Source: a bacterium (GTDB lineage: Bacteria; J088; JAWLBW01). Taken from it: a stretch of 61,830 nt of DNA. Of this stretch, positions 1 to 61,830 are shown piece by piece. Under the pieces are notes generated by a model. It was not told where the DNA came from. It ran no database searches and saw nothing but the letters and a program-made list of their open reading frames with translations. The DNA lies in the NCBI GenBank assembly GCA_041690355.1, contig JAWLHK010000027.1, forward strand, positions 1-61,830. Direction: 5' to 3'. The number at the start of each line of letters is the position of its first letter. Within the stretch, counting starts at the first letter, position 1. Made by a program: the position numbers and the translations under genes.

Positions 1-7
1 GCGCACC

Positions 8-1231
8 GTGGCGCTCATGATGGCCGGCGCGGTTCTGCTGGTCTGGCCCACCGACTATTTCGTCTTCGCCGACCGGCCCGACTATCTGGAAATGATCACC
101 ATCTGGCGTGCGACCCTCGGCGGGGTGACCGTACTGCTGGCCGCGGGGCTCACGTACGTCGATGTCGTTCGCAGGTACCCGGTCGCCGCGTTCAGCGTCG
201 CCGCCGTGCTGGTCATGGGGGTCTCGGGGGTGGCCGTGGGGCGGCTGGGGGGCATCGATAATCCCCTCTTCTACTCCGTCTACCCGATTCCCGCGACGAC
301 GGTCGTCCTGCTGACGACGCTCCGACGCCGCGTTCTGGCCACCCTTGCGGTCGCCGGCTCGTATCTGGCCGGTTTTCTGGTCATGGTCTACCCGGCTCCG
401 ATACCGCCCGAGTTCGCCAGCCCGGTTATCTTTCTCACGGCATCCTGCATCGGGATGGTCTTCATCGGGCATGTCGTCTACCGGCTCGTGGGGAGCAACT
501 ACAGCCGCGAGCGCCGTCTCGAACGGATACTCGCCGCCCGCGAACAGGACCTGGCGCTCGCCGCGCGCGAGGCGCTCGCGGCGCAGGACGGCGTGCGCTC
601 GGGGCTCCTGCACGACCTGCATGACAATGTGGGGCCGATCATCACCGCCCTTCATCTCGAAACCTTCGCCCGGCGCACCATGGTTGCGGGGCGTGACGAT
701 GCCGCCGCGGTACAGGAGTATCTCGACATCGTCGAGCAGCATACCCAGAGCCTGAAGCGTACGATTCGGGGCATGCTTCGCGAACTCGATCCGTATGGCG
801 TCGACCGTGGACGGCTGACCGAGGTGCTGACCGGATCGCTTGCGGAGCTGGGCATTGCCGGACGCCACGCCCTGGAGTGCGCCTTCGAACAGTCGCTGAA
901 CGACCTGCCAGCCGACGTCAAACTGGCGCTTTACCTCATCGTGCGCGAGTGCGCGGCGAATACGCTGAAGCATGCCGATGCGAAATGCGTGCGCGTTCTG
1001 GCGGGGGTGCGCGACGGTGTGCTGCAGCTCCGCTTCGAAGATGACGGACGGGGCTGTGATCTCGAGGCCGTTCTGCGCGAGGCAGGGCCCGGCCATTACG
1101 GATTGACCGGCCTTCGCTTGCGCGCCATCGATATCGGCGGCCGCACGGAAATTACGTCCTCTCCCGGTGGCGGCTTCCGGGTCGATCTTCTCGTTCCCCT
1201 CGTGGGGGCCGGCCACACGGTGGGCGCATGA
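8..1231 (+). CDS. Membrane sensor histidine kinase (HisKA_3/NarX-DesK type); true start may lie upstream of the window
   Basis: Several N-terminal hydrophobic segments; H-box LHDLHDNVG; N-box RECAANTLKHA; G boxes EDDGRG and GHYGLTGLRLRA; stop overlaps the next ATG (ATGA). Confidence 0.9.
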   Translation: MALMMAGAVLLVWPTDYFVFADRPDYLEMITIWRATLGGVTVLLAAGLTYVDVVRRYPVAAFSVAAVLVMGVSGVAVGRLGGIDNPLFYSVYPIPATTVVLLTTLRRRVLATLAVAGSYLAGFLVMVYPAPIPPEFASPVIFLTASCIGMVFIGHVVYRLVGSNYSRERRLERILAAREQDLALAAREALAAQDGVRSGLLHDLHDNVGPIITALHLETFARRTMVAGRDDAAAVQEYLDIVEQHTQSLKRTIRGMLRELDPYGVDRGRLTEVLTGSLAELGIAGRHALECAFEQSLNDLPADVKLALYLIVRECAANTLKHADAKCVRVLAGVRDGVLQLRFEDDGRGCDLEAVLREAGPGHYGLTGLRLRAIDIGGRTEITSSPGGGFRVDLLVPLVGAGHTVGA

Positions 1232-1863
1232 GCATGCGGATCAATCTGGCGATTGCCGACGATCACGAGATGATCCGCATCGGCCTCGAACGTGTGTTTT
1301 CTCTGATCGAGGGGATGGTGGTCGTGGCGCGATATGCTGACGCCACCGAGCTGCTGCGGGCCGATCTTCACGTGGTCGACGTGCTGCTGCTCGATCTGAA
1401 TATGCCCGGCGGCGACGGCATCGCCGTCATCGCCTCGCTCACCGAGCGGTTTCCCGACCTGAAAATCGTCGTCTTTTCGCTGCTGCCCGAAGAAAGCTTC
1501 GCCCCCCGGGCTCTCGCGGCGGGGGCGAGCGCCTATCTCAACAAGGGGCAATCGCCCGAAGAGGTCATCGCCGCCGTGCAGGCCGTCGTCGCCTATGGGA
1601 CCTACGTTCCGGCTGCGCAGGAAGAAGCCATGCTCGCCCTCGAGGCCGACCGGGACGTTCCCCTGCACCAGAGCCTCTCGCAGCGGGAGTTCGAGATTCT
1701 CCTCCTCGTTGCCGCCGGATGCAAACCCGTGCAGATTGCCGAGCGCCTGGAGCTGCGGGTGGGTACCGTCTCGACCCACGTCCACCGGGTCAAGCGCAAA
1801 CTCGGCGCCCGCTCCCTCGGTGATCTGGTCGCCTACGCGCACCGCCACCGGCTGGTCGGATAA
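1228..1863 (+). CDS. NarL/FixJ-family response regulator (REC + LuxR HTH)
   Basis: ADDH..IR, LLDLNMPG phosphoacceptor, C-terminal LSQREFEIL...IAERLEL...TVSTH...KLG. Confidence 0.95.
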   Translation: MSMRINLAIADDHEMIRIGLERVFSLIEGMVVVARYADATELLRADLHVVDVLLLDLNMPGGDGIAVIASLTERFPDLKIVVFSLLPEESFAPRALAAGASAYLNKGQSPEEVIAAVQAVVAYGTYVPAAQEEAMLALEADRDVPLHQSLSQREFEILLLVAAGCKPVQIAERLELRVGTVSTHVHRVKRKLGARSLGDLVAYAHRHRLVG

Positions 1864-2021
1864 CGCCCGCCGCGTCTCCGGCGGCACGCATATGATCAAT
1901 GTCATGGGGGCCGGGAACTGGAACGGGTACGGTGGCAGGAGCTGCGGGTGCCTTCGCATGTGCGGAGACGTTCATGCCCGGCCCGGCAGAATCCCAACCT
2001 TCTTGGTGAGAGACATCCTCC

Positions 2022-2300
2022 ATGGCCGTGACGACCCTCGATATCCAGTCCATTCATCCCTCCGCACGACATCCGCTGGTGTTCGCCGTTTTCGAGAATA
2101 TGGTGCCGGGGGCCAGTCTCGTGCTGGTCAACAATCACGACCCGGTGCCGCTGCAGCGCCAGTTCGCGCAGCACTTTGCCGGTGAGTTCTCGTGGACCTA
2201 TCTGGAGCAGGGCCCCACGACCTGGCGGGTCGAGGTCACGCGCATGGATAGGGACCTCGACCCCCACGCGTCCGGAAGCTGCTGCGGCGGCTGCGGCTGA
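2022..2300 (+). CDS. DUF2249-domain protein with a Cys-rich tail
   Basis: LDIQ.I.P..RHPLVF..F..M.PG.SL.LVNNHDP.PL..QF...F.W.YLEQGP..WRV pattern; ends SCCGGCG. Confidence 0.85.
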   Translation: MAVTTLDIQSIHPSARHPLVFAVFENMVPGASLVLVNNHDPVPLQRQFAQHFAGEFSWTYLEQGPTTWRVEVTRMDRDLDPHASGSCCGGCG

Positions 2301-2445
2301 ACAAGAGCAGCTGCGCCCCGGATCATCCGGGCACCGTGGGTGCATCCGACTGGCCGCCGCTCTCCTTGCCGGTTCCGGGCGCGATGCCGTACGATGATGC
2401 GGTACCGAGCCGGGACCGCTCCGGCGCATGGGGAGGGACGCTACG

Positions 2446-2625
2446 ATGGCCAACGACAAGACGCGCATCCGTATCGAACAGCACGGCTCAGCCGGCCTCT
2501 TCTGGTTCGGCGCCTGGCTGTTCACGATCGGCTACCTCGATCTGACCTTCTGGAAGGGCGCGCTCGGTCTGATCCTCTGGCCGTACTACCTCGGCGTGGC
2601 CTTTCGTCCGGTGCTCGTGCCGTAG
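2446..2625 (+). CDS. Small conserved-type hydrophobic membrane protein (59 aa)
   Basis: GGAGG upstream of ATG 2446; Trp/Gly-rich hydrophobic sequence WFGAWLFTIGYL.LTFWKG.LGLILWPYYLG. Confidence 0.7.
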   Translation: MANDKTRIRIEQHGSAGLFWFGAWLFTIGYLDLTFWKGALGLILWPYYLGVAFRPVLVP

Positions 2626-2659
2626 CGCTTCCAGTCTTCAGCCTGCCCGTGCGCGGGAA

Positions 2660-2790
2660 CAGCAGCCTCTGCCTTGCGGACGGCCAGATACCGCCCGAAC
2701 TCCCTGTCGTCGCCGCCGATGTGTCGCACGAGCCAGTCGACGACGAAACCTTCGTTTCCATGAGCAGGGTGCGGTCCGGTGGTATTTGCA
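2660..2790 (-). pseudogene. Frameshifted C-terminal remnant of a bacteriohemerythrin
   Basis: 2747-2685 encodes FVVDWLVRHIGGDDREFGRYL (hemerythrin WL..HI...D motif); the preceding PDRTLLMETK is in a different frame; no N-terminal half. Confidence 0.6.
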
Positions 2791-2876
2791 TGGTGACGCG
2801 CAAGGCGATATGCTCTGGGTGAACGCTGGGTGATGCGCCGGTCGGCCCGGGGCTTCACCGCAAAGGAGTACCGCCC

Positions 2877-3791
2877 ATGACCGAGATCGCCACCTTCCCC
2901 CCCGCGCCGCACTCCGAGGTTCCTCTCGTTCCCCGGAAACCCCGGGTGTGGCATCTGGCCGCCATCTTCGTTCTTGCGCAGTTGGCCCTCGTGCTGGTGA
3001 CCGGTATCGTCATCGGCGGACGCGCGGCGATGCGAGGGCAGGCAGAATCGGCCTCCGATCCGCAGCAGCTTGCGAAGATTGCCGAGGAACTGAGCCGGTC
3101 GCCGGAGGTCATTCTGACCTCGATCGCAACGAGCGTCGTCCTTTGCACCGGGCTCGCGCTTCTGGTCGGCCTCCTGTCGCCGCAGCGCCTGAGCGCACGC
3201 CTTCGGCTCGCGGCGGGCCGGCTGTCGGGCGTCGACGTGGCTGTCGCCGCCATCGGCTTTCTCGGTTACAGCATGGCAGCCGATGCGGTCATGCGCGCCA
3301 TCCCGGGATACGACCAGAGCAGCGTGGCGCAGCTCGGCTCCCTCTTACGGGGCTTCGAGGGGGCCACGTTTCTCCTCGTCCTCGGACTGGTGGGGCTTGG
3401 CGCTCCTCTCGGCGAAGAGCTGTTCTACCGCGGCGCGATCCAGACGCGTCTGGCCGAGCGTTTCGGCCGCTTTGTCGGGCTGTTCGCGGCGAGCGCGGCC
3501 TTCGCGATCGCGCACATGGATCCCTTCCACATGGTCTTTGCGCTTGGAGCGGGGCTCTATCTGGGATGGGTCGCAGACCTGGCGCAGAGCACGCGCACGT
3601 CTACCGTCGTGCACGCCGTGAACAACGTCGCCTCGGTGCTGGGCGCGATGGTGACCGGGGCAGCGCTGGAATGGTTGAATTCCCTGCCGGTTTCCGTTGC
3701 TGCCGGTCTCGTGGCCCTCGTCTGCACAGCCTGGCTCGTGCGCCGAAGCCGAACTCCCAGGGAGTTTCCGGTCGACAATATCGCGCCGTGA
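2877..3791 (+). CDS. CPBP (Abi/CAAX) family intramembrane metalloprotease
   Basis: AAGGAG RBS; EELFYRG, FAIAH and HAVNN motifs; multiple TM segments. Confidence 0.9.
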   Translation: MTEIATFPPAPHSEVPLVPRKPRVWHLAAIFVLAQLALVLVTGIVIGGRAAMRGQAESASDPQQLAKIAEELSRSPEVILTSIATSVVLCTGLALLVGLLSPQRLSARLRLAAGRLSGVDVAVAAIGFLGYSMAADAVMRAIPGYDQSSVAQLGSLLRGFEGATFLLVLGLVGLGAPLGEELFYRGAIQTRLAERFGRFVGLFAASAAFAIAHMDPFHMVFALGAGLYLGWVADLAQSTRTSTVVHAVNNVASVLGAMVTGAALEWLNSLPVSVAAGLVALVCTAWLVRRSRTPREFPVDNIAP

Positions 3792-3973
3792 AACGGCCTT
3801 GATCCATCAACCCACCGTGCTAGAATGCCACCCATGCCGGTCGACGACCTCTGCGAAAGCGGTTCCTGTGGAACCGAGATGCTTACGTGGGAGGCGGTCA
3901 GCAGCTCGCAGCTGAAGCTCAACGGCGAATCCTGCGGGACCCGGGCGGGCGACCCGTCGGGCGGGGATGTCCG

Positions 3974-4576
3974 GTGACTTCGTCCGCGGTGCCTGAAGTC
4001 CGCATCCGTCCCGCGCGCAGGGAGGATGCCCTCGCGCTGGCGAAGCTGGCGCTGCTTGCGGGCGAGGGGATGCCTGCGTTTTTCTGGGCGTCGTCGCGGC
4101 AACCCGGACAGTCGATCGAGGAGGCCGGCGCGGCCAAGGTGCGCTCTGAAACGGCAAATTTCTCCTATCGGAATGCGCGTGTCGCCGATGTCGATGGCGA
4201 AGTGGCCGGCATGCTCCTCGCCTATCGCCTGCCGGATGCCGACGCGGCTGAGGATCTTGCTTCACTCCCGGAATTCATCCGCCCGTTGATTGAGCTGGAG
4301 CAGCAGGCGCCGGGCAGTTACTACATCAACATGCTCGCAACGTTTCCCCGTTACCGGGACCGGGGAATCGGCAGCGCGCTGATGGGGATCGTCGACGCCG
4401 AAGCCCGGCGCCTCGGGTGCACGCTGACGAGCATCGAGGTCTTCAGCGAGAACAAGGGCGCGGTCCGGCTCTACGAGCGGCTCGGCTACGCGATTGTGGA
4501 CAGGCGCCCGGTCGTTCCCCACGAGTGCTTTCCCTACGCGACCGGCGATGTGCTCCTGCTGACGCGGGTGGTGTGA
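3974..4576 (+). CDS. GNAT family N-acetyltransferase (start uncertain)
   Basis: IRPARRED; YYINMLATFPRYRDRGIGSAL; N.GAVRLYERLGY. Confidence 0.9.
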   Translation: MTSSAVPEVRIRPARREDALALAKLALLAGEGMPAFFWASSRQPGQSIEEAGAAKVRSETANFSYRNARVADVDGEVAGMLLAYRLPDADAAEDLASLPEFIRPLIELEQQAPGSYYINMLATFPRYRDRGIGSALMGIVDAEARRLGCTLTSIEVFSENKGAVRLYERLGYAIVDRRPVVPHECFPYATGDVLLLTRVV

Positions 4577-4581
4577 ACGTT

Positions 4582-5427
4582 TCAGCCGGGCGCCTGGGGT
4601 TGCTTTTTCCGCACCAGGGGGAAAAGCTGCCAGCTTATCTGGAAGACCTCGTCTTTCGGACTGTCTTCGGATTCGACGAGCGCCAGTAGTTCTGCCTGGC
4701 TCTCCTGCCACCACTTCTTGATTTTCGGAAGAGAATTCCGGGAACCCGCGGTGATGATGACCTGGTAGCTCCGCTCGTTCATCGGTACATCCAGAAGGGC
4801 GTCGGCCGCCTTGGCTAATGCGTTTTCATGGTAGGCGAACATGTGCATATCGCGCACGCCGTCGCCGGTCAGGATGTCCGTTTCGAGGCGCACCCAAGAT
4901 CCGTCTTCATTTTCCTCGACCAGGCCAACTGCAATGAGGTCGGCCATGGCTCGTCGTACGTCGGCTATCGAATGCGCTGGATCGAATTGGGCGGCGATCC
5001 ACGCAGCATCAGCCTGAAAATCCGGGAAGTGAGTCATCTCGTAGATGATGGGGGCCAGCCAGTGGCGCAGGAAACGAAGCTTCGCCTGTTCGAGCGGTGC
5101 CGCCTTGCGCCGCATCGGATGCCGAACGAGCCGCTGATAATGAGACATCCGCTCGGTCATGGTGTCGGCCTGGTTCATGCACACGAGCGTTTCGAAATAG
5201 GCCCGGGAACTCTCATCCAATTTGAGCTCCGTTGCAAACTTGCCGATGCTTCGTGCCGAGAGATTCCGTTTGCCGTCGATGACCAGACGCAGGATATTCG
5301 GCGCGCCGAAGCCTGAGCGCTTTGCGAACGCGCGCATCGAGTACTTCCCGGATGCCTGCTTCCAGACCAGCCAGTCGGCGAGGTATTTTCGATAGTCTTC
5401 GTAGGCAAACAGGTTGGGCTCGTTCAT
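4582..5427 (-). CDS. TIGR02147/DUF4423-family protein, putative DNA-binding regulator
   Basis: F.YEDYRKYL.DW...YSMRAFAKRSGF..PN.L.LVIDGKRNLS; YFETLV.MNQA; C-terminal EVFQISWQLFPL. Confidence 0.85.
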   Translation of the reverse strand: MNEPNLFAYEDYRKYLADWLVWKQASGKYSMRAFAKRSGFGAPNILRLVIDGKRNLSARSIGKFATELKLDESSRAYFETLVCMNQADTMTERMSHYQRLVRHPMRRKAAPLEQAKLRFLRHWLAPIIYEMTHFPDFQADAAWIAAQFDPAHSIADVRRAMADLIAVGLVEENEDGSWVRLETDILTGDGVRDMHMFAYHENALAKAADALLDVPMNERSYQVIITAGSRNSLPKIKKWWQESQAELLALVESEDSPKDEVFQISWQLFPLVRKKQPQAPG

Positions 5428-5603
5428 AAACACCAGAAAGCGTCTACATTTTGTATTCACGCCGCCGCCGGGTGGCGCGTATGAAACGCCTGCGCTTTCA
5501 ATATCTTAGCGCTCAGAAGGGGGGTTGCGCCAATCATTGCGCAGTTTTGCTCGGGTACGCTCTGCTTTGCTATTGTTTAGGCAACAGACGCACGGAGGAC
5601 CCC

Positions 5604-8021
5604 ATGTTCCGCTCGCTCAACGTACTGCTCTTGGCCACCGTAACCGCTGCATGCGCGAATCAGCCTGTCGAGCGCAAGCCCACCGGACGCGACAACTCTG
5701 TGCCGGCCCTTGCCGGCGCCCTGATTGCCGAAGGGGACTACCGGAAAGAGGACGTCATCACGGTGACGCCCCAGGGGTGGAGCGACGCCGACGGCGATCC
5801 GGAGTGGTACCGCTATCAATGGTACGTAGATGGCGTTCCGGTCGCCGGGCAGACCTTCGCCAGCCTATCCGGAGAGTACTTCGGCAAGGGGAGCGAAGTC
5901 TACTGTCAGGTTACGCCCGTCGACGCGTTTGCCGCAGGGCTTCCTGTCAACTCCAATGCCGTGACGATCGGCAATACGCCGCCTGCTTTACGCGCAGCGG
6001 CATTAAGCGTGGATGTTCCCACCTCCGGCGATGACCTGACGCTGGTGCCCATCGATTCGTTCGATCCCGACGGCGAACCGATTGTTTACTCGGTCGCGTG
6101 GTATGTCAACGGGACGCAAGTAATGGAGGTAACCGAATTGACGTTACCCCGGGAACACTACGTTCGCGGGGACTCCGTATATGCGGTTGTGACGCCATAT
6201 GACGGCGAAACGCCCGGCACATCGTTCAGCACGGAGCCGGTTGTGATCCGGAACGCGCTACCGAAGATTACGATGGCCGCTCTCTCTCCGGGGCCGCATG
6301 ACAGGCGCAATCCAATCGGCGCGCTCGTCGATGCCGAAGACGCCGACGGCGACCTGTTGACCTATGCCTTCCGCTGGTATGTGAACGGTGTATCCATCCC
6401 GTACGTCACGGGAACGGTACTCGCGGCAAGTTGGTTTGAGCGAGGCGATACCGTGTTTTTCGAGACGCGCGCCCACGACGGGTTTGGGTTTGGCGCCTGG
6501 GTTGGTTCCGAACGAACGGTAATCCAGAATGCCCCGCCTGTGGCACCCACGGCTGCCTTGTACCCTTCGCACGTCAGTACGAGCGATCCGGTTTGGGTCG
6601 TCGCGAGTGCAAATGGCGATCCGGACGGCGATCCGGTCATCCTCAGGTACGCATGGTACAAGAATGGCGAGCTGCAGCCGTTTCCGTCCTCAACGACAGC
6701 GGTGATCTCAAACCCGGTGACTTACTATACTCGTCCTGACGACGAATGGCGTGCGGTGGTATTTGCCAGTGATGGCACGGCTGATTCTGAAGTTTTCAGC
6801 GAGCCCGTCATCGTGCAGAAAGTCCGGTTTCGCGAAGTAAGTGGGTATAGCTACTATAACTCGCACTGGGACGATACGTCATACTTTTCTTCCCTTTCAT
6901 GTGCGATCGACACGCGTGATGCTTTGTGGTGCTGGGGGGGGAGACGTCTCGTTGCGCCATATCCCAGCAGCCCCTATGCTATCTCGGGAACCACTCCGAA
7001 ACGCTTCGGGGGGAGCTGGCGCACACTTGGCACGCATGCCCAGTGCGGAATCCGAAGTGACGGTACGTTATGGTGTTGGCCCCATTACGAAGAGCCCGGC
7101 GGGCATCCGGAACAGGTTGGGAACGCAACCGACTGGATCGCAGTTTATGAGAGACCATGGGACGCATATTCCCCACCGAGTACATGCGCGCAAAACTCCA
7201 GCGGGGAACTTTGGTGTTGGGGCGTGAATAATGATTATTCGCTTGGCCTTGGTACCAGTGAATTCATTACTGCCCCTACTCTTGTTACCGCTGCTACCGC
7301 TTGGCAAAGCGTTTCACTTTCAGACGGCCATGGGTGCGGCAGCACTGCAGACGGAAAGCTTTGGTGTTGGGGATTCGGGGACTCCGGTGAACTTGGTGTG
7401 GGCATTTCAAACTGCGCGCTCGCCCCCGATCCTGCATGTTACCGCCCGTATCCAACCGTGGTGACCGAATTGACAGGGTGGGTGGATGTTGCAACGGCTC
7501 GTTGGAGTTCGTGCGGCGTGCGGGATGATGGCACGTTGTGGTGTTGGGGGCGTACCGATTCTTATACCGGCCCTTCACTTTACGCCGGCTCGTACTTCGT
7601 ATACCCGACCCAGGTCGGCACGGATACTGATTGGGACTCGATCGAGGGGTCGTGGGGGAACTACTGTGGACGCAAAGAGTCTGGACAAGTTTTCTGCTGG
7701 GGCAGCGATGAGAGCGGCCAGCTGGGGGTGGGGGGTAACGCGCTTTACGATGTATGTGACCCTGGTCGACCCTGTTTCAGGGCACCGCTCGATCCGGTCA
7801 ACGCGATAGAAGACTTCACGACGGTCAGCGTACACAGTCATCAGTCTTGCGGAATCAGGCAGGACGGCACCCTCTGGTGCTGGGGAAGCAATCAGTGGGG
7901 AGAGCTCGGAATCGGGATCCCTTTGGGAACGGGAAAGCCAGACGATAGGGTAACCGGGCCAGAACAGTGCGAATTCATGGGCCACGCCTGCTCCACCGTC
8001 CCCCGCGAGGTCTTCCAATGA
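5604..8021 (+). CDS. Lipoprotein with four Ig-like repeats and a C-terminal RCC1/BLIP-II-like beta-propeller
   Basis: GGAGG RBS at 5594; lipobox VTAAC; four D(A/P)DG(D/E)....W Y(V/K)(N/D)G repeats; about seven C(G/A)I..DG.LWCWG repeats. Confidence 0.85.
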   Translation: MFRSLNVLLLATVTAACANQPVERKPTGRDNSVPALAGALIAEGDYRKEDVITVTPQGWSDADGDPEWYRYQWYVDGVPVAGQTFASLSGEYFGKGSEVYCQVTPVDAFAAGLPVNSNAVTIGNTPPALRAAALSVDVPTSGDDLTLVPIDSFDPDGEPIVYSVAWYVNGTQVMEVTELTLPREHYVRGDSVYAVVTPYDGETPGTSFSTEPVVIRNALPKITMAALSPGPHDRRNPIGALVDAEDADGDLLTYAFRWYVNGVSIPYVTGTVLAASWFERGDTVFFETRAHDGFGFGAWVGSERTVIQNAPPVAPTAALYPSHVSTSDPVWVVASANGDPDGDPVILRYAWYKNGELQPFPSSTTAVISNPVTYYTRPDDEWRAVVFASDGTADSEVFSEPVIVQKVRFREVSGYSYYNSHWDDTSYFSSLSCAIDTRDALWCWGGRRLVAPYPSSPYAISGTTPKRFGGSWRTLGTHAQCGIRSDGTLWCWPHYEEPGGHPEQVGNATDWIAVYERPWDAYSPPSTCAQNSSGELWCWGVNNDYSLGLGTSEFITAPTLVTAATAWQSVSLSDGHGCGSTADGKLWCWGFGDSGELGVGISNCALAPDPACYRPYPTVVTELTGWVDVATARWSSCGVRDDGTLWCWGRTDSYTGPSLYAGSYFVYPTQVGTDTDWDSIEGSWGNYCGRKESGQVFCWGSDESGQLGVGGNALYDVCDPGRPCFRAPLDPVNAIEDFTTVSVHSHQSCGIRQDGTLWCWGSNQWGELGIGIPLGTGKPDDRVTGPEQCEFMGHACSTVPREVFQ

Positions 8022-8656
8022 AGCGCGCCTGGTTCGTAGCGATCTTCATTGCCGGCTGTGCGGTCTCGGTCGGCAATCCCGGTGAGCCGCGAGGGAAGCT
8101 CGCGAAGCTCTCGGGGATCGTCGTCAACCTCGAAGATCAGCGTCCGCTGCAGACTGCAATCCGGCTGGAAGCTGCCGAACAGAGATTTCAGGCGGCGGCA
8201 ACCAGCGCCCCCGACGGGACGTACCAGTTTGCGGACTTGGCAGAAGGGTTGTACCACGTCCACATTGGCGCAAGCTTTACATACCAGATACCCGTATCGG
8301 AAAACACGCGCTTTGATGTGTTCCTGCCGACGCCTGCGGCGCCTACGAACTTCCAGGTGCTCGACCTGGACGATGGAACACTCTGTTTTCTGTGGGAGGA
8401 TCGCTCCGGGCTTGAAGCCGGCTTCATCCTGCAGGGAGATGCGCCCGCCGAAATACCGGCGAATCATGACGGGGTCGTCCTCGCGCATGGGTTGACGGAA
8501 CGATTTGTATTGTGGGCCTACAACGAGTACGGCGAATCCGTGACCGTTACGACACAGCTGGAGTTGGATGGCGAAGACGACATGGCCTGGCGGGACCGCG
8601 AGCGCTGCACCGTGCCGCCCGACGCCGATTTGCCGGTCTTTCTGGAGTTTCCTTAA
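8018..8656 (+). CDS. Lipoprotein with carboxypeptidase-regulatory-like and FN3-like domains
   Basis: ATGA overlap with the upstream stop; MKRAWFVAIFIAG-C lipobox followed by SVGNPG; DGTYQFADLAEGLY; PAAPTNF...WED.S..E.GF. Confidence 0.75.
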   Translation: MKRAWFVAIFIAGCAVSVGNPGEPRGKLAKLSGIVVNLEDQRPLQTAIRLEAAEQRFQAAATSAPDGTYQFADLAEGLYHVHIGASFTYQIPVSENTRFDVFLPTPAAPTNFQVLDLDDGTLCFLWEDRSGLEAGFILQGDAPAEIPANHDGVVLAHGLTERFVLWAYNEYGESVTVTTQLELDGEDDMAWRDRERCTVPPDADLPVFLEFP

Positions 8657-8678
8657 GGCAATCGGGGGATCGTTTTCC

Positions 8679-11600
8679 TCAGAACCGTTCAGGCGCTTCC
8701 ACAAGGAGCACGAAGGAGACGGCGCTCCAGGTCTGGTAGGTGGTGCCGGAACCGCCTTTTCGCTGATAGTCGAGAAGCTCGGTACCGGTCACGTCGACCC
8801 CCGAGCCGTTGACATCCGCCGTATAGCTCCCCTCGACCTGCCGGCCGAAGACCTTGATTCGCCCCCCGGCCCCTGCGCCGCACGACTGCGAGCCCGCACG
8901 CCCGCCGCGCGCGGTGATCGCCGTGCCGCTCAGGTTCACCGTATCGCCGAGAATCAGGACACCGCCGCCGGAACCGCCGCCGGTGCAGAGATAGTAGATG
9001 AGCGTCCAGGCGCTCCCGTCGCCGCCGTCGACGTCGATGTTCGCGTGCACGTCGACAAAGGTGCCGTCGAGGCGTAGACCCGCCCCGCCGGGACCGGTGG
9101 AATACGTGGCAAGCCCTTCGGGAAGACCGCCGGGACTGCCGGCGTCGATGTTCTTATCCGTCCGGCTGCCATAGGGCGGGCGGTTTTCTCCCCCGAAGAT
9201 GCCGCCTTCGCCGCCGTAGCTGCCGCCGCCGGCCATGTACTCCTGCGCAAGACCCTGTCCGGGCGGGGGGTTGTAGAAATCGAAGACATACCCCTTTGCA
9301 TCACCGTTGATATTGCCGTTGACGATCAGGCGGGATGCCTTGATGGTGGTGAGTCCCGGAGCAAGCGTGAGCGTCGCGCCCGTCACCACCTCGAACCAGT
9401 CGGCCGAGATTTCGTTCGTGTCGAGAACGAGGTCGGACTCGACCCTGTAGATCGTGCGGAAAGCGTTGGCGAACGCCGACGTATCGGCACTCGCCGTGTT
9501 TCCGTAGTATACGAAGTAGGGGATCTCACAGACCATGAAGTTGTAGCTGCAGTCGGGGTCGTATGGCTTGACCGGCACCTCGGGGATGCGTGCCCACACG
9601 GTGGCCGTGGCGGCATCCGCATGGCGTTGGACCCAGTGCGGGACGACTGCGCCGGCCTCGTCCACAATCCGCAGGTCCGTGAAATCGGTCGTCATCCCCG
9701 GGGCATGCGGCAGCGTGAACTTGACGAGCTGGTCGAGAACCGGATCGGGGGTGAAGTTCGTCACCCAGAAGCGGACGCGGGCAGGATAGTCCGGCTGGGT
9801 CCACGGCTCGGTATTCTCGATGAATTCGAACACCTCGCCGGTGTCGATCAGACCGCCGGCGGCCCCCCGGGTGGCGAACGTTTCGGTGAAGTAGTACCGG
9901 GGTTCGACGGGGTTTCCGACGTTGCCGAGGCGTACCGTCACCTGGGTTCCCGGCGGGGCTTCGGCCGCAGCGTTTCGGCGCAGCCGGATGGTGTTTCCCG
10001 CCTGCTCGAGCGTGAACGTGCCGGCATCGGGAAAATCGACCGCCTCGAGGGTCACCGCGCTCAGATCGTACCCTCCTTCGGGGTAGGTGAGATCGATCAG
10101 CCCGTCAGCGGGCAGAAGGCCGCCGAGCGTGAACGTAAAGGTCGCCGTCGTGACGGCGCCGCGCACGTAGTTCCCTGGCGTGTAGACCGGGGAGCCGAGG
10201 GTTCCCGCCGCGAGGCTCGGATAGATCGTGGTGGGCACCCCGTCAGGCCAGCTTGCCGTCAGCGTGTGCTGCCCCGCGACCCCCCAGACGGCGGCGCTGA
10301 GGGATTTCTGGCCGCCGTCGGCCGCCGTAAAGGCCACCGATGGCGGGAACGTCAGGCCGCTCGATCCGCTCAGGGTGATGGTACCCTCGTAGTCCGTCAG
10401 CAGATTCCCCTGGTAATCCTCGAGCGACAGGGTGAGATCCGAGCGCCGGCCCGCCACGGTGAGTCCGTTTGCCGCCAGCACGATCCGGATCAGGGGCGTG
10501 AAGGTTACGTTGACCTGGCCGATGGTCTGCCCGCCGGTGTCGGCGCGCACCGTCTTGGTGTCGCCGACCGTCGATGCCAGCGTCGTGACGAAGTGACCGT
10601 CGGCATCGGCGTTACCCGTGGGATTGCCCAGCGTGTTGCCGTCGCCGGTGGCGTCGACGGTCACGGCTGCCCCCGGAACAGGGTTGCCGTATGCGTCACG
10701 GACCCGCACATGAATTCCAAAGGTTGCAATGCCGTCGGCAAGCACCAGGCCGGTCGTGGCGGTGACCGAAGAGCCGATGGCTGCGGGCGGTCCGGGTAGG
10801 AAGGTTGCCGGTGTTTCCAGTGAGAACGCGCCTTCGTCGACGGTCGCCACGATGGTTTTCGCTTCGGCGACGGTTGAGACGACAGTGCTCCCGAAACGTC
10901 CGGCGGAATCGGTCGTGCCGGAAAGAACGGAGAATGCGTTGTCGCCTCCCGTCGCGCTCAGGGACACCGCAACCTCGGAAACGGGATTTCCGTAGGCATC
11001 GCGCACCCGAGTGTCGAGGCCGATGGCGCTCGTGCCGTCGGCCGTGGCGGTACTGGTGACCGCCGTCAGCGATGATTGAAGAGCGTTCGGCGGACCGCTG
11101 ACGACGAGCAGGCCGGCGCTTCGGGTAAACAGTCCATCGGCAATGGTGGCCGTTACCGTCTGCCATTCGGCGGCGGTGACGTGAAGTGAGGTCGCGAAAA
11201 CGCCGGCGTCGTCGGTCAGTCCTTCAGATGCGACGAAGCTGCTTCCGACGCCGGACGCCCCCAGGCCGACGTGTACGCCGGGGGTCAGGTTTCCGTGCCG
11301 ATCGGCCAGCGTGACGGCGACCGTCGCGAGCGTGCCTGCGGTCGTGACGCCGGGCATGATCGTCACAAAGGAATTCCCCTCCCAGGGCAATCCCGGCGCC
11401 GCGGCGACCAGCTTGTCGAGCACGAAAAGCCCTTCTCCGATATCGGCAATCACCGTTTTGCTTTCGGCGACGGTCGAGGCGAGGGTGGTGGCGAACTCTC
11501 CGCGTTCGTCGGTCGTACCCGAGAGCGCGCCGAATACGTTGCCATTTCCCGTTGCGTCCCAGGCGACGGCGACGCCCGAGACGGCGTTGCCGAAGGCGTC

Positions 11601-12380
11601 ACGCACCGTGGCGGCGAGGGCAAGCGTCGCGACGCCGTCGGCCACGAATTCGCCCTGGGTGACAAGGGCAGAGGTTGCGGCGGCCGGCTCGCCCGGCGTA
11701 AAGAGCAGCGGCAGCACGCCCAGGCGCGTATCGGCGCTGGTCACCGACAGCGTTTTCACCTCGGCCCGGGTCGACGTGATCCGGGTTGAAAAGATGCCGT
11801 CGGCGCCGGTGGTCCCCTCGGGCACGCCGAGGGTGGTGCCGCTACCGGAAACGGACAGTTCGACGGGAGCCCCGGCAACGGGTTGGTCGTAGGCGTTTCG
11901 CAGCCGCAGGGTAACGACGATTTCGTCGACCCCGTCGGCGGTCGCCGAGTACTTGTCGGTCTGCAGGGTGGAATTCTTCTCCGTGGGTGTCGTGTCGATG
12001 AGCCAGGCCCAACGCGCGGCGTCGCGAAGCGGAGCGTTTTCGCTGCTGGGGACGCGAACTTCAAAGATCCGGATGCCATCGGGCAGGTCTTTGTACGCCT
12101 GCGGTGAACGGCAAACGGTCCAATCACCGTCGTCGAGCCGGCATTCGAACTCCTCGGTTCCATCCGCGCGAAACGTGAACTCGGCCGCAGGGTCTGCCGT
12201 CTCCTGGTCGGGGCCTGAGAGAATCGTTACCGGCGCCGCCGCGACCGGGGTTTCGGCGACGTCGCGCGAGAGGGCAGGTGCAGCCGGATCTCCCTCGCAG
12301 GCCGCGACGCTCATGGCGGTCAGAAAGAGAAAGGGGAAAAACGCACGGGCATGGCGTTGCGGACTGTTGCGGTGGGGCAT
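8679..12380 (-). CDS. Large surface lipoprotein/adhesin: invasin-type Big_1 repeats, DUF2341-like domain, Gly-rich C-terminus
   Basis: GGAGGAG RBS before ATG 12380; lipobox SVAAC; FECRLDDG..CRSP Ig domain; five ADG....VRDAYGNPV.G-type repeats; DFTDLRIVD...VPHWV...VWARIP; GGGSYGG/GGGSGG/GAGGRI motifs. Confidence 0.85.
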   Translation of the reverse strand: MPHRNSPQRHARAFFPFLFLTAMSVAACEGDPAAPALSRDVAETPVAAAPVTILSGPDQETADPAAEFTFRADGTEEFECRLDDGDWTVCRSPQAYKDLPDGIRIFEVRVPSSENAPLRDAARWAWLIDTTPTEKNSTLQTDKYSATADGVDEIVVTLRLRNAYDQPVAGAPVELSVSGSGTTLGVPEGTTGADGIFSTRITSTRAEVKTLSVTSADTRLGVLPLLFTPGEPAAATSALVTQGEFVADGVATLALAATVRDAFGNAVSGVAVAWDATGNGNVFGALSGTTDERGEFATTLASTVAESKTVIADIGEGLFVLDKLVAAAPGLPWEGNSFVTIMPGVTTAGTLATVAVTLADRHGNLTPGVHVGLGASGVGSSFVASEGLTDDAGVFATSLHVTAAEWQTVTATIADGLFTRSAGLLVVSGPPNALQSSLTAVTSTATADGTSAIGLDTRVRDAYGNPVSEVAVSLSATGGDNAFSVLSGTTDSAGRFGSTVVSTVAEAKTIVATVDEGAFSLETPATFLPGPPAAIGSSVTATTGLVLADGIATFGIHVRVRDAYGNPVPGAAVTVDATGDGNTLGNPTGNADADGHFVTTLASTVGDTKTVRADTGGQTIGQVNVTFTPLIRIVLAANGLTVAGRRSDLTLSLEDYQGNLLTDYEGTITLSGSSGLTFPPSVAFTAADGGQKSLSAAVWGVAGQHTLTASWPDGVPTTIYPSLAAGTLGSPVYTPGNYVRGAVTTATFTFTLGGLLPADGLIDLTYPEGGYDLSAVTLEAVDFPDAGTFTLEQAGNTIRLRRNAAAEAPPGTQVTVRLGNVGNPVEPRYYFTETFATRGAAGGLIDTGEVFEFIENTEPWTQPDYPARVRFWVTNFTPDPVLDQLVKFTLPHAPGMTTDFTDLRIVDEAGAVVPHWVQRHADAATATVWARIPEVPVKPYDPDCSYNFMVCEIPYFVYYGNTASADTSAFANAFRTIYRVESDLVLDTNEISADWFEVVTGATLTLAPGLTTIKASRLIVNGNINGDAKGYVFDFYNPPPGQGLAQEYMAGGGSYGGEGGIFGGENRPPYGSRTDKNIDAGSPGGLPEGLATYSTGPGGAGLRLDGTFVDVHANIDVDGGDGSAWTLIYYLCTGGGSGGGVLILGDTVNLSGTAITARGGRAGSQSCGAGAGGRIKVFGRQVEGSYTADVNGSGVDVTGTELLDYQRKGGSGTTYQTWSAVSFVLLVEAPERF

Positions 12381-12719
12381 CGGACTCTCCTCCGGGGCGA
12401 GCGCAGGGAGAGCGCCCGCTTTCGCAAAGAGTGTATCATGCACATAAAGAAGGTGCAACAGGCACGTGTTTTCCGGCTGCGGCAAGTTCCGAGTCGTGTG
12501 CGGTGTCGCGCCTCCGGCGCTGGGGGTCTCCCCTCAGGTTCGTTGCGGAACGGCAGGATCCCGTCCACTACGGTTGCAAAGGGTCGACCGGAGCGCTAGA
12601 CTTTGTAGATACTCGGCAGACCGGTCGGGAGACAGGCGGGCAGCCCCCCGCCGGGCCTTCTGCCGGCGGAACGGTGCTCATTTCCGCCGTCTGCCGGTTC
12701 GCTGCCGAAGGAGCCATCC

Positions 12720-13139
12720 GTGTTCATCGTCAACTACAAGGCCGTCAGCTGGTGGTACTTTCTCGGGACCGTCGCTCTGCTCACCGTCGGGGTTGCGGGC
12801 TACCCGGAAGCATTTCTACTGGCCATCGGGGTCAGCCTGGCGCACCTCGTTCACTTCGTGGTGCGCGAGCGCAGCCTGACGACCTTCTCGGTCCAGGTGC
12901 GCATCGGCGTGCTGGCCGTGCTGCTGGCATCGCTTCCCGAGCCGATGCGGTGGATGTTCTGGATTCCCCTCGTCGGCATCTGGGTGCAGGTGTTCTTCGG
13001 GTATTGCCTGCTGGCCCGGCTCATCTCGCTGCTGCCGTGGAACCTGAAGGAGCCGTACTCGTTCAGTCTCCTGCGCCGCACGCTGATCAGCCCGCCGGTT
13101 CCCGGCAACGCGCTGCAGGTGCCCGCGCAGGCCAAGTAA
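12720..13139 (+). CDS. Small integral membrane protein of unknown function
   Basis: AAGGAG RBS, GTG start, four hydrophobic segments, FGYCLLAR..SLLPWN motif. Confidence 0.75.
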   Translation: MFIVNYKAVSWWYFLGTVALLTVGVAGYPEAFLLAIGVSLAHLVHFVVRERSLTTFSVQVRIGVLAVLLASLPEPMRWMFWIPLVGIWVQVFFGYCLLARLISLLPWNLKEPYSFSLLRRTLISPPVPGNALQVPAQAK

Positions 13140-13151
13140 GCGGGCGCTCCG

Positions 13152-13379
13152 CTACGGCCGTGCCCCCTCACGGCCGATGCGCATCAGCTCTCCCTGGCGC
13201 CTCCCCGTGAGAATCGAGGCGCAGACGACGCAGTACGCACCCGGTTTGCCCACCTCATCGGCCATCTTGACCTCGAAGCGCCGGTAGACCCCTCTGGGCG
13301 AGACCATGCCGCGCGCATCGCACCGTTCGCAGTAGAATTTCCGTTTGGGCTCGTGAGCCTCGATGGAGAGAATCTTCAT
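13152..13379 (-). CDS. Possible small zinc-binding protein
   Basis: CERC and CVVC pairs; fills an intergenic gap; weak RBS. Confidence 0.45.
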   Translation of the reverse strand: MKILSIEAHEPKRKFYCERCDARGMVSPRGVYRRFEVKMADEVGKPGAYCVVCASILTGRRQGELMRIGREGARP

Positions 13380-13491
13380 GGGGATCATTGTGCGGGAAGG
13401 GTTGGTGCCGGCCGGAGAAAACCCGCATGGACGGGGATGGTTTGTCCCCGTCTCCCCTCCGGTGATAAAGTGCTAAGCTGCGGGAGGGAGC

Positions 13492-14496
13492 ATGATTCAG
13501 ATCATCGACGAAGGCCTGCACCCCATCGGGCCCGAGCGGCACTGGCAGGAGAGCTGGTATTTCAACTGGAGCGATCCGCGCCACCGCACGATCGGGGTCA
13601 CGCGCATCGGCTTCAGGTACCACCCGAACCAGATTGACGCGCTCGTCTTTACCATTCGCGACGGGAAGCCGGAATTCTCGTATCCGGCGCTCAACGTGCG
13701 CCCCGGCAGGCCGTGGTCGGAGTGGAAGCCGGAAGACGGTTTGCGTGTTCGCAGGCTCGAGTATCGGATGCTCGAGCCGCACAAGCGCTGGCAGCTGACC
13801 CTCGACGGACCGAGCCGCTTCGATCTGGAGTGGGAGGCCTTCACGCCCCCGTTCGATTACCGCGCCGCCGCGGGCGAAGGTCCGCCCGAAATCTCGCATG
13901 AGCACTTCGAGCAGTCGGGGCGCGTGCGCGGAACGACCACGCTCAAAGGGCGCACGCTGGAGATCGACGGGTGGGGCCAGCGCGACAAGTCGTGGGGCGT
14001 GCGCGACTGGGACAATATCGTCGGCTGGACGTGGATCAGCGTGCAGTTCGGCGAAGACTTCAGCTTCAACACCTGGCAGGCCCCGCGCCCCCTCGGGCCG
14101 GCACGCCGGTTCGGTAAGCGGCCGGTGGATGAAGCGAACCCCTACTTCGGCGGATTTGTTTACTACGCCGGCGCCAACCACCCCGTCGAGCGGCTTGACA
14201 CCGAGCTTCGCTGGGGCAACCGGGGGCGGCAGGAACCATCCGGCGTGAGGCTGCGCATCGAAGCCGGCGGGCGCACCTTCGAGATCGAGGGGAACAGTTA
14301 CGGCATCTTCCCCCTGGCCAAAAACGGTCTGTGGATGTACGAGGGGTACACCGAATTTTCCGCACAGGTCGATGGTAAACGGAGGGAAGGGGGCGTCGGC
14401 GTCATCGAATACACCTTCCATGTCGGGCGCCTCGGATACCTGCCCCGGGCGGGGGAGATCGCTTCGACGATCGCCGCGATTCTGAAAAAGCCCTGA
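13492..14496 (+). CDS. Tocopherol-cyclase/CrtC-like beta-barrel protein (DUF7064/7065-like)
   Basis: GGAGG RBS; WQESWYFNW; HFEQSGRVRG; G.RDKSWGVRDW. Confidence 0.75.
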   Translation: MIQIIDEGLHPIGPERHWQESWYFNWSDPRHRTIGVTRIGFRYHPNQIDALVFTIRDGKPEFSYPALNVRPGRPWSEWKPEDGLRVRRLEYRMLEPHKRWQLTLDGPSRFDLEWEAFTPPFDYRAAAGEGPPEISHEHFEQSGRVRGTTTLKGRTLEIDGWGQRDKSWGVRDWDNIVGWTWISVQFGEDFSFNTWQAPRPLGPARRFGKRPVDEANPYFGGFVYYAGANHPVERLDTELRWGNRGRQEPSGVRLRIEAGGRTFEIEGNSYGIFPLAKNGLWMYEGYTEFSAQVDGKRREGGVGVIEYTFHVGRLGYLPRAGEIASTIAAILKKP

Positions 14497-14497
14497 C

Positions 14498-17044
14498 ATG
14501 ACCCTCGCAACGGCCATCGATTCCTTCGTTCCGCTCACGCCCGATACGCCGGAAGTGCTGGGGCGCATCGGCGGCAAGGCGTGCGGCCTCGTGCGCCTGC
14601 TGCGGCATGGATTCCCCGTTCCCGAAGCCTGGGTGCTCGAGGCCCAGCCGGTTCCGGCCGACGAGATTGAACTTCCGCCGCCGCTGGCCGAGGCGGCCGA
14701 CGCCTTCTGGTCGGCGCTGCAGGGGGAACGTCCGGGGGCGCGCTTCGCCGTGCGCAGTTCCGCTACGGAAGAGGACCTCGACGACAAATCCTTCGCCGGT
14801 GTGTACCTGACGGTTCTCAACGTGTGCACGGCCGAAGAATTCCGCGCGGCCCTCCTGCGCTGCCGGGCGGCCCTGCACGGGCAGCAGGGGAAGGCCTACC
14901 GCCGCGCGCGGGGAACCGAGGGGCCGCCGCGCATCGCGCTCGTCGTGCAGCGCATGGTCGACGCCGAGGTGGCCGGCGTGCTCATGACGGCGAATCCGCT
15001 GCGGCCGCTCGCCGACGAGCTGGTGATCGACGCGTCCTACGGCCTTGGCGAAAGCGTCGTTTCGGGCCGCGTGCAGCCGGATCATCTCGTCGTGGCAAAG
15101 GGGGATGGCGCGATCCGCGAGGAGCGGCTGGGAACCAAGGAGTTCGCGCTCCGGTTCCGCGATGGAGCGACGGTGGAAGATTCGGTTCCGCAGGCGGAGC
15201 GGCACCGGCGTGCCCTGGCCGATGCGCAGGTCGCCGCACTGCAGAAGCTTGCGGCCGACGTGGAGGCGCGCATCGGGCCCCGCCAGGATTGCGAGTGGGC
15301 CTTCGAAGGGGAGCGGCTGTACGTGCTGCAGCAGCGGCCGATGACGGGACTGCCGCCCGCGGAACCGGAGCAGGTCTTTTCGCGCCGCTTCGGCGACGAG
15401 TACATCGCCGACTACACGCTGCCGCTCTCCTACACGGTGCTCATGCCGTGGATCAGTGAAACGTTTCTGGCGGAGTTTGCGCGCAGCTTCGGGTTTGCGC
15501 AGCGTCTCCGGCACCCGCCGACGGTGCGCCACGAAGGGTACGCCTACGTGAGCGGCGAGTTCGTGGCCCAGATGATGAGCGCCGTGCCGAAAGCGCTGCG
15601 GCGTACCGACGCTGTCGACTGGTTTCCGGAGATGTGGAACGAGCGGATCCGCCGCGAGCCGTTCCGCCCGTGGCAGCTCGGGCGCATGGCGTGGACGGCG
15701 TGGCGCGATCCGAAGTCCGACCTCCGGCGCAACCCGGCCGACCTCGAGGCCCACTGTGCGCGCGTTGCCGAGCTCCTGGTTCCGCGCCTGCGGCAGGAGT
15801 ACGCCGCGCTGTCCGAGGCGGATTGGGAGAACCAGTTCGCCGAAGCGATCCGGCTGGGCGAAGAGCACTTTCACGTCATCCGCTGGGGCATGGGATTCCA
15901 CAACCCGCTCCTGCACGGTTTTCTCCAGGATCTGCTGAAGCGCTGGGCGGATGACGACGGTTCTCTATACCAGGTTCTCATCAGCGGTCTTCCTCAAACG
16001 CGGACGGCCGAGGTGAATCGCGCCGTCTGGCGGCTGGCGCAGGCCGCCCGCGCCGATGCGGTCGTCCTCGCGCTGCTCGCGGAAAAGGCTCCGCATGCGC
16101 AGATGCGCGAGGCGACACCGGAGGCCGCGTTCTGGGGTGCCTTCGACGGCTTTCTGCGCGACTACGGCCACCGCGGCGCGACCCGCGACATCGCGCTGCC
16201 GCGCTGGTCAGAGACCCCCGACATCGTGCTGGGGCTGCTGCGCGCGCAACTTGCCGCGAACGCCCCCGACCCCGACGAAAGCGAACGCCAGGCCGCCGCG
16301 CGACGGAAGGCAGCCGAAGCGACGCTGGCGGAACGGATCGGATCGGGCATCGCCTCACGCGCGAAGCTGCGCATGATTCGCGAAGTTCTCGCGCTGGCGC
16401 AGACCTACACGGTCTACCGCGAGAACCAGCGCTTCTATCTGGATTACGTGCTGGCGCACATCCGCAACCTCGTGATCGAAGCCGGCGCGCGGCTGCACCG
16501 GCGGGGGGTGCTCGAGGAGCCGGACGATGTGTTCTTCCTCGAGAAGGCGGAATTTCTCGAGGTGCGCGCCCTTCCGGGGGCGACCGAGGAATTGCGGAAC
16601 CGCATCGGCGATCGGCGCGCGCACTTTCAGCAGTGGCGCCACCGGTTGCCGCCGACCTACCTGTTCGACGGCATCGCGGTCGAGGAGCAGCCTGCCGCTT
16701 CTGCGGCCTCGGTGCCCGCGGGGGCGCTCGCCGGTATGGCGGCGTCGATGGGGCAGGCGCGGGCCCGCGCCCGCGTCATCCGGAGTCTCGAGGAGCTGGA
16801 TACGGTGCAGGCCGGCGAGATCCTGGTCACGAGCAACACGGATCCCGGCTGGACGAGCGTCTTTCCCCTGCTGGCCGGTCTCGTCACTGCAACCGGCGGA
16901 ATTCTGAGTCACGGGGCGCTGCTCGCGCGCGAATACGGCATTCCGGCGGTCACGGGCGTCGTGGGTGCCGTCGACCTGATTCGCACCGGCGACCTGCTCG
17001 AACTGAATGCCGTGGAGGGATGGATCCGGAGAATTGACGATTGA
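14498..17044 (+). CDS. PEP-utilizing enzyme with rifampicin-phosphotransferase/PigC-like architecture (ATP-grasp, substrate domain, phospho-His swivel)
   Basis: IGGKA, AVRSSATEED...SFAG, VVQRMV, GLGESVVSG, EWA...LQQRP; C-terminal TDPGWT...GGILSHGALLAREYGIPAV. Confidence 0.9.
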   Translation: MTLATAIDSFVPLTPDTPEVLGRIGGKACGLVRLLRHGFPVPEAWVLEAQPVPADEIELPPPLAEAADAFWSALQGERPGARFAVRSSATEEDLDDKSFAGVYLTVLNVCTAEEFRAALLRCRAALHGQQGKAYRRARGTEGPPRIALVVQRMVDAEVAGVLMTANPLRPLADELVIDASYGLGESVVSGRVQPDHLVVAKGDGAIREERLGTKEFALRFRDGATVEDSVPQAERHRRALADAQVAALQKLAADVEARIGPRQDCEWAFEGERLYVLQQRPMTGLPPAEPEQVFSRRFGDEYIADYTLPLSYTVLMPWISETFLAEFARSFGFAQRLRHPPTVRHEGYAYVSGEFVAQMMSAVPKALRRTDAVDWFPEMWNERIRREPFRPWQLGRMAWTAWRDPKSDLRRNPADLEAHCARVAELLVPRLRQEYAALSEADWENQFAEAIRLGEEHFHVIRWGMGFHNPLLHGFLQDLLKRWADDDGSLYQVLISGLPQTRTAEVNRAVWRLAQAARADAVVLALLAEKAPHAQMREATPEAAFWGAFDGFLRDYGHRGATRDIALPRWSETPDIVLGLLRAQLAANAPDPDESERQAAARRKAAEATLAERIGSGIASRAKLRMIREVLALAQTYTVYRENQRFYLDYVLAHIRNLVIEAGARLHRRGVLEEPDDVFFLEKAEFLEVRALPGATEELRNRIGDRRAHFQQWRHRLPPTYLFDGIAVEEQPAASAASVPAGALAGMAASMGQARARARVIRSLEELDTVQAGEILVTSNTDPGWTSVFPLLAGLVTATGGILSHGALLAREYGIPAVTGVVGAVDLIRTGDLLELNAVEGWIRRIDD

Positions 17045-17063
17045 CGATTGACGATTTGCGATT
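17033..17063 (+). repeat. Heptamer tandem tract (ATTGACG)n overlapping a stop codon
   Basis: attgacg attgacg attgacg atttgcg att; TGA 17042-17044 is the CDS stop. Confidence 0.9.
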
Positions 17064-17077
17064 TCGCCAGGCAATCC

Positions 17078-17192
17078 CCCGTTCGTCCCGAGCTGACCGA
17101 ACGGAGCAGAGCGAAGGTCGACAGCGAGGGGCCGCGCTTGTCTCGCCGCCGTTCCCGACGCTGCCGTTCAACGTCAGCTCGCCGTGAACGGG
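17078..17192 (-). repeat. REP/MITE-like element, family D (copy 1)
   Basis: Terminal inverted repeats CCCGTTC...GAACGGG; the reverse complement aligns with 37011-37140 and 45228-45355. Confidence 0.8.
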
Positions 17193-17247
17193 TTCTTTCT
17201 TTTTTGGTGCTCAGCGCTTGGCGCTTTGCCCTGGAGATTGACGATCC

Positions 17248-18126
17248 ATGACTGACTCGATCCCCTTTGCCGCCGCCTGGCACGCGCGCGGCACGATGCG
17301 CGACGTGCACGGTCTGCGTGTGTTCACCGTGACCGGAGGAGACCTCGCGCGCGGCGTACCCGTGCTCTTTCTCCATGGATTTCCCTCCAGCTCCCTCGAT
17401 TGGCACCGGCTTGAGCCATTGCTTGGGGACCGGCCGCGTATCTTCTTCGATTTTCCCGGCTACGGATATTCCGCAAAACCCGAAGCCTACAGTTACTCCC
17501 TGTTCGAACAGGCCGATGTCGCCGAAGGGCTGCTGCGTCTTCTGGGAGTTGGGGAAGTGGATGTCGTCGCGCACGATATGGGAACCAGCGTCGCGTGCGA
17601 GCTCGCGGCCCGGAGCACCCGCGGACTGCTCTCGTTCCGGATGCGTTCGCTGGTGCTCATGAACGGGTCCGTGCGCCTGGAGCTCGCCAGCCTGACCCCC
17701 TCGCAGAAGCTGTTGCGGACCCGTCTGGGTCCATTCTTTGCGCGCCTGTCTTCGCGGCCCGTCTTCAAGGCGCAGATCCGGCGGATCCTTGCGCAGCCGG
17801 TGCCCGACGAGGAGCTGGAGGCGATGTGGCTGCTGCTCAAGCGCGAAGACGGCGTCCTGCGGCTGCCGCGGATCATCCGGTATCTGGAAGAACGCGTACG
17901 GTTTGCCGACCGGTGGATCGGCGCGCTTGGGCAGCTCGATTTTCCGCTCGGACTCGTGTGGGGACTCGAGGATCCGGTGGCCGTCCCCGCGATTGCCGAG
18001 CGCCTCGCGCGCGACGTTCCCGGTTCCGTCTTCATGCCGCTTCCCCACTTGGGCCACTATCCGCAGCTCGAGAACCCGGACGCGGTCTTCCGGGCCCTCC
18101 AGGCATACTGGGAACACGGGAAGTGA
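17248..18126 (+). CDS. Alpha/beta hydrolase (epoxide hydrolase/MEST-like)
   Basis: LHGFPSSS.DW; DFPGYGYSAKP; AHDMG nucleophile Asp; GHYPQLE. Confidence 0.92.
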   Translation: MTDSIPFAAAWHARGTMRDVHGLRVFTVTGGDLARGVPVLFLHGFPSSSLDWHRLEPLLGDRPRIFFDFPGYGYSAKPEAYSYSLFEQADVAEGLLRLLGVGEVDVVAHDMGTSVACELAARSTRGLLSFRMRSLVLMNGSVRLELASLTPSQKLLRTRLGPFFARLSSRPVFKAQIRRILAQPVPDEELEAMWLLLKREDGVLRLPRIIRYLEERVRFADRWIGALGQLDFPLGLVWGLEDPVAVPAIAERLARDVPGSVFMPLPHLGHYPQLENPDAVFRALQAYWEHGK

Positions 18127-18214
18127 CGAGTTACGAATGACGAGTGACGAATGCAAGCAAGGACATGGAAGTTCTCGCTTGATCGGTGCTCAGCGCTCAG
18201 CGCTTGGCGCTTTT
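18122..18214 (+). repeat. Composite heptamer element (TGACGAG tract, core, AGCGCTY tract), copy 1
   Basis: agtgacg agttacg aatgacg agtgacg ... gcaaggacatgga ... gtgctcagcgctcagcgcttggcgctttt. Confidence 0.85.
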
Positions 18215-18271
18215 CAGCTGTGCCCGACCCAATGGTGACTGCCGGCGCATGACCTGATAGCGTATAAAGCC

Positions 18272-18913
18272 ATGATCCCGTCTGCGAAAAAGGTTCTGAA
18301 GAAAATTCCGCTGCTCAAGGCGGGGGTCGAAGAAGCGCGCCACCAGGCCTCGCGGCGGCGCGTGAACGCCATCCTTCGCGGTGCGCCGCAGATCTTCGTC
18401 GAGCTTGGCGCCGGCGAGAAGAAGGGCGCCGGCGGATGGGTCACAGTCGACGTGTCGAAGCACTGCGACCTGTACTGGGACCTGCGCCGGGGGCTCCCGT
18501 TTCCGGACGAGTCCGTCGCCGGAATCTATTCGTCCCACTTCCTCGAGCACCTGACGTTCCGCGAAGCCGGAACGCTGCTGGCGGAGTGCCGCAGGGTTCT
18601 CGTTCCGGGCGGATTCTTCTCGGTCTGCGTGCCGAATGCGCGGCTGTATATCGATGCCTACCTGCAGCCCGCCGCCGACCGCGCCGATGCGCTCCTGCGC
18701 TACACGCCCGCCCGCAACGGCACGACGGCCATTGACTTTCTCAACTACATCGCCTACATGGACGGCCACCACAAGTATATGTTCGATGAGGAGAACCTGG
18801 TGCATATCCTGACCGCGAATGGGTTCCGCAATGCGCGACTGCGCCCGTTCGACGCGGCGCTCGATCGTCCCGAGCGCCGCGAGGAGTCGATTTACGCGGT
18901 CGCCCAGAAGTAG
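18272..18913 (+). CDS. Class I SAM-dependent methyltransferase (type 11-like)
   Basis: VELGAG; DLRRGLPFPDESV..IYSSHFLEHL; RVLVPGG..SVCVP. Confidence 0.88.
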   Translation: MIPSAKKVLKKIPLLKAGVEEARHQASRRRVNAILRGAPQIFVELGAGEKKGAGGWVTVDVSKHCDLYWDLRRGLPFPDESVAGIYSSHFLEHLTFREAGTLLAECRRVLVPGGFFSVCVPNARLYIDAYLQPAADRADALLRYTPARNGTTAIDFLNYIAYMDGHHKYMFDEENLVHILTANGFRNARLRPFDAALDRPERREESIYAVAQK

Positions 18914-18963
18914 CCTCTGCCCGGCCGCGCCGTGGAACCTGAATGGGAGACAAGGAGATTCCG

Positions 18964-19431
18964 ATGCAACCCTCGACCGCCCCCGATCCGCTCGGCCACC
19001 GCCTGCTGCAGCTCGGCATCCTGCTGTTCCTCATCGGTCTGCTTACGGGGTTCGCCGTTCCCGCGTTCGCAAATCCGCGCATGGGGCTGGCGAGCCACCT
19101 CGAGGCGATCATGAACGGCCTCTTTCTCGCCGTGCTCGGGCTGCTGTGGCCCCGGCTGAACCTCGCCCGCCGCTCGCTGAGGATTCTCTTCGTACTCGCC
19201 GTTTACGGCACCTTCGCCAACTGGGCGGCGACGCTGCTGGCGGCGATCTGGGGCGCGGGCGCGCCGATGATGCCCCTGGCCGCCACCGGATTCGAAGGGA
19301 GCTCGATTCAGGAGCTTGTCATCAAGGGGCTTCTCGGCACCCTCTCGCTGGCCATCGTGGGCGCGTCGGGCATGGTTCTCTGGGGCCTGCGCCTTGGGCC
19401 GGCGGCACACAGTCCGGGGGAAAAGCGCTAA
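18964..19431 (+). CDS. Styrene-oxide-isomerase (StyC)-like membrane protein
   Basis: AAGGAG RBS; G.LLFLIGLLTGF.VP.F.NPRMGLASHLE..MNG; four TM segments. Confidence 0.7.
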   Translation: MQPSTAPDPLGHRLLQLGILLFLIGLLTGFAVPAFANPRMGLASHLEAIMNGLFLAVLGLLWPRLNLARRSLRILFVLAVYGTFANWAATLLAAIWGAGAPMMPLAATGFEGSSIQELVIKGLLGTLSLAIVGASGMVLWGLRLGPAAHSPGEKR

Positions 19432-19520
19432 GCGCCAAGCGCTGAGCGCTGACCTGCAACGACGTGGCGCGCCTTGTTCTTGCCGGAAGATTCGTCACTC
19501 GTCACTCGTAACTCGTCATT
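19421..19520 (-). repeat. Composite heptamer element, copy 2 (inverted relative to copy 1)
   Basis: aaaagcgctaagcgccaagcgctgagcgct ... ccttgttcttgccggaa ... ttcgtcactcgtcactcgtaactcgtca. Confidence 0.85.
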
Positions 19521-19609
19521 TGTCCCGAAATCGTCAATCGTAAATCGTCGCTCGTCAATTCGCGTGTCCCGGAATCGTCAATCGTAAATCGTCACTCGTC
19601 AATTCGCGT
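19521..19609 (-). repeat. 44-bp tandem duplication containing (AATCGTC)n tracts
   Basis: tgtcccgaaatcgtcaatcgtaaatcgtcgctcgtcaattcgcg followed by a near-identical copy. Confidence 0.9.
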
Positions 19610-19797
19610 CATCCGCTGCGCTGCCCCGGCCGGTCGAGTTCTTCGTTGGGGCGGAGTTCTTCTTTGGGGGACAGATCGGCATCGACGTCGAGCCCCGGTT
19701 GCGGCTGGGTTCCGTGACGGCGGACGGCCCGCGCGGCCGCCTCGCGAAGTTCAGCGAGGGATTCTTCTTTTTCCAGTTGTTCGCGATCTCCGGCCAT
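19609..19797 (-). CDS. Small charged hypothetical protein (62 aa)
   Basis: AAGGAG RBS 7 nt before ATG; hydrophilic sequence. Confidence 0.55.
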   Translation of the reverse strand: MAGDREQLEKEESLAELREAAARAVRRHGTQPQPGLDVDADLSPKEELRPNEELDRPGQRSG

Positions 19798-19871
19798 GAG
19801 TCGTCTCCTTGAATGGATTCATGGTGACGGAGCGGGCCTTCACGGTTCGAAGGTGGGCGGTCGAAGGGCGA

Positions 19872-20131
19872 GTGCGACCCCGCCGGGGTCGTGTCGGAAA
19901 TCGGGGGCGTTCGTGCTCAAGAGTGGGACCCCGCCGGGGTCCTTCATTGTACCTGCGGGCCCGAACCGATGTGAAGCTACGGGACCGTCGAGGAGTGGCT
20001 GATCGGCGCGCACGGAATGCGACGATGCTGGTTCGCAAGGGCACAAGCTGAAGGCACTTCCTCTTCGAATCCCTCTTCGAACCCCTCTTCGGGTCCCCCT
20101 TCGGGTCCCCCTTCGGGGGACGACAGGGGGG
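19872..20131 (+). repeat. REP-like cluster: two GACCCCGCCGGGGTC palindromes plus a 12-bp tandem repeat; related to the reverse complement of 41776-41965
   Basis: Palindromes at 19876-19890 and 19926-19942; ttcgaatccctc/ttcgaacccctc/ttcgggtccccc/ttcgggtccccc at 20064-20111. Confidence 0.75.
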
Positions 20132-20140
20132 CTCGCAGGG

Positions 20141-20232
20141 AAAAGCGCCAAGCGCCAAGTACTAAGCGCCAATCAAGAAGAACGTGGGTTTCCTTGCCCT
20201 TGCCGAAAACTCGTCACTCGTCACTCGTCACT
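20141..20232 (-). repeat. Composite heptamer element, copy 3
   Basis: aaaagcgccaagcgccaagtactaagcgcc ... tccttgcccttgccgaaa ... ctcgtcactcgtcactcgtca; contains the stop of CDS 20228-23299. Confidence 0.85.
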
Positions 20233-23200
20233 CTCCAAGGATCCTCACTTTCCGCCCGGTGATGCCGCTCGCGGCGCGCAGGCCCGACATGACTGCCGCT
20301 TCGACACAGCCCGCGTTGATGCCGGTCTTCGTCCAGTCGCCCGCGAGAAAGAGATTGTCAAAGCCGGATTCGTCGGCGGGCAGGCGGTATTTCGTGCTCC
20401 CCTTCACGCTCAACACATAGCGCTCGGTCGGATCGATGTTTACGCGGAAGTACTGCGCGCGGAACCGGTCGAGGCCCGTGCCGCCCGCCGGATCGATCAG
20501 CTTCGCGTAATCGAGCGCCGGCGTTTCCGGGTTCACAGCTTTGGGCCAGAGGTGGCCCGTGTATTTCTCGAACCAGGCGCGGGCGACCTCCTGCAGGCGA
20601 TCGAGTTCCCGCTGGGGAAAGCCATGATCGCTGTAGGGGGGAATTACGGGTGCGTCCTGAAACGGTCCGCAGTGATAGGCAATGTTCTTCGGTTCCGCGC
20701 CGGCCGGCCAGGCCTCGCGCACGATCAGATTCGACATGTCGGCCCAGGTGTTCAGCGGCTGCGCATAGGCGTCCAGGACCGTGCGCGGATACTTCCACCC
20801 GAGTTCTTCCGTGTCAGGGTGGAACCAGAGCTGGACGGCCAGCGTCTGCACGGTTTTCACCTGGTGCAGCATGTTGGCCCAGTCCTGCCGCGCGCTCACG
20901 AGTTCGCCGCAGATCTCGGGCAGCGCGGCCAGCGAGATGCCGAGGATGACGTCGTCGAAATCCTCTTCCTGCCAGAGCGTGATCTCTTCCACGTCGGTCC
21001 ACGGGGTCCACGCGCTCTCGAGGTTGATCCCGTGCGCCTGCAACTGCGGACCCTCGACCAGCTGATCGTAGAGCGGATGGCTCGGCCAGCAGGGGAGGTC
21101 CTTCACATCCACCAGGGGTTCGTACGTCGCGTTCTTGAGCGTCGCCTGGCGGCCGAGGACGATGGAATCGATGGAGCGCTTGTCGGCCGACAGCTTGAGC
21201 TGCTTGACCTTGTGGAAGAACTGGAAGTTCACGCCGCGCCGCTTCAGGACTTCGTAGAGCGGCGTGAAGACGACGTCGCCCATCCCCGCCTGCATCTTCC
21301 AGAAGATGGCCCCTTTGTAAGTGAAGGCCATGCGCAGGCATCCGCGCAGGGCGGTGCCGGCGGCGAGATTCGGGCGGTCCGTGTCGCCGCTCTCGTATCC
21401 GAAGACGAGATCGTAGACGCCGCGGATCGGCGCCGAGCGTAGCGTCAGTTCCGACGCATCGTGGCGGCGGAGCCACTCGATGAAGTCCCAGCGGTCGATG
21501 TGGTCGAAGCCGCGCAGCACGACCTCGTCGTCGATCATGCCGCGGATCATGGTGTAGCCCATGTCCATCAGAATCCACAGGCGGCGCGCCTCTTCGTTCT
21601 GTTCCACCTCGTCTTCGATCAGGCGCCACAGCCAGTCGATGAACCCGTCGAGCAGCTGAAGCACGAGAAAGCGCTGTGCGCCCGGTTCCCCCGAGATCGC
21701 TTTCGCGAGGCGCAGCGCGCCATAGAGCAGGGCGGTCGAACCGGCATTGATGACGGTGGTCGCGAAGTCTTCGGCAAAGTCGCGGATGGCGTTCAGGCCG
21801 GGGAGATCCCAGAGTCCGCTGCTGGATGCGGGAACCGGATCGACGACGGGGTAGGAGGAACCCTGCAGCGCTTCAATCATCCACTCCAGAAGCATCTGTA
21901 CGTAGTCCCACGGTTCGGGGAGCAGATCGCCGTCGCCGGGGAGCTCGTCGTTGTTCGGGAAGTTGAAGTTCCAGTGGAACCAGCGGTCGCCGACCTTTTC
22001 TTCGAGCGTGATGAAGTTGTGCTCCTTGAAGGCGTCGCGCCAGGTGGCGAGGGGCTTGCCGGGTTCGCGTCCCCATTCCGCATAGGCCTCGCGCATGACG
22101 CGGAAGGCGTTGTCGTAGAAGCCGAGCCAGATGTGCAGGCCGTGCTCCTCGATCCGCTCCCCGAACTGCGGATTCCGTCCGCTGGCCCCCTTGCCGCCGA
22201 GGCGCCATCCCATCTGGAAGACCGTGATCTCGTACTTGTCCTTCCAATCGGGCTCCGACGTGAGCGACCAGACGGCCGAGAGCGCCCCGACGCCGCCGCC
22301 GAGCACGGCGATCTTCCGGCGCACGGGCGGATTCTGGGTGCGCCAGAGTTCGCGTCCCGTCTCCATGTTGAAGTCGTAGTCGACCCAGGCGGAAAGCCGC
22401 ACCGGCTGCGGGCCCGCCTGCAGGCCGAGCTCCTGCGCGACCGGATGGCTGTCGAGCTGCGCGATCGTCAGCTGATAGTCCCCGAGGCTCAGGCCGCCGC
22501 CGCGGAATTCGGTGACGGTTGCCGGCGCTTCGGCAATGGACTGGTAACAGGCCTGGCGCGGCTGGGCCACGTCGCGGAACTGTTTGAGGAACGCAATGGA
22601 AACCTGCGGCTGCAGAAAGGCCGGCAGGGGAATGGCGTCGGCGAAACCGGGCAGAGTTAGACTGCCGCTCCCCCCCGTGAACAGGTTCGCGACGGCGTCC
22701 GCGGCCTCGTTCAGGTTCGTCCAGACGGTCTCTGGGGTCCCCGGAGGGGCGTCGGCGATCCGTTCCACCGCGAGCAGGCGATAGGGTTTTCCCTCGGCCG
22801 TCGGTGCGAACCGCTCGAAGCCGACCGTGTCGACCGTCAGGCGATCGGGCGCGCGGAAGTCGCTGGGGAGCGTGAAGGTCCCCATCGCCTTGTGAAAGCC
22901 GTAGACCTCGCGGCCGGCGGCCATGGCGTAGGCGTTGTCGACGAAGAGATACGGGTTGAACCAGCGGAAGCGATCGGGGAGCCAGAGGCCTGCAATCCGC
23001 TTCAGGCCGATGAGCGGAACCCAGAAGGCGACGTCGACCTCGGGCATCCAGCCGATGTTGCGGTCCACCGGATCGCTGGAGGTGATCGAGGCGATGTCGG
23101 CCAGGGTCAGCATGACGAACGGCGCTGCGACGACATACCGCACGTTCCCCTCGGCGGGCTCGTTCAGGTACTTGTCGCAGGTACGCTGCAGCGCGGCGTA

Positions 23201-23299
23201 ATCGGCGTCGAGGAAGAAGGCATTGAGCTTCACACCCTTCATCACGTACGGCTGACGGAAGACCAGCTCGCCCCCGCGATCCACATACTGTCCGGCCAT
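20228..23299 (-). CDS. Fusion of an acetoacetate-decarboxylase-like domain and an FAD-dependent oxidoreductase (phytoene desaturase/amine oxidase-like)
   Basis: N-terminal PYLFVDN..AMAAGREVYGF.K and AFLKQFRD; central KIAVLGGGVG, RLGGKGASGR, EEHGLHIW.GFY; C-terminal LFLAGDWT...AGCVEAAVMSG. Confidence 0.88.
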   Translation of the reverse strand: MAGQYVDRGGELVFRQPYVMKGVKLNAFFLDADYAALQRTCDKYLNEPAEGNVRYVVAAPFVMLTLADIASITSSDPVDRNIGWMPEVDVAFWVPLIGLKRIAGLWLPDRFRWFNPYLFVDNAYAMAAGREVYGFHKAMGTFTLPSDFRAPDRLTVDTVGFERFAPTAEGKPYRLLAVERIADAPPGTPETVWTNLNEAADAVANLFTGGSGSLTLPGFADAIPLPAFLQPQVSIAFLKQFRDVAQPRQACYQSIAEAPATVTEFRGGGLSLGDYQLTIAQLDSHPVAQELGLQAGPQPVRLSAWVDYDFNMETGRELWRTQNPPVRRKIAVLGGGVGALSAVWSLTSEPDWKDKYEITVFQMGWRLGGKGASGRNPQFGERIEEHGLHIWLGFYDNAFRVMREAYAEWGREPGKPLATWRDAFKEHNFITLEEKVGDRWFHWNFNFPNNDELPGDGDLLPEPWDYVQMLLEWMIEALQGSSYPVVDPVPASSSGLWDLPGLNAIRDFAEDFATTVINAGSTALLYGALRLAKAISGEPGAQRFLVLQLLDGFIDWLWRLIEDEVEQNEEARRLWILMDMGYTMIRGMIDDEVVLRGFDHIDRWDFIEWLRRHDASELTLRSAPIRGVYDLVFGYESGDTDRPNLAAGTALRGCLRMAFTYKGAIFWKMQAGMGDVVFTPLYEVLKRRGVNFQFFHKVKQLKLSADKRSIDSIVLGRQATLKNATYEPLVDVKDLPCWPSHPLYDQLVEGPQLQAHGINLESAWTPWTDVEEITLWQEEDFDDVILGISLAALPEICGELVSARQDWANMLHQVKTVQTLAVQLWFHPDTEELGWKYPRTVLDAYAQPLNTWADMSNLIVREAWPAGAEPKNIAYHCGPFQDAPVIPPYSDHGFPQRELDRLQEVARAWFEKYTGHLWPKAVNPETPALDYAKLIDPAGGTGLDRFRAQYFRVNIDPTERYVLSVKGSTKYRLPADESGFDNLFLAGDWTKTGINAGCVEAAVMSGLRAASGITGRKVRILGE

Positions 23300-23461
23300 G
23301 TTCGACTCCCTCGTGTCAGGAAAACGGATATCGTACCAAAACGCTTCGCAGAGCGCTGCGCATTATCGACGCCCGGGGGTGACCCGGCTCACACCCCGGC
23401 GGGGTGGAGTATGGTACGGTGACTCGAACGGCGATATTGCCTTGGTTTCGAAGGATCGACG

Positions 23462-24202
23462 ATGCAGCACGCAGAACTGGAACGTAACGCGACCGCCACC
23501 TTGCCGCCGATGGGCTGGGGTCAGACGCTGCTTCTTTTCGGCGCCGCGGGCCTGTTGATGCTTGCGGCCACCCACGGCCTGATTCCGTGGCTGAGCGCGG
23601 CCACCGGCCTCGAGCCTGTTGTCTTCTGGTTCCTCGTCGGCGGCTTCGGCGTCTTTCTCCCCGTCGTTCTCGTCGGTGGATTCCTGCTCCGGAGCGAACC
23701 GGGGCACCTGCGTCCCCTGTGGAGCGAACGACTGCGTTTCCGCCGGATGAACCGCGGCGACTGGGCCTGGGGGATGGGCGCCCTGGTGGTCATCGGCGCG
23801 CTCAGTGGCGCCGTGCAGGGGGGCGTGACCTGGCTGCTCGGCACCTTCGACACGCACCCGCCGTTCATGGCCTTCGAGCCGGTCGGGCCGGGCCGCTACT
23901 GGATTCTCGCCGCGTGGCTCCCGTTCTGGCTGCTGAACATTCTGGGGGAAGAGTTCGTCTGGCGCGGCGTGCTGCTGCCGCGTCAGGAGGCAACCCTCGG
24001 CCACCGCGCGTGGATGGCCCACGCGGCCGGCTGGACGCTCTTCCACATCGCCTTCGGCTGGCAGATGGTGCTCATGCTGCTCCCGATTCTGATTATCCTT
24101 CCCTGGGTCGTCCAGAAGCGGGGGAACTCGTGGATCGGCGTGCTCATTCATGCCGGCCTGAACGGTCCGGGCTTCATTGCGGTGGCCTTCGGGTTGGCTT
24201 GA
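23462..24202 (+). CDS. CPBP family intramembrane metalloprotease
   Basis: GEEFVWRG, WTLFH and IHAGLN motifs; multiple TM segments. Confidence 0.88.
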   Translation: MQHAELERNATATLPPMGWGQTLLLFGAAGLLMLAATHGLIPWLSAATGLEPVVFWFLVGGFGVFLPVVLVGGFLLRSEPGHLRPLWSERLRFRRMNRGDWAWGMGALVVIGALSGAVQGGVTWLLGTFDTHPPFMAFEPVGPGRYWILAAWLPFWLLNILGEEFVWRGVLLPRQEATLGHRAWMAHAAGWTLFHIAFGWQMVLMLLPILIILPWVVQKRGNSWIGVLIHAGLNGPGFIAVAFGLA

Positions 24203-24273
24203 GGGGCCGGCCGTCTTCTCCAGGGAACCTGACTGGAAATCCGATCTCGTTCGGCGAAGCTGGGCGGCCGGAT

Positions 24274-24293
24274 GTATATTGTTGTTGTATACT
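24274..24293 (+). promoter_or_regulatory. Probable brnTA -10 box with an overlapping inverted-repeat operator
   Basis: GTATA-N9-TATAC; TATACT lies 6 nt before ATG 24300. Confidence 0.55.
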
Positions 24294-24299
24294 GAAGGC

Positions 24300-24614
24300 A
24301 TGGCGGTTCTTCCCGAGTTCTTTCGCGGAATCACTTATTTCGAGTGGGACGAAGGCAACGCGGCGAAGAGCTGGACGAAGCACGCGGTGACGCAGCCTGA
24401 AGCGGAGCAGGGTTTTTTCAACCGGCCGATCCTGGTTACAGACGACCAGGCGCACTCGGTTGAGGAACGGCGGCACTTTGCATTGGGTGTAACGGATTAC
24501 GGCCGGCCCCTGCTGATCGTGTTCACGCTGCGGCCCCCCGCACTGCGGGTGATATCGGCGCGGCCCATGCGCCGGAGGGAACGGTTGATTTATGAAAAAG
24601 CCGAAGCAGAATAA
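24300..24614 (+). CDS. brnT: BrnT family toxin
   Basis: FEWDEGN..K...KH.V...EAE..F; HS..E.R..ALG; VFTLR...RVISAR.M...ER..YE. Confidence 0.92.
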   Translation: MAVLPEFFRGITYFEWDEGNAAKSWTKHAVTQPEAEQGFFNRPILVTDDQAHSVEERRHFALGVTDYGRPLLIVFTLRPPALRVISARPMRRRERLIYEKAEAE

Positions 24615-24924
24615 GAAAGTGCCCCGGTTTCGCAGCGAAGCCGCAGAACGCGATTTCTGGCAGGAAACCGACACGGCCGATTACGTGGATTGGAGCCGGG
24701 CACGCGTCGGCGTGTTTCCGGATCTGAAGCCGTCGACGGAGACCATCTCTCTACGTCTTCCCGCGGGTCTCTTGGCAGAACTCAAGATTCTCGCGAACCA
24801 GCGGGATGTTCCTTATCAGTCGCTCCTGAAGGTCTTTCTTGCCGAGCGCGTTGCCGCAGAGCGCGGCTACACCTTGAGCCCCGAGGCAAGAGAGCGCGTA
24901 CGAAAAGGCTCAGGTTCGCGCTGA
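24592..24924 (+). CDS. brnA: BrnA/CopG-family antitoxin
   Basis: P.F.SE..ER.FW...DT.DYVDW; LKPST.TISLRLP; VPYQSLLK; overlaps brnT. Confidence 0.92.
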   Translation: MKKPKQNKKVPRFRSEAAERDFWQETDTADYVDWSRARVGVFPDLKPSTETISLRLPAGLLAELKILANQRDVPYQSLLKVFLAERVAAERGYTLSPEARERVRKGSGSR

Positions 24925-24951
24925 AAACGAATACGCATTCTGGAGGTGGCC

Positions 24952-25170
24952 ATGACCAAGCCGAAACGCGACGTCGAGAAGGATTACCCGAAGGCCGATT
25001 TCGTGGCGAAGCTTCGCCGCCTGGCCGACGCCATCGAAAACGGCGACAAGTTCGAGATCATGATTGCGGGGGAACGCATCTACGTACCGGTGCGCGCGCA
25101 GTACAATCTCGAGCACGAGCGGTCGGCGAGCGAAGAAGAAATCGAGTTCCAGATCAAGTGGACGCTCTGA
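24952..25170 (+). CDS. Amphi-Trp domain protein
   Basis: GGAGGT RBS; FVAKLRRLADAIE; terminal EIEFQIKW. Confidence 0.85.
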   Translation: MTKPKRDVEKDYPKADFVAKLRRLADAIENGDKFEIMIAGERIYVPVRAQYNLEHERSASEEEIEFQIKWTL

Positions 25171-25255
25171 AGATCGCTCCACCGCAAGTTTACGAAGTTC
25201 TACCTCAAAGGCCGGTTTCAATGAAGAAACGATCTGAGCAGTGTCGCGTATCCGC

Positions 25256-26248
25256 CTACTCCACCATCCCCCTTTCCCGGAAGTACGCCACGGCGTCGCG
25301 GATGGTCTCCTCGATCGGCCGGTAGCTCGCGCCGAGCTCGCGGATGGATTTCGCATTGTCGTAAAAGGCCGGCTTCAGCATGTAATTGAAGAAGGGGAGG
25401 GTGATCTCGGGCTCCTCTCCCTTGCGGATGCGCTGCAGCGACCAGAGCGTGAGGCCTGCCTGCACGACGCGGGTCGGCAGCTTGCGGAACTTCGGACGGA
25501 TCCCGAGCACGCGCGCCATCGTTTCGCCCAGCTGCAGGTTGTTCAGGTTGTGGGCGCTCGCGATGTAGACCTCGCCGGCTTTCCCCTTCTGCGCCGCAAG
25601 GACGTGCACGCGGGCGGCGTCGCGCACGTCGACGTACGAAATTCCGCCCTCGACGTAGATCGGCGCCTTCTGGCCTTTGACGAGGTTGATAATCAGCTTG
25701 CCGCTCGGCGTCGGCGCCACGTCGCCCGGTCCGAAGATCACCCCCGGGCAGACGATGCGCACGTCGAGCCCCCAGTCGGCAAAGGCCTTCGCCGTGCGCA
25801 GACCGATGTGCTTCGAGCGGCTGTAGTGGAAGTTGACGTCCCACGCTTCGTAGGGCGTCTCTTCGTTCCCCAGCGTCCCCGGTTCGGGCCGCCCGAGCGC
25901 CACGATGCTGGCCGTGTAGACGACCCGCTCGACGCCGGCCCGGCGCGCGGCTTCGAGGACGTTGAAGGTGCCGCGCTGCGAGACCTCGTACATAGGGTCA
26001 GGATTCCGCATGTAATCCTTGTAGATGGCGGCGACGTGGAAGACGGTGTCGCAGCCGGCGACCGCCTCCTGCACCCGTTCGGGGAGCAGCACGTTGCCGT
26101 GCACGATCTCGACCTCCAGATCCTTCAGGTTCTCGAGCGGCTCTGTGGGCAGCGCGAGCACGCGCACGGCGACCCCCGCGTCGAGGAGCTGGCGGACGAT
26201 GGCGCTGCCGAGAAATCCGGCGCCGCCGGTAACGAGGGCCTTCTGCAT
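25256..26248 (-). CDS. NAD-dependent epimerase/dehydratase (HpnA/dihydroflavonol reductase-like)
   Basis: ALVTGGAGFLG; FHVAA; YSRSK; GPGDVAPTPSG; VDVRDAA. Confidence 0.92.
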   Translation of the reverse strand: MQKALVTGGAGFLGSAIVRQLLDAGVAVRVLALPTEPLENLKDLEVEIVHGNVLLPERVQEAVAGCDTVFHVAAIYKDYMRNPDPMYEVSQRGTFNVLEAARRAGVERVVYTASIVALGRPEPGTLGNEETPYEAWDVNFHYSRSKHIGLRTAKAFADWGLDVRIVCPGVIFGPGDVAPTPSGKLIINLVKGQKAPIYVEGGISYVDVRDAARVHVLAAQKGKAGEVYIASAHNLNNLQLGETMARVLGIRPKFRKLPTRVVQAGLTLWSLQRIRKGEEPEITLPFFNYMLKPAFYDNAKSIRELGASYRPIEETIRDAVAYFRERGMVE

Positions 26249-26328
26249 GCGGGAATCCTTTCTTCGTCCGGCGCTTCGTCTACCGGGCGGTAGGTGTCCG
26301 GGCCACACCATTTTACCCCGGTTTCGTT

Positions 26329-26357
26329 TTGACTTACAGTCGCCCCCTCCTTACACT
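26329..26357 (+). promoter_or_regulatory. Sigma70-type promoter of the ileS operon
   Basis: TTGACT-17 nt-TACACT ending 29 nt before the ATG. Confidence 0.75.
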
Positions 26358-26386
26358 GAAAGGTTTAATGTTGTCAGGATCAGAAA

Positions 26387-29200
26387 ATGAGCGAACAGCC
26401 TGAAAAGACGCAGGAATATAAGAAGACTGTCCTCCTGCCCACGACCGATTTCCCCATGAAGGCCAATCTGCCCGTGCGCGAACCGGAGCGCCTCAAGGGG
26501 TGGGACGAAGAGGCCCTCTACCGGCGGATTCTGGAGAAGAACCAGGGGCGCCCGCTCTTCGTCATGCACGACGGGCCGCCGTATGCCAACGGCCACCTGC
26601 ACATGGGGCACACGCTCAACAAGATCCTCAAGGATTTCGTCGTCCGCTACCGCAACATGGACGGCCACCTGTGCGACTACGTTCCCGGCTGGGACTGCCA
26701 CGGGCTCCCCATCGAACTCCAATCGGACAAGGAGCTCGGGTCGAAGCGCAAGGAGATGGGCAAGGCCGAAGCGCGCCGGGCCTATCGCGAGTACGCGAAG
26801 AAGTTTGTCGGGATCCAGCGCGAAGAGTTTCAGCGCCTCGGCGTCCAGGGCCGCTGGGAAGAGCCGTACCTGACGATGAACCCGAAGTACGAGGGCGATA
26901 TCGCGCGCCTCATCGGCCGCTTCGCCGAAAACGGCGGCCTCTACAAGGGGAAGAAGCCGATTCACTGGTGCTTCGTCGACCGCACGGCGCTGGCCGAAGC
27001 CGAAGTGGAGTACGAATCGCACACGAGCCCGAGCGTCTACGTGGCGTTCCCCTTCGCCGACCCGAAGGCCGAAGCGCTGCTCGGCGGAGACGTCTCTGCC
27101 GTCATCTGGACGACCACCCCGTGGACGCTGCCGGCCAACCTCGGCATCAGCGTGCACCCGGATTATGACTACGAAGTAGTCGAGACCGACAAGGGGCGTC
27201 TGCTGCTCGCGAAAGAGCTGGTGGAGACCGTCGCCGCGAAGACCGGGCTCGAGATCCGCGGCCGCGGCAAGACCGTGAAGGGAACCGAGCTGGAGCATTT
27301 GAAGGCGCGCCATCCGTTTCTCGACCGCGATTCCGTCTTCCTCGTCGGCACGCACGTCACGCTCGAGGCCGGTACCGGACTGGTGCACACGGCCCCCGGG
27401 CACGGCCACGACGACTACGTGATCGGCCTGAAGTACGGCCTCGACGTCTACGCGCCGGTGGATGATCGCGGGCAGTACCTGAAGAGCGAGCCGTTTCCCG
27501 AGGCCCTCTTCGACAAGAACGTCTTCCAGGCCAACGAGCCGATCATGGAGATCCTGCGCGAGAACGGCAGGCTTATCTACGGAGAGAAGTTCGAGCACCA
27601 GTATCCCCACTGCTGGCGCTGCCACAACCCCATCATCTTCCGCGCGACCGAGCAGTGGTTCATCTCCATGGCCACGAACGACCTGCGCGAGCGGGCGATC
27701 AAGGCCATCGACGAGGTGCAGTGGATCCCCAAATGGGGGCGCGAGCGCATCTACGGCATGATGGCCAACCGCCCCGACTGGTGCGTGAGCCGCCAGCGCA
27801 CGTGGGGCGTGCCGATCCCCGTCTTCTACTGCCGCGGGTGCAACGAGGCCCTCGCCGATCGGACGATCATCGAGCACGTGGCCGACATCTTCGACCGCGA
27901 AACGAGCGACGTCTGGTTTGAACGCGAACCGGCCGACCTGCTGCCCGCCGGGACGAAGTGCGCGAAGTGTGGCGCCGCCGAGTTCCGCAAGGAAGAGGAT
28001 ATTCTCGACGTCTGGTTCGACTCCGGATCCAGCTGGTTCGCCGTGCTCGGGAACCGGGAGAACCTGCGTCTGCCCGCCGATCTCTATCTGGAAGGGAGCG
28101 ACCAGCATCGCGGCTGGTTCCACTCCACGTTGCTCGTGGCGCTGGGCGCGGCCGATCAGATTCCGTACAAGTCGGTGCTCACCCACGGTTTCGTCGTCGA
28201 CGGCCAGGGGCGCAAGATGAGCAAGTCGGTGGGCAACGTCATCGCCCCCGAGAAGATCATCAAGAAGATGGGGGCCGAGGTCCTGCGCCTGTGGGTCGCG
28301 GCCGAGGACTACCGGGGCGACATCCGCATCTCGGACGAGATCCTGACGCGCCTGGCCGATGCGTACCGCCGCATCCGCAACACGTACCGCTTTCTGCTCG
28401 CGAATCTCTTCGACTTCGACCCGGCGCAGCACGCCGTGGAGTACGGGAAGCTGACCGAGCTCGACCGCTTCATGCTGCACCGGCTGGGGGCGCTGGTCGA
28501 GCGCTGCCGCAAGGCGTACGAGGAATACGAGTTCCACACGGTCTACCACGCGCTGCACAATTTCTGCACCGTGGATCTCTCCTCGTTCTACCTGGCCGTG
28601 CTCAAGGATCGCCTGTATACCTGGGCGGCCGACGACCCGTCGCGCCGCTCGGCGCAGACGACCCTCTCGATTCTGCTCGAGAACTTGCTGCGCATGTCGG
28701 CGCCGATTCTCGCCTTCACGGCCGACGAAGCCTGGCGCACGATTCCCTACGCGAAGCAGGCCGGACTGGCGGAATCCGTGCATCTGGCGGAATTCCCCGT
28801 TCCCGACGCCGCGTGGAAGAATGACGCGCTGGCGGCGGAGTGGGACCGCCTGTGGGAGATCCGCTCCGAAGTCACCAAGGCGCTCGAGACGGCCCGCCAG
28901 GCCGAGATGATCGGCTCGTCGCTCGAGGCGATGGTGGGGCTGCGGGGCGATGCCGAACGTGAGCGCCTGCGGAAATACGCCGAAGAGCTCCCCGGCCTCT
29001 TCATCGTCAGTCATGTGGACCTGGACGATGCCGGAGCCGACACCGAGACGGCCATCCCCGGGTTGCGCATCCGCGTCGCGCAGGCCCCCGGAGAAAAGTG
29101 CGAACGCTGCTGGCGCTACAGCACCCAGGTGGGCAAGAATGAACGCCACCCGACCCTCTGCGAGCGTTGCGCCGACGTCGTTGCCGGGCTGGGAATGTGA
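26387..29200 (+). CDS. ileS: Isoleucine--tRNA ligase (IleRS1 type)
   Basis: HDGPPYANG.LHMGH, GWDCHGLPIE, KMSKS, C-terminal CERC..CERC zinc finger. Confidence 0.99.
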   Translation: MSEQPEKTQEYKKTVLLPTTDFPMKANLPVREPERLKGWDEEALYRRILEKNQGRPLFVMHDGPPYANGHLHMGHTLNKILKDFVVRYRNMDGHLCDYVPGWDCHGLPIELQSDKELGSKRKEMGKAEARRAYREYAKKFVGIQREEFQRLGVQGRWEEPYLTMNPKYEGDIARLIGRFAENGGLYKGKKPIHWCFVDRTALAEAEVEYESHTSPSVYVAFPFADPKAEALLGGDVSAVIWTTTPWTLPANLGISVHPDYDYEVVETDKGRLLLAKELVETVAAKTGLEIRGRGKTVKGTELEHLKARHPFLDRDSVFLVGTHVTLEAGTGLVHTAPGHGHDDYVIGLKYGLDVYAPVDDRGQYLKSEPFPEALFDKNVFQANEPIMEILRENGRLIYGEKFEHQYPHCWRCHNPIIFRATEQWFISMATNDLRERAIKAIDEVQWIPKWGRERIYGMMANRPDWCVSRQRTWGVPIPVFYCRGCNEALADRTIIEHVADIFDRETSDVWFEREPADLLPAGTKCAKCGAAEFRKEEDILDVWFDSGSSWFAVLGNRENLRLPADLYLEGSDQHRGWFHSTLLVALGAADQIPYKSVLTHGFVVDGQGRKMSKSVGNVIAPEKIIKKMGAEVLRLWVAAEDYRGDIRISDEILTRLADAYRRIRNTYRFLLANLFDFDPAQHAVEYGKLTELDRFMLHRLGALVERCRKAYEEYEFHTVYHALHNFCTVDLSSFYLAVLKDRLYTWAADDPSRRSAQTTLSILLENLLRMSAPILAFTADEAWRTIPYAKQAGLAESVHLAEFPVPDAAWKNDALAAEWDRLWEIRSEVTKALETARQAEMIGSSLEAMVGLRGDAERERLRKYAEELPGLFIVSHVDLDDAGADTETAIPGLRIRVAQAPGEKCERCWRYSTQVGKNERHPTLCERCADVVAGLGM

Positions 29201-29210
29201 GGAAGCGTTG

Positions 29211-29717
29211 ATGTCCCGCTACCTGGTTTTCGCCGTCACCGCCGCTGTATCGGTTCTGCTCGACTTCGCGACGAAGCAATGGGTGCATACCTCCATGCCC
29301 TATCGGAGCGTCGACGAGATCACGTCGTTCTTCAACCTCGTCTACGTGCGCAACTACGGGGCCGCCTTCGGCATGCTGTCGGGGGTCGATGAGTCGCTGC
29401 GCCAGCCGTTTTTTCTCGGCATTTCGCTGGTCGCCTTCGGCGCCGTCGGCTGGATGCTGCACAAAGCCGAGAAGGCGAGCGCAGCCTACGTTCTGTCGCT
29501 CGCGCTCATCTTCTCGGGCGCGGTGGGTAACTTCATCGACCGCATCCGTTTCGGCTTCGTCGTCGACTTTCTCGACTTTCACCTCGGGGGCGCGCACTGG
29601 CCCTCGTTCAATGTGGCCGATATCGCCATTACCGTCGGCGTGGGCCTGATGCTGCTCGACGGACTGCTCGAGCAGCGGCGGAATCCGGCTGCGGGATCCT
29701 CGGGCGAGCCGGCGTGA
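29211..29717 (+). CDS. lspA: Lipoprotein signal peptidase II, copy 1
   Basis: D..TK; NYGAAFG; GAVGNFIDR; VVDF; FNVAD. Confidence 0.96.
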   Translation: MSRYLVFAVTAAVSVLLDFATKQWVHTSMPYRSVDEITSFFNLVYVRNYGAAFGMLSGVDESLRQPFFLGISLVAFGAVGWMLHKAEKASAAYVLSLALIFSGAVGNFIDRIRFGFVVDFLDFHLGGAHWPSFNVADIAITVGVGLMLLDGLLEQRRNPAAGSSGEPA

Positions 29718-30229
29718 AGGGCGCCTTGTTCTCGCGCGGACTGTTGCTCTTTGCGGCCACGGCCCTCGTGACCGTCGCGGCCGATCTGGCCACCAAGCTC
29801 TGGGTGCAGGCCGCCCTCCCGCTGGGCCAGGTGGTGCGCGTGACCGGGTTCTTCGCGCTCGTGCACGTCGAGAACCGGGGGGCATCCTTCAGCCTGCTGG
29901 CGGGATTGCCCGACTCCGTGCGCGTTCCATTCTTTCTCGTGATTACGGCTGCCGCCCTTGGTGTTCTGCTCGCCATGGCCCGGCGTACGCCGCCCGAGCA
30001 CGCCATGAAGCTCACGGCCCTGGCGCTGGTGTTCGGCGGCGCGCTGGGGAACTTCGTCGACCGGGCGCGGCAGGGGGTGGTCGTCGATTTTCTGCTGCTT
30101 CATGCCGGCCGGTTTCACTGGCCGGTCTTCAACGTCGCCGACATCGGCATCACCGTCGGCATCGCGCTGCTGCTGCTCGATTCCCTTCGCGAGGCGCGGC
30201 GGGCCCATGCGGCGGGAAAGGAGGCCTAG
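29714..30229 (+). CDS. lspA: Lipoprotein signal peptidase II, copy 2
   Basis: DLATK; NRGASFS; GALGNFVDR; VVDF; FNVAD; GTGA overlap with copy 1. Confidence 0.95.
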   Translation: MKGALFSRGLLLFAATALVTVAADLATKLWVQAALPLGQVVRVTGFFALVHVENRGASFSLLAGLPDSVRVPFFLVITAAALGVLLAMARRTPPEHAMKLTALALVFGGALGNFVDRARQGVVVDFLLLHAGRFHWPVFNVADIGITVGIALLLLDSLREARRAHAAGKEA

Positions 30230-31123
30230 ATGTTTCCGATTCTGATTGAAGCGGGAGAGTACACGCTGCACAGCTTCGGCCTGTTCGTCGCCCTGGGCTT
30301 CATCGCGGGAATCTTCTGGACGCTGCGCGCCGCGCGCCGCGCCGGGCTTCCGCATGACCGTGTGCTCGATCTCTGTTTCTGGATCATGGCGTCGGGGCTG
30401 CTCGGGGCGCGCCTTCTGTACGTCGCCGTGAACTGGCGCTCGCTGCTCGGGTTCGCCGCCGCCGAAGTCGAAGCGGGCGGCTGGCTGGCGGGCCTCGGGG
30501 CCGTGCTGGTGGAGTCGGTGGCCATCTGGGAGGGGGGCCTCGTCTGGTACGGGGGCCTGCTGACGGCTTTTGCCGTCGCCTGGATCCACATGCGGCGCAG
30601 CGGCCTGCCCGTGTGGAAAACGGCCGACACCGTGGCGCCCGGAGTCATGCTCGGGCTCGCCATCGGGCGCATCGGTTGTCTGGCGGCCGGCGACGATTAC
30701 GGCGCCGTGGTGGAATCGTCATGGCAGGCGCTCGTCGACGGCGGCGATCCGGCCTGGTGGACGCTGACCTTCACGCATCCGCAGAGCCTGGTTCCCGCCG
30801 AACTGCTCGGCCGGCCGCTCTATCCCACCCAGCCGCTGATGAGCCTGAACGCGCTGCTCGTCTTCGGAGTTCTCGTCCTTCTGCAGCGCCGGAAACCGTT
30901 CGACGGCGCCGTCGTGTGGACGATGATGGCGCTCTACGCGGTGGGGCGCTTCGGCGTCGAGTTCATGCGCGGCGACACCGGCCGTGGTTTTCTTCTCGAT
31001 GGCGTGCTCTCGACCAGTCAGGCCATCGGTATCGTGGCCTTCGCCGTGAGCCTCTACATGCTGCGCCGTCTGTCCCGGGTGCGTTCGGTTGCCGCGCCGG
31101 CCCCGGCTCCGGAGGCAATATGA
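30230..31123 (+). CDS. lgt: Prolipoprotein diacylglyceryl transferase
   Basis: GARL.YV; IWEGGLVWYGG; AIGRIGC; YPTQ; RF.VEF.RGD. Confidence 0.95.
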   Translation: MFPILIEAGEYTLHSFGLFVALGFIAGIFWTLRAARRAGLPHDRVLDLCFWIMASGLLGARLLYVAVNWRSLLGFAAAEVEAGGWLAGLGAVLVESVAIWEGGLVWYGGLLTAFAVAWIHMRRSGLPVWKTADTVAPGVMLGLAIGRIGCLAAGDDYGAVVESSWQALVDGGDPAWWTLTFTHPQSLVPAELLGRPLYPTQPLMSLNALLVFGVLVLLQRRKPFDGAVVWTMMALYAVGRFGVEFMRGDTGRGFLLDGVLSTSQAIGIVAFAVSLYMLRRLSRVRSVAAPAPAPEAI

Positions 31124-33873
31124 ACGACCGGCCCAAAGAAGACAAAGACCTCCCGCTGCGCGAAGATATCCGCTTTCTCGGGCGGATTCTCGGCGACACC
31201 ATCCGCGAGCAGGACGGCGAGCGGGCGTTCGAGCTCGTAGAACGCATCCGGCAGCTCGGCGTGCGGTACCGGCGCGACCAGGATGCCGATTCGCTGCGGG
31301 AGCTTGAAGAGCTTCTGCGCGGGCTCTCGATGGACAAGGTGACGCCGGTCGTGCGCGCCTTCAGCTATTTCTCGCATCTAAGTAACACGGCCGAAGATCA
31401 GCACCACAACCGGCGCCGCCGGACGTACCTGCTGGCCGGCGCGCCTCCCCAGCCCGGGAGCGTGACACTCGCCATCCGGCGTCTGATCGATGCGGGGATC
31501 GCCGCCGAGCGCCTGCAGGCCTTCTTCCGCGAGGCGCTCGTACAGCCCGTGCTCACCGCGCACCCGACCGAGGTGCAGCGCAAGAGCATTCTCGATCGGC
31601 ACGTGTCCATCGCGCGCCTCATGCGCCGCCGCGATCGGGAGCAGCGCACGCCGCTCGAGCAGCGGGAGCTCGACGAGGAGTTCCGCCGGCAGGTGCTCCT
31701 GCTGTGGCAGACCTCCGAACTGCGTTCGGTGCGCCTCACGGTCATCGACGAGATCGAGAACGGACTCTCGTATTATCGCTACACCTTTCTGGAGCAGATC
31801 CCGTCACTGTATGCGGAAATCGAGGACCGTTTCGCCGATCACGGCGTTCGCCTCGATCCGGGTCCGTTTCTGGCGATGGGGAGCTGGATCGGCGGCGATC
31901 GCGACGGCAATCCGTATGTGACCCCCGACGTGCTTTCGGCGGCGGCGCATCGGCAGTCGGCGGTCGCGCTCCATCACTATCTCGACGAAGTGAACGCTCT
32001 CGGCAGCGAGCTCAGTCTGTCGGAAAAGCTCGTCGAGGTGACCCCCGAGCTGCGCGCGCTCGCCGAGAATTCCCCCGACGTGTCGCCCAGCCGCGCCGAA
32101 GAGCCCTACCGGCGCTCCCTCACGGGCATCTATGCCCGGCTCGCGGCGACTGCCCAGAAGCTGCTCGGCGATCGGGTGCTCGTGCCGGCCGTGGGGGCCG
32201 CCGCGCCCTATGCCGGCTGCGACGAGTTCCGCGGCGAGCTGAGCGTTCTCCACGAATCCCTCGTGCGTTACGGATCCGAGACGGTGGCCCGCGGCCGCCT
32301 GCGCCGCCTGCTGCGCGCGACGCAGGTCTTCGGCTTTCACCTGGCGGCCATCGATCTGCGCCAGCACAGCGAGGTGCACGAGCGGGTCGTGTCCGAGCTG
32401 TTCCGCCGGACCGGCGGGCCGCGATACGAGGACCTTTCGGAAGCCGAGCGCCAGGCGCTGCTCACCCGCGAACTCGGCACGGCCCGTCCGCTGGTCTCAC
32501 CCCATGTGGACTACGGGGCCGAGACCCGCAAGGAACTCGATACCTTCGCGGCCGCCGCGGCCATCCAGCAGCGCTTCGGGCGCAATGCCATCCGTAACTA
32601 CGTAATCTCCATGTCGGCCGGCCCCAGCGACGTGCTCGAGGTCGCCCTGCTGTTGCGCGAGTTCGGCCTGCTGGTTCCGGGCGACGAGCCGCGGCTGGCG
32701 GTCAACATCATTCCGCTCTTCGAGACCATCGGCGACCTGCGCTCGAGCGCGCAGATCATGGAGCAGCTGTTTTCGCATCCGCTCTACCGCAAGCTCATCG
32801 CCAGCCGGGGCGATATCCAGGAGATCATGCTCGGCTACAGCGACAGCAACAAGGACGGCGGCTTTCTGACGTCAAACTGGGAGCTGTACAAGGCAGAGCT
32901 GGATCTGGTGGAGGTCTGCCGGCGCCACGGCGTCAACCTGCGACTCTTCCACGGCCGCGGGGGAACCGTGGGGCGCGGCGGCGGTCCCGCCTACATGGCC
33001 GTGCTCGCCCAGCCGCCGGGGAGCGTGAACGGCCAGATCCGCCTGACCGAGCAGGGCGAGGTCATCGGCAGCAAGTACTCCGACCCTGAAATCGGGCGTC
33101 GCAACCTCGAGACCCTGGTAGCCGCGACGATGGAAGCGACGCTGCTCGGCCCCTCGGAGCCCGACGCCTCGCTTCGCCGCGACCACGACATTCTCGAGAT
33201 CATGAGCCAGGCTGCGTTCCACGCCTACCGGGGCCTCGTCTATGAGACCCCCGGTTTCATCCGCTACTTCCGCGAGTCGACGCCGATCAACGAGATTGCG
33301 GAACTGAAGATCGGCAGCCGGCCGGTCGCCCGCAAGCTTTCGGATCGGATCGAGGACCTGCGCGCCATCCCCTGGGTCTTCAGCTGGGCGCAGAACCGCC
33401 AGTCGATTCCTGGCTGGTACGGCTTCGGCACGGCCGTCCAGTCGCTGGTCGACGCGCGCGGCGCGGCGGGCATGGCCGATCTGCAGCGCATGTTCCGCGA
33501 GTGGCCCTTTTTCCGCACGATCGTCGAAAAGCTCGACATGGTGCTCGCCAAGATGGACATGGGGATCGCGGCGGAATATGCGGCCCTGGTTTCCGACCGG
33601 GAACTGGGCGAGCGCATCTTCGGCATGATCCGGACTGAGTGGGAGCTGACGCAGCGGCACCTGTTCGCCATCACCGGACACACCGAACTGCTTGCGGGCA
33701 ACCCGCTGCTCGCGCGCAGCCTGCGCAACCGGAGCCCTTATATCGACCCGCTGAACCACCTGCAGGTCGAGCTGCTGCGGCGCAAGCGCTCCGGCGACTC
33801 TTCGCCCGAAGTGCAGCGGGCCATCCACCTCACGATCAACGGCGTTGCCGCCGGGCTGCGCAATACGGGCTGA
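31120..33873 (+). CDS. ppc: Phosphoenolpyruvate carboxylase
   Basis: VLTAHPTE, SWIGGDRDGNP, MLGYSDSNKDGG, FHGRGGTVGRGG, LRAIPWVFSW, C-terminal GLRNTG; GGAGG RBS; ATGA overlap with lgt. Confidence 0.98.
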   Translation: MNDRPKEDKDLPLREDIRFLGRILGDTIREQDGERAFELVERIRQLGVRYRRDQDADSLRELEELLRGLSMDKVTPVVRAFSYFSHLSNTAEDQHHNRRRRTYLLAGAPPQPGSVTLAIRRLIDAGIAAERLQAFFREALVQPVLTAHPTEVQRKSILDRHVSIARLMRRRDREQRTPLEQRELDEEFRRQVLLLWQTSELRSVRLTVIDEIENGLSYYRYTFLEQIPSLYAEIEDRFADHGVRLDPGPFLAMGSWIGGDRDGNPYVTPDVLSAAAHRQSAVALHHYLDEVNALGSELSLSEKLVEVTPELRALAENSPDVSPSRAEEPYRRSLTGIYARLAATAQKLLGDRVLVPAVGAAAPYAGCDEFRGELSVLHESLVRYGSETVARGRLRRLLRATQVFGFHLAAIDLRQHSEVHERVVSELFRRTGGPRYEDLSEAERQALLTRELGTARPLVSPHVDYGAETRKELDTFAAAAAIQQRFGRNAIRNYVISMSAGPSDVLEVALLLREFGLLVPGDEPRLAVNIIPLFETIGDLRSSAQIMEQLFSHPLYRKLIASRGDIQEIMLGYSDSNKDGGFLTSNWELYKAELDLVEVCRRHGVNLRLFHGRGGTVGRGGGPAYMAVLAQPPGSVNGQIRLTEQGEVIGSKYSDPEIGRRNLETLVAATMEATLLGPSEPDASLRRDHDILEIMSQAAFHAYRGLVYETPGFIRYFRESTPINEIAELKIGSRPVARKLSDRIEDLRAIPWVFSWAQNRQSIPGWYGFGTAVQSLVDARGAAGMADLQRMFREWPFFRTIVEKLDMVLAKMDMGIAAEYAALVSDRELGERIFGMIRTEWELTQRHLFAITGHTELLAGNPLLARSLRNRSPYIDPLNHLQVELLRRKRSGDSSPEVQRAIHLTINGVAAGLRNTG

Positions 33874-34061
33874 CGCGCCGCGGCACGCATGTGTAACGGG
33901 ACGCGGCACGCCGGAGCACACGGCCAGAATTCCGCAAGCCCCGTTCACGAGCGGTCCAGAACCGGTGGAGGGGTTCACCCGGAGGTGGTACCGTGTATAC
34001 TGTTGGGATTGAAAACCGAAAGCGAAATCCCAGCGGGTTGCAACAGAACTTCGGAGTCAAC

Positions 34062-35210
34062 GTGAGCCAGTCGAACAGCACGCAGAACCCTGAGAAAGTC
34101 GGCATCGGCATTCTCCCCTTCGTTCTCGCCCATGTGGCCGTACTCGCCGGTATCTGGATTCATCCGACCTGGGAGACGGTCGGGGTCGGCATCGCCCTCT
34201 ACTTCCTGCGGATGTTCGGCATCACCGCGGGCTATCACCGTTACTTCTCACACCGCACCTACAAGACGGGGCGCGTGTTCCAGTTCATTCTCGCTTTTCT
34301 GGGGACCGCTTCGGCGCAGAAGGGGGTGCTCTGGTGGGCGGGTCATCATCGCAACCACCACAAGTTCTCCGACCAGCCCGAAGACCTGCATTCACCCCTG
34401 CAGCGCGGGTTCTGGTGGTCGCACATGGTCTGGTTTCTCGTGCCCAGGTACGATGAAACGCCCTTCGACAAGATCAAGGACTTCGCCAAGTATCCCGAGC
34501 TGCGCTGGCTGAACCGGCACTTCATGGTGCCGCCTGTCGTCGTGGGCTTTGCGGTGTGGGCGATCTGGGGCTGGCCGGGGCTCATCTGGGGGTTCCTGGC
34601 GAGCACGGTGGCGCTGTGGCACGGGACCTTCACGATCAACTCGCTGTCGCACGTCTTCGGCAAGCAGCGCTATCGCACGACGGACACGAGCCGGAACAAT
34701 GTCTGGCTCGCCCTCCTGACGATGGGCGAAGGCTGGCACAACAACCACCATTACTTTCAGAGCTCGGTTCGTCAGGGCTTTTTCTGGTGGGAGATTGACG
34801 CCAGCTACTATGTCCTCAAGGTTCTCTCCTGGTTCGGCGTCGTCTGGGATCTGAAGATGCCGCCCGAGCAGGTGCTGCACAAGAATCTGGTCGAGCACGG
34901 TGATCCGGTGCCGGCCCTGGCGCCCCGTTCGCTGGCCCAGTCCTGGCGGGAACAGCTCGAAGCGGCCAAGGCCCGTTTTGACGCGGCTCACACCGAAGCC
35001 GCGCGCAAGGTCGAAGCGGCCCGCGTCGAAGCGCTCGCCCGCATCCACGATGCGGCCAGCCGGGCCGAAGCGGCCAAGGAAGAATGTTCGCGGCGTGTCG
35101 GTAAGGCGCGGCGCGACGCACGTCTGCGTTATGAGCAGGCGAAACGCGACATGGCCGATGCCATGGCGAAATATATTCCGGACGGCGGTATTGAGCCGGA
35201 AGCAGGGTGA
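34062..35210 (+). CDS. Delta-9-type acyl-CoA/acyl-lipid desaturase with a C-terminal helical extension
   Basis: His boxes HRYFSH, HRNHH and HNNHH; GTG start after GGAG. Confidence 0.93.
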   Translation: MSQSNSTQNPEKVGIGILPFVLAHVAVLAGIWIHPTWETVGVGIALYFLRMFGITAGYHRYFSHRTYKTGRVFQFILAFLGTASAQKGVLWWAGHHRNHHKFSDQPEDLHSPLQRGFWWSHMVWFLVPRYDETPFDKIKDFAKYPELRWLNRHFMVPPVVVGFAVWAIWGWPGLIWGFLASTVALWHGTFTINSLSHVFGKQRYRTTDTSRNNVWLALLTMGEGWHNNHHYFQSSVRQGFFWWEIDASYYVLKVLSWFGVVWDLKMPPEQVLHKNLVEHGDPVPALAPRSLAQSWREQLEAAKARFDAAHTEAARKVEAARVEALARIHDAASRAEAAKEECSRRVGKARRDARLRYEQAKRDMADAMAKYIPDGGIEPEAG

Positions 35211-35215
35211 ACTGA

Positions 35216-35566
35216 ATGCGTATGAACCGTTTCTGGATGGGACTTGTTTTTCTGATTCTTCTCGCGACGGCATGCAGCCCGTCTGCCGGCGGGCCGCAGC
35301 GCGTCGACGGCAAGGAGGCGCGGACCCTCGTCAGCGAAGGTGCGCAGCTCGTCGACGTGCGCACGGTCGGAGAATATCGCGGCGGCCACATTGACGGCGC
35401 CGCCAACATCCCCATCGACCAGCTGCCGGGCCGCACCGGCGAACTCAGCAAGGATAAACCGGTCGTCGTGTATTGCCAGAGCGGCGCCCGCTCGGCCCGC
35501 GCTGCCTCGCTGCTGCGGGAGCGCGGATACGACGTCTTCGATCTGGGCGGCATTGGGAACTGGTGA
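35216..35566 (+). CDS. Rhodanese-like lipoprotein
   Basis: Lipobox LATAC; LVDVRT..EY..GHI.GA.NIP; YCQSGARS. Confidence 0.92.
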   Translation: MRMNRFWMGLVFLILLATACSPSAGGPQRVDGKEARTLVSEGAQLVDVRTVGEYRGGHIDGAANIPIDQLPGRTGELSKDKPVVVYCQSGARSARAASLLRERGYDVFDLGGIGNW

Positions 35567-35571
35567 CCCTG

Positions 35572-35636
35572 GGACACCGGTGACCGGGTCACCGGTGTCC
35601 ATTCCTGATTCCTGATTCCTGATTCTTGATTCCTGA
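35572..35636. repeat. Perfect 14-bp palindrome followed by an (ATTCCTG)5 heptamer tract
   Basis: ggacaccggtgacc-g-ggtcaccggtgtcc (35572-35600); attcctg x3, attcttg, attcctg. Confidence 0.9.
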
Positions 35637-35644
35637 CAGGCAAG

Positions 35645-35673
35645 GGCCGGGATTTTCTCCGGCCTTTTTCTTT
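35645..35673 (+). terminator. Probable intrinsic terminator
   Basis: ggccgg-gattttct-ccggcc followed by tttttcttt. Confidence 0.6.
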
Positions 35674-35699
35674 GCGTCCCTTCTGCAAGGAGCTTCCCC

Positions 35700-36086
35700 A
35701 TGAGCTACTACTTTTCCAAGACCATTGATGGTTCGCTCGATGATGTGATTCCGCGCGTGAAGGATGCCCTGCAGGCGCAGGGGTTCGGCGTGCTCACGGA
35801 GATCGATGTGCGCGAGACGATGAAGAAGAAGCTCGACGCCGACTTCCGCCCCTACCGCATTCTCGGCGCGTGCAATCCGAAGTTCGCGCTCGAGGCGCTC
35901 ACCGCCGAGGACAAGATCGGCACGATGCTCCCCTGCAACGTGATCGTGCAGGATGCCGGCGAAGGCCGCACCGAAGTCGCCGCTGTCGACCCGGTGGCAT
36001 CCATGCAGGCCGTGCGGAACGAGAAGCTCGGCGCCATCGCCGGCGAAGTGCGGTCACGCCTGCAGCAGGTCATCGCGTCGCTGTAA
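35700..36086 (+). CDS. DUF302-domain protein
   Basis: AAGGAG RBS; GFGVLTEIDV..T.KKKL; YRILGACNP; LPCNV. Confidence 0.93.
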   Translation: MSYYFSKTIDGSLDDVIPRVKDALQAQGFGVLTEIDVRETMKKKLDADFRPYRILGACNPKFALEALTAEDKIGTMLPCNVIVQDAGEGRTEVAAVDPVASMQAVRNEKLGAIAGEVRSRLQQVIASL

Positions 36087-36100
36087 GGGCGTGCTCCGTG

Positions 36101-36215
36101 CGGCCCCGCCGGGGTCGCGGCATTCCATGTATCGCGAGCGCAGGTGTGCGACCCTTCCGGAGTCGGAAGGCGTTTGGTGCATCGCGAGCTCAGGAGCGGG
36201 ACCCCGCCGGGGTCC
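36101..36215. repeat. Three REP-like GACCCCGCCGGGGTC palindromes at about 49-bp spacing
   Basis: Copies at 36101, 36149 (degenerate) and 36199, between convergent genes. Confidence 0.8.
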
Positions 36216-36241
36216 ACTGATTTTCAAGGCGATCGCGCGCC

Positions 36242-36958
36242 TCACTCCGCCTCGGTCAGCCCGTCCTTCTCGAAGACCCGGCCGCTCGATCCGTCGCGGC
36301 GCAGGGTCACGAGACGCATCATCCCCTCGACGATCTTCTCAGGGGAATCCTCGGCCTGCGGATTCAGCTCCGTGCGTGCGCGGCCCGGATCGATGGCGTT
36401 CACGAGAATGTTCGTGCCGGCCAGCTCGGCCGCAAGCGTGCGCGTGAAGGCGTTCAGCCCCGCCTTGGCGACGCTGTAGGGGCCGTAGCCGGGAATGGCC
36501 TTCCACCCGAGCCCGCTCGTGACGTTCACGATGCGTCCGTAGTCGCGGCGGCGCATGGCCGGAAGAAAGGCCCGCGTCACCTGGACCGGGCCGAGCAGGT
36601 TCGTGCGCACCGCCTGCTCGATGTCCGTATCGGATTGTTTCTCCCACGGCGCCCGCGGCGCGAGGACGGCCGCATTGTTCACGAGAATGTCGACGCGGCC
36701 GAACTTCTCGAGGACAGTCTCGGCCAGTTCCGCCACCGAAGCGGCATCGCCCACGTCGCAGGGCGTCGAGAAGATATCCCCGCGCGGCTCCCGCTGCACG
36801 AGGCGCGCGGTCGCCGAGGCGAGCTTCCCTGCGCGGCGCCCGCAGATGACCACGTTGGCCCCGGCGTCGGCAAAGGCGCCCGCGACGGCGAGGCCGAAGC
36901 CGGTGGCGCCGCCGGTGACGAGGGCCGTGAGGTCAGAGAGGCGGGAGTCGAGGGTCAT
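36242..36958 (-). CDS. Short-chain dehydrogenase/reductase
   Basis: TGGATGFG; DILVNNAA; YSVAK; IDPG. Confidence 0.95.
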   Translation of the reverse strand: MTLDSRLSDLTALVTGGATGFGLAVAGAFADAGANVVICGRRAGKLASATARLVQREPRGDIFSTPCDVGDAASVAELAETVLEKFGRVDILVNNAAVLAPRAPWEKQSDTDIEQAVRTNLLGPVQVTRAFLPAMRRRDYGRIVNVTSGLGWKAIPGYGPYSVAKAGLNAFTRTLAAELAGTNILVNAIDPGRARTELNPQAEDSPEKIVEGMMRLVTLRRDGSSGRVFEKDGLTEAE

Positions 36959-36959
36959 G

Positions 36960-37211
36960 AGTCTTCAGTCGTCAGTCTTCAGTCTGAAGTCTTGAGTCTT
37001 CAGTCCATTTCCGTTCGTGTCGAGCCGACGGTCGAAGGCAGGGCCTGAGGCGACGGCGAGACAGGCCCGTGGGTGCCCGATTTCGGCCCCTCGCTGTCAG
37101 CATCCACTCCCGTTGCAGCCCGTCAGTTCGAGACGGCCGGGGGCCGGCGTCGAGCGTCGAGAGGCAAGCGTCCTTGTTTCCACAGCGCCCAGGGACCAGG
37201 GACCAGCGCCC
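36960..37211 (+). repeat. (AGTCTTC)n tract, family D element (37011-37140) and (ACCAGGG)n tract
   Basis: agtcttc agtcgtc agtcttc agtctga agtcttg agtcttc; ccgttcgtgtcgagccgacggtcgaag...; cccagggaccagggaccag. Confidence 0.85.
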
Positions 37212-37218
37212 GGTCTAC

Positions 37219-38556
37219 TCAGTACGCCAGCCGCCGCAACGTGGCGGTGAGGAAGTCCGCGGCGTCGCGAACCCCTTCGGCAGAGACGTGCTCGTCGACG
37301 CCGTGCATCCCCGCAACCTGCCCGGGAGTGACCGGAATGGGCACGATGCCGTAGGCCGGAATGCCGCGCTGGCGCCAGAAGCGGGAATCGGTCGCGCCCG
37401 CGCTGAGCACGGGTACGACCAGGGCATTCGCATCCCGCTCGGATGCCGCGTCGCGCAAGGCCGCGAAGAAGGGTGTCTCCCAAGGGCTCTCCGTGGCGGT
37501 CGCTGAAAACGCCAGCTCTACCTTCACGTCGGCACCGACCCGGCGGCGCACCGCGGCGGCAAAGCGCTCCGGCGTGTGGCCGGGAATCAGCCGGCAGTCG
37601 ACGAGGGCCTCGCTGGACGAGGGGATCACGTTGTGCTTCTCGCCGGCCTTGAGCACGGTCAGGTTGCATGTGTTCGTCAACGACGACTGCAGCGTGGGAT
37701 CGCGGTCGACCTGTTTCCCGAGCGCATGCTTGCGCAGCGCCTCGCGCACCGAGCGCGCCGTCTTGCCGCGCCGGCGCAGGTCGGCCATCGCGAACTGGCC
37801 CGTGGGCGAGTTGAGCGCCTCGGCATGCTTCATGGAAAGCACGCGGTTCAGCGCCCCGATCAGCTTCTCGTTGGCATTGTCGCCCCAGCGAATCGAACCG
37901 TGACCGGGCTTTCCCTCGGCGGTCAGGCGCAGCCAGGCGACCCCTTTCTCGCCGACGGAGACATAGTAGGTGCGCTTGGCCGGACCCTGTGCGTCGATCA
38001 GCGTGAAGCCCCCTTCGTTGAGCACCCCCTCGACCTCGTACAGTTCGGGGCGCTGCTGCAGGAGCCATTCGATACCCTCGCGGCTGCCGGCCTCTTCGTC
38101 GGCGGCGAACAGGGCGATGATCGGCACCCGCGGCGGGGTTCCCGCCTTGTGCAGGCGGATGAGCGCGACGGCGAGCGCGGCGGCCATCCCCTTGTCGTCG
38201 AGGGCGCCGCGCCCCCAGACGTTGCCGTCGGTGATCAGGCCGGCGAAGGGTGGATGGCGCCACGCTTCGGCTTCGGCATGCACGGTGTCGATGTGGGCCA
38301 GCGCGAGCCAGGGTTTTCCCGATGTCCGGCCCGGAATCTTGACAAGGAGGCTCTTGCGGTCGGCCCTTGGGCCCACCAGCTCGACGTCGAGCCCGTTCGC
38401 GCGGAACAGATCGGCGAGCGGCCGCGTCAGCGACGTCTCGTTTCCCGGCGGGTTGACGGTCTGGATGCGGATGAGTTCCTGAAGCAGCAGGACAGGGTCT
38501 GAGGCCGAAGCGGGAGAGAGGGCCAGCAGGGCCGCCAGAAGCGTGGTTGCGAGCAT
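37219..38556 (-). CDS. M20/M25/M40 family metallohydrolase with a signal peptide
   Basis: AHIDTV, GRGALDDKG, ADEE, NEGG, GATDSRF, HGVDE. Confidence 0.93.
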   Translation of the reverse strand: MLATTLLAALLALSPASASDPVLLLQELIRIQTVNPPGNETSLTRPLADLFRANGLDVELVGPRADRKSLLVKIPGRTSGKPWLALAHIDTVHAEAEAWRHPPFAGLITDGNVWGRGALDDKGMAAALAVALIRLHKAGTPPRVPIIALFAADEEAGSREGIEWLLQQRPELYEVEGVLNEGGFTLIDAQGPAKRTYYVSVGEKGVAWLRLTAEGKPGHGSIRWGDNANEKLIGALNRVLSMKHAEALNSPTGQFAMADLRRRGKTARSVREALRKHALGKQVDRDPTLQSSLTNTCNLTVLKAGEKHNVIPSSSEALVDCRLIPGHTPERFAAAVRRRVGADVKVELAFSATATESPWETPFFAALRDAASERDANALVVPVLSAGATDSRFWRQRGIPAYGIVPIPVTPGQVAGMHGVDEHVSAEGVRDAADFLTATLRRLAY

Positions 38557-38765
38557 AGAGGCGCCGGGAAAAAGGGTTTGCTGTTCAGAATGGCACGCCC
38601 GCACACCGATGGCAATACGGCTGCCGTGCGAGGGGAAATGAGGAAATCGCCGGGCGGCCTGTCCGCAACATCGCCACTGGAATTGGGGTCCGGACTAATG
38701 CCTACCGGTTTGATAGGATAATGCGCAAATCAAAGCATATTATCTTGGTGTTGTATGCGGTGGGG

Positions 38766-38774
38766 TGATATAAT
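38766..38774 (+). promoter_or_regulatory. Extended -10 promoter element of the oxidoreductase operon
   Basis: TGATATAAT (TGn-TATAAT) in an AT-rich region about 35 nt before the ATG. Confidence 0.6.
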
Positions 38775-38809
38775 AAGTCTTTTCTCTTACTCCTCTGGTG
38801 TTCGTGTTT

Positions 38810-40654
38810 ATGGATCAGGCAACCAAGGTCGTTGAAAAGCGGGAGGCGGTGGTCATCCGCTTTGCAGGCGATTCCGGCGACGGAATGCAGCTCACCGGCA
38901 CGCAGTTCACGCAGGAATCGGTCATGGCCGGCAACGACATCGGCACGCTGCCTGATTTTCCCGCCGAAATCCGCGCGCCGACCGGTACGCTCGCGGGCGT
39001 GAGCGGCTTCCAACTGCAGTTCGCCAGTTACGACATTTACACCCCTGGCGATGCGCCCGATGTGCTCGTCGCGATGAATCCGGCCGCGCTGAAGCTGAAT
39101 CTCCCCGACATGGTCGCGGGATCGATCCTGATTCTGAACAGCACCGCGTTCGTCCAGAAAGCCTGCGAAAAGGTGGGGTTCGCCTCCAATCCGCTGGAAG
39201 ACGAAGCGTTCCGCCACAAGTACCGCATCTACGCGGTCGACATGAACAAGCTCACGGCCGGCGCGGTCGAAGGCATGGATATCACCGGCGGCGCGCGCAC
39301 GATCGACCGCATGAAGAACATGTTCGCGCTCGGCCTGGTCAGCTGGATGTTCCACCGCCCGCTGGACGTGACCGTCGAGGGGCTCAAGCGTAAGTTCGGA
39401 TCCAAGCCCGAGATTCTCGAGGCGAACCTGCGCGTCCTGAAAGCCGGCTTCCACTACGGCGAGACGGCCGAGATCTTCACGCACTCCTACGAAGTGCCGG
39501 CCGCGAAGATTCCCGCGGGCACCTACCGCTCGATCACGGGGAATGCGGCGACGGCCTACGGGTTCATCACGGCCGCGCGTAAGGCCGGGCTCAAGCTGTT
39601 TCTCGGCAGCTACCCGATCACGCCGGCCAGCGACATTCTGCACGAGCTGTCGCAGTACAAAAATTACGACGTTCTCACCTTCCAGGCTGAGGACGAAATC
39701 GCGGCGGTCGGCGCGGCCATCGGCGCCGCCTTCGGCGGGCACATCGGGCTCACGACCTCGTCGGGTCCCGGCGTCGCGCTGAAGCAGGAGGCGATCAGCC
39801 TGGCCGTCATGGCCGAACTGCCGCTCGTCATCGCGAACATCCAGCGCGGCGGGCCGAGCACGGGGCTGCCGACCAAGACCGAGCAGGCCGACCTGCTGCA
39901 GGCCATTCTCGGCCGGCATGGGGAATCGCCGGTGCCGGTCATCGCCGCCTCGACCCCGGCCGACTGCTTTGACGCCGCCATCGAAGCGGTGCGCATCGCC
40001 GTCAAGTACATGACGCCCGTCTTCTTTCTCTCTGACGGCTATCTGGCCAACGGGGCCGAACCGTGGCAGATTCCCGACGTCGCGGCGATTCCCGAGATTC
40101 CGGTCACCTTCCGCACCGAACCCGAGGGGTTCCAGCCCTACGGCCGCGACGAGCAGACGCTCGCGCGCCCCTGGGTGCGCCCGGGTACGCCGGGTCTCGA
40201 GCACCGCATCGGCGGCCTCGAGAAGGAGTACGGTTCGGGCATGGTGAGCTACTCGCCCGAGAACCACGAGCGCATGGTGCACACGCGCGCCGCGAAGATC
40301 CGCGCCATCCGGCAGGACATCCCGCCCACGGAGGTCTTCGGTGACGAGCGCGGGGGATTGCTCGTACTCGGCTGGGGAAGCACGTACGGCGCGATCCGCT
40401 CGGCCGTGCGCGAGGGGCGCGCGAAGGGCAAGAAGGTATCGCACGCGCACCTGCGCTGGATGAACCCGCTGCCGGCGGATCTCGAGACGGTGCTCAAGCG
40501 TTACGACACGGTCCTCATTCCCGAAATGAACCTCGGCCAGCTGCGCATGCTCGTGCGCGCCGAGTATCTCATCCCGGCCGTGGGGCTGAACAAGGTGAAG
40601 GGCCGCCCGTTCACCAAGAGCGATATTCTGGAAAAGATTGAGGAGCTGGCCTGA
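38810..40654 (+). CDS. korA: 2-oxoacid:ferredoxin oxidoreductase subunit alpha (substrate not determinable)
   Basis: FAGDSGDGMQL; FPAEIRAP; YPITPAS; QAEDEIAA; QRGGPSTGLPTKTEQ; EMNLGQL. Confidence 0.95.
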   Translation: MDQATKVVEKREAVVIRFAGDSGDGMQLTGTQFTQESVMAGNDIGTLPDFPAEIRAPTGTLAGVSGFQLQFASYDIYTPGDAPDVLVAMNPAALKLNLPDMVAGSILILNSTAFVQKACEKVGFASNPLEDEAFRHKYRIYAVDMNKLTAGAVEGMDITGGARTIDRMKNMFALGLVSWMFHRPLDVTVEGLKRKFGSKPEILEANLRVLKAGFHYGETAEIFTHSYEVPAAKIPAGTYRSITGNAATAYGFITAARKAGLKLFLGSYPITPASDILHELSQYKNYDVLTFQAEDEIAAVGAAIGAAFGGHIGLTTSSGPGVALKQEAISLAVMAELPLVIANIQRGGPSTGLPTKTEQADLLQAILGRHGESPVPVIAASTPADCFDAAIEAVRIAVKYMTPVFFLSDGYLANGAEPWQIPDVAAIPEIPVTFRTEPEGFQPYGRDEQTLARPWVRPGTPGLEHRIGGLEKEYGSGMVSYSPENHERMVHTRAAKIRAIRQDIPPTEVFGDERGGLLVLGWGSTYGAIRSAVREGRAKGKKVSHAHLRWMNPLPADLETVLKRYDTVLIPEMNLGQLRMLVRAEYLIPAVGLNKVKGRPFTKSDILEKIEELA

Positions 40655-40655
40655 C

Positions 40656-41657
40656 ATGACCGCCCCTGTTGCCTTGACGAAGAAGGATTTCGAGACCGCC
40701 AACGACGTGCGCTGGTGCCCGGGCTGCGGCGACTACGCCATCCTGGCCAACATGCAGCGCACGCTTCCCGATCTCGGGATTCCGCGCGAGCAGACGGTAT
40801 TCATCTCGGGGATCGGCTGCTCGAGCCGCTTCCCCTACTACATGAACACGTACGGCTTCCACACGATCCACGGCCGCGCGCCGACGATCGCCACGGGGCT
40901 CAAGCTGTCGCGCCCGGAGCTGAGCGTGTGGATCATCACCGGCGACGGCGATGCGCTGTCGATCGGCGGCAACCATCTGATCCACCTGCTGCGGCGCAAT
41001 CCGAACGTGCAGCTGCTGCTGTTCAACAACCGCATCTACGGGCTGACCAAGGGGCAGTTCTCGCCGACGAGCGAAATCGGCAAGAAGACCAAGAGCAGCC
41101 CGATGGGGACGGTCGACGCGCCGTTCAACCCGATTCAGCTCACGTTGGGCGCCGGCGCGAGCTTCGTCGCCCGCTCGGTTGACATCGAGGCAAAACACCT
41201 GCAGGACATGCTCAAGCGGGCCCACGGCCACCGTGGCGCAAGCTTCGTCGAGATCCTGCAGAACTGCCCGATCTTCAACGATGGCGCCTTCGACGCGGTG
41301 ACCGACAAGGCCACCAAGGCCGACATCGTACTACAGCTCGAGCACGGCAAGCCGATGCTGTACGGCAAGGAGCGCAACAAGGGGATCCGTCTCGTGAACG
41401 GCACGCTCGATGTCGTGACCCTCGGCGAGAATGGCGTGACCGAAACCGATATCCTGGTCCACGATGAGGCGAATCTCTCGCAGGCCTTCCTGCTCGGCGG
41501 CCTGCACCTCCCGGTTCCCGTCGGCGTCTTCTACCGGGTGGAACGTCCGGTGTACGAGGACCTCCTCAACGGTCAGGTAGCCGAAGCCAAGGAAAAGAAG
41601 GGCGACGGCGATCTGCAGCAGCTCGTCAACGGCGCGAGCACGTGGACCGTTCCTTGA
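40656..41657 (+). CDS. korB: 2-oxoacid:ferredoxin oxidoreductase subunit beta
   Basis: WCPGCGD; SGIGCS; GDGD; NNRIYGLTKGQFSPT. Confidence 0.96.
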   Translation: MTAPVALTKKDFETANDVRWCPGCGDYAILANMQRTLPDLGIPREQTVFISGIGCSSRFPYYMNTYGFHTIHGRAPTIATGLKLSRPELSVWIITGDGDALSIGGNHLIHLLRRNPNVQLLLFNNRIYGLTKGQFSPTSEIGKKTKSSPMGTVDAPFNPIQLTLGAGASFVARSVDIEAKHLQDMLKRAHGHRGASFVEILQNCPIFNDGAFDAVTDKATKADIVLQLEHGKPMLYGKERNKGIRLVNGTLDVVTLGENGVTETDILVHDEANLSQAFLLGGLHLPVPVGVFYRVERPVYEDLLNGQVAEAKEKKGDGDLQQLVNGASTWTVP

Positions 41658-41965
41658 ATTGACGATTGACGATTTACGATTGACGATTTGCCGGAACGTA
41701 CCTTGTGCAGCCCAAGGTACTCGTGTGTTGGGCATTGTCCATCGGGCATTGCCGAAGGTCTGATTGACGATTGACGCCCCCCCCTGTTGTCCCCCGAGGG
41801 GGACCCGAAGAGAAGGGCGTCTGCTCTTCGCGCGAGCGGATGACACAGCGCTGCGTCTGATCGGCCGCGCGTTGCGCAGCGGCCGACCGGTCACCCCGAC
41901 GTCGCATCCCTCAGGCTACCGTGGCGATGGTTTTCGACCCCAGCGGGGGCGCACTTCTGAGTAGC
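41656..41965. repeat. (ATTGACG)n tracts (41658-41689, 41763-41776) and an inverted relative of the 19915-20131 repeat
   Basis: attgacg attgacg atttacg attgacg att; cccccctgttgtcccccgagggggacccgaaga; gaccccagcgggggcgcacttctgag. Confidence 0.75.
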
Positions 41966-42022
41966 CCCGACGAGCCACCCGTTGTTTTTGCCCTTCCTCG
42001 GCCCGCAGGGCGGATCGGGCCG

Positions 42023-42232
42023 TCACAGGGCCTCGCGCAGCTCCACGAGCGGTTCACCCGCTTGCAGCAACGCTATCGCCTGCCTGAAGGTATGCGCGAG
42101 CGCTTCGCGCATTCGCGCGTTCGATGTGTTTCCCAGCGTAACCAGGAGGACTTGAGGGGGCGGTCCGAACTTCTCGAGCAGACGGAGAAAATCGCTGTCC
42201 TTCGTCATTACCGATGCGCCGGCGCTGCGCGC
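42023..42232 (-). pseudogene. 5'-truncated DUF5615-family (VapC45-like) PIN toxin remnant
   Basis: ARSAGASVMTKDSDF...GPPPQV..VTLGNTSN...GEPLVEL; in-frame TGA just upstream; N-terminal catalytic region and antitoxin absent. Confidence 0.75.
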
Positions 42233-42295
42233 TGAAAGCGGACCCTCCCCGAAATCTGTCGATCATGCGTACGGAGAACAAACGCTCTTCGACAG

Positions 42296-42350
42296 ACGAC
42301 CGGCAACTAAAGACTTAGGACTGACGGCTGAAGACTCCCGACTGACGACG
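42296..42350 (-). repeat. Degenerate (GACTGAM)n heptamer tract
   Basis: aactaaa gacttag gactgac ggctgaa gactccc gactgac gac. Confidence 0.7.
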
Positions 42351-42416
42351 GAGCGCCAAAGTGGCCGACCGGACTGCCGGATGCTACCGTAGAGTATCCA
42401 TCGAAGAGGTGCGCTC

Positions 42417-43058
42417 ATGATTCTCGTCATCGGCAACAAGAACTACTCGTCCTGGTCGCTGCGTCCCTGGCTCGCCCTCCGGCAGGCCGGCGTGGACTTC
42501 GAGGAACGCTACATTCCCCTCTACCAGGGGGATTACAAGGTCCGACTGCTGCAGCTGTCGCCCAGCGGCAAGGTGCCGGCGCTCGTGGACGGTCCGCTCA
42601 AGGTGTGGGACTCCCTGGCCATCTGCGAATACATTGCGGAAAAATTTCCGCGCGCGCGCCTGTGGCCCGAGGAACTCGAGCGGCGCGCCGTCGCGCGAGC
42701 CGTGAGCGCCGAGATGCACAGCGGCTTTTCGGCGCTGCGCACGCACATGAACATGAACATCCGCGCCTCGTTCCCCACGCGCGGCCGGCGGCCCGACACG
42801 ATGCAGGACGTTGCCCGCGTGCAGCAGATCTGGCGCGAGTGCCGCGCACGCTACGGGTACGACGGCGATTTTCTCTTCGGCCGGTTCTCGATTGCCGACG
42901 CCATGTACGCGCCGGTCGTGCTGCGCTTCCGCACCTACAAGGTGGACGTTGATTCCGTCGGCCGCCGCTACATGGACGCCGTGCTGGCGCTGCCCGCGAT
43001 GCAGGAGTGGATCGTCGCGGCAGAAGCGGAGCAGGAACGCATCCCGATGTACGAGTAG
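42417..43058 (+). CDS. Glutathione S-transferase family protein
   Basis: GNKNYSSWSLRPWL; SPSGKVP; DSLAI.EY; AEMHSGF; SIADAMYAPV. Confidence 0.96.
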   Translation: MILVIGNKNYSSWSLRPWLALRQAGVDFEERYIPLYQGDYKVRLLQLSPSGKVPALVDGPLKVWDSLAICEYIAEKFPRARLWPEELERRAVARAVSAEMHSGFSALRTHMNMNIRASFPTRGRRPDTMQDVARVQQIWRECRARYGYDGDFLFGRFSIADAMYAPVVLRFRTYKVDVDSVGRRYMDAVLALPAMQEWIVAAEAEQERIPMYE

Positions 43059-43073
43059 CGCAGCAGAGCTGCG

Positions 43074-43100
43074 CGATGGCCGATGGCCGATGGTCGATGG
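43074..43100 (+). repeat. (CGATGGC)4 heptamer tract
   Basis: cgatggc cgatggc cgatggt cgatgg, 15 nt after the GST stop. Confidence 0.85.
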
Positions 43101-43207
43101 GGAAGGGCATTCCAGCCAGTCCACCACCTCCGCCTGTGCTGTCTGCCTATGGCCCCTTCCTCCTCCAGCGGGGAGGGGGGAGAGATGGTCCTAACCCAGG
43201 CCTTGCC

Positions 43208-44686
43208 TCACCGACGTCCAGAGCCTGCCCTGACGAAGGAAGGGTCTGGCGTCCGCCGTCCGTCTTCAGCCCAGTTCCCGTGAAACGTCAACGGGATGTG
43301 AAAGGGAAGGTGCACGCGCACGCCGCGCTCGGGGAACCGATCGGCCTGCAGGATGGAGAGGAACGAGCGGTGTGCGCGGCTGTCGTAGACGATGGAGAGC
43401 ACCCAGCCGTCCTCTTCCGAATCGCTGTTCGCCGAGGGAACGAAAACGGCTTCGCACGGATAGCACCCTTCTTCAAAGCGATGCGTTTCTTCGGTGCCCG
43501 TGCGCACATTCGTTTTTACGAGCGCCGAAGCCGAGAACCCGCCGTGTTCGAACGGAAGACTGTAGGCGAAGGTGTACGCCTGCGACTCGCGCCGCGGATC
43601 GATGCGCGGAAAATCGAGCCCCGTGCCCGCCACGGTTTCCACCGTCGCTTTGCCGTCAGGCGTCAGGCGGATACGCTGCAGCGTGGCGGGCGTGCCGGTG
43701 AGCGGAAGTCCGGCGAAGGCGTCGGCGACGATCTTCAGGGCCGAGTCGTCGGGATACAGGGCGGCGTCGACGAGGATATCGGCCCCCTCTTCCCAGGCGT
43801 TCGCGAGGTGAAACACGAGCTTCGCGGGAAGCTCGTAGCGGCGCGGCGGCCGCTTTCCTTCGCGGTCGGCCACGAAGATCGCCATCGGTTCATCGCCGTG
43901 CCACGAGAACGCATCGTAAATCGACTGGAAGCCAAGCAGGGCGCGGAAAATGGCCTTCGTTTCCAGATAGAACGGTCCCCCCAGGAGTACGAGGTGGCGG
44001 GCGGTCAGGCCGAAATCGTGCATCATGTACGGCTTGCCGGTGGGGATGGCCGGGAGCGCCGTCGCCTTGCCCGCGGCATCCACCTTCCACGGGCGGACGG
44101 CGGGATTGGGCCCCATGACGGGACCGATGTTGTAGAGATCGCCCGTGCGCGGATCGATATGGGGGTGGGCCGAGAAGAACGTGCCCCCCGGCATGGCGCC
44201 GCCGAAGCTCTCTTCGCCGCGGGTCTCGAGCGTCTCGGGATCGAGGGCGAAGGGGCGCCCCCCTTCCCACATCGCCAGCAGGCGGCCCGCGTGCAGCAGC
44301 GTGTTCGTGTTCGCGGGATTTTTCGGGCGGCGGCCGAAATTTCTCCACAGCCCGCCGGGCGCCTGCGTTGCGAAGCCGCGGAACAAGGCGCGCTGTGCTC
44401 TTTCTTCTTTGCGGAACCAGGGGGTGCGCACGTAGCGGTTGCGGTAGCGCACTCCGTCGGGATCGAACGAGAACGCGTGCACCATGCCGTCGCCGTCGAA
44501 CAGGTGACCATTGCGGTAGCCGTAGACGTCGTGGCGCCCCGGCCCGACACGGTAGAGCGTGCCGCGCAGGCCGGCCGGGAGGTCGCCCTCGATGTCGGTG
44601 AGCATCTGATCGTATTCGCCGGTGGCGGCGGCGAACATGCCCGTCCAGGGGAGCGCATCGGCGCTCGCAGCGAGTGTCTCTTGCAT
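43208..44686 (-). CDS. Carotenoid oxygenase (CCD/lignostilbene dioxygenase) family protein
   Basis: HLFDGDGMV; four Fe-ligand His in SAHP, MHDF, FHLANAWE and TFHG; EAVFVP. Confidence 0.93.
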   Translation of the reverse strand: MQETLAASADALPWTGMFAAATGEYDQMLTDIEGDLPAGLRGTLYRVGPGRHDVYGYRNGHLFDGDGMVHAFSFDPDGVRYRNRYVRTPWFRKEERAQRALFRGFATQAPGGLWRNFGRRPKNPANTNTLLHAGRLLAMWEGGRPFALDPETLETRGEESFGGAMPGGTFFSAHPHIDPRTGDLYNIGPVMGPNPAVRPWKVDAAGKATALPAIPTGKPYMMHDFGLTARHLVLLGGPFYLETKAIFRALLGFQSIYDAFSWHGDEPMAIFVADREGKRPPRRYELPAKLVFHLANAWEEGADILVDAALYPDDSALKIVADAFAGLPLTGTPATLQRIRLTPDGKATVETVAGTGLDFPRIDPRRESQAYTFAYSLPFEHGGFSASALVKTNVRTGTEETHRFEEGCYPCEAVFVPSANSDSEEDGWVLSIVYDSRAHRSFLSILQADRFPERGVRVHLPFHIPLTFHGNWAEDGRRTPDPSFVRAGSGRR

Positions 44687-44730
44687 GGCATATCTTATTC
44701 CACTTGGTCTCCGGAGTCGAGCGTCCGCAT

Positions 44731-45481
44731 CAGTCCTTAGTCATCAGTCTGAAGTCGTCAGTTTTCAGTCGCAGGTTGCAGTCGTCCGCCTGGACCCCCA
44801 GCGGCCAGCATAGAGCGCGTTCGAGAGACCCAAACATCCCACGCGGAGGCGCGGAGAGGAAAGAACCGGAAAGAGCGCCTTCTTCTTCGGGACGTGACAA
44901 CCGTGGGCGCACGTTCGAAAGAGGTATGCGTCCTTGCTGTGTATTTACTTCTCTCCGCGACTCCGCGGCTCCGCGTGCCGATCGCCCTTCGCCCTTGCCG
45001 AGTGCCCAGCGCCCGGCGCGTGCGAAAGACCCAAACATCCCACGCGGAGGCGCGGAGAGGAAAGACCGGAAAGAGCGCCTTCTTCTTCGGGACGTGACAA
45101 CCGTGGGCGCACGTTCGAAAGAGGTATGCGTCCTTGCTGCGTATTTACTTCTCTCCGCGACTCCGCGGCTCCGCGTGCCGATCGCCCTTGCTGTCTGCGC
45201 AGCCCTCAGCGTCCAGCGTGCCCAAGCCCGCTCATGTCGAGCCGACGGTCGAAGCCAGGGCCGGAGACGCCGGCGAGACAGGCGCCTGGATGCCCAGGCG
45301 CGCTCACTCGCTGTCGCGCTCACGCTGTTGCGCGCGGTCAGCTCGGGACGAACGGATCGCTGGGCGGTCCCTCGCTGATCGCTCTCACGCCGTCGCGCTC
45401 CGTTCTGCTGCGCGTCAAGGCGGGAGGTCCAGGCGGGTCCTTGCCGATGACTGAAGACTGATGATTGACGACTGACGACTG
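44731..45481. repeat. 750-bp non-coding nested repeat island
   Basis: Inverted (CAGTCNT)n tracts at both ends; direct repeats 44826-44989 and 45027-45189; family D element 45228-45355. Confidence 0.9.
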
Positions 45482-45559
45482 CGGCCTGGCCCGCAGAGCG
45501 CTTGAGCACCCTGAATCTCCCCGGTAAAATGTGCGGGCACCTTCCCGCGAGGTTCCCGC

Positions 45560-46135
45560 ATGCCCCTGCTCACGCTGGTTCAGACCGCGCTGCTCGCCGC
45601 CTCCTTCCAGATCGGCGCAACCGCCCCGACGATCGGCTTCGAAGACATCCACGGGAACAAGGGGTCGAGCGCTGCCTTCGCCGACCGGGTCATCATCTAC
45701 ACGTTCGCCGACCGCGACAGCTCTGACGCGCTCATGGCCTGGCAGGAAGGCGCGAATCTCGAGATCGCGCTCCGTTTTCCGGCGCTCAAGCTGGCCTATC
45801 TGAATTTCGCCGACGTATCGGGCGTGCCCGGGTTTCTCCGGTATGTGGTGGAACCGATTCTGGCCGGCATCAACGAGCGGGCCACGCGCAAGCTCGAAAA
45901 GCAGTTCCAGGACGCCAAGCTTCCCCTCGATCCGGCGCAGCGTAAGTTCCACCTGATCGCCGACTGGAAGGGTGCCTACCTGAAAACCTTCGGCCTCGAG
46001 GATGCCGCGGAGTGGCGGTGCTGGGTCGTGTCGGGGGGCAGGGTGATCGGAATGATCACACCGGCGGATGCGCGTCCCGGAGACCGTCTGGCCGCCCTGC
46101 TGGCGGCGGCCGGCGAAGCGAAGTCCGCGGAATAA
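45560..46135 (+). CDS. Exported protein, possibly thioredoxin-like fold without CxxC
   Basis: Signal-like N-terminus; IGATAP....EDIHG; LIADWKG...FGL. Confidence 0.65.
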   Translation: MPLLTLVQTALLAASFQIGATAPTIGFEDIHGNKGSSAAFADRVIIYTFADRDSSDALMAWQEGANLEIALRFPALKLAYLNFADVSGVPGFLRYVVEPILAGINERATRKLEKQFQDAKLPLDPAQRKFHLIADWKGAYLKTFGLEDAAEWRCWVVSGGRVIGMITPADARPGDRLAALLAAAGEAKSAE

Positions 46136-46186
46136 AAAGACCGACCTGTACAAGGCCGGCCGGAAGTGTTTGAGCGGCGATCGCAG

Positions 46187-46369
46187 TCAGATCTGTCGAT
46201 GGCGGGAGGCGCGGCGCACGGCGTGCATGTTCCGCACGAAGTCGAGCTCGTACTGTTCAGCCTCGGCAATCAGTTCTTCGCCGACCGTGGCAAGTCCGGG
46301 GGCCTTGTCGGCATCCTTCGGATAGGGGGTCTCGAGCGGGGTGAAACGGGGGAGTTCAAATCTGGCCAT
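46187..46369 (-). CDS. Small hypothetical protein (60 aa)
   Basis: GGAGG RBS before ATG 46369; GC3-biased codons. Confidence 0.55.
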   Translation of the reverse strand: MARFELPRFTPLETPYPKDADKAPGLATVGEELIAEAEQYELDFVRNMHAVRRASRHRQI

Positions 46370-46506
46370 CGGTCCTCCGTCGGTTAGGGGTCTGTCCCTC
46401 CCGCCCGTATCATAGATCACACCCGTGTCACGCGCAATCCGGATGTGCAATTTTTGTGTCTCCTTTGCCGCCTGATGGACTTCGGAGAGCAGATTTCCCC
46501 GGGAGT

Positions 46507-46638
46507 TCAGGGGGTTACGCCGGCGGAGCCGTCGGGATGGGGGGCCGCGCGCTCGAGCGCCATCATGAGCAGTACGGTGCTCATGCCGAAGACGAAAAGA
46601 AAGCCGGTCACTCCCGCTTGAGCCAGGTTGCGAAGCAT
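46507..46638 (-). CDS. 43-aa single-TM small protein (below the ORF track cutoff)
   Basis: GAGGA RBS; MLRNLAQAGVTGFLFVFGMSTVLLMMALERAAPHPDGSAGVTP*. Confidence 0.5.
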   Translation of the reverse strand: MLRNLAQAGVTGFLFVFGMSTVLLMMALERAAPHPDGSAGVTP

Positions 46639-46680
46639 GATTTTCCTCGGTTTTTCGTCATGATCGTTCCCCGGGATTAC

Positions 46681-46905
46681 CGCTCACCCTGAGGTCTGCC
46701 GGGAACCGTTCGCCCCGAGCTTGTCGAGGGGCCAGAATGTCTTCGCGACCTTGCTCATAGCAGGAGCCAATTCCGGGTTTTTTCGTTCTCGAACATGCTG
46801 CTCACGTGGCGCTGGGCCTTCGAGACGCCGGGCTCGACAGCCTGGCGAGACGATGCCGCCGATTTGAACGCCGATTTCCAAGGCCCGGCTCCTCAGGCCG
46901 AACGG
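46681..46905. repeat. REP-like element related to family D
   Basis: ccgttcgccccgagcttgtcgagggg at 46706 and ctcaggccgaacgg ending at 46905 form inverted ends. Confidence 0.65.
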
Positions 46906-46947
46906 TAACGCGCTGAAACTGTTTTGGACAGAACTGCGAATAAATAG

Positions 46948-47919
46948 TCACAAGCGTTCCGTCACCGCCAGCACCCGCTCCGTCACGCCTGCCGCCCGGC
47001 CCATGACGCCATTCAGGGTCTGCTGCCAGCGGGGCGTCGCCTGCGGATCGGGGGGGAAGAGGAGATCGATGCTGCGCTCGTTCACCTCGTGCAGCCACGG
47101 CGGCGCGCGGAACAGCCCGGGCAGCTCGTTGCGGAAGTGCCCCATCTGCGTCATCAGCTCCACCTGCTTGGCCAGGCCCTGGTGGAAGGAGGCGTTCGTG
47201 TCGATGCCCAGCGTATCCATGGCGTCCCGCACGAGGATGGAGCCCCAGAGAATGAACGTGTTGATCTTGATCTGGAACGCCTGCAGCTTGAGCCCCTCCC
47301 ACCGGGTCAGCTTGGAGAGCAGCTTCGGCAGGTACATCACGCCGAGACCGACGTGGCGCGCTTCATCCCGCTCGAAATAGGGCATGAGTTCGCACAGCAC
47401 CGGTTCGACGCCGCTCTTCGCGACCGCCTTGAAGAGGTTCACGGCCACGTTCTCGACGAGCAGCTGCATGCCGAGCAGCTTGTAGACGAGCGACGGGGTC
47501 TCGAGCAGATCGAGCAGCACCGCCCGGGTGAATGCGTCGACGGGGGGGAGCTCGATGTCGAGGGCGAGCAGGTAGTCGCGCATCGTGTAGAAGTGGCGCG
47601 CCTCGTCGAAGACCTGCCCCGAGGCGGCCATCTTGGCCTCGACATCCTCCAGCTGTTCTGCCAGGTCGGCGCTGATGGTCCAGGCGGCCAGTTCGCCCCA
47701 GAGAATGATCGTGAACACCTGGCCGATCGCCTTCTTCTTCTCCGGGGGGATATCAATGCGTCCGCCATTTCGCGCGAGCGCTTCGCGGAGGAGGGCCCGC
47801 CCGTCCCAGGCCAGCTGCTGCCCCTTGTGATACAGCCGCTCGAGCCGGGCGTGCTGCTGCTGCGCCTCGGCGAGGTAGTCGCGCTCCATCAGGCGGTACG
47901 GGGGAAATGTGCGGTTCAT
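46948..47919 (-). CDS. Ferritin-like di-iron protein
   Basis: GELAA...DEARH and VENVA...DEARH paired carboxylate/His motifs. Confidence 0.88.
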   Translation of the reverse strand: MNRTFPPYRLMERDYLAEAQQQHARLERLYHKGQQLAWDGRALLREALARNGGRIDIPPEKKKAIGQVFTIILWGELAAWTISADLAEQLEDVEAKMAASGQVFDEARHFYTMRDYLLALDIELPPVDAFTRAVLLDLLETPSLVYKLLGMQLLVENVAVNLFKAVAKSGVEPVLCELMPYFERDEARHVGLGVMYLPKLLSKLTRWEGLKLQAFQIKINTFILWGSILVRDAMDTLGIDTNASFHQGLAKQVELMTQMGHFRNELPGLFRAPPWLHEVNERSIDLLFPPDPQATPRWQQTLNGVMGRAAGVTERVLAVTERL

Positions 47920-47976
47920 GGCGCCTCTGCTCCAGCCTAGTGCAGACCCGCCGGGAAGGAAACGGGGGAACACTTC

Positions 47977-48103
47977 AATTTACGATTGACGATTTACAAT
48001 TGACGATTTATTCAAGTGACGAGTGACGAGTTACGAGTGACGAGTTTCCGGCAAGGGCCAGGATCACCACATCCTTGTTGCTTGGCGCTTAGTGCTTGGC
48101 GCT
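47977..48103 (+). repeat. (ATTGACG)n tract plus composite heptamer element, copy 4
   Basis: atttacg attgacg atttaca attgacg; agtgacg agtgacg agttacg agtgacg; ttccggcaagggccagga; gcttggcgcttagtgcttggcgct. Confidence 0.88.
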
Positions 48104-48142
48104 GTCCCGAAGGATGTGCGGGTCGCCGGCCCGTTCCGGCTC

Positions 48143-48172
48143 AAGAATCAGGTATCAGGAATCAGGAATTCA
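48143..48172 (-). repeat. (ATTCCTG)n tract containing the UbiA-family stop codon
   Basis: aagaatc aggtatc aggaatc aggaatt; stop at 48162-48164. Confidence 0.85.
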
Positions 48173-49076
48173 GCAGCAGGCTCCCCATGAACAAGTTCAT
48201 CCCCCAGGCCGACAGGCGCGTCATGCGCATGGCCGAGGCGTAATCGGCGTGCGACGGGTGGCGCCGGACCAGCATGCGCCACCAGAGAAAGTAGGCCCCC
48301 GCCGGCGCGAGGAGTACGAGAAACAGTCCAAAGCGCCACGGTTCCCCCAGCAGAAACCAGAGGGCCGCCATGGCCGCGCCGGCCAGCGCGAATGCGGCGG
48401 CCGCCGTGTTGAACGTGCCCCGGATTCCCAGCACCAGGCTGATCGTCCGATCGCCCCGCCGTGCATCTTCTTCGTGCTGGTAGACCTGGGTCAGCGGATA
48501 GTACCCGGCGAGAAACAGGCTGCTCGCGATCGCCGGCAGCCAGAAGCGGAGCCCCTCCGCGGGCGCAGCGGCCAGGCCGACCCAGACCATGGCATACGTG
48601 TAGAAGCCCTGGAAGAAGAGCACCGTGGCGTAACCGATCCACGGGCGCCGCTTGATGCGGATTGCAGGACTGCTGTAGGCGCGTGAGAACAGAAGATAGC
48701 CGCCGACGAACAGGGCGAAGCGCGGGGCGATGGCCCACGCGCCGAGAAGCGCGCCCGCTTCGCATCCCCACGTCAGGTAGAGCAGCCAGCGGTTGACCTC
48801 CGGCGGATGCTCGAGGCCGCCGATGGCCCCCTCGTCCCGGTCGTGCCAGCTGTTGTAGCCGTTCGTCGCCGGGTAGAGCAGCAGGTGCACGACGAGAAAT
48901 CCCCAGAGCAGCCGCAGCGGATCGGCCTGTGGCAGCATGCCGGCCGCAAAGAGGAAAATCGGCGCCAGGTAGACCGAGAAGGGGATGCGCAGCAGGAGAA
49001 CGGCATCCCGCATACGATTGGTCCACCGGTCTTCCGGAACCACCGGGGCCGCTTCTGTTCCGCTCATGCCGTCCAT
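48162..49076 (-). CDS. UbiA family prenyltransferase
   Basis: NGYNSWHDRDEG and YQHEEDARRGDRT Asp-rich motifs; YS.P.IRIK; multiple TM segments. Confidence 0.9.
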   Translation of the reverse strand: MDGMSGTEAAPVVPEDRWTNRMRDAVLLLRIPFSVYLAPIFLFAAGMLPQADPLRLLWGFLVVHLLLYPATNGYNSWHDRDEGAIGGLEHPPEVNRWLLYLTWGCEAGALLGAWAIAPRFALFVGGYLLFSRAYSSPAIRIKRRPWIGYATVLFFQGFYTYAMVWVGLAAAPAEGLRFWLPAIASSLFLAGYYPLTQVYQHEEDARRGDRTISLVLGIRGTFNTAAAAFALAGAAMAALWFLLGEPWRFGLFLVLLAPAGAYFLWWRMLVRRHPSHADYASAMRMTRLSAWGMNLFMGSLLLNS

Positions 49077-49236
49077 GAATCCTCCCGTTCCGTATCTTTT
49101 TCCAGTAGAGAACGCGCGCGGGCAGGGTTGCAAGCGCCGCGGGGGCACATACGCTCGGGCCGTGGGGAACGGGGACGAGAAGCCGTAGGATGGAGAAAGG
49201 AGCCTGTTCCCAGGCGCCGGCTTCAGGGAGGATTGC

Positions 49237-50367
49237 ATGGCCGAGGCTTTCGTGACTTCCATCGGTACCGCCGTTCCGCCTCATGCCATCGCGCAGGAAC
49301 GCATCGCCGACTTCATGGCGCGCATGCTGCAGATCGGCGGCGACGAGAAGATGCGCCTGCAGAAGATGTATGCCAACTCGGGCATCCGCGTGCGTCACTC
49401 GGTGATCGATGACTACGCCCGCGAACGGGGAGAATTCCGCTTCTACGCGAACACGCCCGATCTGGAGCCGTTTCCGGGGGTCGAGGCGCGCATGGCGCTC
49501 TACCGGGAATTCGCGGCTCCCCTCGCCGAAGAGGCCGTGCGCACCGCGCTGGAACACGCCGGTCTCGATGCGCGGGAACTCGACCACGTCATCACCGTGA
49601 GCTGCACGGGGATGTACGCGCCCGGGCTTGATATCGACCTGGTCGAACGGCTGGGCCTCGACGGATCCACGCGGCGGACGTGCGTGAACTTCATGGGCTG
49701 CTATGCCGCTTTCAACGGGCTCAAGGTGGCCGACGCCATCGTGCAGGCGAATCCGCGCGCGCGGGTGGCCGTCGTCTGCGTCGAGCTGTGCACGTTGCAC
49801 TTCCAGAAGCTGCCGACCATGGACCACATCGTGGCCAACTCGCTGTTCGCCGATGGGGCGGCCGTCGCCATCGTCGAAGGCGCGCCGCGTCCCGGACGAA
49901 TCAACCTTGCCCTCGACGCCTTTCACGCCGAGCTCGCGCCCGACAGCAGGGGGCACATGGCGTGGAACATCGGGGATACGGGCTTTCTGATGACCCTGAG
50001 CCGCTATGTGGCCGATCTGGTCGAAGGGGGGATCGGCGCGCTTACCGAGTCGCTGCTCTCGCGGGCCGAGATACACCGCTCGGCCATCGGCCACTGGGCC
50101 ATCCATCCGGGGGGACGCCGGATCCTCGACGCCTGCCGGATGGAACTGGGGCTCGACGAAGCGGATCTGCAGCATTCCCGCAGCGTGCTCCGGGACTACG
50201 GGAACATGTCGTCGGCCACGATCCTGTTTGTCCTCGAACGGCTGCTTGAGGATCTGCGCCGCCGTGACGCCGCCGACGGCGAACGGGTCTTCGCCGCGGC
50301 CTTCGGTCCCGGGCTCACCATGGAGTCGGCCGTGCTGCGTGTCGTGCGGCCGCATGCCGACGCCTGA
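49237..50367 (+). CDS. Type III polyketide synthase
   Basis: Catalytic triad FMGC, HPGG, GNMSS; VSCTG; ELCTLH; LFADGAA; AFGPGLT.E. Confidence 0.97.
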   Translation: MAEAFVTSIGTAVPPHAIAQERIADFMARMLQIGGDEKMRLQKMYANSGIRVRHSVIDDYARERGEFRFYANTPDLEPFPGVEARMALYREFAAPLAEEAVRTALEHAGLDARELDHVITVSCTGMYAPGLDIDLVERLGLDGSTRRTCVNFMGCYAAFNGLKVADAIVQANPRARVAVVCVELCTLHFQKLPTMDHIVANSLFADGAAVAIVEGAPRPGRINLALDAFHAELAPDSRGHMAWNIGDTGFLMTLSRYVADLVEGGIGALTESLLSRAEIHRSAIGHWAIHPGGRRILDACRMELGLDEADLQHSRSVLRDYGNMSSATILFVLERLLEDLRRRDAADGERVFAAAFGPGLTMESAVLRVVRPHADA

Positions 50368-50395
50368 GGGGAAGGCAGGAGGGAAGGGGAGGAAG

Positions 50396-51535
50396 ATGGG
50401 CATCGGAAATGAGGCCGACGTGGCCATCGTCGGCGGGGGACTGGCGGGGCTCACGGCCGCGCTGGATCTGGGCCGCCGCGGGTTGCGGGTGGCCCTCTTC
50501 GAACAGAAGCACTACCCGATGCACCGGGTCTGCGGGGAATATGTCTCGAACGAGGTCCTGCCGTACCTGGAATCGCTCGGCGTTCATGTCTCCGGCCTCG
50601 GCGCCCACCCCGTGCACCGCCTCTTCGCCACCGGCTGTGACGGAGGCGAAACCTGGTCGGCGCCGCTACCCCTGGGCGGATTCGGGCTCAGCCGCTACGT
50701 GTTCGAATGGCATCTGGTCGAACAGGCCCGCGCGGCCGGCGTGCGGATTTTCGAGCGCACCCCCGTGCGCACCTTCGGCCCGGCCGGCGAGCGGATGCGC
50801 GTCGTGACCGAGCAGGGGGGCGAGTGGCATGCGGCCATGGTGCTCTGCGCCACGGGTAAACGGTCGCGCCTCGACCGGCGCCTCGACCGGCGGTTCATGG
50901 ATCGGCCGACGCCGTGGATGGCCGTCAAGTACCACGTCCAAGGCGGCGCCGAGCCGGGGGTCATCGCGCTGCACAGCTTTGACGGCGGGTACTGCGGGGT
51001 CGTCGGTATCGAGGGCGGCCTGGCCAACGTCTGCTACCTTGCGCACGAACGGAATCTGGGCGACGGCATTGCGGCCATGGAGCGTGAGGTCCTGTCCCGA
51101 AACCCCTGGCTTGCCCGGCTCTTCCGCGGCGCGCAGAAGATCGATCCGCGGCCGCTGGCCATCGCGCGCATCTCCTTCGCCGACCGGAGCGCGACCGAAA
51201 ACCATGCCCTCATGGTGGGCGATGCGGCCGGGCTGGTGACGCCGCTGTGCGGCAACGGCATGGCCATGGCCATCGGCGCCGCCCGTCTCGCCGCCGAGTC
51301 TGCGGCCGCCTTTCTCCAGGGCGCCTGCACGCGAGCGGAGTGTGAACGCGAATACGCCGCCCGGTGGCGCAAGGCCTATCGCACGCGCATTCTCGCAGGC
51401 CGACTGCTACAGCCGCTCATGGGCGAGCCCCGGGTAACCGATCTGGCGCTGCGCGTCCTGCGGGGGATGCCCCGGCTGGCGCGGCCGGTCATCCGGGCCA
51501 CCCATGGGGCTCCCCTGCGCGTCGAACGCTCCTGA
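50396..51535 (+). CDS. NAD(P)/FAD-dependent oxidoreductase (geranylgeranyl reductase/monooxygenase-like)
   Basis: VGGGLAG; HRVCGEYVS; GDAAG.VTPLCGNGMAMA. Confidence 0.93.
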   Translation: MGIGNEADVAIVGGGLAGLTAALDLGRRGLRVALFEQKHYPMHRVCGEYVSNEVLPYLESLGVHVSGLGAHPVHRLFATGCDGGETWSAPLPLGGFGLSRYVFEWHLVEQARAAGVRIFERTPVRTFGPAGERMRVVTEQGGEWHAAMVLCATGKRSRLDRRLDRRFMDRPTPWMAVKYHVQGGAEPGVIALHSFDGGYCGVVGIEGGLANVCYLAHERNLGDGIAAMEREVLSRNPWLARLFRGAQKIDPRPLAIARISFADRSATENHALMVGDAAGLVTPLCGNGMAMAIGAARLAAESAAAFLQGACTRAECEREYAARWRKAYRTRILAGRLLQPLMGEPRVTDLALRVLRGMPRLARPVIRATHGAPLRVERS

Positions 51536-51597
51536 CAGGGCACTGACCACGGCGCAGGAATTGCGCGGGGCCGGGTACCCGAGTACACTGCCTCGTT

Positions 51598-52251
51598 ATG
51601 GCCCAATACGAAAATTTCTATCCCGATATGGCCGCCGTCGACCATTACGAGGCGACGCGGTACGCATCCCGCGATCAGCGCTGGCTCAGCCGCGAAGAGC
51701 TCGAACTGGTGGCCCAGGCGGTCGCCGCGCTGCCGGCGCCGCGCAAACGGGTGCTCGACGCGCCGAGCGGTTACGGACGCTTTTCCCCCTACCTCGCCCA
51801 GCTGGGGCTGCGCCCGACCAACGTCGACATTTCGACCCCCATGGTCGCGCGCACCGTCTCGCGCCTGGCGCAGCAGGCGGTGGCCACGACCGGCGTGACG
51901 GGGGATCTCATCGGCGGCCTGCCGTTCGCGCCCGATGCCTTCGACGGCGCGGTTTCGATCCGCATGCTGCACAACTGGCCCGACCCGGCGCACCGGCAGG
52001 CGATTCTGCGCTCCTTTGCCGCGGTCGTGCGCGACTGGCTCGTCATCACCTTCTACGATGCGCCGCCGGTCCATCGCCTGCAGTTCGGCCTGCGCCGCCG
52101 CTTCAAGCCGAGCGCGCGCCAGTCGATGGCCATGGTCCCACGGGAGCGGTTCGTCGCCGAAGCGGCCGCCGCCGGTTTCCGCGTCGAGTCCATGCGCGCC
52201 GTGCTGCCCGTGCTGCACGCGCAGACCGTGGCCGTACTGCGGCGCGCCTGA
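51598..52251 (+). CDS. Class I SAM-dependent methyltransferase
   Basis: VLDAPSGYGR; VDIS..M; LPF..DAFD....RMLH. Confidence 0.88.
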   Translation: MAQYENFYPDMAAVDHYEATRYASRDQRWLSREELELVAQAVAALPAPRKRVLDAPSGYGRFSPYLAQLGLRPTNVDISTPMVARTVSRLAQQAVATTGVTGDLIGGLPFAPDAFDGAVSIRMLHNWPDPAHRQAILRSFAAVVRDWLVITFYDAPPVHRLQFGLRRRFKPSARQSMAMVPRERFVAEAAAAGFRVESMRAVLPVLHAQTVAVLRRA

Positions 52252-52273
52252 GGCGCCGCCCGGGAGGTGCCCG

Positions 52274-53362
52274 TTGAGTCTTGCGCTCCTTCCATTCGTT
52301 GCCGGGGCCGCGGTCGCCGGGTACGCCGTCGCCGTGAACCGGCTCGCCCGCGCCGTGCGCCCGGCCGACGACGTCGTCCTTCACGAGGTGACGACAGTCG
52401 ACGGTTGGCGGCTCGGCCTGGCCGAGTATGGCGCCCACAACGGCGGGCCCGTCGTCTTTCTGCAGCATGGGCTTGCGGCCACCCACCGCGCCTTCGACTT
52501 CCACCCCCACGGCCCGAGCCCGGCTCGGGCGCTTGCGGCCCGCGGGTATCGCGTCTTTGCCGGCAATCTTCGCGGGCGCCCCTTCGGCGACGGGATTCAC
52601 ACGGGGCGCGCCGCCACGTGGACGCTCTCGGATTACTTGCTTCGCGACCTGCCCGCGCTGGTGGGGTTCATCCACGGGCGCGCCGGGCGGCCGGTCCACT
52701 GGATCGGGCACTCCATGGGCGGCATTCTCGGGCTCGCCTACACGGCGCACTTCGGCGGAGGGCAGGTGGCAACTTTGACCACCCTCGGTTCTGCGCTGCA
52801 CTACGGCATCGGCGGCAGCGTCTTCGCGAAGCTTCATCGCCTGCACCCCCTTTTGCGCTCCTTCCGGCGCATCCCCTGGCGGCTGGTGCAGCGCTGGAAT
52901 GGTCCGCTCGGCGCGCTCGGCATCTCGCCCGACGGCATGCAGTACAATCGGCGCAATATCAGCGGGCGCACGGCCGCCATGCTTTCGGCGCATGTTTACG
53001 TCGACCTGACCGTGGCCGAACTGCTCGAACTGGCGACCACCTTCGACGGCGGCGAGGGAATTCACTGCCGTGATCTCGACTGCCGGCTTCCGCAGCTGGC
53101 GGCCCGGATTCCGGTACCCTGGCTGTCGATTGCCGGGGCGGCCGACGGCCAGTGCCCGCCGGAGACCGCCCGGTGGACGTTCGAGCGCATCGACGCGCCG
53201 CGCCGCGAGTTTCTGCTCGCCGGCCGGGCGCAGGGGTTCGGGGCGGATTACGGCCACTTCGACCTCGTCTGCGGGCGGCGTGCCGACGAAGAGATCTGGG
53301 CTCCCGTGCGCCGGTTCATCGAGGCCGCCGAACCGAAGGCGGCGGCGGCCGGCCGATTTTGA
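52274..53362 (+). CDS. Alpha/beta hydrolase (lipase/PHA-synthase-like)
   Basis: GGAGG RBS with TTG start; TVDGWRL; QHGL; GHSMGG; DYGHFDL. Confidence 0.9.
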   Translation: MSLALLPFVAGAAVAGYAVAVNRLARAVRPADDVVLHEVTTVDGWRLGLAEYGAHNGGPVVFLQHGLAATHRAFDFHPHGPSPARALAARGYRVFAGNLRGRPFGDGIHTGRAATWTLSDYLLRDLPALVGFIHGRAGRPVHWIGHSMGGILGLAYTAHFGGGQVATLTTLGSALHYGIGGSVFAKLHRLHPLLRSFRRIPWRLVQRWNGPLGALGISPDGMQYNRRNISGRTAAMLSAHVYVDLTVAELLELATTFDGGEGIHCRDLDCRLPQLAARIPVPWLSIAGAADGQCPPETARWTFERIDAPRREFLLAGRAQGFGADYGHFDLVCGRRADEEIWAPVRRFIEAAEPKAAAAGRF

Positions 53363-53388
53363 CGGCGCTCGATCCCCCGTGCTATAAC
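53359..53388 (+). promoter_or_regulatory. Sigma70-type promoter
   Basis: TTGACG-18 nt-TATAAC with extended TG. Confidence 0.6.
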
Positions 53389-53436
53389 ATAGGCGCCGTA
53401 AACCCGAAAATCCGTTTCCGCATCGGAGGCAATTCC

Positions 53437-54144
53437 ATGACCACCGTGGCCACGCAGGACAAGAAAATCAAGATCCTTCTCGTCGACGACATGAGCAACT
53501 TTCTCGATCTCGAGGTGAGTTTCCTTCGTCGCAGCGACTGCGTGATCATCACGGCGAACGACGGCATCGACGCCCTGAAGAAGACGAAGACCGAGAAGCC
53601 CGACATCGTGCTGCTCGACATCGAGATGCCGCGCATGACCGGTATCGAATGCTGCCGCATCATCAAGAGCGATCCGGCCACGAAGTCGATTCCTGTCGTC
53701 ATGGTGACGAGCACCTCGAAGCGCGAAGAGAGCTTCGCCGCCGGGGCCGACGACTTCTGGCAGAAGCCGATCAACGAACTGGCTTTTCTGGAGGGGATCA
53801 AGAAGTTCGTCCCCATCAAGGAGCGCCAGGACAAGCGGGTTGCCGTCGGACTGCAGGTCGACTACCGCATCGGTGAGAACAAGGACAAGCTCGTGCAGGC
53901 CTTCACGAAGGACGTCAGCACGAGCGGCATGTTCGTCATCACGCGCGACACGCTGCCGATCGGCGTGCCGCTCGAGGTTGAATTCCGCATTCCCCCCGGG
54001 CGCATCGTAAAGGCGTCGTGCGAGGTCATGCGTGAGCTGCGCGATGAGAGCGACGGCCACTACATCGGCGGCATGGGGCTCAAGTTCGTGAGCCTCGAAG
54101 AAGACGACCGCCGGGCCCTCGAGAGTTTCATCGCGGGGAGCTGA
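53437..54144 (+). CDS. Response regulator with a C-terminal PilZ domain
   Basis: ILLVDD, LLDIEMP, KP; PilZ motifs RQDKR and DVSTSG; GMGLKF. Confidence 0.92.
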   Translation: MTTVATQDKKIKILLVDDMSNFLDLEVSFLRRSDCVIITANDGIDALKKTKTEKPDIVLLDIEMPRMTGIECCRIIKSDPATKSIPVVMVTSTSKREESFAAGADDFWQKPINELAFLEGIKKFVPIKERQDKRVAVGLQVDYRIGENKDKLVQAFTKDVSTSGMFVITRDTLPIGVPLEVEFRIPPGRIVKASCEVMRELRDESDGHYIGGMGLKFVSLEEDDRRALESFIAGS

Positions 54145-54149
54145 CCCCC

Positions 54150-55006
54150 GTGCCTCCGGTCGAACTGGCGTTCGACAGCCCCGAAAGCCTCCGGGCGGCC
54201 CTCGAAGACATCCGCAGGACCGCCAGGGTCACCCCGGACCATCCCGTTGCCGGCACGGTAACCGTGCGCGTGCGCTTCGGTGCGCACACGCTCGAGCTGA
54301 TGGGCATCGGGCGAGAGCGCTTTGTTCTTCTGACCGACGAGCCGTCCGACCTGCGGTATCAGACGGAACGGTTTCTCGACGCGGTCGGCCTGGCCGGCGG
54401 CGAACCGGTGGCGGCGCCGTCGAACGGGAGGGCCGAGTCCCCCGCAGCCGTGCCCCCTATCGTACAGGACGCGGGGGCCGCACCCGAATCTTCACTGCCC
54501 GGCGCAGACGAACCCGAGGGCGCCGGTTCCGAGGCCGGCGAGGCCGACGAGGCCGAAGTCGAGGCCCTGCGCCGCGAATACCAGGGCAAGGACCCCATCG
54601 TGCAGGAGCTCAAGCGCATTCAGGCGCTGCCGGTTCCCCAGAAGCTGCGGCTCGCCCAGGACGGCGACCTCATGCAGCGCAATCTGCTGATGCGCATGTA
54701 CGGCAAGATGGTGTTCGAGGCGCTTCTGCACAACCGCGCATCACCGAGGCCGAGGTGGCGAAGCTGGCGAAACTGGCGACCCTCCCCGCGCACCTGCTGA
54801 CCGCCATCGCGGCGCGGGGCAACTGGGTGCGCAACGAGCGCATCCGAAACGCGCTGCTCGGCAACTTCCGCCTGCCGCAGGCCATCGTGCAGAAGATCGT
54901 CTCGACCCTCACGAAACAGGAAGTGCGCGGACTGCTGCAGCGCCGCGACCTGCCGCAGGCCGTGCAGGCCGCCGTCCGTCAGCAGGCGGCGCGCCTGTCC
55001 AGTTGA
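54150..55006 (+). pseudogene. Conserved-type helical-repeat protein split by a 1-nt frameshift near 54735 (pseudogene or assembly error)
   Basis: Adding one C to caaccgcgcatc joins ORFs 54150-54800 and 54755-55006 as LLHNPRITEAEVAKLAK. Confidence 0.8.
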
Positions 55007-55126
55007 GATTGCCGCTCCGGCCGTCCATCCCCCGGAGCCGCGGCCGACAGCGCGCGGTTCTCCGTTCTTTCCGCGGCGGAACCCTGTACAATCATGGCTT
55101 CCACTTTCGGGGGCGGCAGAGAACAC

Positions 55127-56251
55127 ATGGCAGAGACCGTGCAGGAAATCCGGGCGTCAGAACCGGGGCGCATCGATCGGACGGTTCAGGAGCTGACCGG
55201 GCTCACCCGTGCGCGGGTACGGGCGCTGTTCGACAACGGCTGCGTGAGCCGCAACGGAAAGCCCGTGGCCGAGGCCGGCGAATTGATCCGGGCGGGCGAT
55301 CGCATCCGCGTAAAGTTCGACCCGGAGCGCCGATACCGCGAGCGGCCCCCCGTGCGCTCCTCGAAGTTCCGCCTCCTGTTCGAGGACGAGCACCTCGTCG
55401 TCGTCGACAAGCCGTCCGGCATCCTCAGTGTGCCGACCGAGAAGCGCGAGCCCAATACGCTCGTGCACGAGGTCGCGAAGTATGTGAACCGGGGGCCGAT
55501 CATCCGCCGCAAGGTCGGGATCGTCCACCGGCTCGATCGCGACACCTCGGGCGTGCTCGTCTTCGGCAAGACCGAGGGAATCGCGCGGGCGCTCAAGGAC
55601 CAGTTCGCGGCCCGCAAGCCCGAGCGCGTGTACCTGGCCTTCGTCGCGGGCGCGCTCGAGCCGGCCGAGGGGACCTTTCGCAGCCACCTGGCGACGGCCC
55701 CCGACCTCGACCAGTACTCCACTGCCGACGCCACGCGGGGAAAGCTCGCCGTCACGCACTACCGGGTCCTGGAGCGCACTGACGTCTGGTCGTTCGTCGA
55801 GGTGACGCTCGAGACCGGGCGGCGCAACCAGATCCGCGTGCATATGGCCGAGGCCGGGCACCCGGTGCTCGGCGACACCCGCTATCGCAAGGATCTCGCT
55901 TCACGGGGCGGGTGGCGCCCGCGGAGGCTGGCGCTGCACGCGGCCGTGCTCGGCTTCACGCATCCGATCACCGGCGAAAAACTGCGCTTCGAGTCGGCGC
56001 TGCCGCCGGAGTTTGCCGCCTTTCGCCGAGCGGCGAGGCAGGCACCCGCAGGCGAGGAGCCTCGCGCCGCCCATGCGAAACCGGCGCCCCAGGGGGCTCC
56101 GGCAAAGCGGGGCGCGCCCCGGGATTCGGCGCCGCGCGATTCAGCCCATCGTAAGCCCGCACGTCAGCCCGCACGTCGCGGCTCCCCACCCCCGGAATCC
56201 GCCCCCCGGCCTACCGTCGACCCGAAAAAGCGCAAGCGCCCGAAGGCTTGA
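55127..56251 (+). CDS. RluA/RluD-family RNA pseudouridine synthase with a basic low-complexity tail
   Basis: S4-like N-terminus; VVDKPSG; VHRLDRDTSG; LETGRRNQIRVH; LHA..LGF.HP. Confidence 0.95.
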   Translation: MAETVQEIRASEPGRIDRTVQELTGLTRARVRALFDNGCVSRNGKPVAEAGELIRAGDRIRVKFDPERRYRERPPVRSSKFRLLFEDEHLVVVDKPSGILSVPTEKREPNTLVHEVAKYVNRGPIIRRKVGIVHRLDRDTSGVLVFGKTEGIARALKDQFAARKPERVYLAFVAGALEPAEGTFRSHLATAPDLDQYSTADATRGKLAVTHYRVLERTDVWSFVEVTLETGRRNQIRVHMAEAGHPVLGDTRYRKDLASRGGWRPRRLALHAAVLGFTHPITGEKLRFESALPPEFAAFRRAARQAPAGEEPRAAHAKPAPQGAPAKRGAPRDSAPRDSAHRKPARQPARRGSPPPESAPRPTVDPKKRKRPKA

Positions 56252-56301
56252 CGCATATGCTCCTCTCGACGACACTGAACGTTCGCCCAGGGAGGACCGG
56301 A

Positions 56302-56877
56302 ATGACCACCCAATCCGTTTCAACCGCTGCCGGGCAGCTGCCGCCCCTGCTGCAGCGCGTCGTCGATCTCAGCCCGCGCCTGTGGATGGCCGCCGATCGC
56401 TCGCCGCTTTTCCGGCATCTCGTTTTTCGACCCGCCAGCTACGGGCTGCTTCTCGGCGCGCTCGTCGCGCGGCGCCTGGGGGGGCCGCGGACGTGGGACG
56501 AATACATCCGCCCGTTCATGCGCGCCTTCGGCCGCGCGCGCACGGGCCCACTCGCCGCGTACCTGAAGCTCGACCCGCAGGACATGGGCGACCTGGGCCG
56601 CCTGCAGGATTTCGAGGATCGCATGTGGGGGGTCGAAGGGCATTGGGAATCGCGCGGGAAAGACGAGGCCGTCAAGGTCGAGACCGCGTGCCCCTATGCG
56701 GCCATGATCCGGCGCTTCGATCTGCCGGAGTTCTGCACCGACGTCATTCACCACTTCGAATCGGCTACCTACGAAGCGCTCAATCCGTCCTATACGCTCG
56801 CGCCGCTCGACGGCACGCTGCTGTCAAAAGGAGACGGCCCCTGCCGCTTCTGCCACCGCCTGCGCACGACGAGCTGA
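56302..56877 (+). CDS. Hypothetical protein, ATC-hydrolase/V4R-like Cys pattern
   Basis: GGAGG RBS; CPYA....C......E...LNP....GDGPCRF. Confidence 0.6.
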   Translation: MTTQSVSTAAGQLPPLLQRVVDLSPRLWMAADRSPLFRHLVFRPASYGLLLGALVARRLGGPRTWDEYIRPFMRAFGRARTGPLAAYLKLDPQDMGDLGRLQDFEDRMWGVEGHWESRGKDEAVKVETACPYAAMIRRFDLPEFCTDVIHHFESATYEALNPSYTLAPLDGTLLSKGDGPCRFCHRLRTTS

Positions 56878-56895
56878 GGGCCGAAGAAGGGGCCG

Positions 56896-58095
56896 TTAGT
56901 CCGGGCGGTTCCCGTACGGATCCGGGGGGAGCATGATGCGTACCCGCCCGCGCAGCGTGCGGATATGCTCCACCGAACGAAACGTGCGGTACTCGGCCGG
57001 CCGCCCCATGGCCTGCAGGAGTTCGCGCCGCAGATCGAGGGCCGCGACGCTCTGCCCGTGGGCCGCGAGGTAGTCGGCCCGTTCGGCCTGCAGGCGATAG
57101 AGCTCGGCCAGACGGCCATCCCGGGCAGGCGAGCGGGGCAGGGCGCGCGCGAAGCGGAGCTCGGCGGCAAGTTCGTCATCGTCGGCGGGCGGCGGACGGC
57201 AGCCGAGCCTGCGGCGAAGGTGAAGCGCGGCCTGCATCGCGGGGGACAATCCGCTCAGATTGCCGCGTAGCCGGCCGCCGTTCCAGTCGACCACGACGCG
57301 CCCGTCGCACGTCCGGTACTCGATGCCGTGCGGGATGAGCCGGAGCGGATCGAGACGGCGCCCGGCCATGAGGTGCTCGGCTAGTGCGGCCGCCGCCATG
57401 CGGTACGCGGCGTCGTTCAGGCCCAGCCGCGCATAGTCTTCGAACGCGCCGGCGAGGTCGCCTCCGGCCAGCTTCACTTCGGCCTGCCAGCCGCCCTCTT
57501 CGGCCGGTGCCGGCAGCGAAAGCCACAGCGTCGCCAGCGCATCGTCGTCGAGCAGCGACTGAAATCCCGCGCCCGTGATGGCTTCGCGCACCTGGGCCGC
57601 GGTCGTGGTGTCGGCGGCCATCCCCTGCAGAAAGATTGCGCTGCGCTCCCGCAGAAGCCGGACGCGGTCGCTCGCGTCGGGGGCACGGCGCAGGATTTCG
57701 ACGAGCACGGGAAGACCCGAGGGGCCCGTCGCAAAGTGCTCGGTCAGCTCAGAAAGCGTGTCGGCCGGAACGAGCCGGAAATCGACCTTCGCGAGCCACG
57801 GGGCCGCCTCGCGGGCCGGCAGCGAACGGATGTACGCCGCCAGCCACGCCTGTTCGACCGTTCTCGTGCGCTCGTCGGCGGGTTGCTGCCACCGCCGCTC
57901 GGGAGCGCCGAATGCGCGCCCCAGCTCGACGCCGCAGAAGTGAACGAGGCGTTCGGGCGGCAGCGTGATCTCGGCTGCGAGCGCCTGCCGCTCTACCGCA
58001 CTCCCCATCATGAGGATGCGAGCCACGTGGGCGCAGTGCGGCCCCTCGTCGTCGTTCGAGAATCCAAGAAGGAGAGTAATGAGCAGGGTAAGCAT
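56896..58095 (-). CDS. Hypothetical exported helical protein
   Basis: 399-aa ORF filling the gap; short hydrophobic N-terminus; no recognised motif. Confidence 0.65.
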   Translation of the reverse strand: MLTLLITLLLGFSNDDEGPHCAHVARILMMGSAVERQALAAEITLPPERLVHFCGVELGRAFGAPERRWQQPADERTRTVEQAWLAAYIRSLPAREAAPWLAKVDFRLVPADTLSELTEHFATGPSGLPVLVEILRRAPDASDRVRLLRERSAIFLQGMAADTTTAAQVREAITGAGFQSLLDDDALATLWLSLPAPAEEGGWQAEVKLAGGDLAGAFEDYARLGLNDAAYRMAAAALAEHLMAGRRLDPLRLIPHGIEYRTCDGRVVVDWNGGRLRGNLSGLSPAMQAALHLRRRLGCRPPPADDDELAAELRFARALPRSPARDGRLAELYRLQAERADYLAAHGQSVAALDLRRELLQAMGRPAEYRTFRSVEHIRTLRGRVRIMLPPDPYGNRPD

Positions 58096-58189
58096 CAGAC
58101 GCGTCCGCCAGGCATGGTGTCAGGAGCCCTCAATCGGCATGGGCCCGCCCGTGCAGAATCGTGCGGCCCCCCGTAGGATGATAGCCGCG

Positions 58190-58597
58190 ATGCAGGCACC
58201 GGCCAAGCAACCCGTCAGCGTACTCGTGGTCGACGACGACCCGGATATCCGGGAGAGCATCCGGCTCTTTCTGGAGGCCCATGGATACGCCGTGACGACC
58301 GCGCGCGACGGGGCCGAAGGGCTCGAACGCCTCACCGTGGATCCCCCCGACGTACTGCTGCTCGATCTCATGATGCCGGGCATGAGCGGAACCGAACTGA
58401 TGGTGCGCATGCGCGAACTGCGCCTGCACATTCCCACGGTCGTCATTTCGGCCGACACCGAGGCGCCCCGGCGCCTGCGCGGCCAGGCTGCCGAGGGGAT
58501 GCTGATCAAACCGTTCAGCCTGGCTTCGCTGCTGCCGATCATCGAGCGGCAGGCCCGCCGCGGCGCGGGGGCGAGGGCCGGCGATCCTCAGCCCTGA
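58190..58597 (+). CDS. Single-domain response regulator
   Basis: VLVVDDD; LLDLMMPGMSG; VISA; KPF. Confidence 0.92.
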   Translation: MQAPAKQPVSVLVVDDDPDIRESIRLFLEAHGYAVTTARDGAEGLERLTVDPPDVLLLDLMMPGMSGTELMVRMRELRLHIPTVVISADTEAPRRLRGQAAEGMLIKPFSLASLLPIIERQARRGAGARAGDPQP

Positions 58598-59046
58598 ACC
58601 TGCTGAGAAATGATCAGGTTCTCGTTGGCCTGACGCAAGCGGTTGCAGAGCGCCTTCGTAAACGCGCGGTATACCTTGAGGGCAGTCGCTTCGTTCTGCT
58701 CGAGAATCTCTTCGAAATCGGCGTGCGAAATCGTCAGAAGCTCCGAGTCGTCGAGGGCGACGACGGTGGCGCTGCGCGGATTGTCGTCGATGAGCGCGAT
58801 CTCGCCGAAGTGATTGCCGGGGAGCAGGTGGGTGATCTTCTTCTTGTGGAGACCGAGCCCCTTGTAGATGTCGACCGCGCCCTTCTTGATGATGTAGAGC
58901 ATGCGATCGGTCAGCTCGCCCTCGCGGATAATCTCCGTGCCACGTGGAACCTTGACGGTCTTGAGCACGCGGTTGATCGGGATCAGTTCCATGCTCGTCA
59001 GCTCACGGAAAATGAAGACCGTCTTCAGATATTCCGTATTCTCCAT
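58588..59046 (-). CDS. Stand-alone cyclic-nucleotide-binding domain protein
   Basis: IIREGE; YIIKKG.V; FGEIALID..PRSATV.A. Confidence 0.93.
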   Translation of the reverse strand: MENTEYLKTVFIFRELTSMELIPINRVLKTVKVPRGTEIIREGELTDRMLYIIKKGAVDIYKGLGLHKKKITHLLPGNHFGEIALIDDNPRSATVVALDDSELLTISHADFEEILEQNEATALKVYRAFTKALCNRLRQANENLIISQQVQG

Positions 59047-60003
59047 TCACGCCTCCAGCAACTGTTCGGTGGCCAGCAGACCCTGCGCGAGCAGGGGAAT
59101 CATGAGTTCGTGCTGACCGGTCAGGTGAAATCCTCTGCCGCCCCCGCCCGTCGGCCGTCCGACGACATTGGTCAGGGGACGGTAGTGACGGACAAAATCG
59201 AAATTCACGGTCGTGAACTGATCGACCCGGTGCCCCAGATTGCGCACGAGCGTGAGCGCTTTGAGGAATACTTCGGGCATCAGCACGGCCGAACCGACGT
59301 TGAGGTACACGCCCGCCTCGAGCTGGGCCGTGACCCCCGCGAAAATGCGGAAATCCTGCAGGGTCGCGGCTCCGATGGCGGCGCCGTCGGCGGTCGGATG
59401 CAGGTGTACGACGTCGGTGCCCAGGGCGACGTGGGCCGTGACGGGGACGCCGAGATCGATCGCGCGGGCGAGGATCGACACGTCGGCGTGCGGCGCCCCG
59501 TGGGCGACGAGCCGCTTCGCGACGGCGCCGGCAAGCCCCTCGCCCCGCGAAGCCGCCTCACGGGCGGCCCCGTTCAGAAATTCAGCCGTTTCGAGCGTGA
59601 CGCCGAAGCTGCCGTCGCGCAGGCTCTCGTCGACGTCTTCGCTCGTGCGCCCGGCCAGGGCGATCTCGACGTCGTGAACCAGTACGGCGCCGTTCATCGA
59701 CAGGGCCGAAACGTAGCCGCGCTCCATGAGTTCGATGAGCACGGGCGCGAGGCCGACCTTGACGACGTGGGCCCCGATGGACCAGTGGAGCACGCGCCCG
59801 CCCCGGCGCGCGGTCACGATGCGCGCGGCAATCTCGCGCAGATCGGCCGCGCCGAGGAGGTTCGGCAGGCCGCTCCAGAAATCGGCGAAGCTGGCGCCGT
59901 TCTGCGGACGCCGGGCGAAGTCCTCCCGGTGCACCTTGCTCTTGCGCTCTGCCAGGCGGGTATAGCGGATATCTCCGGGCGCTATCGGATCGCCGAGCTT
60001 CAT
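59047..60003 (-). CDS. GSU2086-like protein (deoxyhypusine-synthase-like fold)
   Basis: ERKSKV; GAHVVKVGL; HDVEIAL.G.TSEDV; GSAV.MPEVFLKA; HYRP..NVV.RP; GQHELM. Confidence 0.8.
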   Translation of the reverse strand: MKLGDPIAPGDIRYTRLAERKSKVHREDFARRPQNGASFADFWSGLPNLLGAADLREIAARIVTARRGGRVLHWSIGAHVVKVGLAPVLIELMERGYVSALSMNGAVLVHDVEIALAGRTSEDVDESLRDGSFGVTLETAEFLNGAAREAASRGEGLAGAVAKRLVAHGAPHADVSILARAIDLGVPVTAHVALGTDVVHLHPTADGAAIGAATLQDFRIFAGVTAQLEAGVYLNVGSAVLMPEVFLKALTLVRNLGHRVDQFTTVNFDFVRHYRPLTNVVGRPTGGGGRGFHLTGQHELMIPLLAQGLLATEQLLEA

Positions 60004-60587
60004 GTCGCTGGCATGAAAAGCACCTCGTCGACGATCTCGCACACGGTGTGCTCGATCATGAGGTGCACTTCCTGAATCCGTGCGGTGTCCTGCAGCGGCA
60101 CGATGACGGGAATGTCGACGAGCGGCGCGGCCTTGCCGCCGTCGCGCCCGAGCAGGCCGGCGGTCACGAGGCCGCGCTGCTTGGCCGCCTGGAGGGCGCG
60201 GATGATGTTCGGCGAATTACCGCTCGTCGTGATCGCGAGCAGAAGGTCGCCGGGCTGCCCGAGCGCCTCGATCTGTTTGACGAAGACTTCGTGAAAATGG
60301 AAATCGTTGCCCACGGCCGTGAGAATGCTGCTGTCGGTCGTGAGGGCGATGGCGGCCAGGGGAGGGCGATCGACCTTGTACCGGTTGACCAGCTCGGCCG
60401 CCAGATGCTGGGCATCGGCGGCGCTGCCGCCGTTTCCGCAGAGGAGCACTTTGCGGCCGGTGCGATAGACCTCGATGACCGCTTCGACCAGCGGGGCGGT
60501 CTGGGCGCCCATTGCCTCGGCCACCCGGGCGGCCGAGCGTCCGGCTTCGCCGAGCAGGGCGCGGGTGCGTTCGCGAACGTCAATCAT
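60000..60587 (-). CDS. gmhA: D-sedoheptulose-7-phosphate isomerase
   Basis: CGNGGSAADAQHLAAE; TAVGNDF; TTSGNS.N; TARIQEVH. Confidence 0.97.
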   Translation of the reverse strand: MIDVRERTRALLGEAGRSAARVAEAMGAQTAPLVEAVIEVYRTGRKVLLCGNGGSAADAQHLAAELVNRYKVDRPPLAAIALTTDSSILTAVGNDFHFHEVFVKQIEALGQPGDLLLAITTSGNSPNIIRALQAAKQRGLVTAGLLGRDGGKAAPLVDIPVIVPLQDTARIQEVHLMIEHTVCEIVDEVLFMPAT

Positions 60588-60752
60588 GCGGGAACATTTC
60601 CATCCGCCGGGAGTGCGGGCCAGCCGGCCTCCGGGCCTGCAGTCATTCAATCACAGCCCGCCGGGAGGGCGCAAACGGCCTCGGGGGCGTGCGCCCGCCC
60701 CCGTCTTTCGAGTTCCGTCGAGCTCCGGCCCGGCTTCGCCCCCGAATCTTCT

Positions 60753-60883
60753 TTGACAGACGAAGTTACCTCTGCTAACCTGATTAGATTAACTTGCGCT
60801 TGCACAGCGCGGGGTGTGTCATGGTCACCCAGGGCACGCTTTCCGGGCTGTGAGTTGCGTCAACGGCAAGACCACGGTAAACT
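60753..60883 (+). promoter_or_regulatory. Tandem sigma70-type promoters of the tRNA-tuf operon
   Basis: TTGACA-17-TAACCT (60753-60781) and TTGCGT-17-TAAACT (60855-60883). Confidence 0.65.
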
Positions 60884-60899
60884 GATCGTTTTCCTGTCT

Positions 60900-60975
60900 G
60901 CTGGCGTAGCTCAACTGGCAGAGCACCTGACTTGTAATCAGGAGGTTATCGGTTCGATTCCGATCGCCAGCTCCA
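60900..60975 (+). tRNA. tRNA-Thr(TGT)
   Basis: 76-nt cloverleaf, anticodon loop CTTGTAA, TTCGA, encoded CCA. Confidence 0.97.
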
Positions 60976-61044
60976 TCGTCACAGGCGCACCCGGTAACGC
61001 GTCCGCGTACATCCAGCAGGCACGACCGGTCGGTTATCGCACTC

Positions 61045-61129
<85 letters not shown>

Positions 61130-61186
61130 CTTTTTCTGGATGGTTTTCAGTTCGGTTGTTTGTTTCGGGGTAGTACGGGTTGATTA

Positions 61187-61262
<76 letters not shown>

Positions 61263-61276
61263 GATTTGAATGCAAG

Positions 61277-61352
61277 GCCCACGTAGCTCAGATGGTAGAG
61301 CACGTCCTTGGTAAGGACGAGGTCACCAGTTCAATCCTGGTCGTGGGCTCCA
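61277..61352 (+). tRNA. tRNA-Thr(GGT)
   Basis: 76 nt, loop TTGGTAA, encoded CCA. Confidence 0.97.
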
Positions 61353-61389
61353 GTTTTCACCTTATCTTCGACGCCGAGGAGAGCGAAGC

Positions 61390-61830
<441 letters not shown>

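Follow-up and report, generated by a model that had tools for sequence, protein, structure and literature searches.

The 61,830-nt stretch of DNA analysed here, hereafter the window, raises the question of why so many short tandem arrays with a period of 7 nt and differing unit sequences lie between its genes, and whether a dedicated system stands behind them. All tracts listed in a preliminary description of this DNA were recovered in place or within a few bases. Period 7 accounts for 27 of the 82 TRF rows in the window, all between 17033 and 50103. As that description held, the tracts are intergenic or lie at the extreme end of a gene, and the ileS-ppc and gmhA-tuf blocks are free of them, save for two GC-rich period-7 rows at 30321 and 31936 inside coding DNA. 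The families are not all unrelated as had been proposed; several units are one mismatch apart: ATTGACG, AGTGACG, ATTTACG, AGTTACG, and AATGACG are such variants, and so are ATTCCTG and ATTCTTG. The notion of a conserved period with a varying unit does hold, with 67 canonical units among 432 tracts genome-wide and different units (AACGCGG, TTCAGAC-like, AATCCAC, CCTCCGA) in the arrays of G001, a family-level relative.

The arrays at 17033, 18124, 19423, and 20209-20233 each include the stop codon of the adjacent gene. In the first (17033..17063, plus strand, TRF), 3.4 copies of ATTGACG (17033-17056) run into degenerate ATTTGCG/ATTT units, and the TGA stop (17042-17044) of a PPDK-like gene (14498-17044) lies inside the array. 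The GCGC-core units GTGCTCA GCGCTTG GCGCTTT at about 17200..17226 (unstranded), an AGCGCTY tract that falls below TRF score 30 and was read by eye, precede the start of the hydrolase gene by 20 nt. A complete plus-strand module occupies 18124..18212 (module 18143-18198) and consists of 4.3 copies of TGACGAG/TGACGAA (18124-18153), the first TGA of which is the hydrolase gene stop, a linker including ..GCAAGGAC.., and a GCTCAGC/GCGCTTG array (18186-18212; AGCGCTY tract 18188-18204). Two modules lie on the minus strand. The one at 19423..19609 (module 19444-19499) comprises ATTGACG/ATTTACG arrays (19603 down to 19521; ATTGACG tract 19573-19603) with a 44-bp x2 higher-order repeat, TGACGAG (19520 down to 19492), a linker, and four copies of AAGCGCT (19450 down to 19423) that include the TAA stop of a convergent 162-aa gene. 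In the other, at 20143..20233 (module 20150-20218), 3.6 copies of TGACGAG (20233 down to 20209) provide the stop of a 1023-aa gene (20228-23299) and are followed by a linker and 4.3 copies of AAGCGCC (20172 down to 20143).

Further along, ATTCCTG x5.1 (35601..35636, plus strand; TRF, folding) is unpaired in the predicted fold, with a perfect hairpin after the rhodanese stop on one side and a terminator-like hairpin on the other. The AGTCTTC-type array (x6.6, 36960..37005, plus strand) begins 2 nt from the start codon of a minus-strand SDR gene; the orthologous spacer of G001 measures 115 bp and is without arrays. GCGTCGA x3.7 and CCAGGGA x2.6 (37147..37206, unstranded, TRF; CCAGGGA 37189-37206) adjoin the stop of an M20 peptidase gene. 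At 41658..41776 (plus strand, TRF), ATTGACG x4.4 (41658-41688) immediately follows the POR-beta stop and is accompanied by a second ATTGACG array (x2.1, 41762-41776); in G001, degenerate arrays built from other units occupy this post-stop position. A degenerate CGACTGA-type array of the AGTCTTC type (x8.6, 62% matches; 42290..42349, plus strand, TRF) lies 68 nt upstream of a GST gene, and CGATGGC x3.9 (43074..43100, unstranded) lies in the convergent spacer between this gene and an RPE65-like gene. Weak, degenerate NNCAGTC units of the AGTCTTC type (44728..44786, plus strand, TRF) adjoin the RPE65-like gene start and form the inverted partner of the GACTGAN units (AGTCTTC type, x4.7, 45446..45481, plus strand) upstream of a 191-aa gene. 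The spacer 47978..48169 (plus strand, TRF) is wholly occupied by ATTTACA/ATTGACG and AGTGACG arrays (47978-48045; TGACGAG type 48015-48045), a linker, a GCGC-core array (48080-48103), and minus-strand ATTCCTG (48141-48169), which abuts the UbiA gene stop.

The genome-wide excess of period 7 over periods 5, 6, and 8, a check named in the preliminary description, is present. Across 4.64 Mb, exact runs of at least period + 10 bases number 432 for period 7 vs 8, 77, 25, and 8 for periods 5, 6, 8, and 10. With at least three exact copies, the counts are 121 for period 7 vs 13 (period 6) and 2 (period 8), and for TRF rows mostly outside gene calls they are 549 vs 17 (period 6) and 84 (period 8). The gene calls used throughout (3690 genes) are home-made, with longest-ORF starts and 88% coding. 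Exact arrays 15 bp or longer number about 700 and occupy 15.6% of the spacers. The arrays are short (median exact run 2.4 units, maximum 10.6) and clustered (variance/mean per 20 kb of 2.6; adjacent spacers both occupied 69 times vs 47 expected). Few unit families dominate, three units accounting for 217 of the 432 tracts.

Many arrays belong to a stereotyped module in which an A/B-type array is joined through a conserved linker of 30-60 nt to a GCGC-core array. The genome holds at least 77 module copies; the linker common to 77 of them reads ..CCGGCAAGG..CCTTGCC.. The window arrays have counterparts at more than 40 further sites of the genome, with 70-97% identity through array, linker, and array. 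A linker hairpin was not supported (median folding z -0.47; complementary triplets 8/27 vs 5.5 on average under permutation).

The tracts do not mark gene ends in the sense of an enrichment at stop codons, since they abut starts and stops alike. In the two commonest families, starts and stops are abutted about equally often (A 56:50, B 41:41), and tract density per kb of spacer is 0.60 in tandem, 0.98 in convergent, and 0.58 in divergent spacers. What is constant is polarity: 172 of 210 A/B/C-type tracts (82%) are directed away from whichever gene is nearer, and this holds for each of the four spacer types, with away:towards counts per family of 84:22, 67:15, 58:9, 17:4, 18:4, 11:3, and 11:0. 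The AT-richer units (ATTGACG, AGTGACG, ATTCCTG, AGTCTTC, and variants) adjoin the flanking gene and their written strand leads away from it, whether its start or its stop faces the spacer; GC-rich palindromic-core units (AGCGCTY, CGGACGT) lie nearer the spacer middle. Because most units carry TGA or TAA on the outward strand, an array that reaches into the end of a gene can provide the stop codon, as found for 42 of 3690 genes. This rationale fails for AGTCTTC, the TGA strand of which points towards the gene (11:0), and for the stop-free GGGAATC of Xanthomonas. The left and right arms of one spacer often come from different families.

Heptanucleotide repeats of this kind have been known since 1990 from cyanobacteria as STRR (short tandemly repeated repetitive) sequences, several families of which are scattered through non-coding DNA. 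To our knowledge, no function has been established for them. The present arrays differ from STRR sequences in phylum and in units. The REP/BIME elements of enterobacteria, associated with RAYT transposases, are likewise small, abundant intergenic mosaics of recurring motifs in set orientations. The elements described here resemble them as intergenic mosaics but are direct 7-nt tandem arrays instead of imperfect palindromes of 20-40 nt and, unlike REP/BIME with RAYT, do not flank the genome's only Y1 transposase gene with their main heptamers.

Further counterparts are the heptameric SSRs of Rehm et al. (2015), GGGAATC in Xanthomonas and GGGGAYT in Nostoc PCC 7120. In the available part of that paper (PMC4692102), the array lies closest to the 5' neighbouring ORF whatever the ORF orientation, downstream arrays being on the coding strand, where they may overlap the stop, and upstream arrays on the non-coding strand. 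Our arrays share the 7-nt tandem units, the few copies per array, the roughly 90% intergenic location, and this placement rule, and the GATTCCT unit differs from the complement of GGGAATC at a single base. As far as that text goes, they differ in that their units are not G-rich and cannot form G-quadruplexes, that many families coexist and are joined in fixed modules with a conserved linker, and that the host belongs to an uncultured, poorly sampled high-GC lineage. Direct repeats of TAACTGA have been described from Beggiatoaceae, cyanobacteria, and Bacteroidetes (MacGregor 2015; PMC4679880). They too form intergenic arrays, with 2-6 copies of the heptamer, stop codons on a single strand, and occasional overlap with ORF ends; strains differ in 7-nt steps, and other heptamers are intermixed. 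In those repeats, the strand with the stops is mostly directed towards a start codon close by, whereas our main families lead away from whichever gene is nearest and only the AGTCTTC/GACTGAA family resembles TAACTGA in polarity.

The preliminary description had mentioned that similar tracts often flank four-helix-bundle genes and had rightly stated that the window has none. The genome carries ten genes of the family PF05635/TIGR02436, none in the window; TIGR02436 was reached by all five PF05635 proteins tested, and the nearest solved relative is XCC0516 of Xanthomonas campestris (structure 2GSC, E 4e-24). Known members are the 23S rRNA intervening-sequence protein and the DGR protein Avd. Unlike these, none of the ten genes lies within an rRNA gene or adjoins a reverse transcriptase, and with the Avd model the score is 35 bits, below the cut-off of 80. 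An array lies within 200 nt of 8/10 copies vs 684/3690 genes overall, and arrays lie on both flanks of 4/10 vs 64/3690; four of five PF05635 genes in G001 are bracketed as well. Such flanking was enriched at 80 loci from many phyla, with upstream arrays at 34/80 vs 44/614 neighbouring ORFs and arrays on both flanks at 13/80 vs 10/614, and no such difference for period 6. At nine of the 13 two-flank loci, the arrays are inverted copies of one unit. On the genome level, the median number of period-7 tracts per 100 kb is 9.1 in 16 genomes with at least five PF05635 matches vs 2.0 in 17 genomes with none, in samples of 38-200 kb per genome (38-100 kb except G001) and uncorrected for phylogeny or GC. 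Pooled PF05635-free genomes have no period-7 excess (2.84 vs 2.84, 3.23, and 2.91 for periods 5, 8, and 10). Exceptions are G054, with six matches and zero tracts in 80 kb, and G012 and G025, with zero matches and yet 11-13 tracts per 100 kb. Arrays outnumber PF05635 genes by about 70 to 1, and the window is array-rich without such a gene. The family is the best lead to a partner, and its proteins may bind or make the arrays or merely land in them.

We conclude that the tracts are probably local copies of genome-wide mosaic intergenic heptanucleotide-repeat elements of the STRR/heptameric-SSR kind, with PF05635 as the best partner lead. The modules would have spread as units, through copying or recombination, because slippage acting on every site separately would not produce such a pattern. 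Arrays would afterwards lengthen and shorten in 7-nt steps, be retained only where genes stay undisrupted, and turn over their unit sequences fast between lineages. Within one syntenic block, a G001 spacer has arrays where its counterpart in this genome has none, and vice versa. A mobilising enzyme was not identified in this genome; its single Y1 transposase gene has GGCC hairpins as flanks.

Could the tracts instead be transcript-end signals, i.e., terminators, RNA-processing sites, or stabilisers at gene 3' ends? The array-richer convergent spacers would fit, as would the tandem spacers, where 26 tracts come to within 5 nt of a stop and 9 to within 5 nt of a start, and the ATTCCTG family, which favours stops (53:14). 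However, divergent spacers match tandem ones in density, families A and B are as common at starts as at stops, and GCGC arrays are not followed by U-tracts. The earlier idea that the tracts process transcripts also loses ground, given that eight of ten array-bearing stretches showed no folding advantage over shuffles (z -0.56 to +1.46) and that the sole strong structure (35567-35700) lies beside an array, outside the array itself. As RNA, the arrays are predicted to be unstructured, and we regard transcript-end signals as very improbable. That the arrays are acquisition scars or recombination sites bordering accessory genes is slightly less so, still unlikely. Three genes at 17.2-19.4 kb set apart by arrays (hydrolase, methyltransferase, 162-aa) are without orthologues in four phylum relatives, arrays cluster, and the region 41.7-60.9 kb has been rearranged in comparison with G001. 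Against the proposed acquisition sites, 11 of the 22 genes beside tracts in the window match DNA of G001, a fraction close to that of the window as a whole. The syntenic block 34208-41538, equivalent to G001:C163, encloses several arrays (35601, 36960, 37189). Genes that have arrays on each side are unremarkable (34/3690; median length 354 aa vs 303), and the Xanthomonas repeats, in the available text of Rehm et al. (PMC4692102), occupy more conserved positions.

Plain SSRs, arising by independent replication slippage at each site without system or function, are disfavoured and have a very slim chance of being the answer. The short arrays, the unit turnover between relatives, and the 7-nt indels between strains in TAACTGA repeats (reported in PMC4679880) are in keeping with slippage, but it leaves unexplained the 17- to 50-fold excess of period 7 over periods 5 and 8, the three dominant units, the common linkers, and the polarity. 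Somewhat unlikely, in our view, is a dedicated trans-acting system in which PF05635 (Avd-like) proteins bind or template their own heptamer unit, one cognate unit per paralogue, the hundreds of solo arrays being cis-sites or by-products. Cassette bracketing across phyla with gene-level controls and the genome-level association point this way. The cassettes of this genome bear different units (ACGTCCG, CGCTGGG, AATGGTC, AAATGCC, AATCAGG, ATTGACG), and related paralogues here and in G001 keep related ones (AATGGTC/AATGGCC; AAATGCC in both). Proteins of cassettes with a common unit are slightly more similar (identity 0.519 vs 0.495, permutation p 0.0005), and unstructured single strands are what a binding platform would be. 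Yet this identity effect is small and would be expected if whole cassettes were inherited together, neither the commonest family (B) nor the GCGC-core family has a cassette in this genome, 3/10 PF05635 copies are broken or truncated, and the genome-level association has the exceptions given above. The partner encoded elsewhere that the preliminary description had postulated gains circumstantial support from the PF05635 association, which cassettes simply inserting into arrays would produce as well.

Returning to mosaic intergenic elements as the probable explanation, the suggestion of an undescribed system does not stand, since both the phenomenon and the placement rule are already in print in the accessible parts of PMC4692102 and PMC4679880. 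The placement of the heptamer arrays in this genome, as far as the available text shows, follows the rule published by Rehm et al. (2015; PMC4692102).

Every tract listed in the preliminary description of this DNA was found at its place, both by direct reading and as exact runs, and Tandem Repeats Finder (TRF) assigned 27 of its 82 rows in the window to period 7, every one within 17033-50103. The units are contiguous, head-to-tail direct repeats. Across the host genome assembly (4.64 Mb, 65.6% GC, 42 contigs, of which the window is contig C27), exact runs of at least the period plus 10 bases number 432 at period 7 and 8, 77, 25, 97, 8, 16, and 111 at periods 5, 6, 8, 9, 10, 11, and 12, respectively, so the proviso that period 7 might be no commoner than periods 5, 6, and 8 clearly fails. 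Runs with at least three exact copies number 121 at period 7, 13 at period 6, and 2 at period 8. TRF rows that are mostly non-coding amount to 549, 17, and 84 for periods 7, 6, and 8, respectively, and the TRF rows of periods 6, 9, and 12 are mostly coding, as judged from gene calls made for this analysis (3690 genes, 88% coding), which are crude and use longest-ORF starts. The occurrence of the tracts is confirmed and highly non-random, and the genome holds a total of ~700 arrays in fixed modules with strict polarity. The weakest of the tracts noted beforehand are those at 42290-42349 (62% matches) and 44728-44786, and the units with a GCGC core near 17200 (below a TRF score of 30).

The 432 exact tracts comprise 67 canonical units and are found on nearly all contigs. 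Half of them (217) belong to the top three units, ATTGACG (family A, 90 tracts), AGTGACG (family B, 66; called TGACGAG in the preliminary description), and ATTCCTG (C-type, 61). To speak of seven unrelated families was an overstatement, since ATTGACG, AGTGACG, ATTTACG, AGTTACG, and AATGACG are one-base variants of each other, as are ATTCCTG and ATTCTTG. A second class of units is GC-rich with a palindromic core (AGCGCTY/GGCGCTT, CGGACGT, CCGGCGT).

The tracts had been proposed to mark gene ends, and their placement does not bear this out. Co-directional spacers hold 185 of the 432 tracts (0.60 per kb of spacer), convergent spacers 93 (0.98 per kb), and divergent spacers 72 (0.58 per kb); another 78 lie within our own gene calls, most of them near one end of the gene, and four at contig ends. 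Tracts thus occupy every kind of spacer, and convergent ones are favored no more than 1.6-fold. Families A and B abut starts and stops equally (start to stop, 56:50 and 41:41), and ATTCCTG abuts stops more often (stop to start, 53:14). Of the 1972 spacers that measure 50 bp or more, 307 contain a tract, and 42 genes have their stop codon within one. Clustering is moderate (variance/mean ratio of 2.6 per 20 kb; both of two adjacent spacers occupied in 69 cases against 47 expected). Genes flanked by arrays on both sides were considered as a special class, but they are of ordinary size, number 34 of 3690 against ~20 expected, and include only one that encodes a four-helix-bundle protein of the PF05635 family.

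The arrays do have a direction. In 172 of 210 A-, B-, and C-type tracts, the TGA-bearing written strand heads from the nearer gene into the spacer, and this polarity is seen in convergent, divergent, and both tandem spacer classes. Per family, the ratios of tracts pointing away from and toward the nearer gene are 84:22, 67:15, 58:9, 18:4, and 11:3. The rule is not new, because Rehm et al. (2015; PMC4692102) state the same one for the Xanthomonas repeat GGGAATC and the Nostoc repeat GGGGAYT: each lies nearest its 5′ neighboring ORF whatever the orientation of that ORF, with repeats downstream of an ORF on its coding strand, where they may overlap the stop, and repeats upstream on the non-coding strand. 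TAACTGA is described as having the opposite preference, pointing toward start codons (MacGregor, 2015; PMC4679880). Stop codons on the outward strand fail to explain the polarity in general, since AGTCTTC points its stop-free strand away from the gene (11:0) and the published GGGAATC contains no stops. TTGACG as a "-35 box" was likewise dropped, as family B and C units lack it yet obey the same polarity. The outward strands of families A, B, and C and of two further ones (F and G) all begin with A[T/G]T, which is weak evidence because seven rotations are possible and the families are related.

The arrays are organized in a recurring layout that runs from a gene through inward A-, B-, or C-type arrays to GCGC-core arrays in the middle of the spacer, and on through opposite A-, B-, or C-type arrays to the next gene. 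Two or more tracts are present in 147 spacers. When window positions 14498-23299 were compared with the genome by BLAST, more than 40 further places matched array-linker-array stretches at 70-97% identity. A pattern search of the genome found 89 places in which an A or B array is followed 15-75 nt on by a GCGC-core array, and in 77 of these 89 pairs the linker is 30-60 nt long and conforms to a common sequence, ..A(T/G)TT(T/G)CCGGCAAGG(A/G)C .. CCTTGCC..GT(T/C). Four such modules lie in the window, at 18124-18212, 19423-19521, 20143-20233, and 48015-48103. The sharing of array, linker, and array argues for copying of whole modules rather than for arrays that arose site by site through slippage. 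MITEs are defined by terminal inverted repeats and a target-site duplication; here the two arms face into the spacer but are frequently of unlike families, and the sole close relative available for placing junctions is ~70% identical.

A linker hairpin with covariation looked convincing by eye and failed the tests: the 77 linkers have a median folding z of -0.47, with 15 of 77 below -2, complementary variable triplets occur in 8 of 27 cases against 5.5 on permutation, and RNAalifold found no structure in the gappy linker alignment. Transcript processing, suggested earlier as a role for the tracts, is unsupported as well, because 8 of 10 array-bearing window stretches folded as RNA (z -0.56 to +1.46) are no more structured than shuffled versions. 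At 35567-35700, the strong fold (z -3.67) is due to two hairpins beside an unpaired ATTCCTG array. The arrays do not resemble intrinsic terminators, GC-rich hairpins with a U-tract at 3′ ends, in their folding, in the terminator scan, which placed no site on any array, or in their equal frequency at starts and stops. Rfam detected four tRNAs and nothing else in the window. Immediately after the rhodanese stop, a perfect hairpin with a 13-bp stem (GGGACACCGGTGA..TCACCGGTGTCC; 35572-35600) is followed by the ATTCCTG array and then by a terminator-like hairpin with a T-tract.

For comparison, this poorly sampled lineage offers one species of the same family (G001, ~70% nucleotide identity) and three of the phylum. 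The heptamer arrays of G001 use other units (AACGCGG, GGATTGT, TTCAGAC-like, CTGCGAT, AATCCAC, CCTCCGA), and two of the phylum genomes (G002 and G003) had no period-7 tract of 17 bp or more in the 100 kb scanned of each. Window positions 34208-41538 are syntenic with 424-8044 of G001 contig C163. Within this block, the spacer between SDR and M20 measures 260 bp and has arrays in the host; in G001 it measures 115 bp and is array-free. The DUF302/SDR spacer carries AACGCGG arrays in G001 and none in the host. Behind the POR-beta stop, both genomes have arrays of unlike units, so at least one position is array-occupied in both. As spacers within one syntenic block differ in this way, turnover of the arrays is, on sequence comparison, faster than that of gene order.

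Arrays as scars of accessory-gene acquisition would fit the three genes at 17.2-19.4 kb, which lack orthologues in all four phylum relatives and whose best matches are paralogue-like genes of 25-38% identity, or none. The idea does not hold in general: 11 of the 22 genes flanking the 11 array-bearing window spacers are conserved in G001 by DNA match, about the window-wide share, although, at 70% identity, a missing DNA match is a poor indicator that the gene is absent (ppc is unmatched too). Between the heptamer modules lies a 62-aa ORF (19609-19797, minus strand) with 74% nucleotide identity to 310-474 of G001 contig C221 and no Pfam or NCBIfam family; a 104-aa ORF at 41921-42235 is likewise conserved in G001 (contig C337) and without a family in either database. 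Four tRNA genes are clustered at 60900-61349 of the window, and the matching cluster in G001 lies ~1.5 kb after the POR genes, so window positions 41.7-60.9 kb are inserted or rearranged relative to G001. The stretch at 5000-8000 is low in GC (58-60% against 65.6%) and looks horizontally acquired together with its 856-aa RCC1-repeat gene (5451-8021), which has atypical codon usage and no DNA match in G001. A CopG-family antitoxin gene (24592-24924, E 5e-29) has no obvious toxin partner called beside it. Longer repeats also occur in the window. A 12-bp repeat, CCTCTTCGAATC, is present in 4.7 copies at 20060-20115, in the array-bearing spacer downstream of a 1023-aa gene. A 200-bp unit repeated 1.9 times with 97% identity (44815-45189) sits in the 873-bp divergent spacer between an RPE65-like gene and a 191-aa gene, is bracketed by inverted CAGTC/GACTG heptamer arrays, and has neither an Rfam match nor a convincing ORF.

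Although tandem heptanucleotides in bacteria have been recognized for ~35 years, no account of their origin or function has, to our knowledge, gained acceptance. The host arrays share with the heptanucleotide SSR/STRR type the head-to-tail direct 7-nt units, the over-representation of period 7 over neighboring periods in non-coding DNA, the several unit families dispersed over the chromosome, and the polarity rule as worded in Rehm et al. (PMC4692102). The tracts thus belong to this known, still unexplained kind of bacterial repeat; they are not the undescribed system for which they had been put forward as a candidate, the kind being known and the rule already in that article. Other known systems fit less well. 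REP/BIME units mobilized by RAYT are imperfect palindromes, whereas the units here are direct repeats, and the sole PF01797 (Y1 transposase) gene of the host (contig C3, 284649-284990) has no period-7 tract within ~1 kb. Hairpin repeats of the GGCC type and units similar to CGATGGC flank this gene, which may be a RAYT that has a REP family of its own, separate from the main heptamers; mobilization of the heptamers by a RAYT is not supported. CRISPR arrays alternate repeats of 24-48 nt with unique spacers of similar length, unlike these contiguous 7-nt units.

The preliminary description had also postulated a generating or recognizing partner encoded elsewhere and had seen no four-helix-bundle gene in the window. 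Indeed, none of the 10 host matches over the PF05635 cut-off lies on the window's contig. Among the 10 are three near-identical genes, one interrupted by an internal stop, and two shortened at the N-terminus; all five proteins tested reach TIGR02436, and among solved structures XCC0516 of Xanthomonas campestris (2GSC, E 4e-24) comes closest. Eight of the 10 genes have a period-7 tract (14 bp or longer) within 200 nt, compared to 684 of all 3690 genes (binomial p ~4e-5), and tracts on both flanks are found for 4 of 10 compared to 64 of 3690 (p ~2e-5). We refer to such a gene between flanking arrays as a cassette. The flanking units vary between host cassettes. In G001, four of five PF05635 genes are bracketed: exact runs reveal two of the brackets, and the other two were recognized by eye, the arrays there being degenerate. 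Related paralogues of the two genomes have two units in common (AATGGCC in G001 and AATGGTC in the host; AAATGCC in both), and similarity outside the gene is near-absent. The near-identical genes and the copy with an internal TAA (C5, 69058-79674; C2, 371993-372310) look like a recent cassette duplication; three of the four fall in an 11-kb stretch of C5 and have flanking ACGTCCG or CGCTGGG arrays, and the C2 copy has none. Two other PF05635 genes, on contigs C23 and C20, are within ~200 nt of a tRNA gene. Elsewhere, PF05635 ORFs occur within stem-flanked inserts of 23S rRNA, an arrangement that the inverted flanking arrays resemble, but eight host loci searched gave no rRNA match. Nor do the genes sit as Avd does in diversity-generating retroelements, beside a reverse transcriptase and template/variable repeats: the only RVT_1 gene is on contig C18, which has no PF05635 gene, and the Avd model scores the host proteins below its cut-off. 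Neither setting was found.

The association extends beyond this lineage. Five PF05635 proteins used as queries retrieved 80 loci from many phyla, including Acidobacteriota, Planctomycetota, Gemmatimonadota, Bacteroidota, Chloroflexota, Pseudomonadota (among them Lysobacteraceae), a cyanobacterium, and others. Near the PF05635 gene (within 300 nt) there are 1.31 tracts per kb, and beyond 1 kb from it 0.114 per kb. Compared with 614 neighboring ORFs at the same loci, the 80 genes have arrays more often upstream (34 of 80 vs. 44 of 614), downstream (25 of 80 vs. 65 of 614), and on both sides (13 of 80 vs. 10 of 614), and the effect is weaker at period 8 and absent at period 6. Nine of the 13 both-sided loci carry inverted copies of one unit, one carries direct copies, and three carry unlike units; the downstream array overlaps the PF05635 stop in 9 of 29 cases. 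On the sense strand of the gene, upstream arrays at the loci from other phyla are often G-rich (GGGGCTG, GGGGTTG, AGGGGAC, GGATTGA), downstream arrays are complements of the upstream units and carry TAA/TAG, and identical units recur among cassettes of different phyla. Cassettes that share a unit have slightly higher protein identity (0.519 vs. 0.495, permutation p 0.0005), which would also be expected from shared descent of whole cassettes.

PF05635 is present in 52 of 121 genomes searched. The carriers sampled were G001 and, except for the host and G122, the genomes with five or more matches (15 of 17), giving n = 16; the non-carriers were the first 15 genomes listed without a match plus the phylum relatives G002 and G003 (n = 17). 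From each genome, 38-200 kb was taken (38-100 kb for all but G001). The median number of period-7 tracts per 100 kb is 9.1 in carriers and 2.0 in non-carriers (one-sided Mann-Whitney p 0.0005, in a test that ignores phylogeny and composition). Pooled carriers have 9.98 tracts per 100 kb at period 7 and 3.7, 5.5, and 3.2 at periods 5, 8, and 10; the corresponding values in non-carriers are 2.84 and 2.84, 3.23, and 2.91. Three genomes depart from this pattern: one with six PF05635 matches has no tract in its sample (G054), and two, both low-GC, have 11-13 tracts per 100 kb and no match (G012, G025).

The notion of a partner encoded elsewhere thus gains circumstantial support from a controlled association that points to the PF05635 family. 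It is possible, if rather doubtful in our judgment, that heptamer arrays serve in cis within a two-part system of wide distribution whose protein part is PF05635/TIGR02436. A cassette would then be a gene between inverted arrays of its own unit, and the protein would bind or propagate that unit, seeding the hundreds of solo arrays in the spacers of heptamer-rich genomes such as those of cyanobacteria, Xanthomonas, and the J088 lineage. In the open-access literature, we found no report linking four-helix-bundle genes with heptamer repeats. If true, the two-part system would account for a fixed period with interchangeable sequence. The host genome provides a rich example of heptamer arrays outside the usual taxa, and the link to PF05635 makes the repeat question testable at the bench, as binding of the protein to its flanking repeat.
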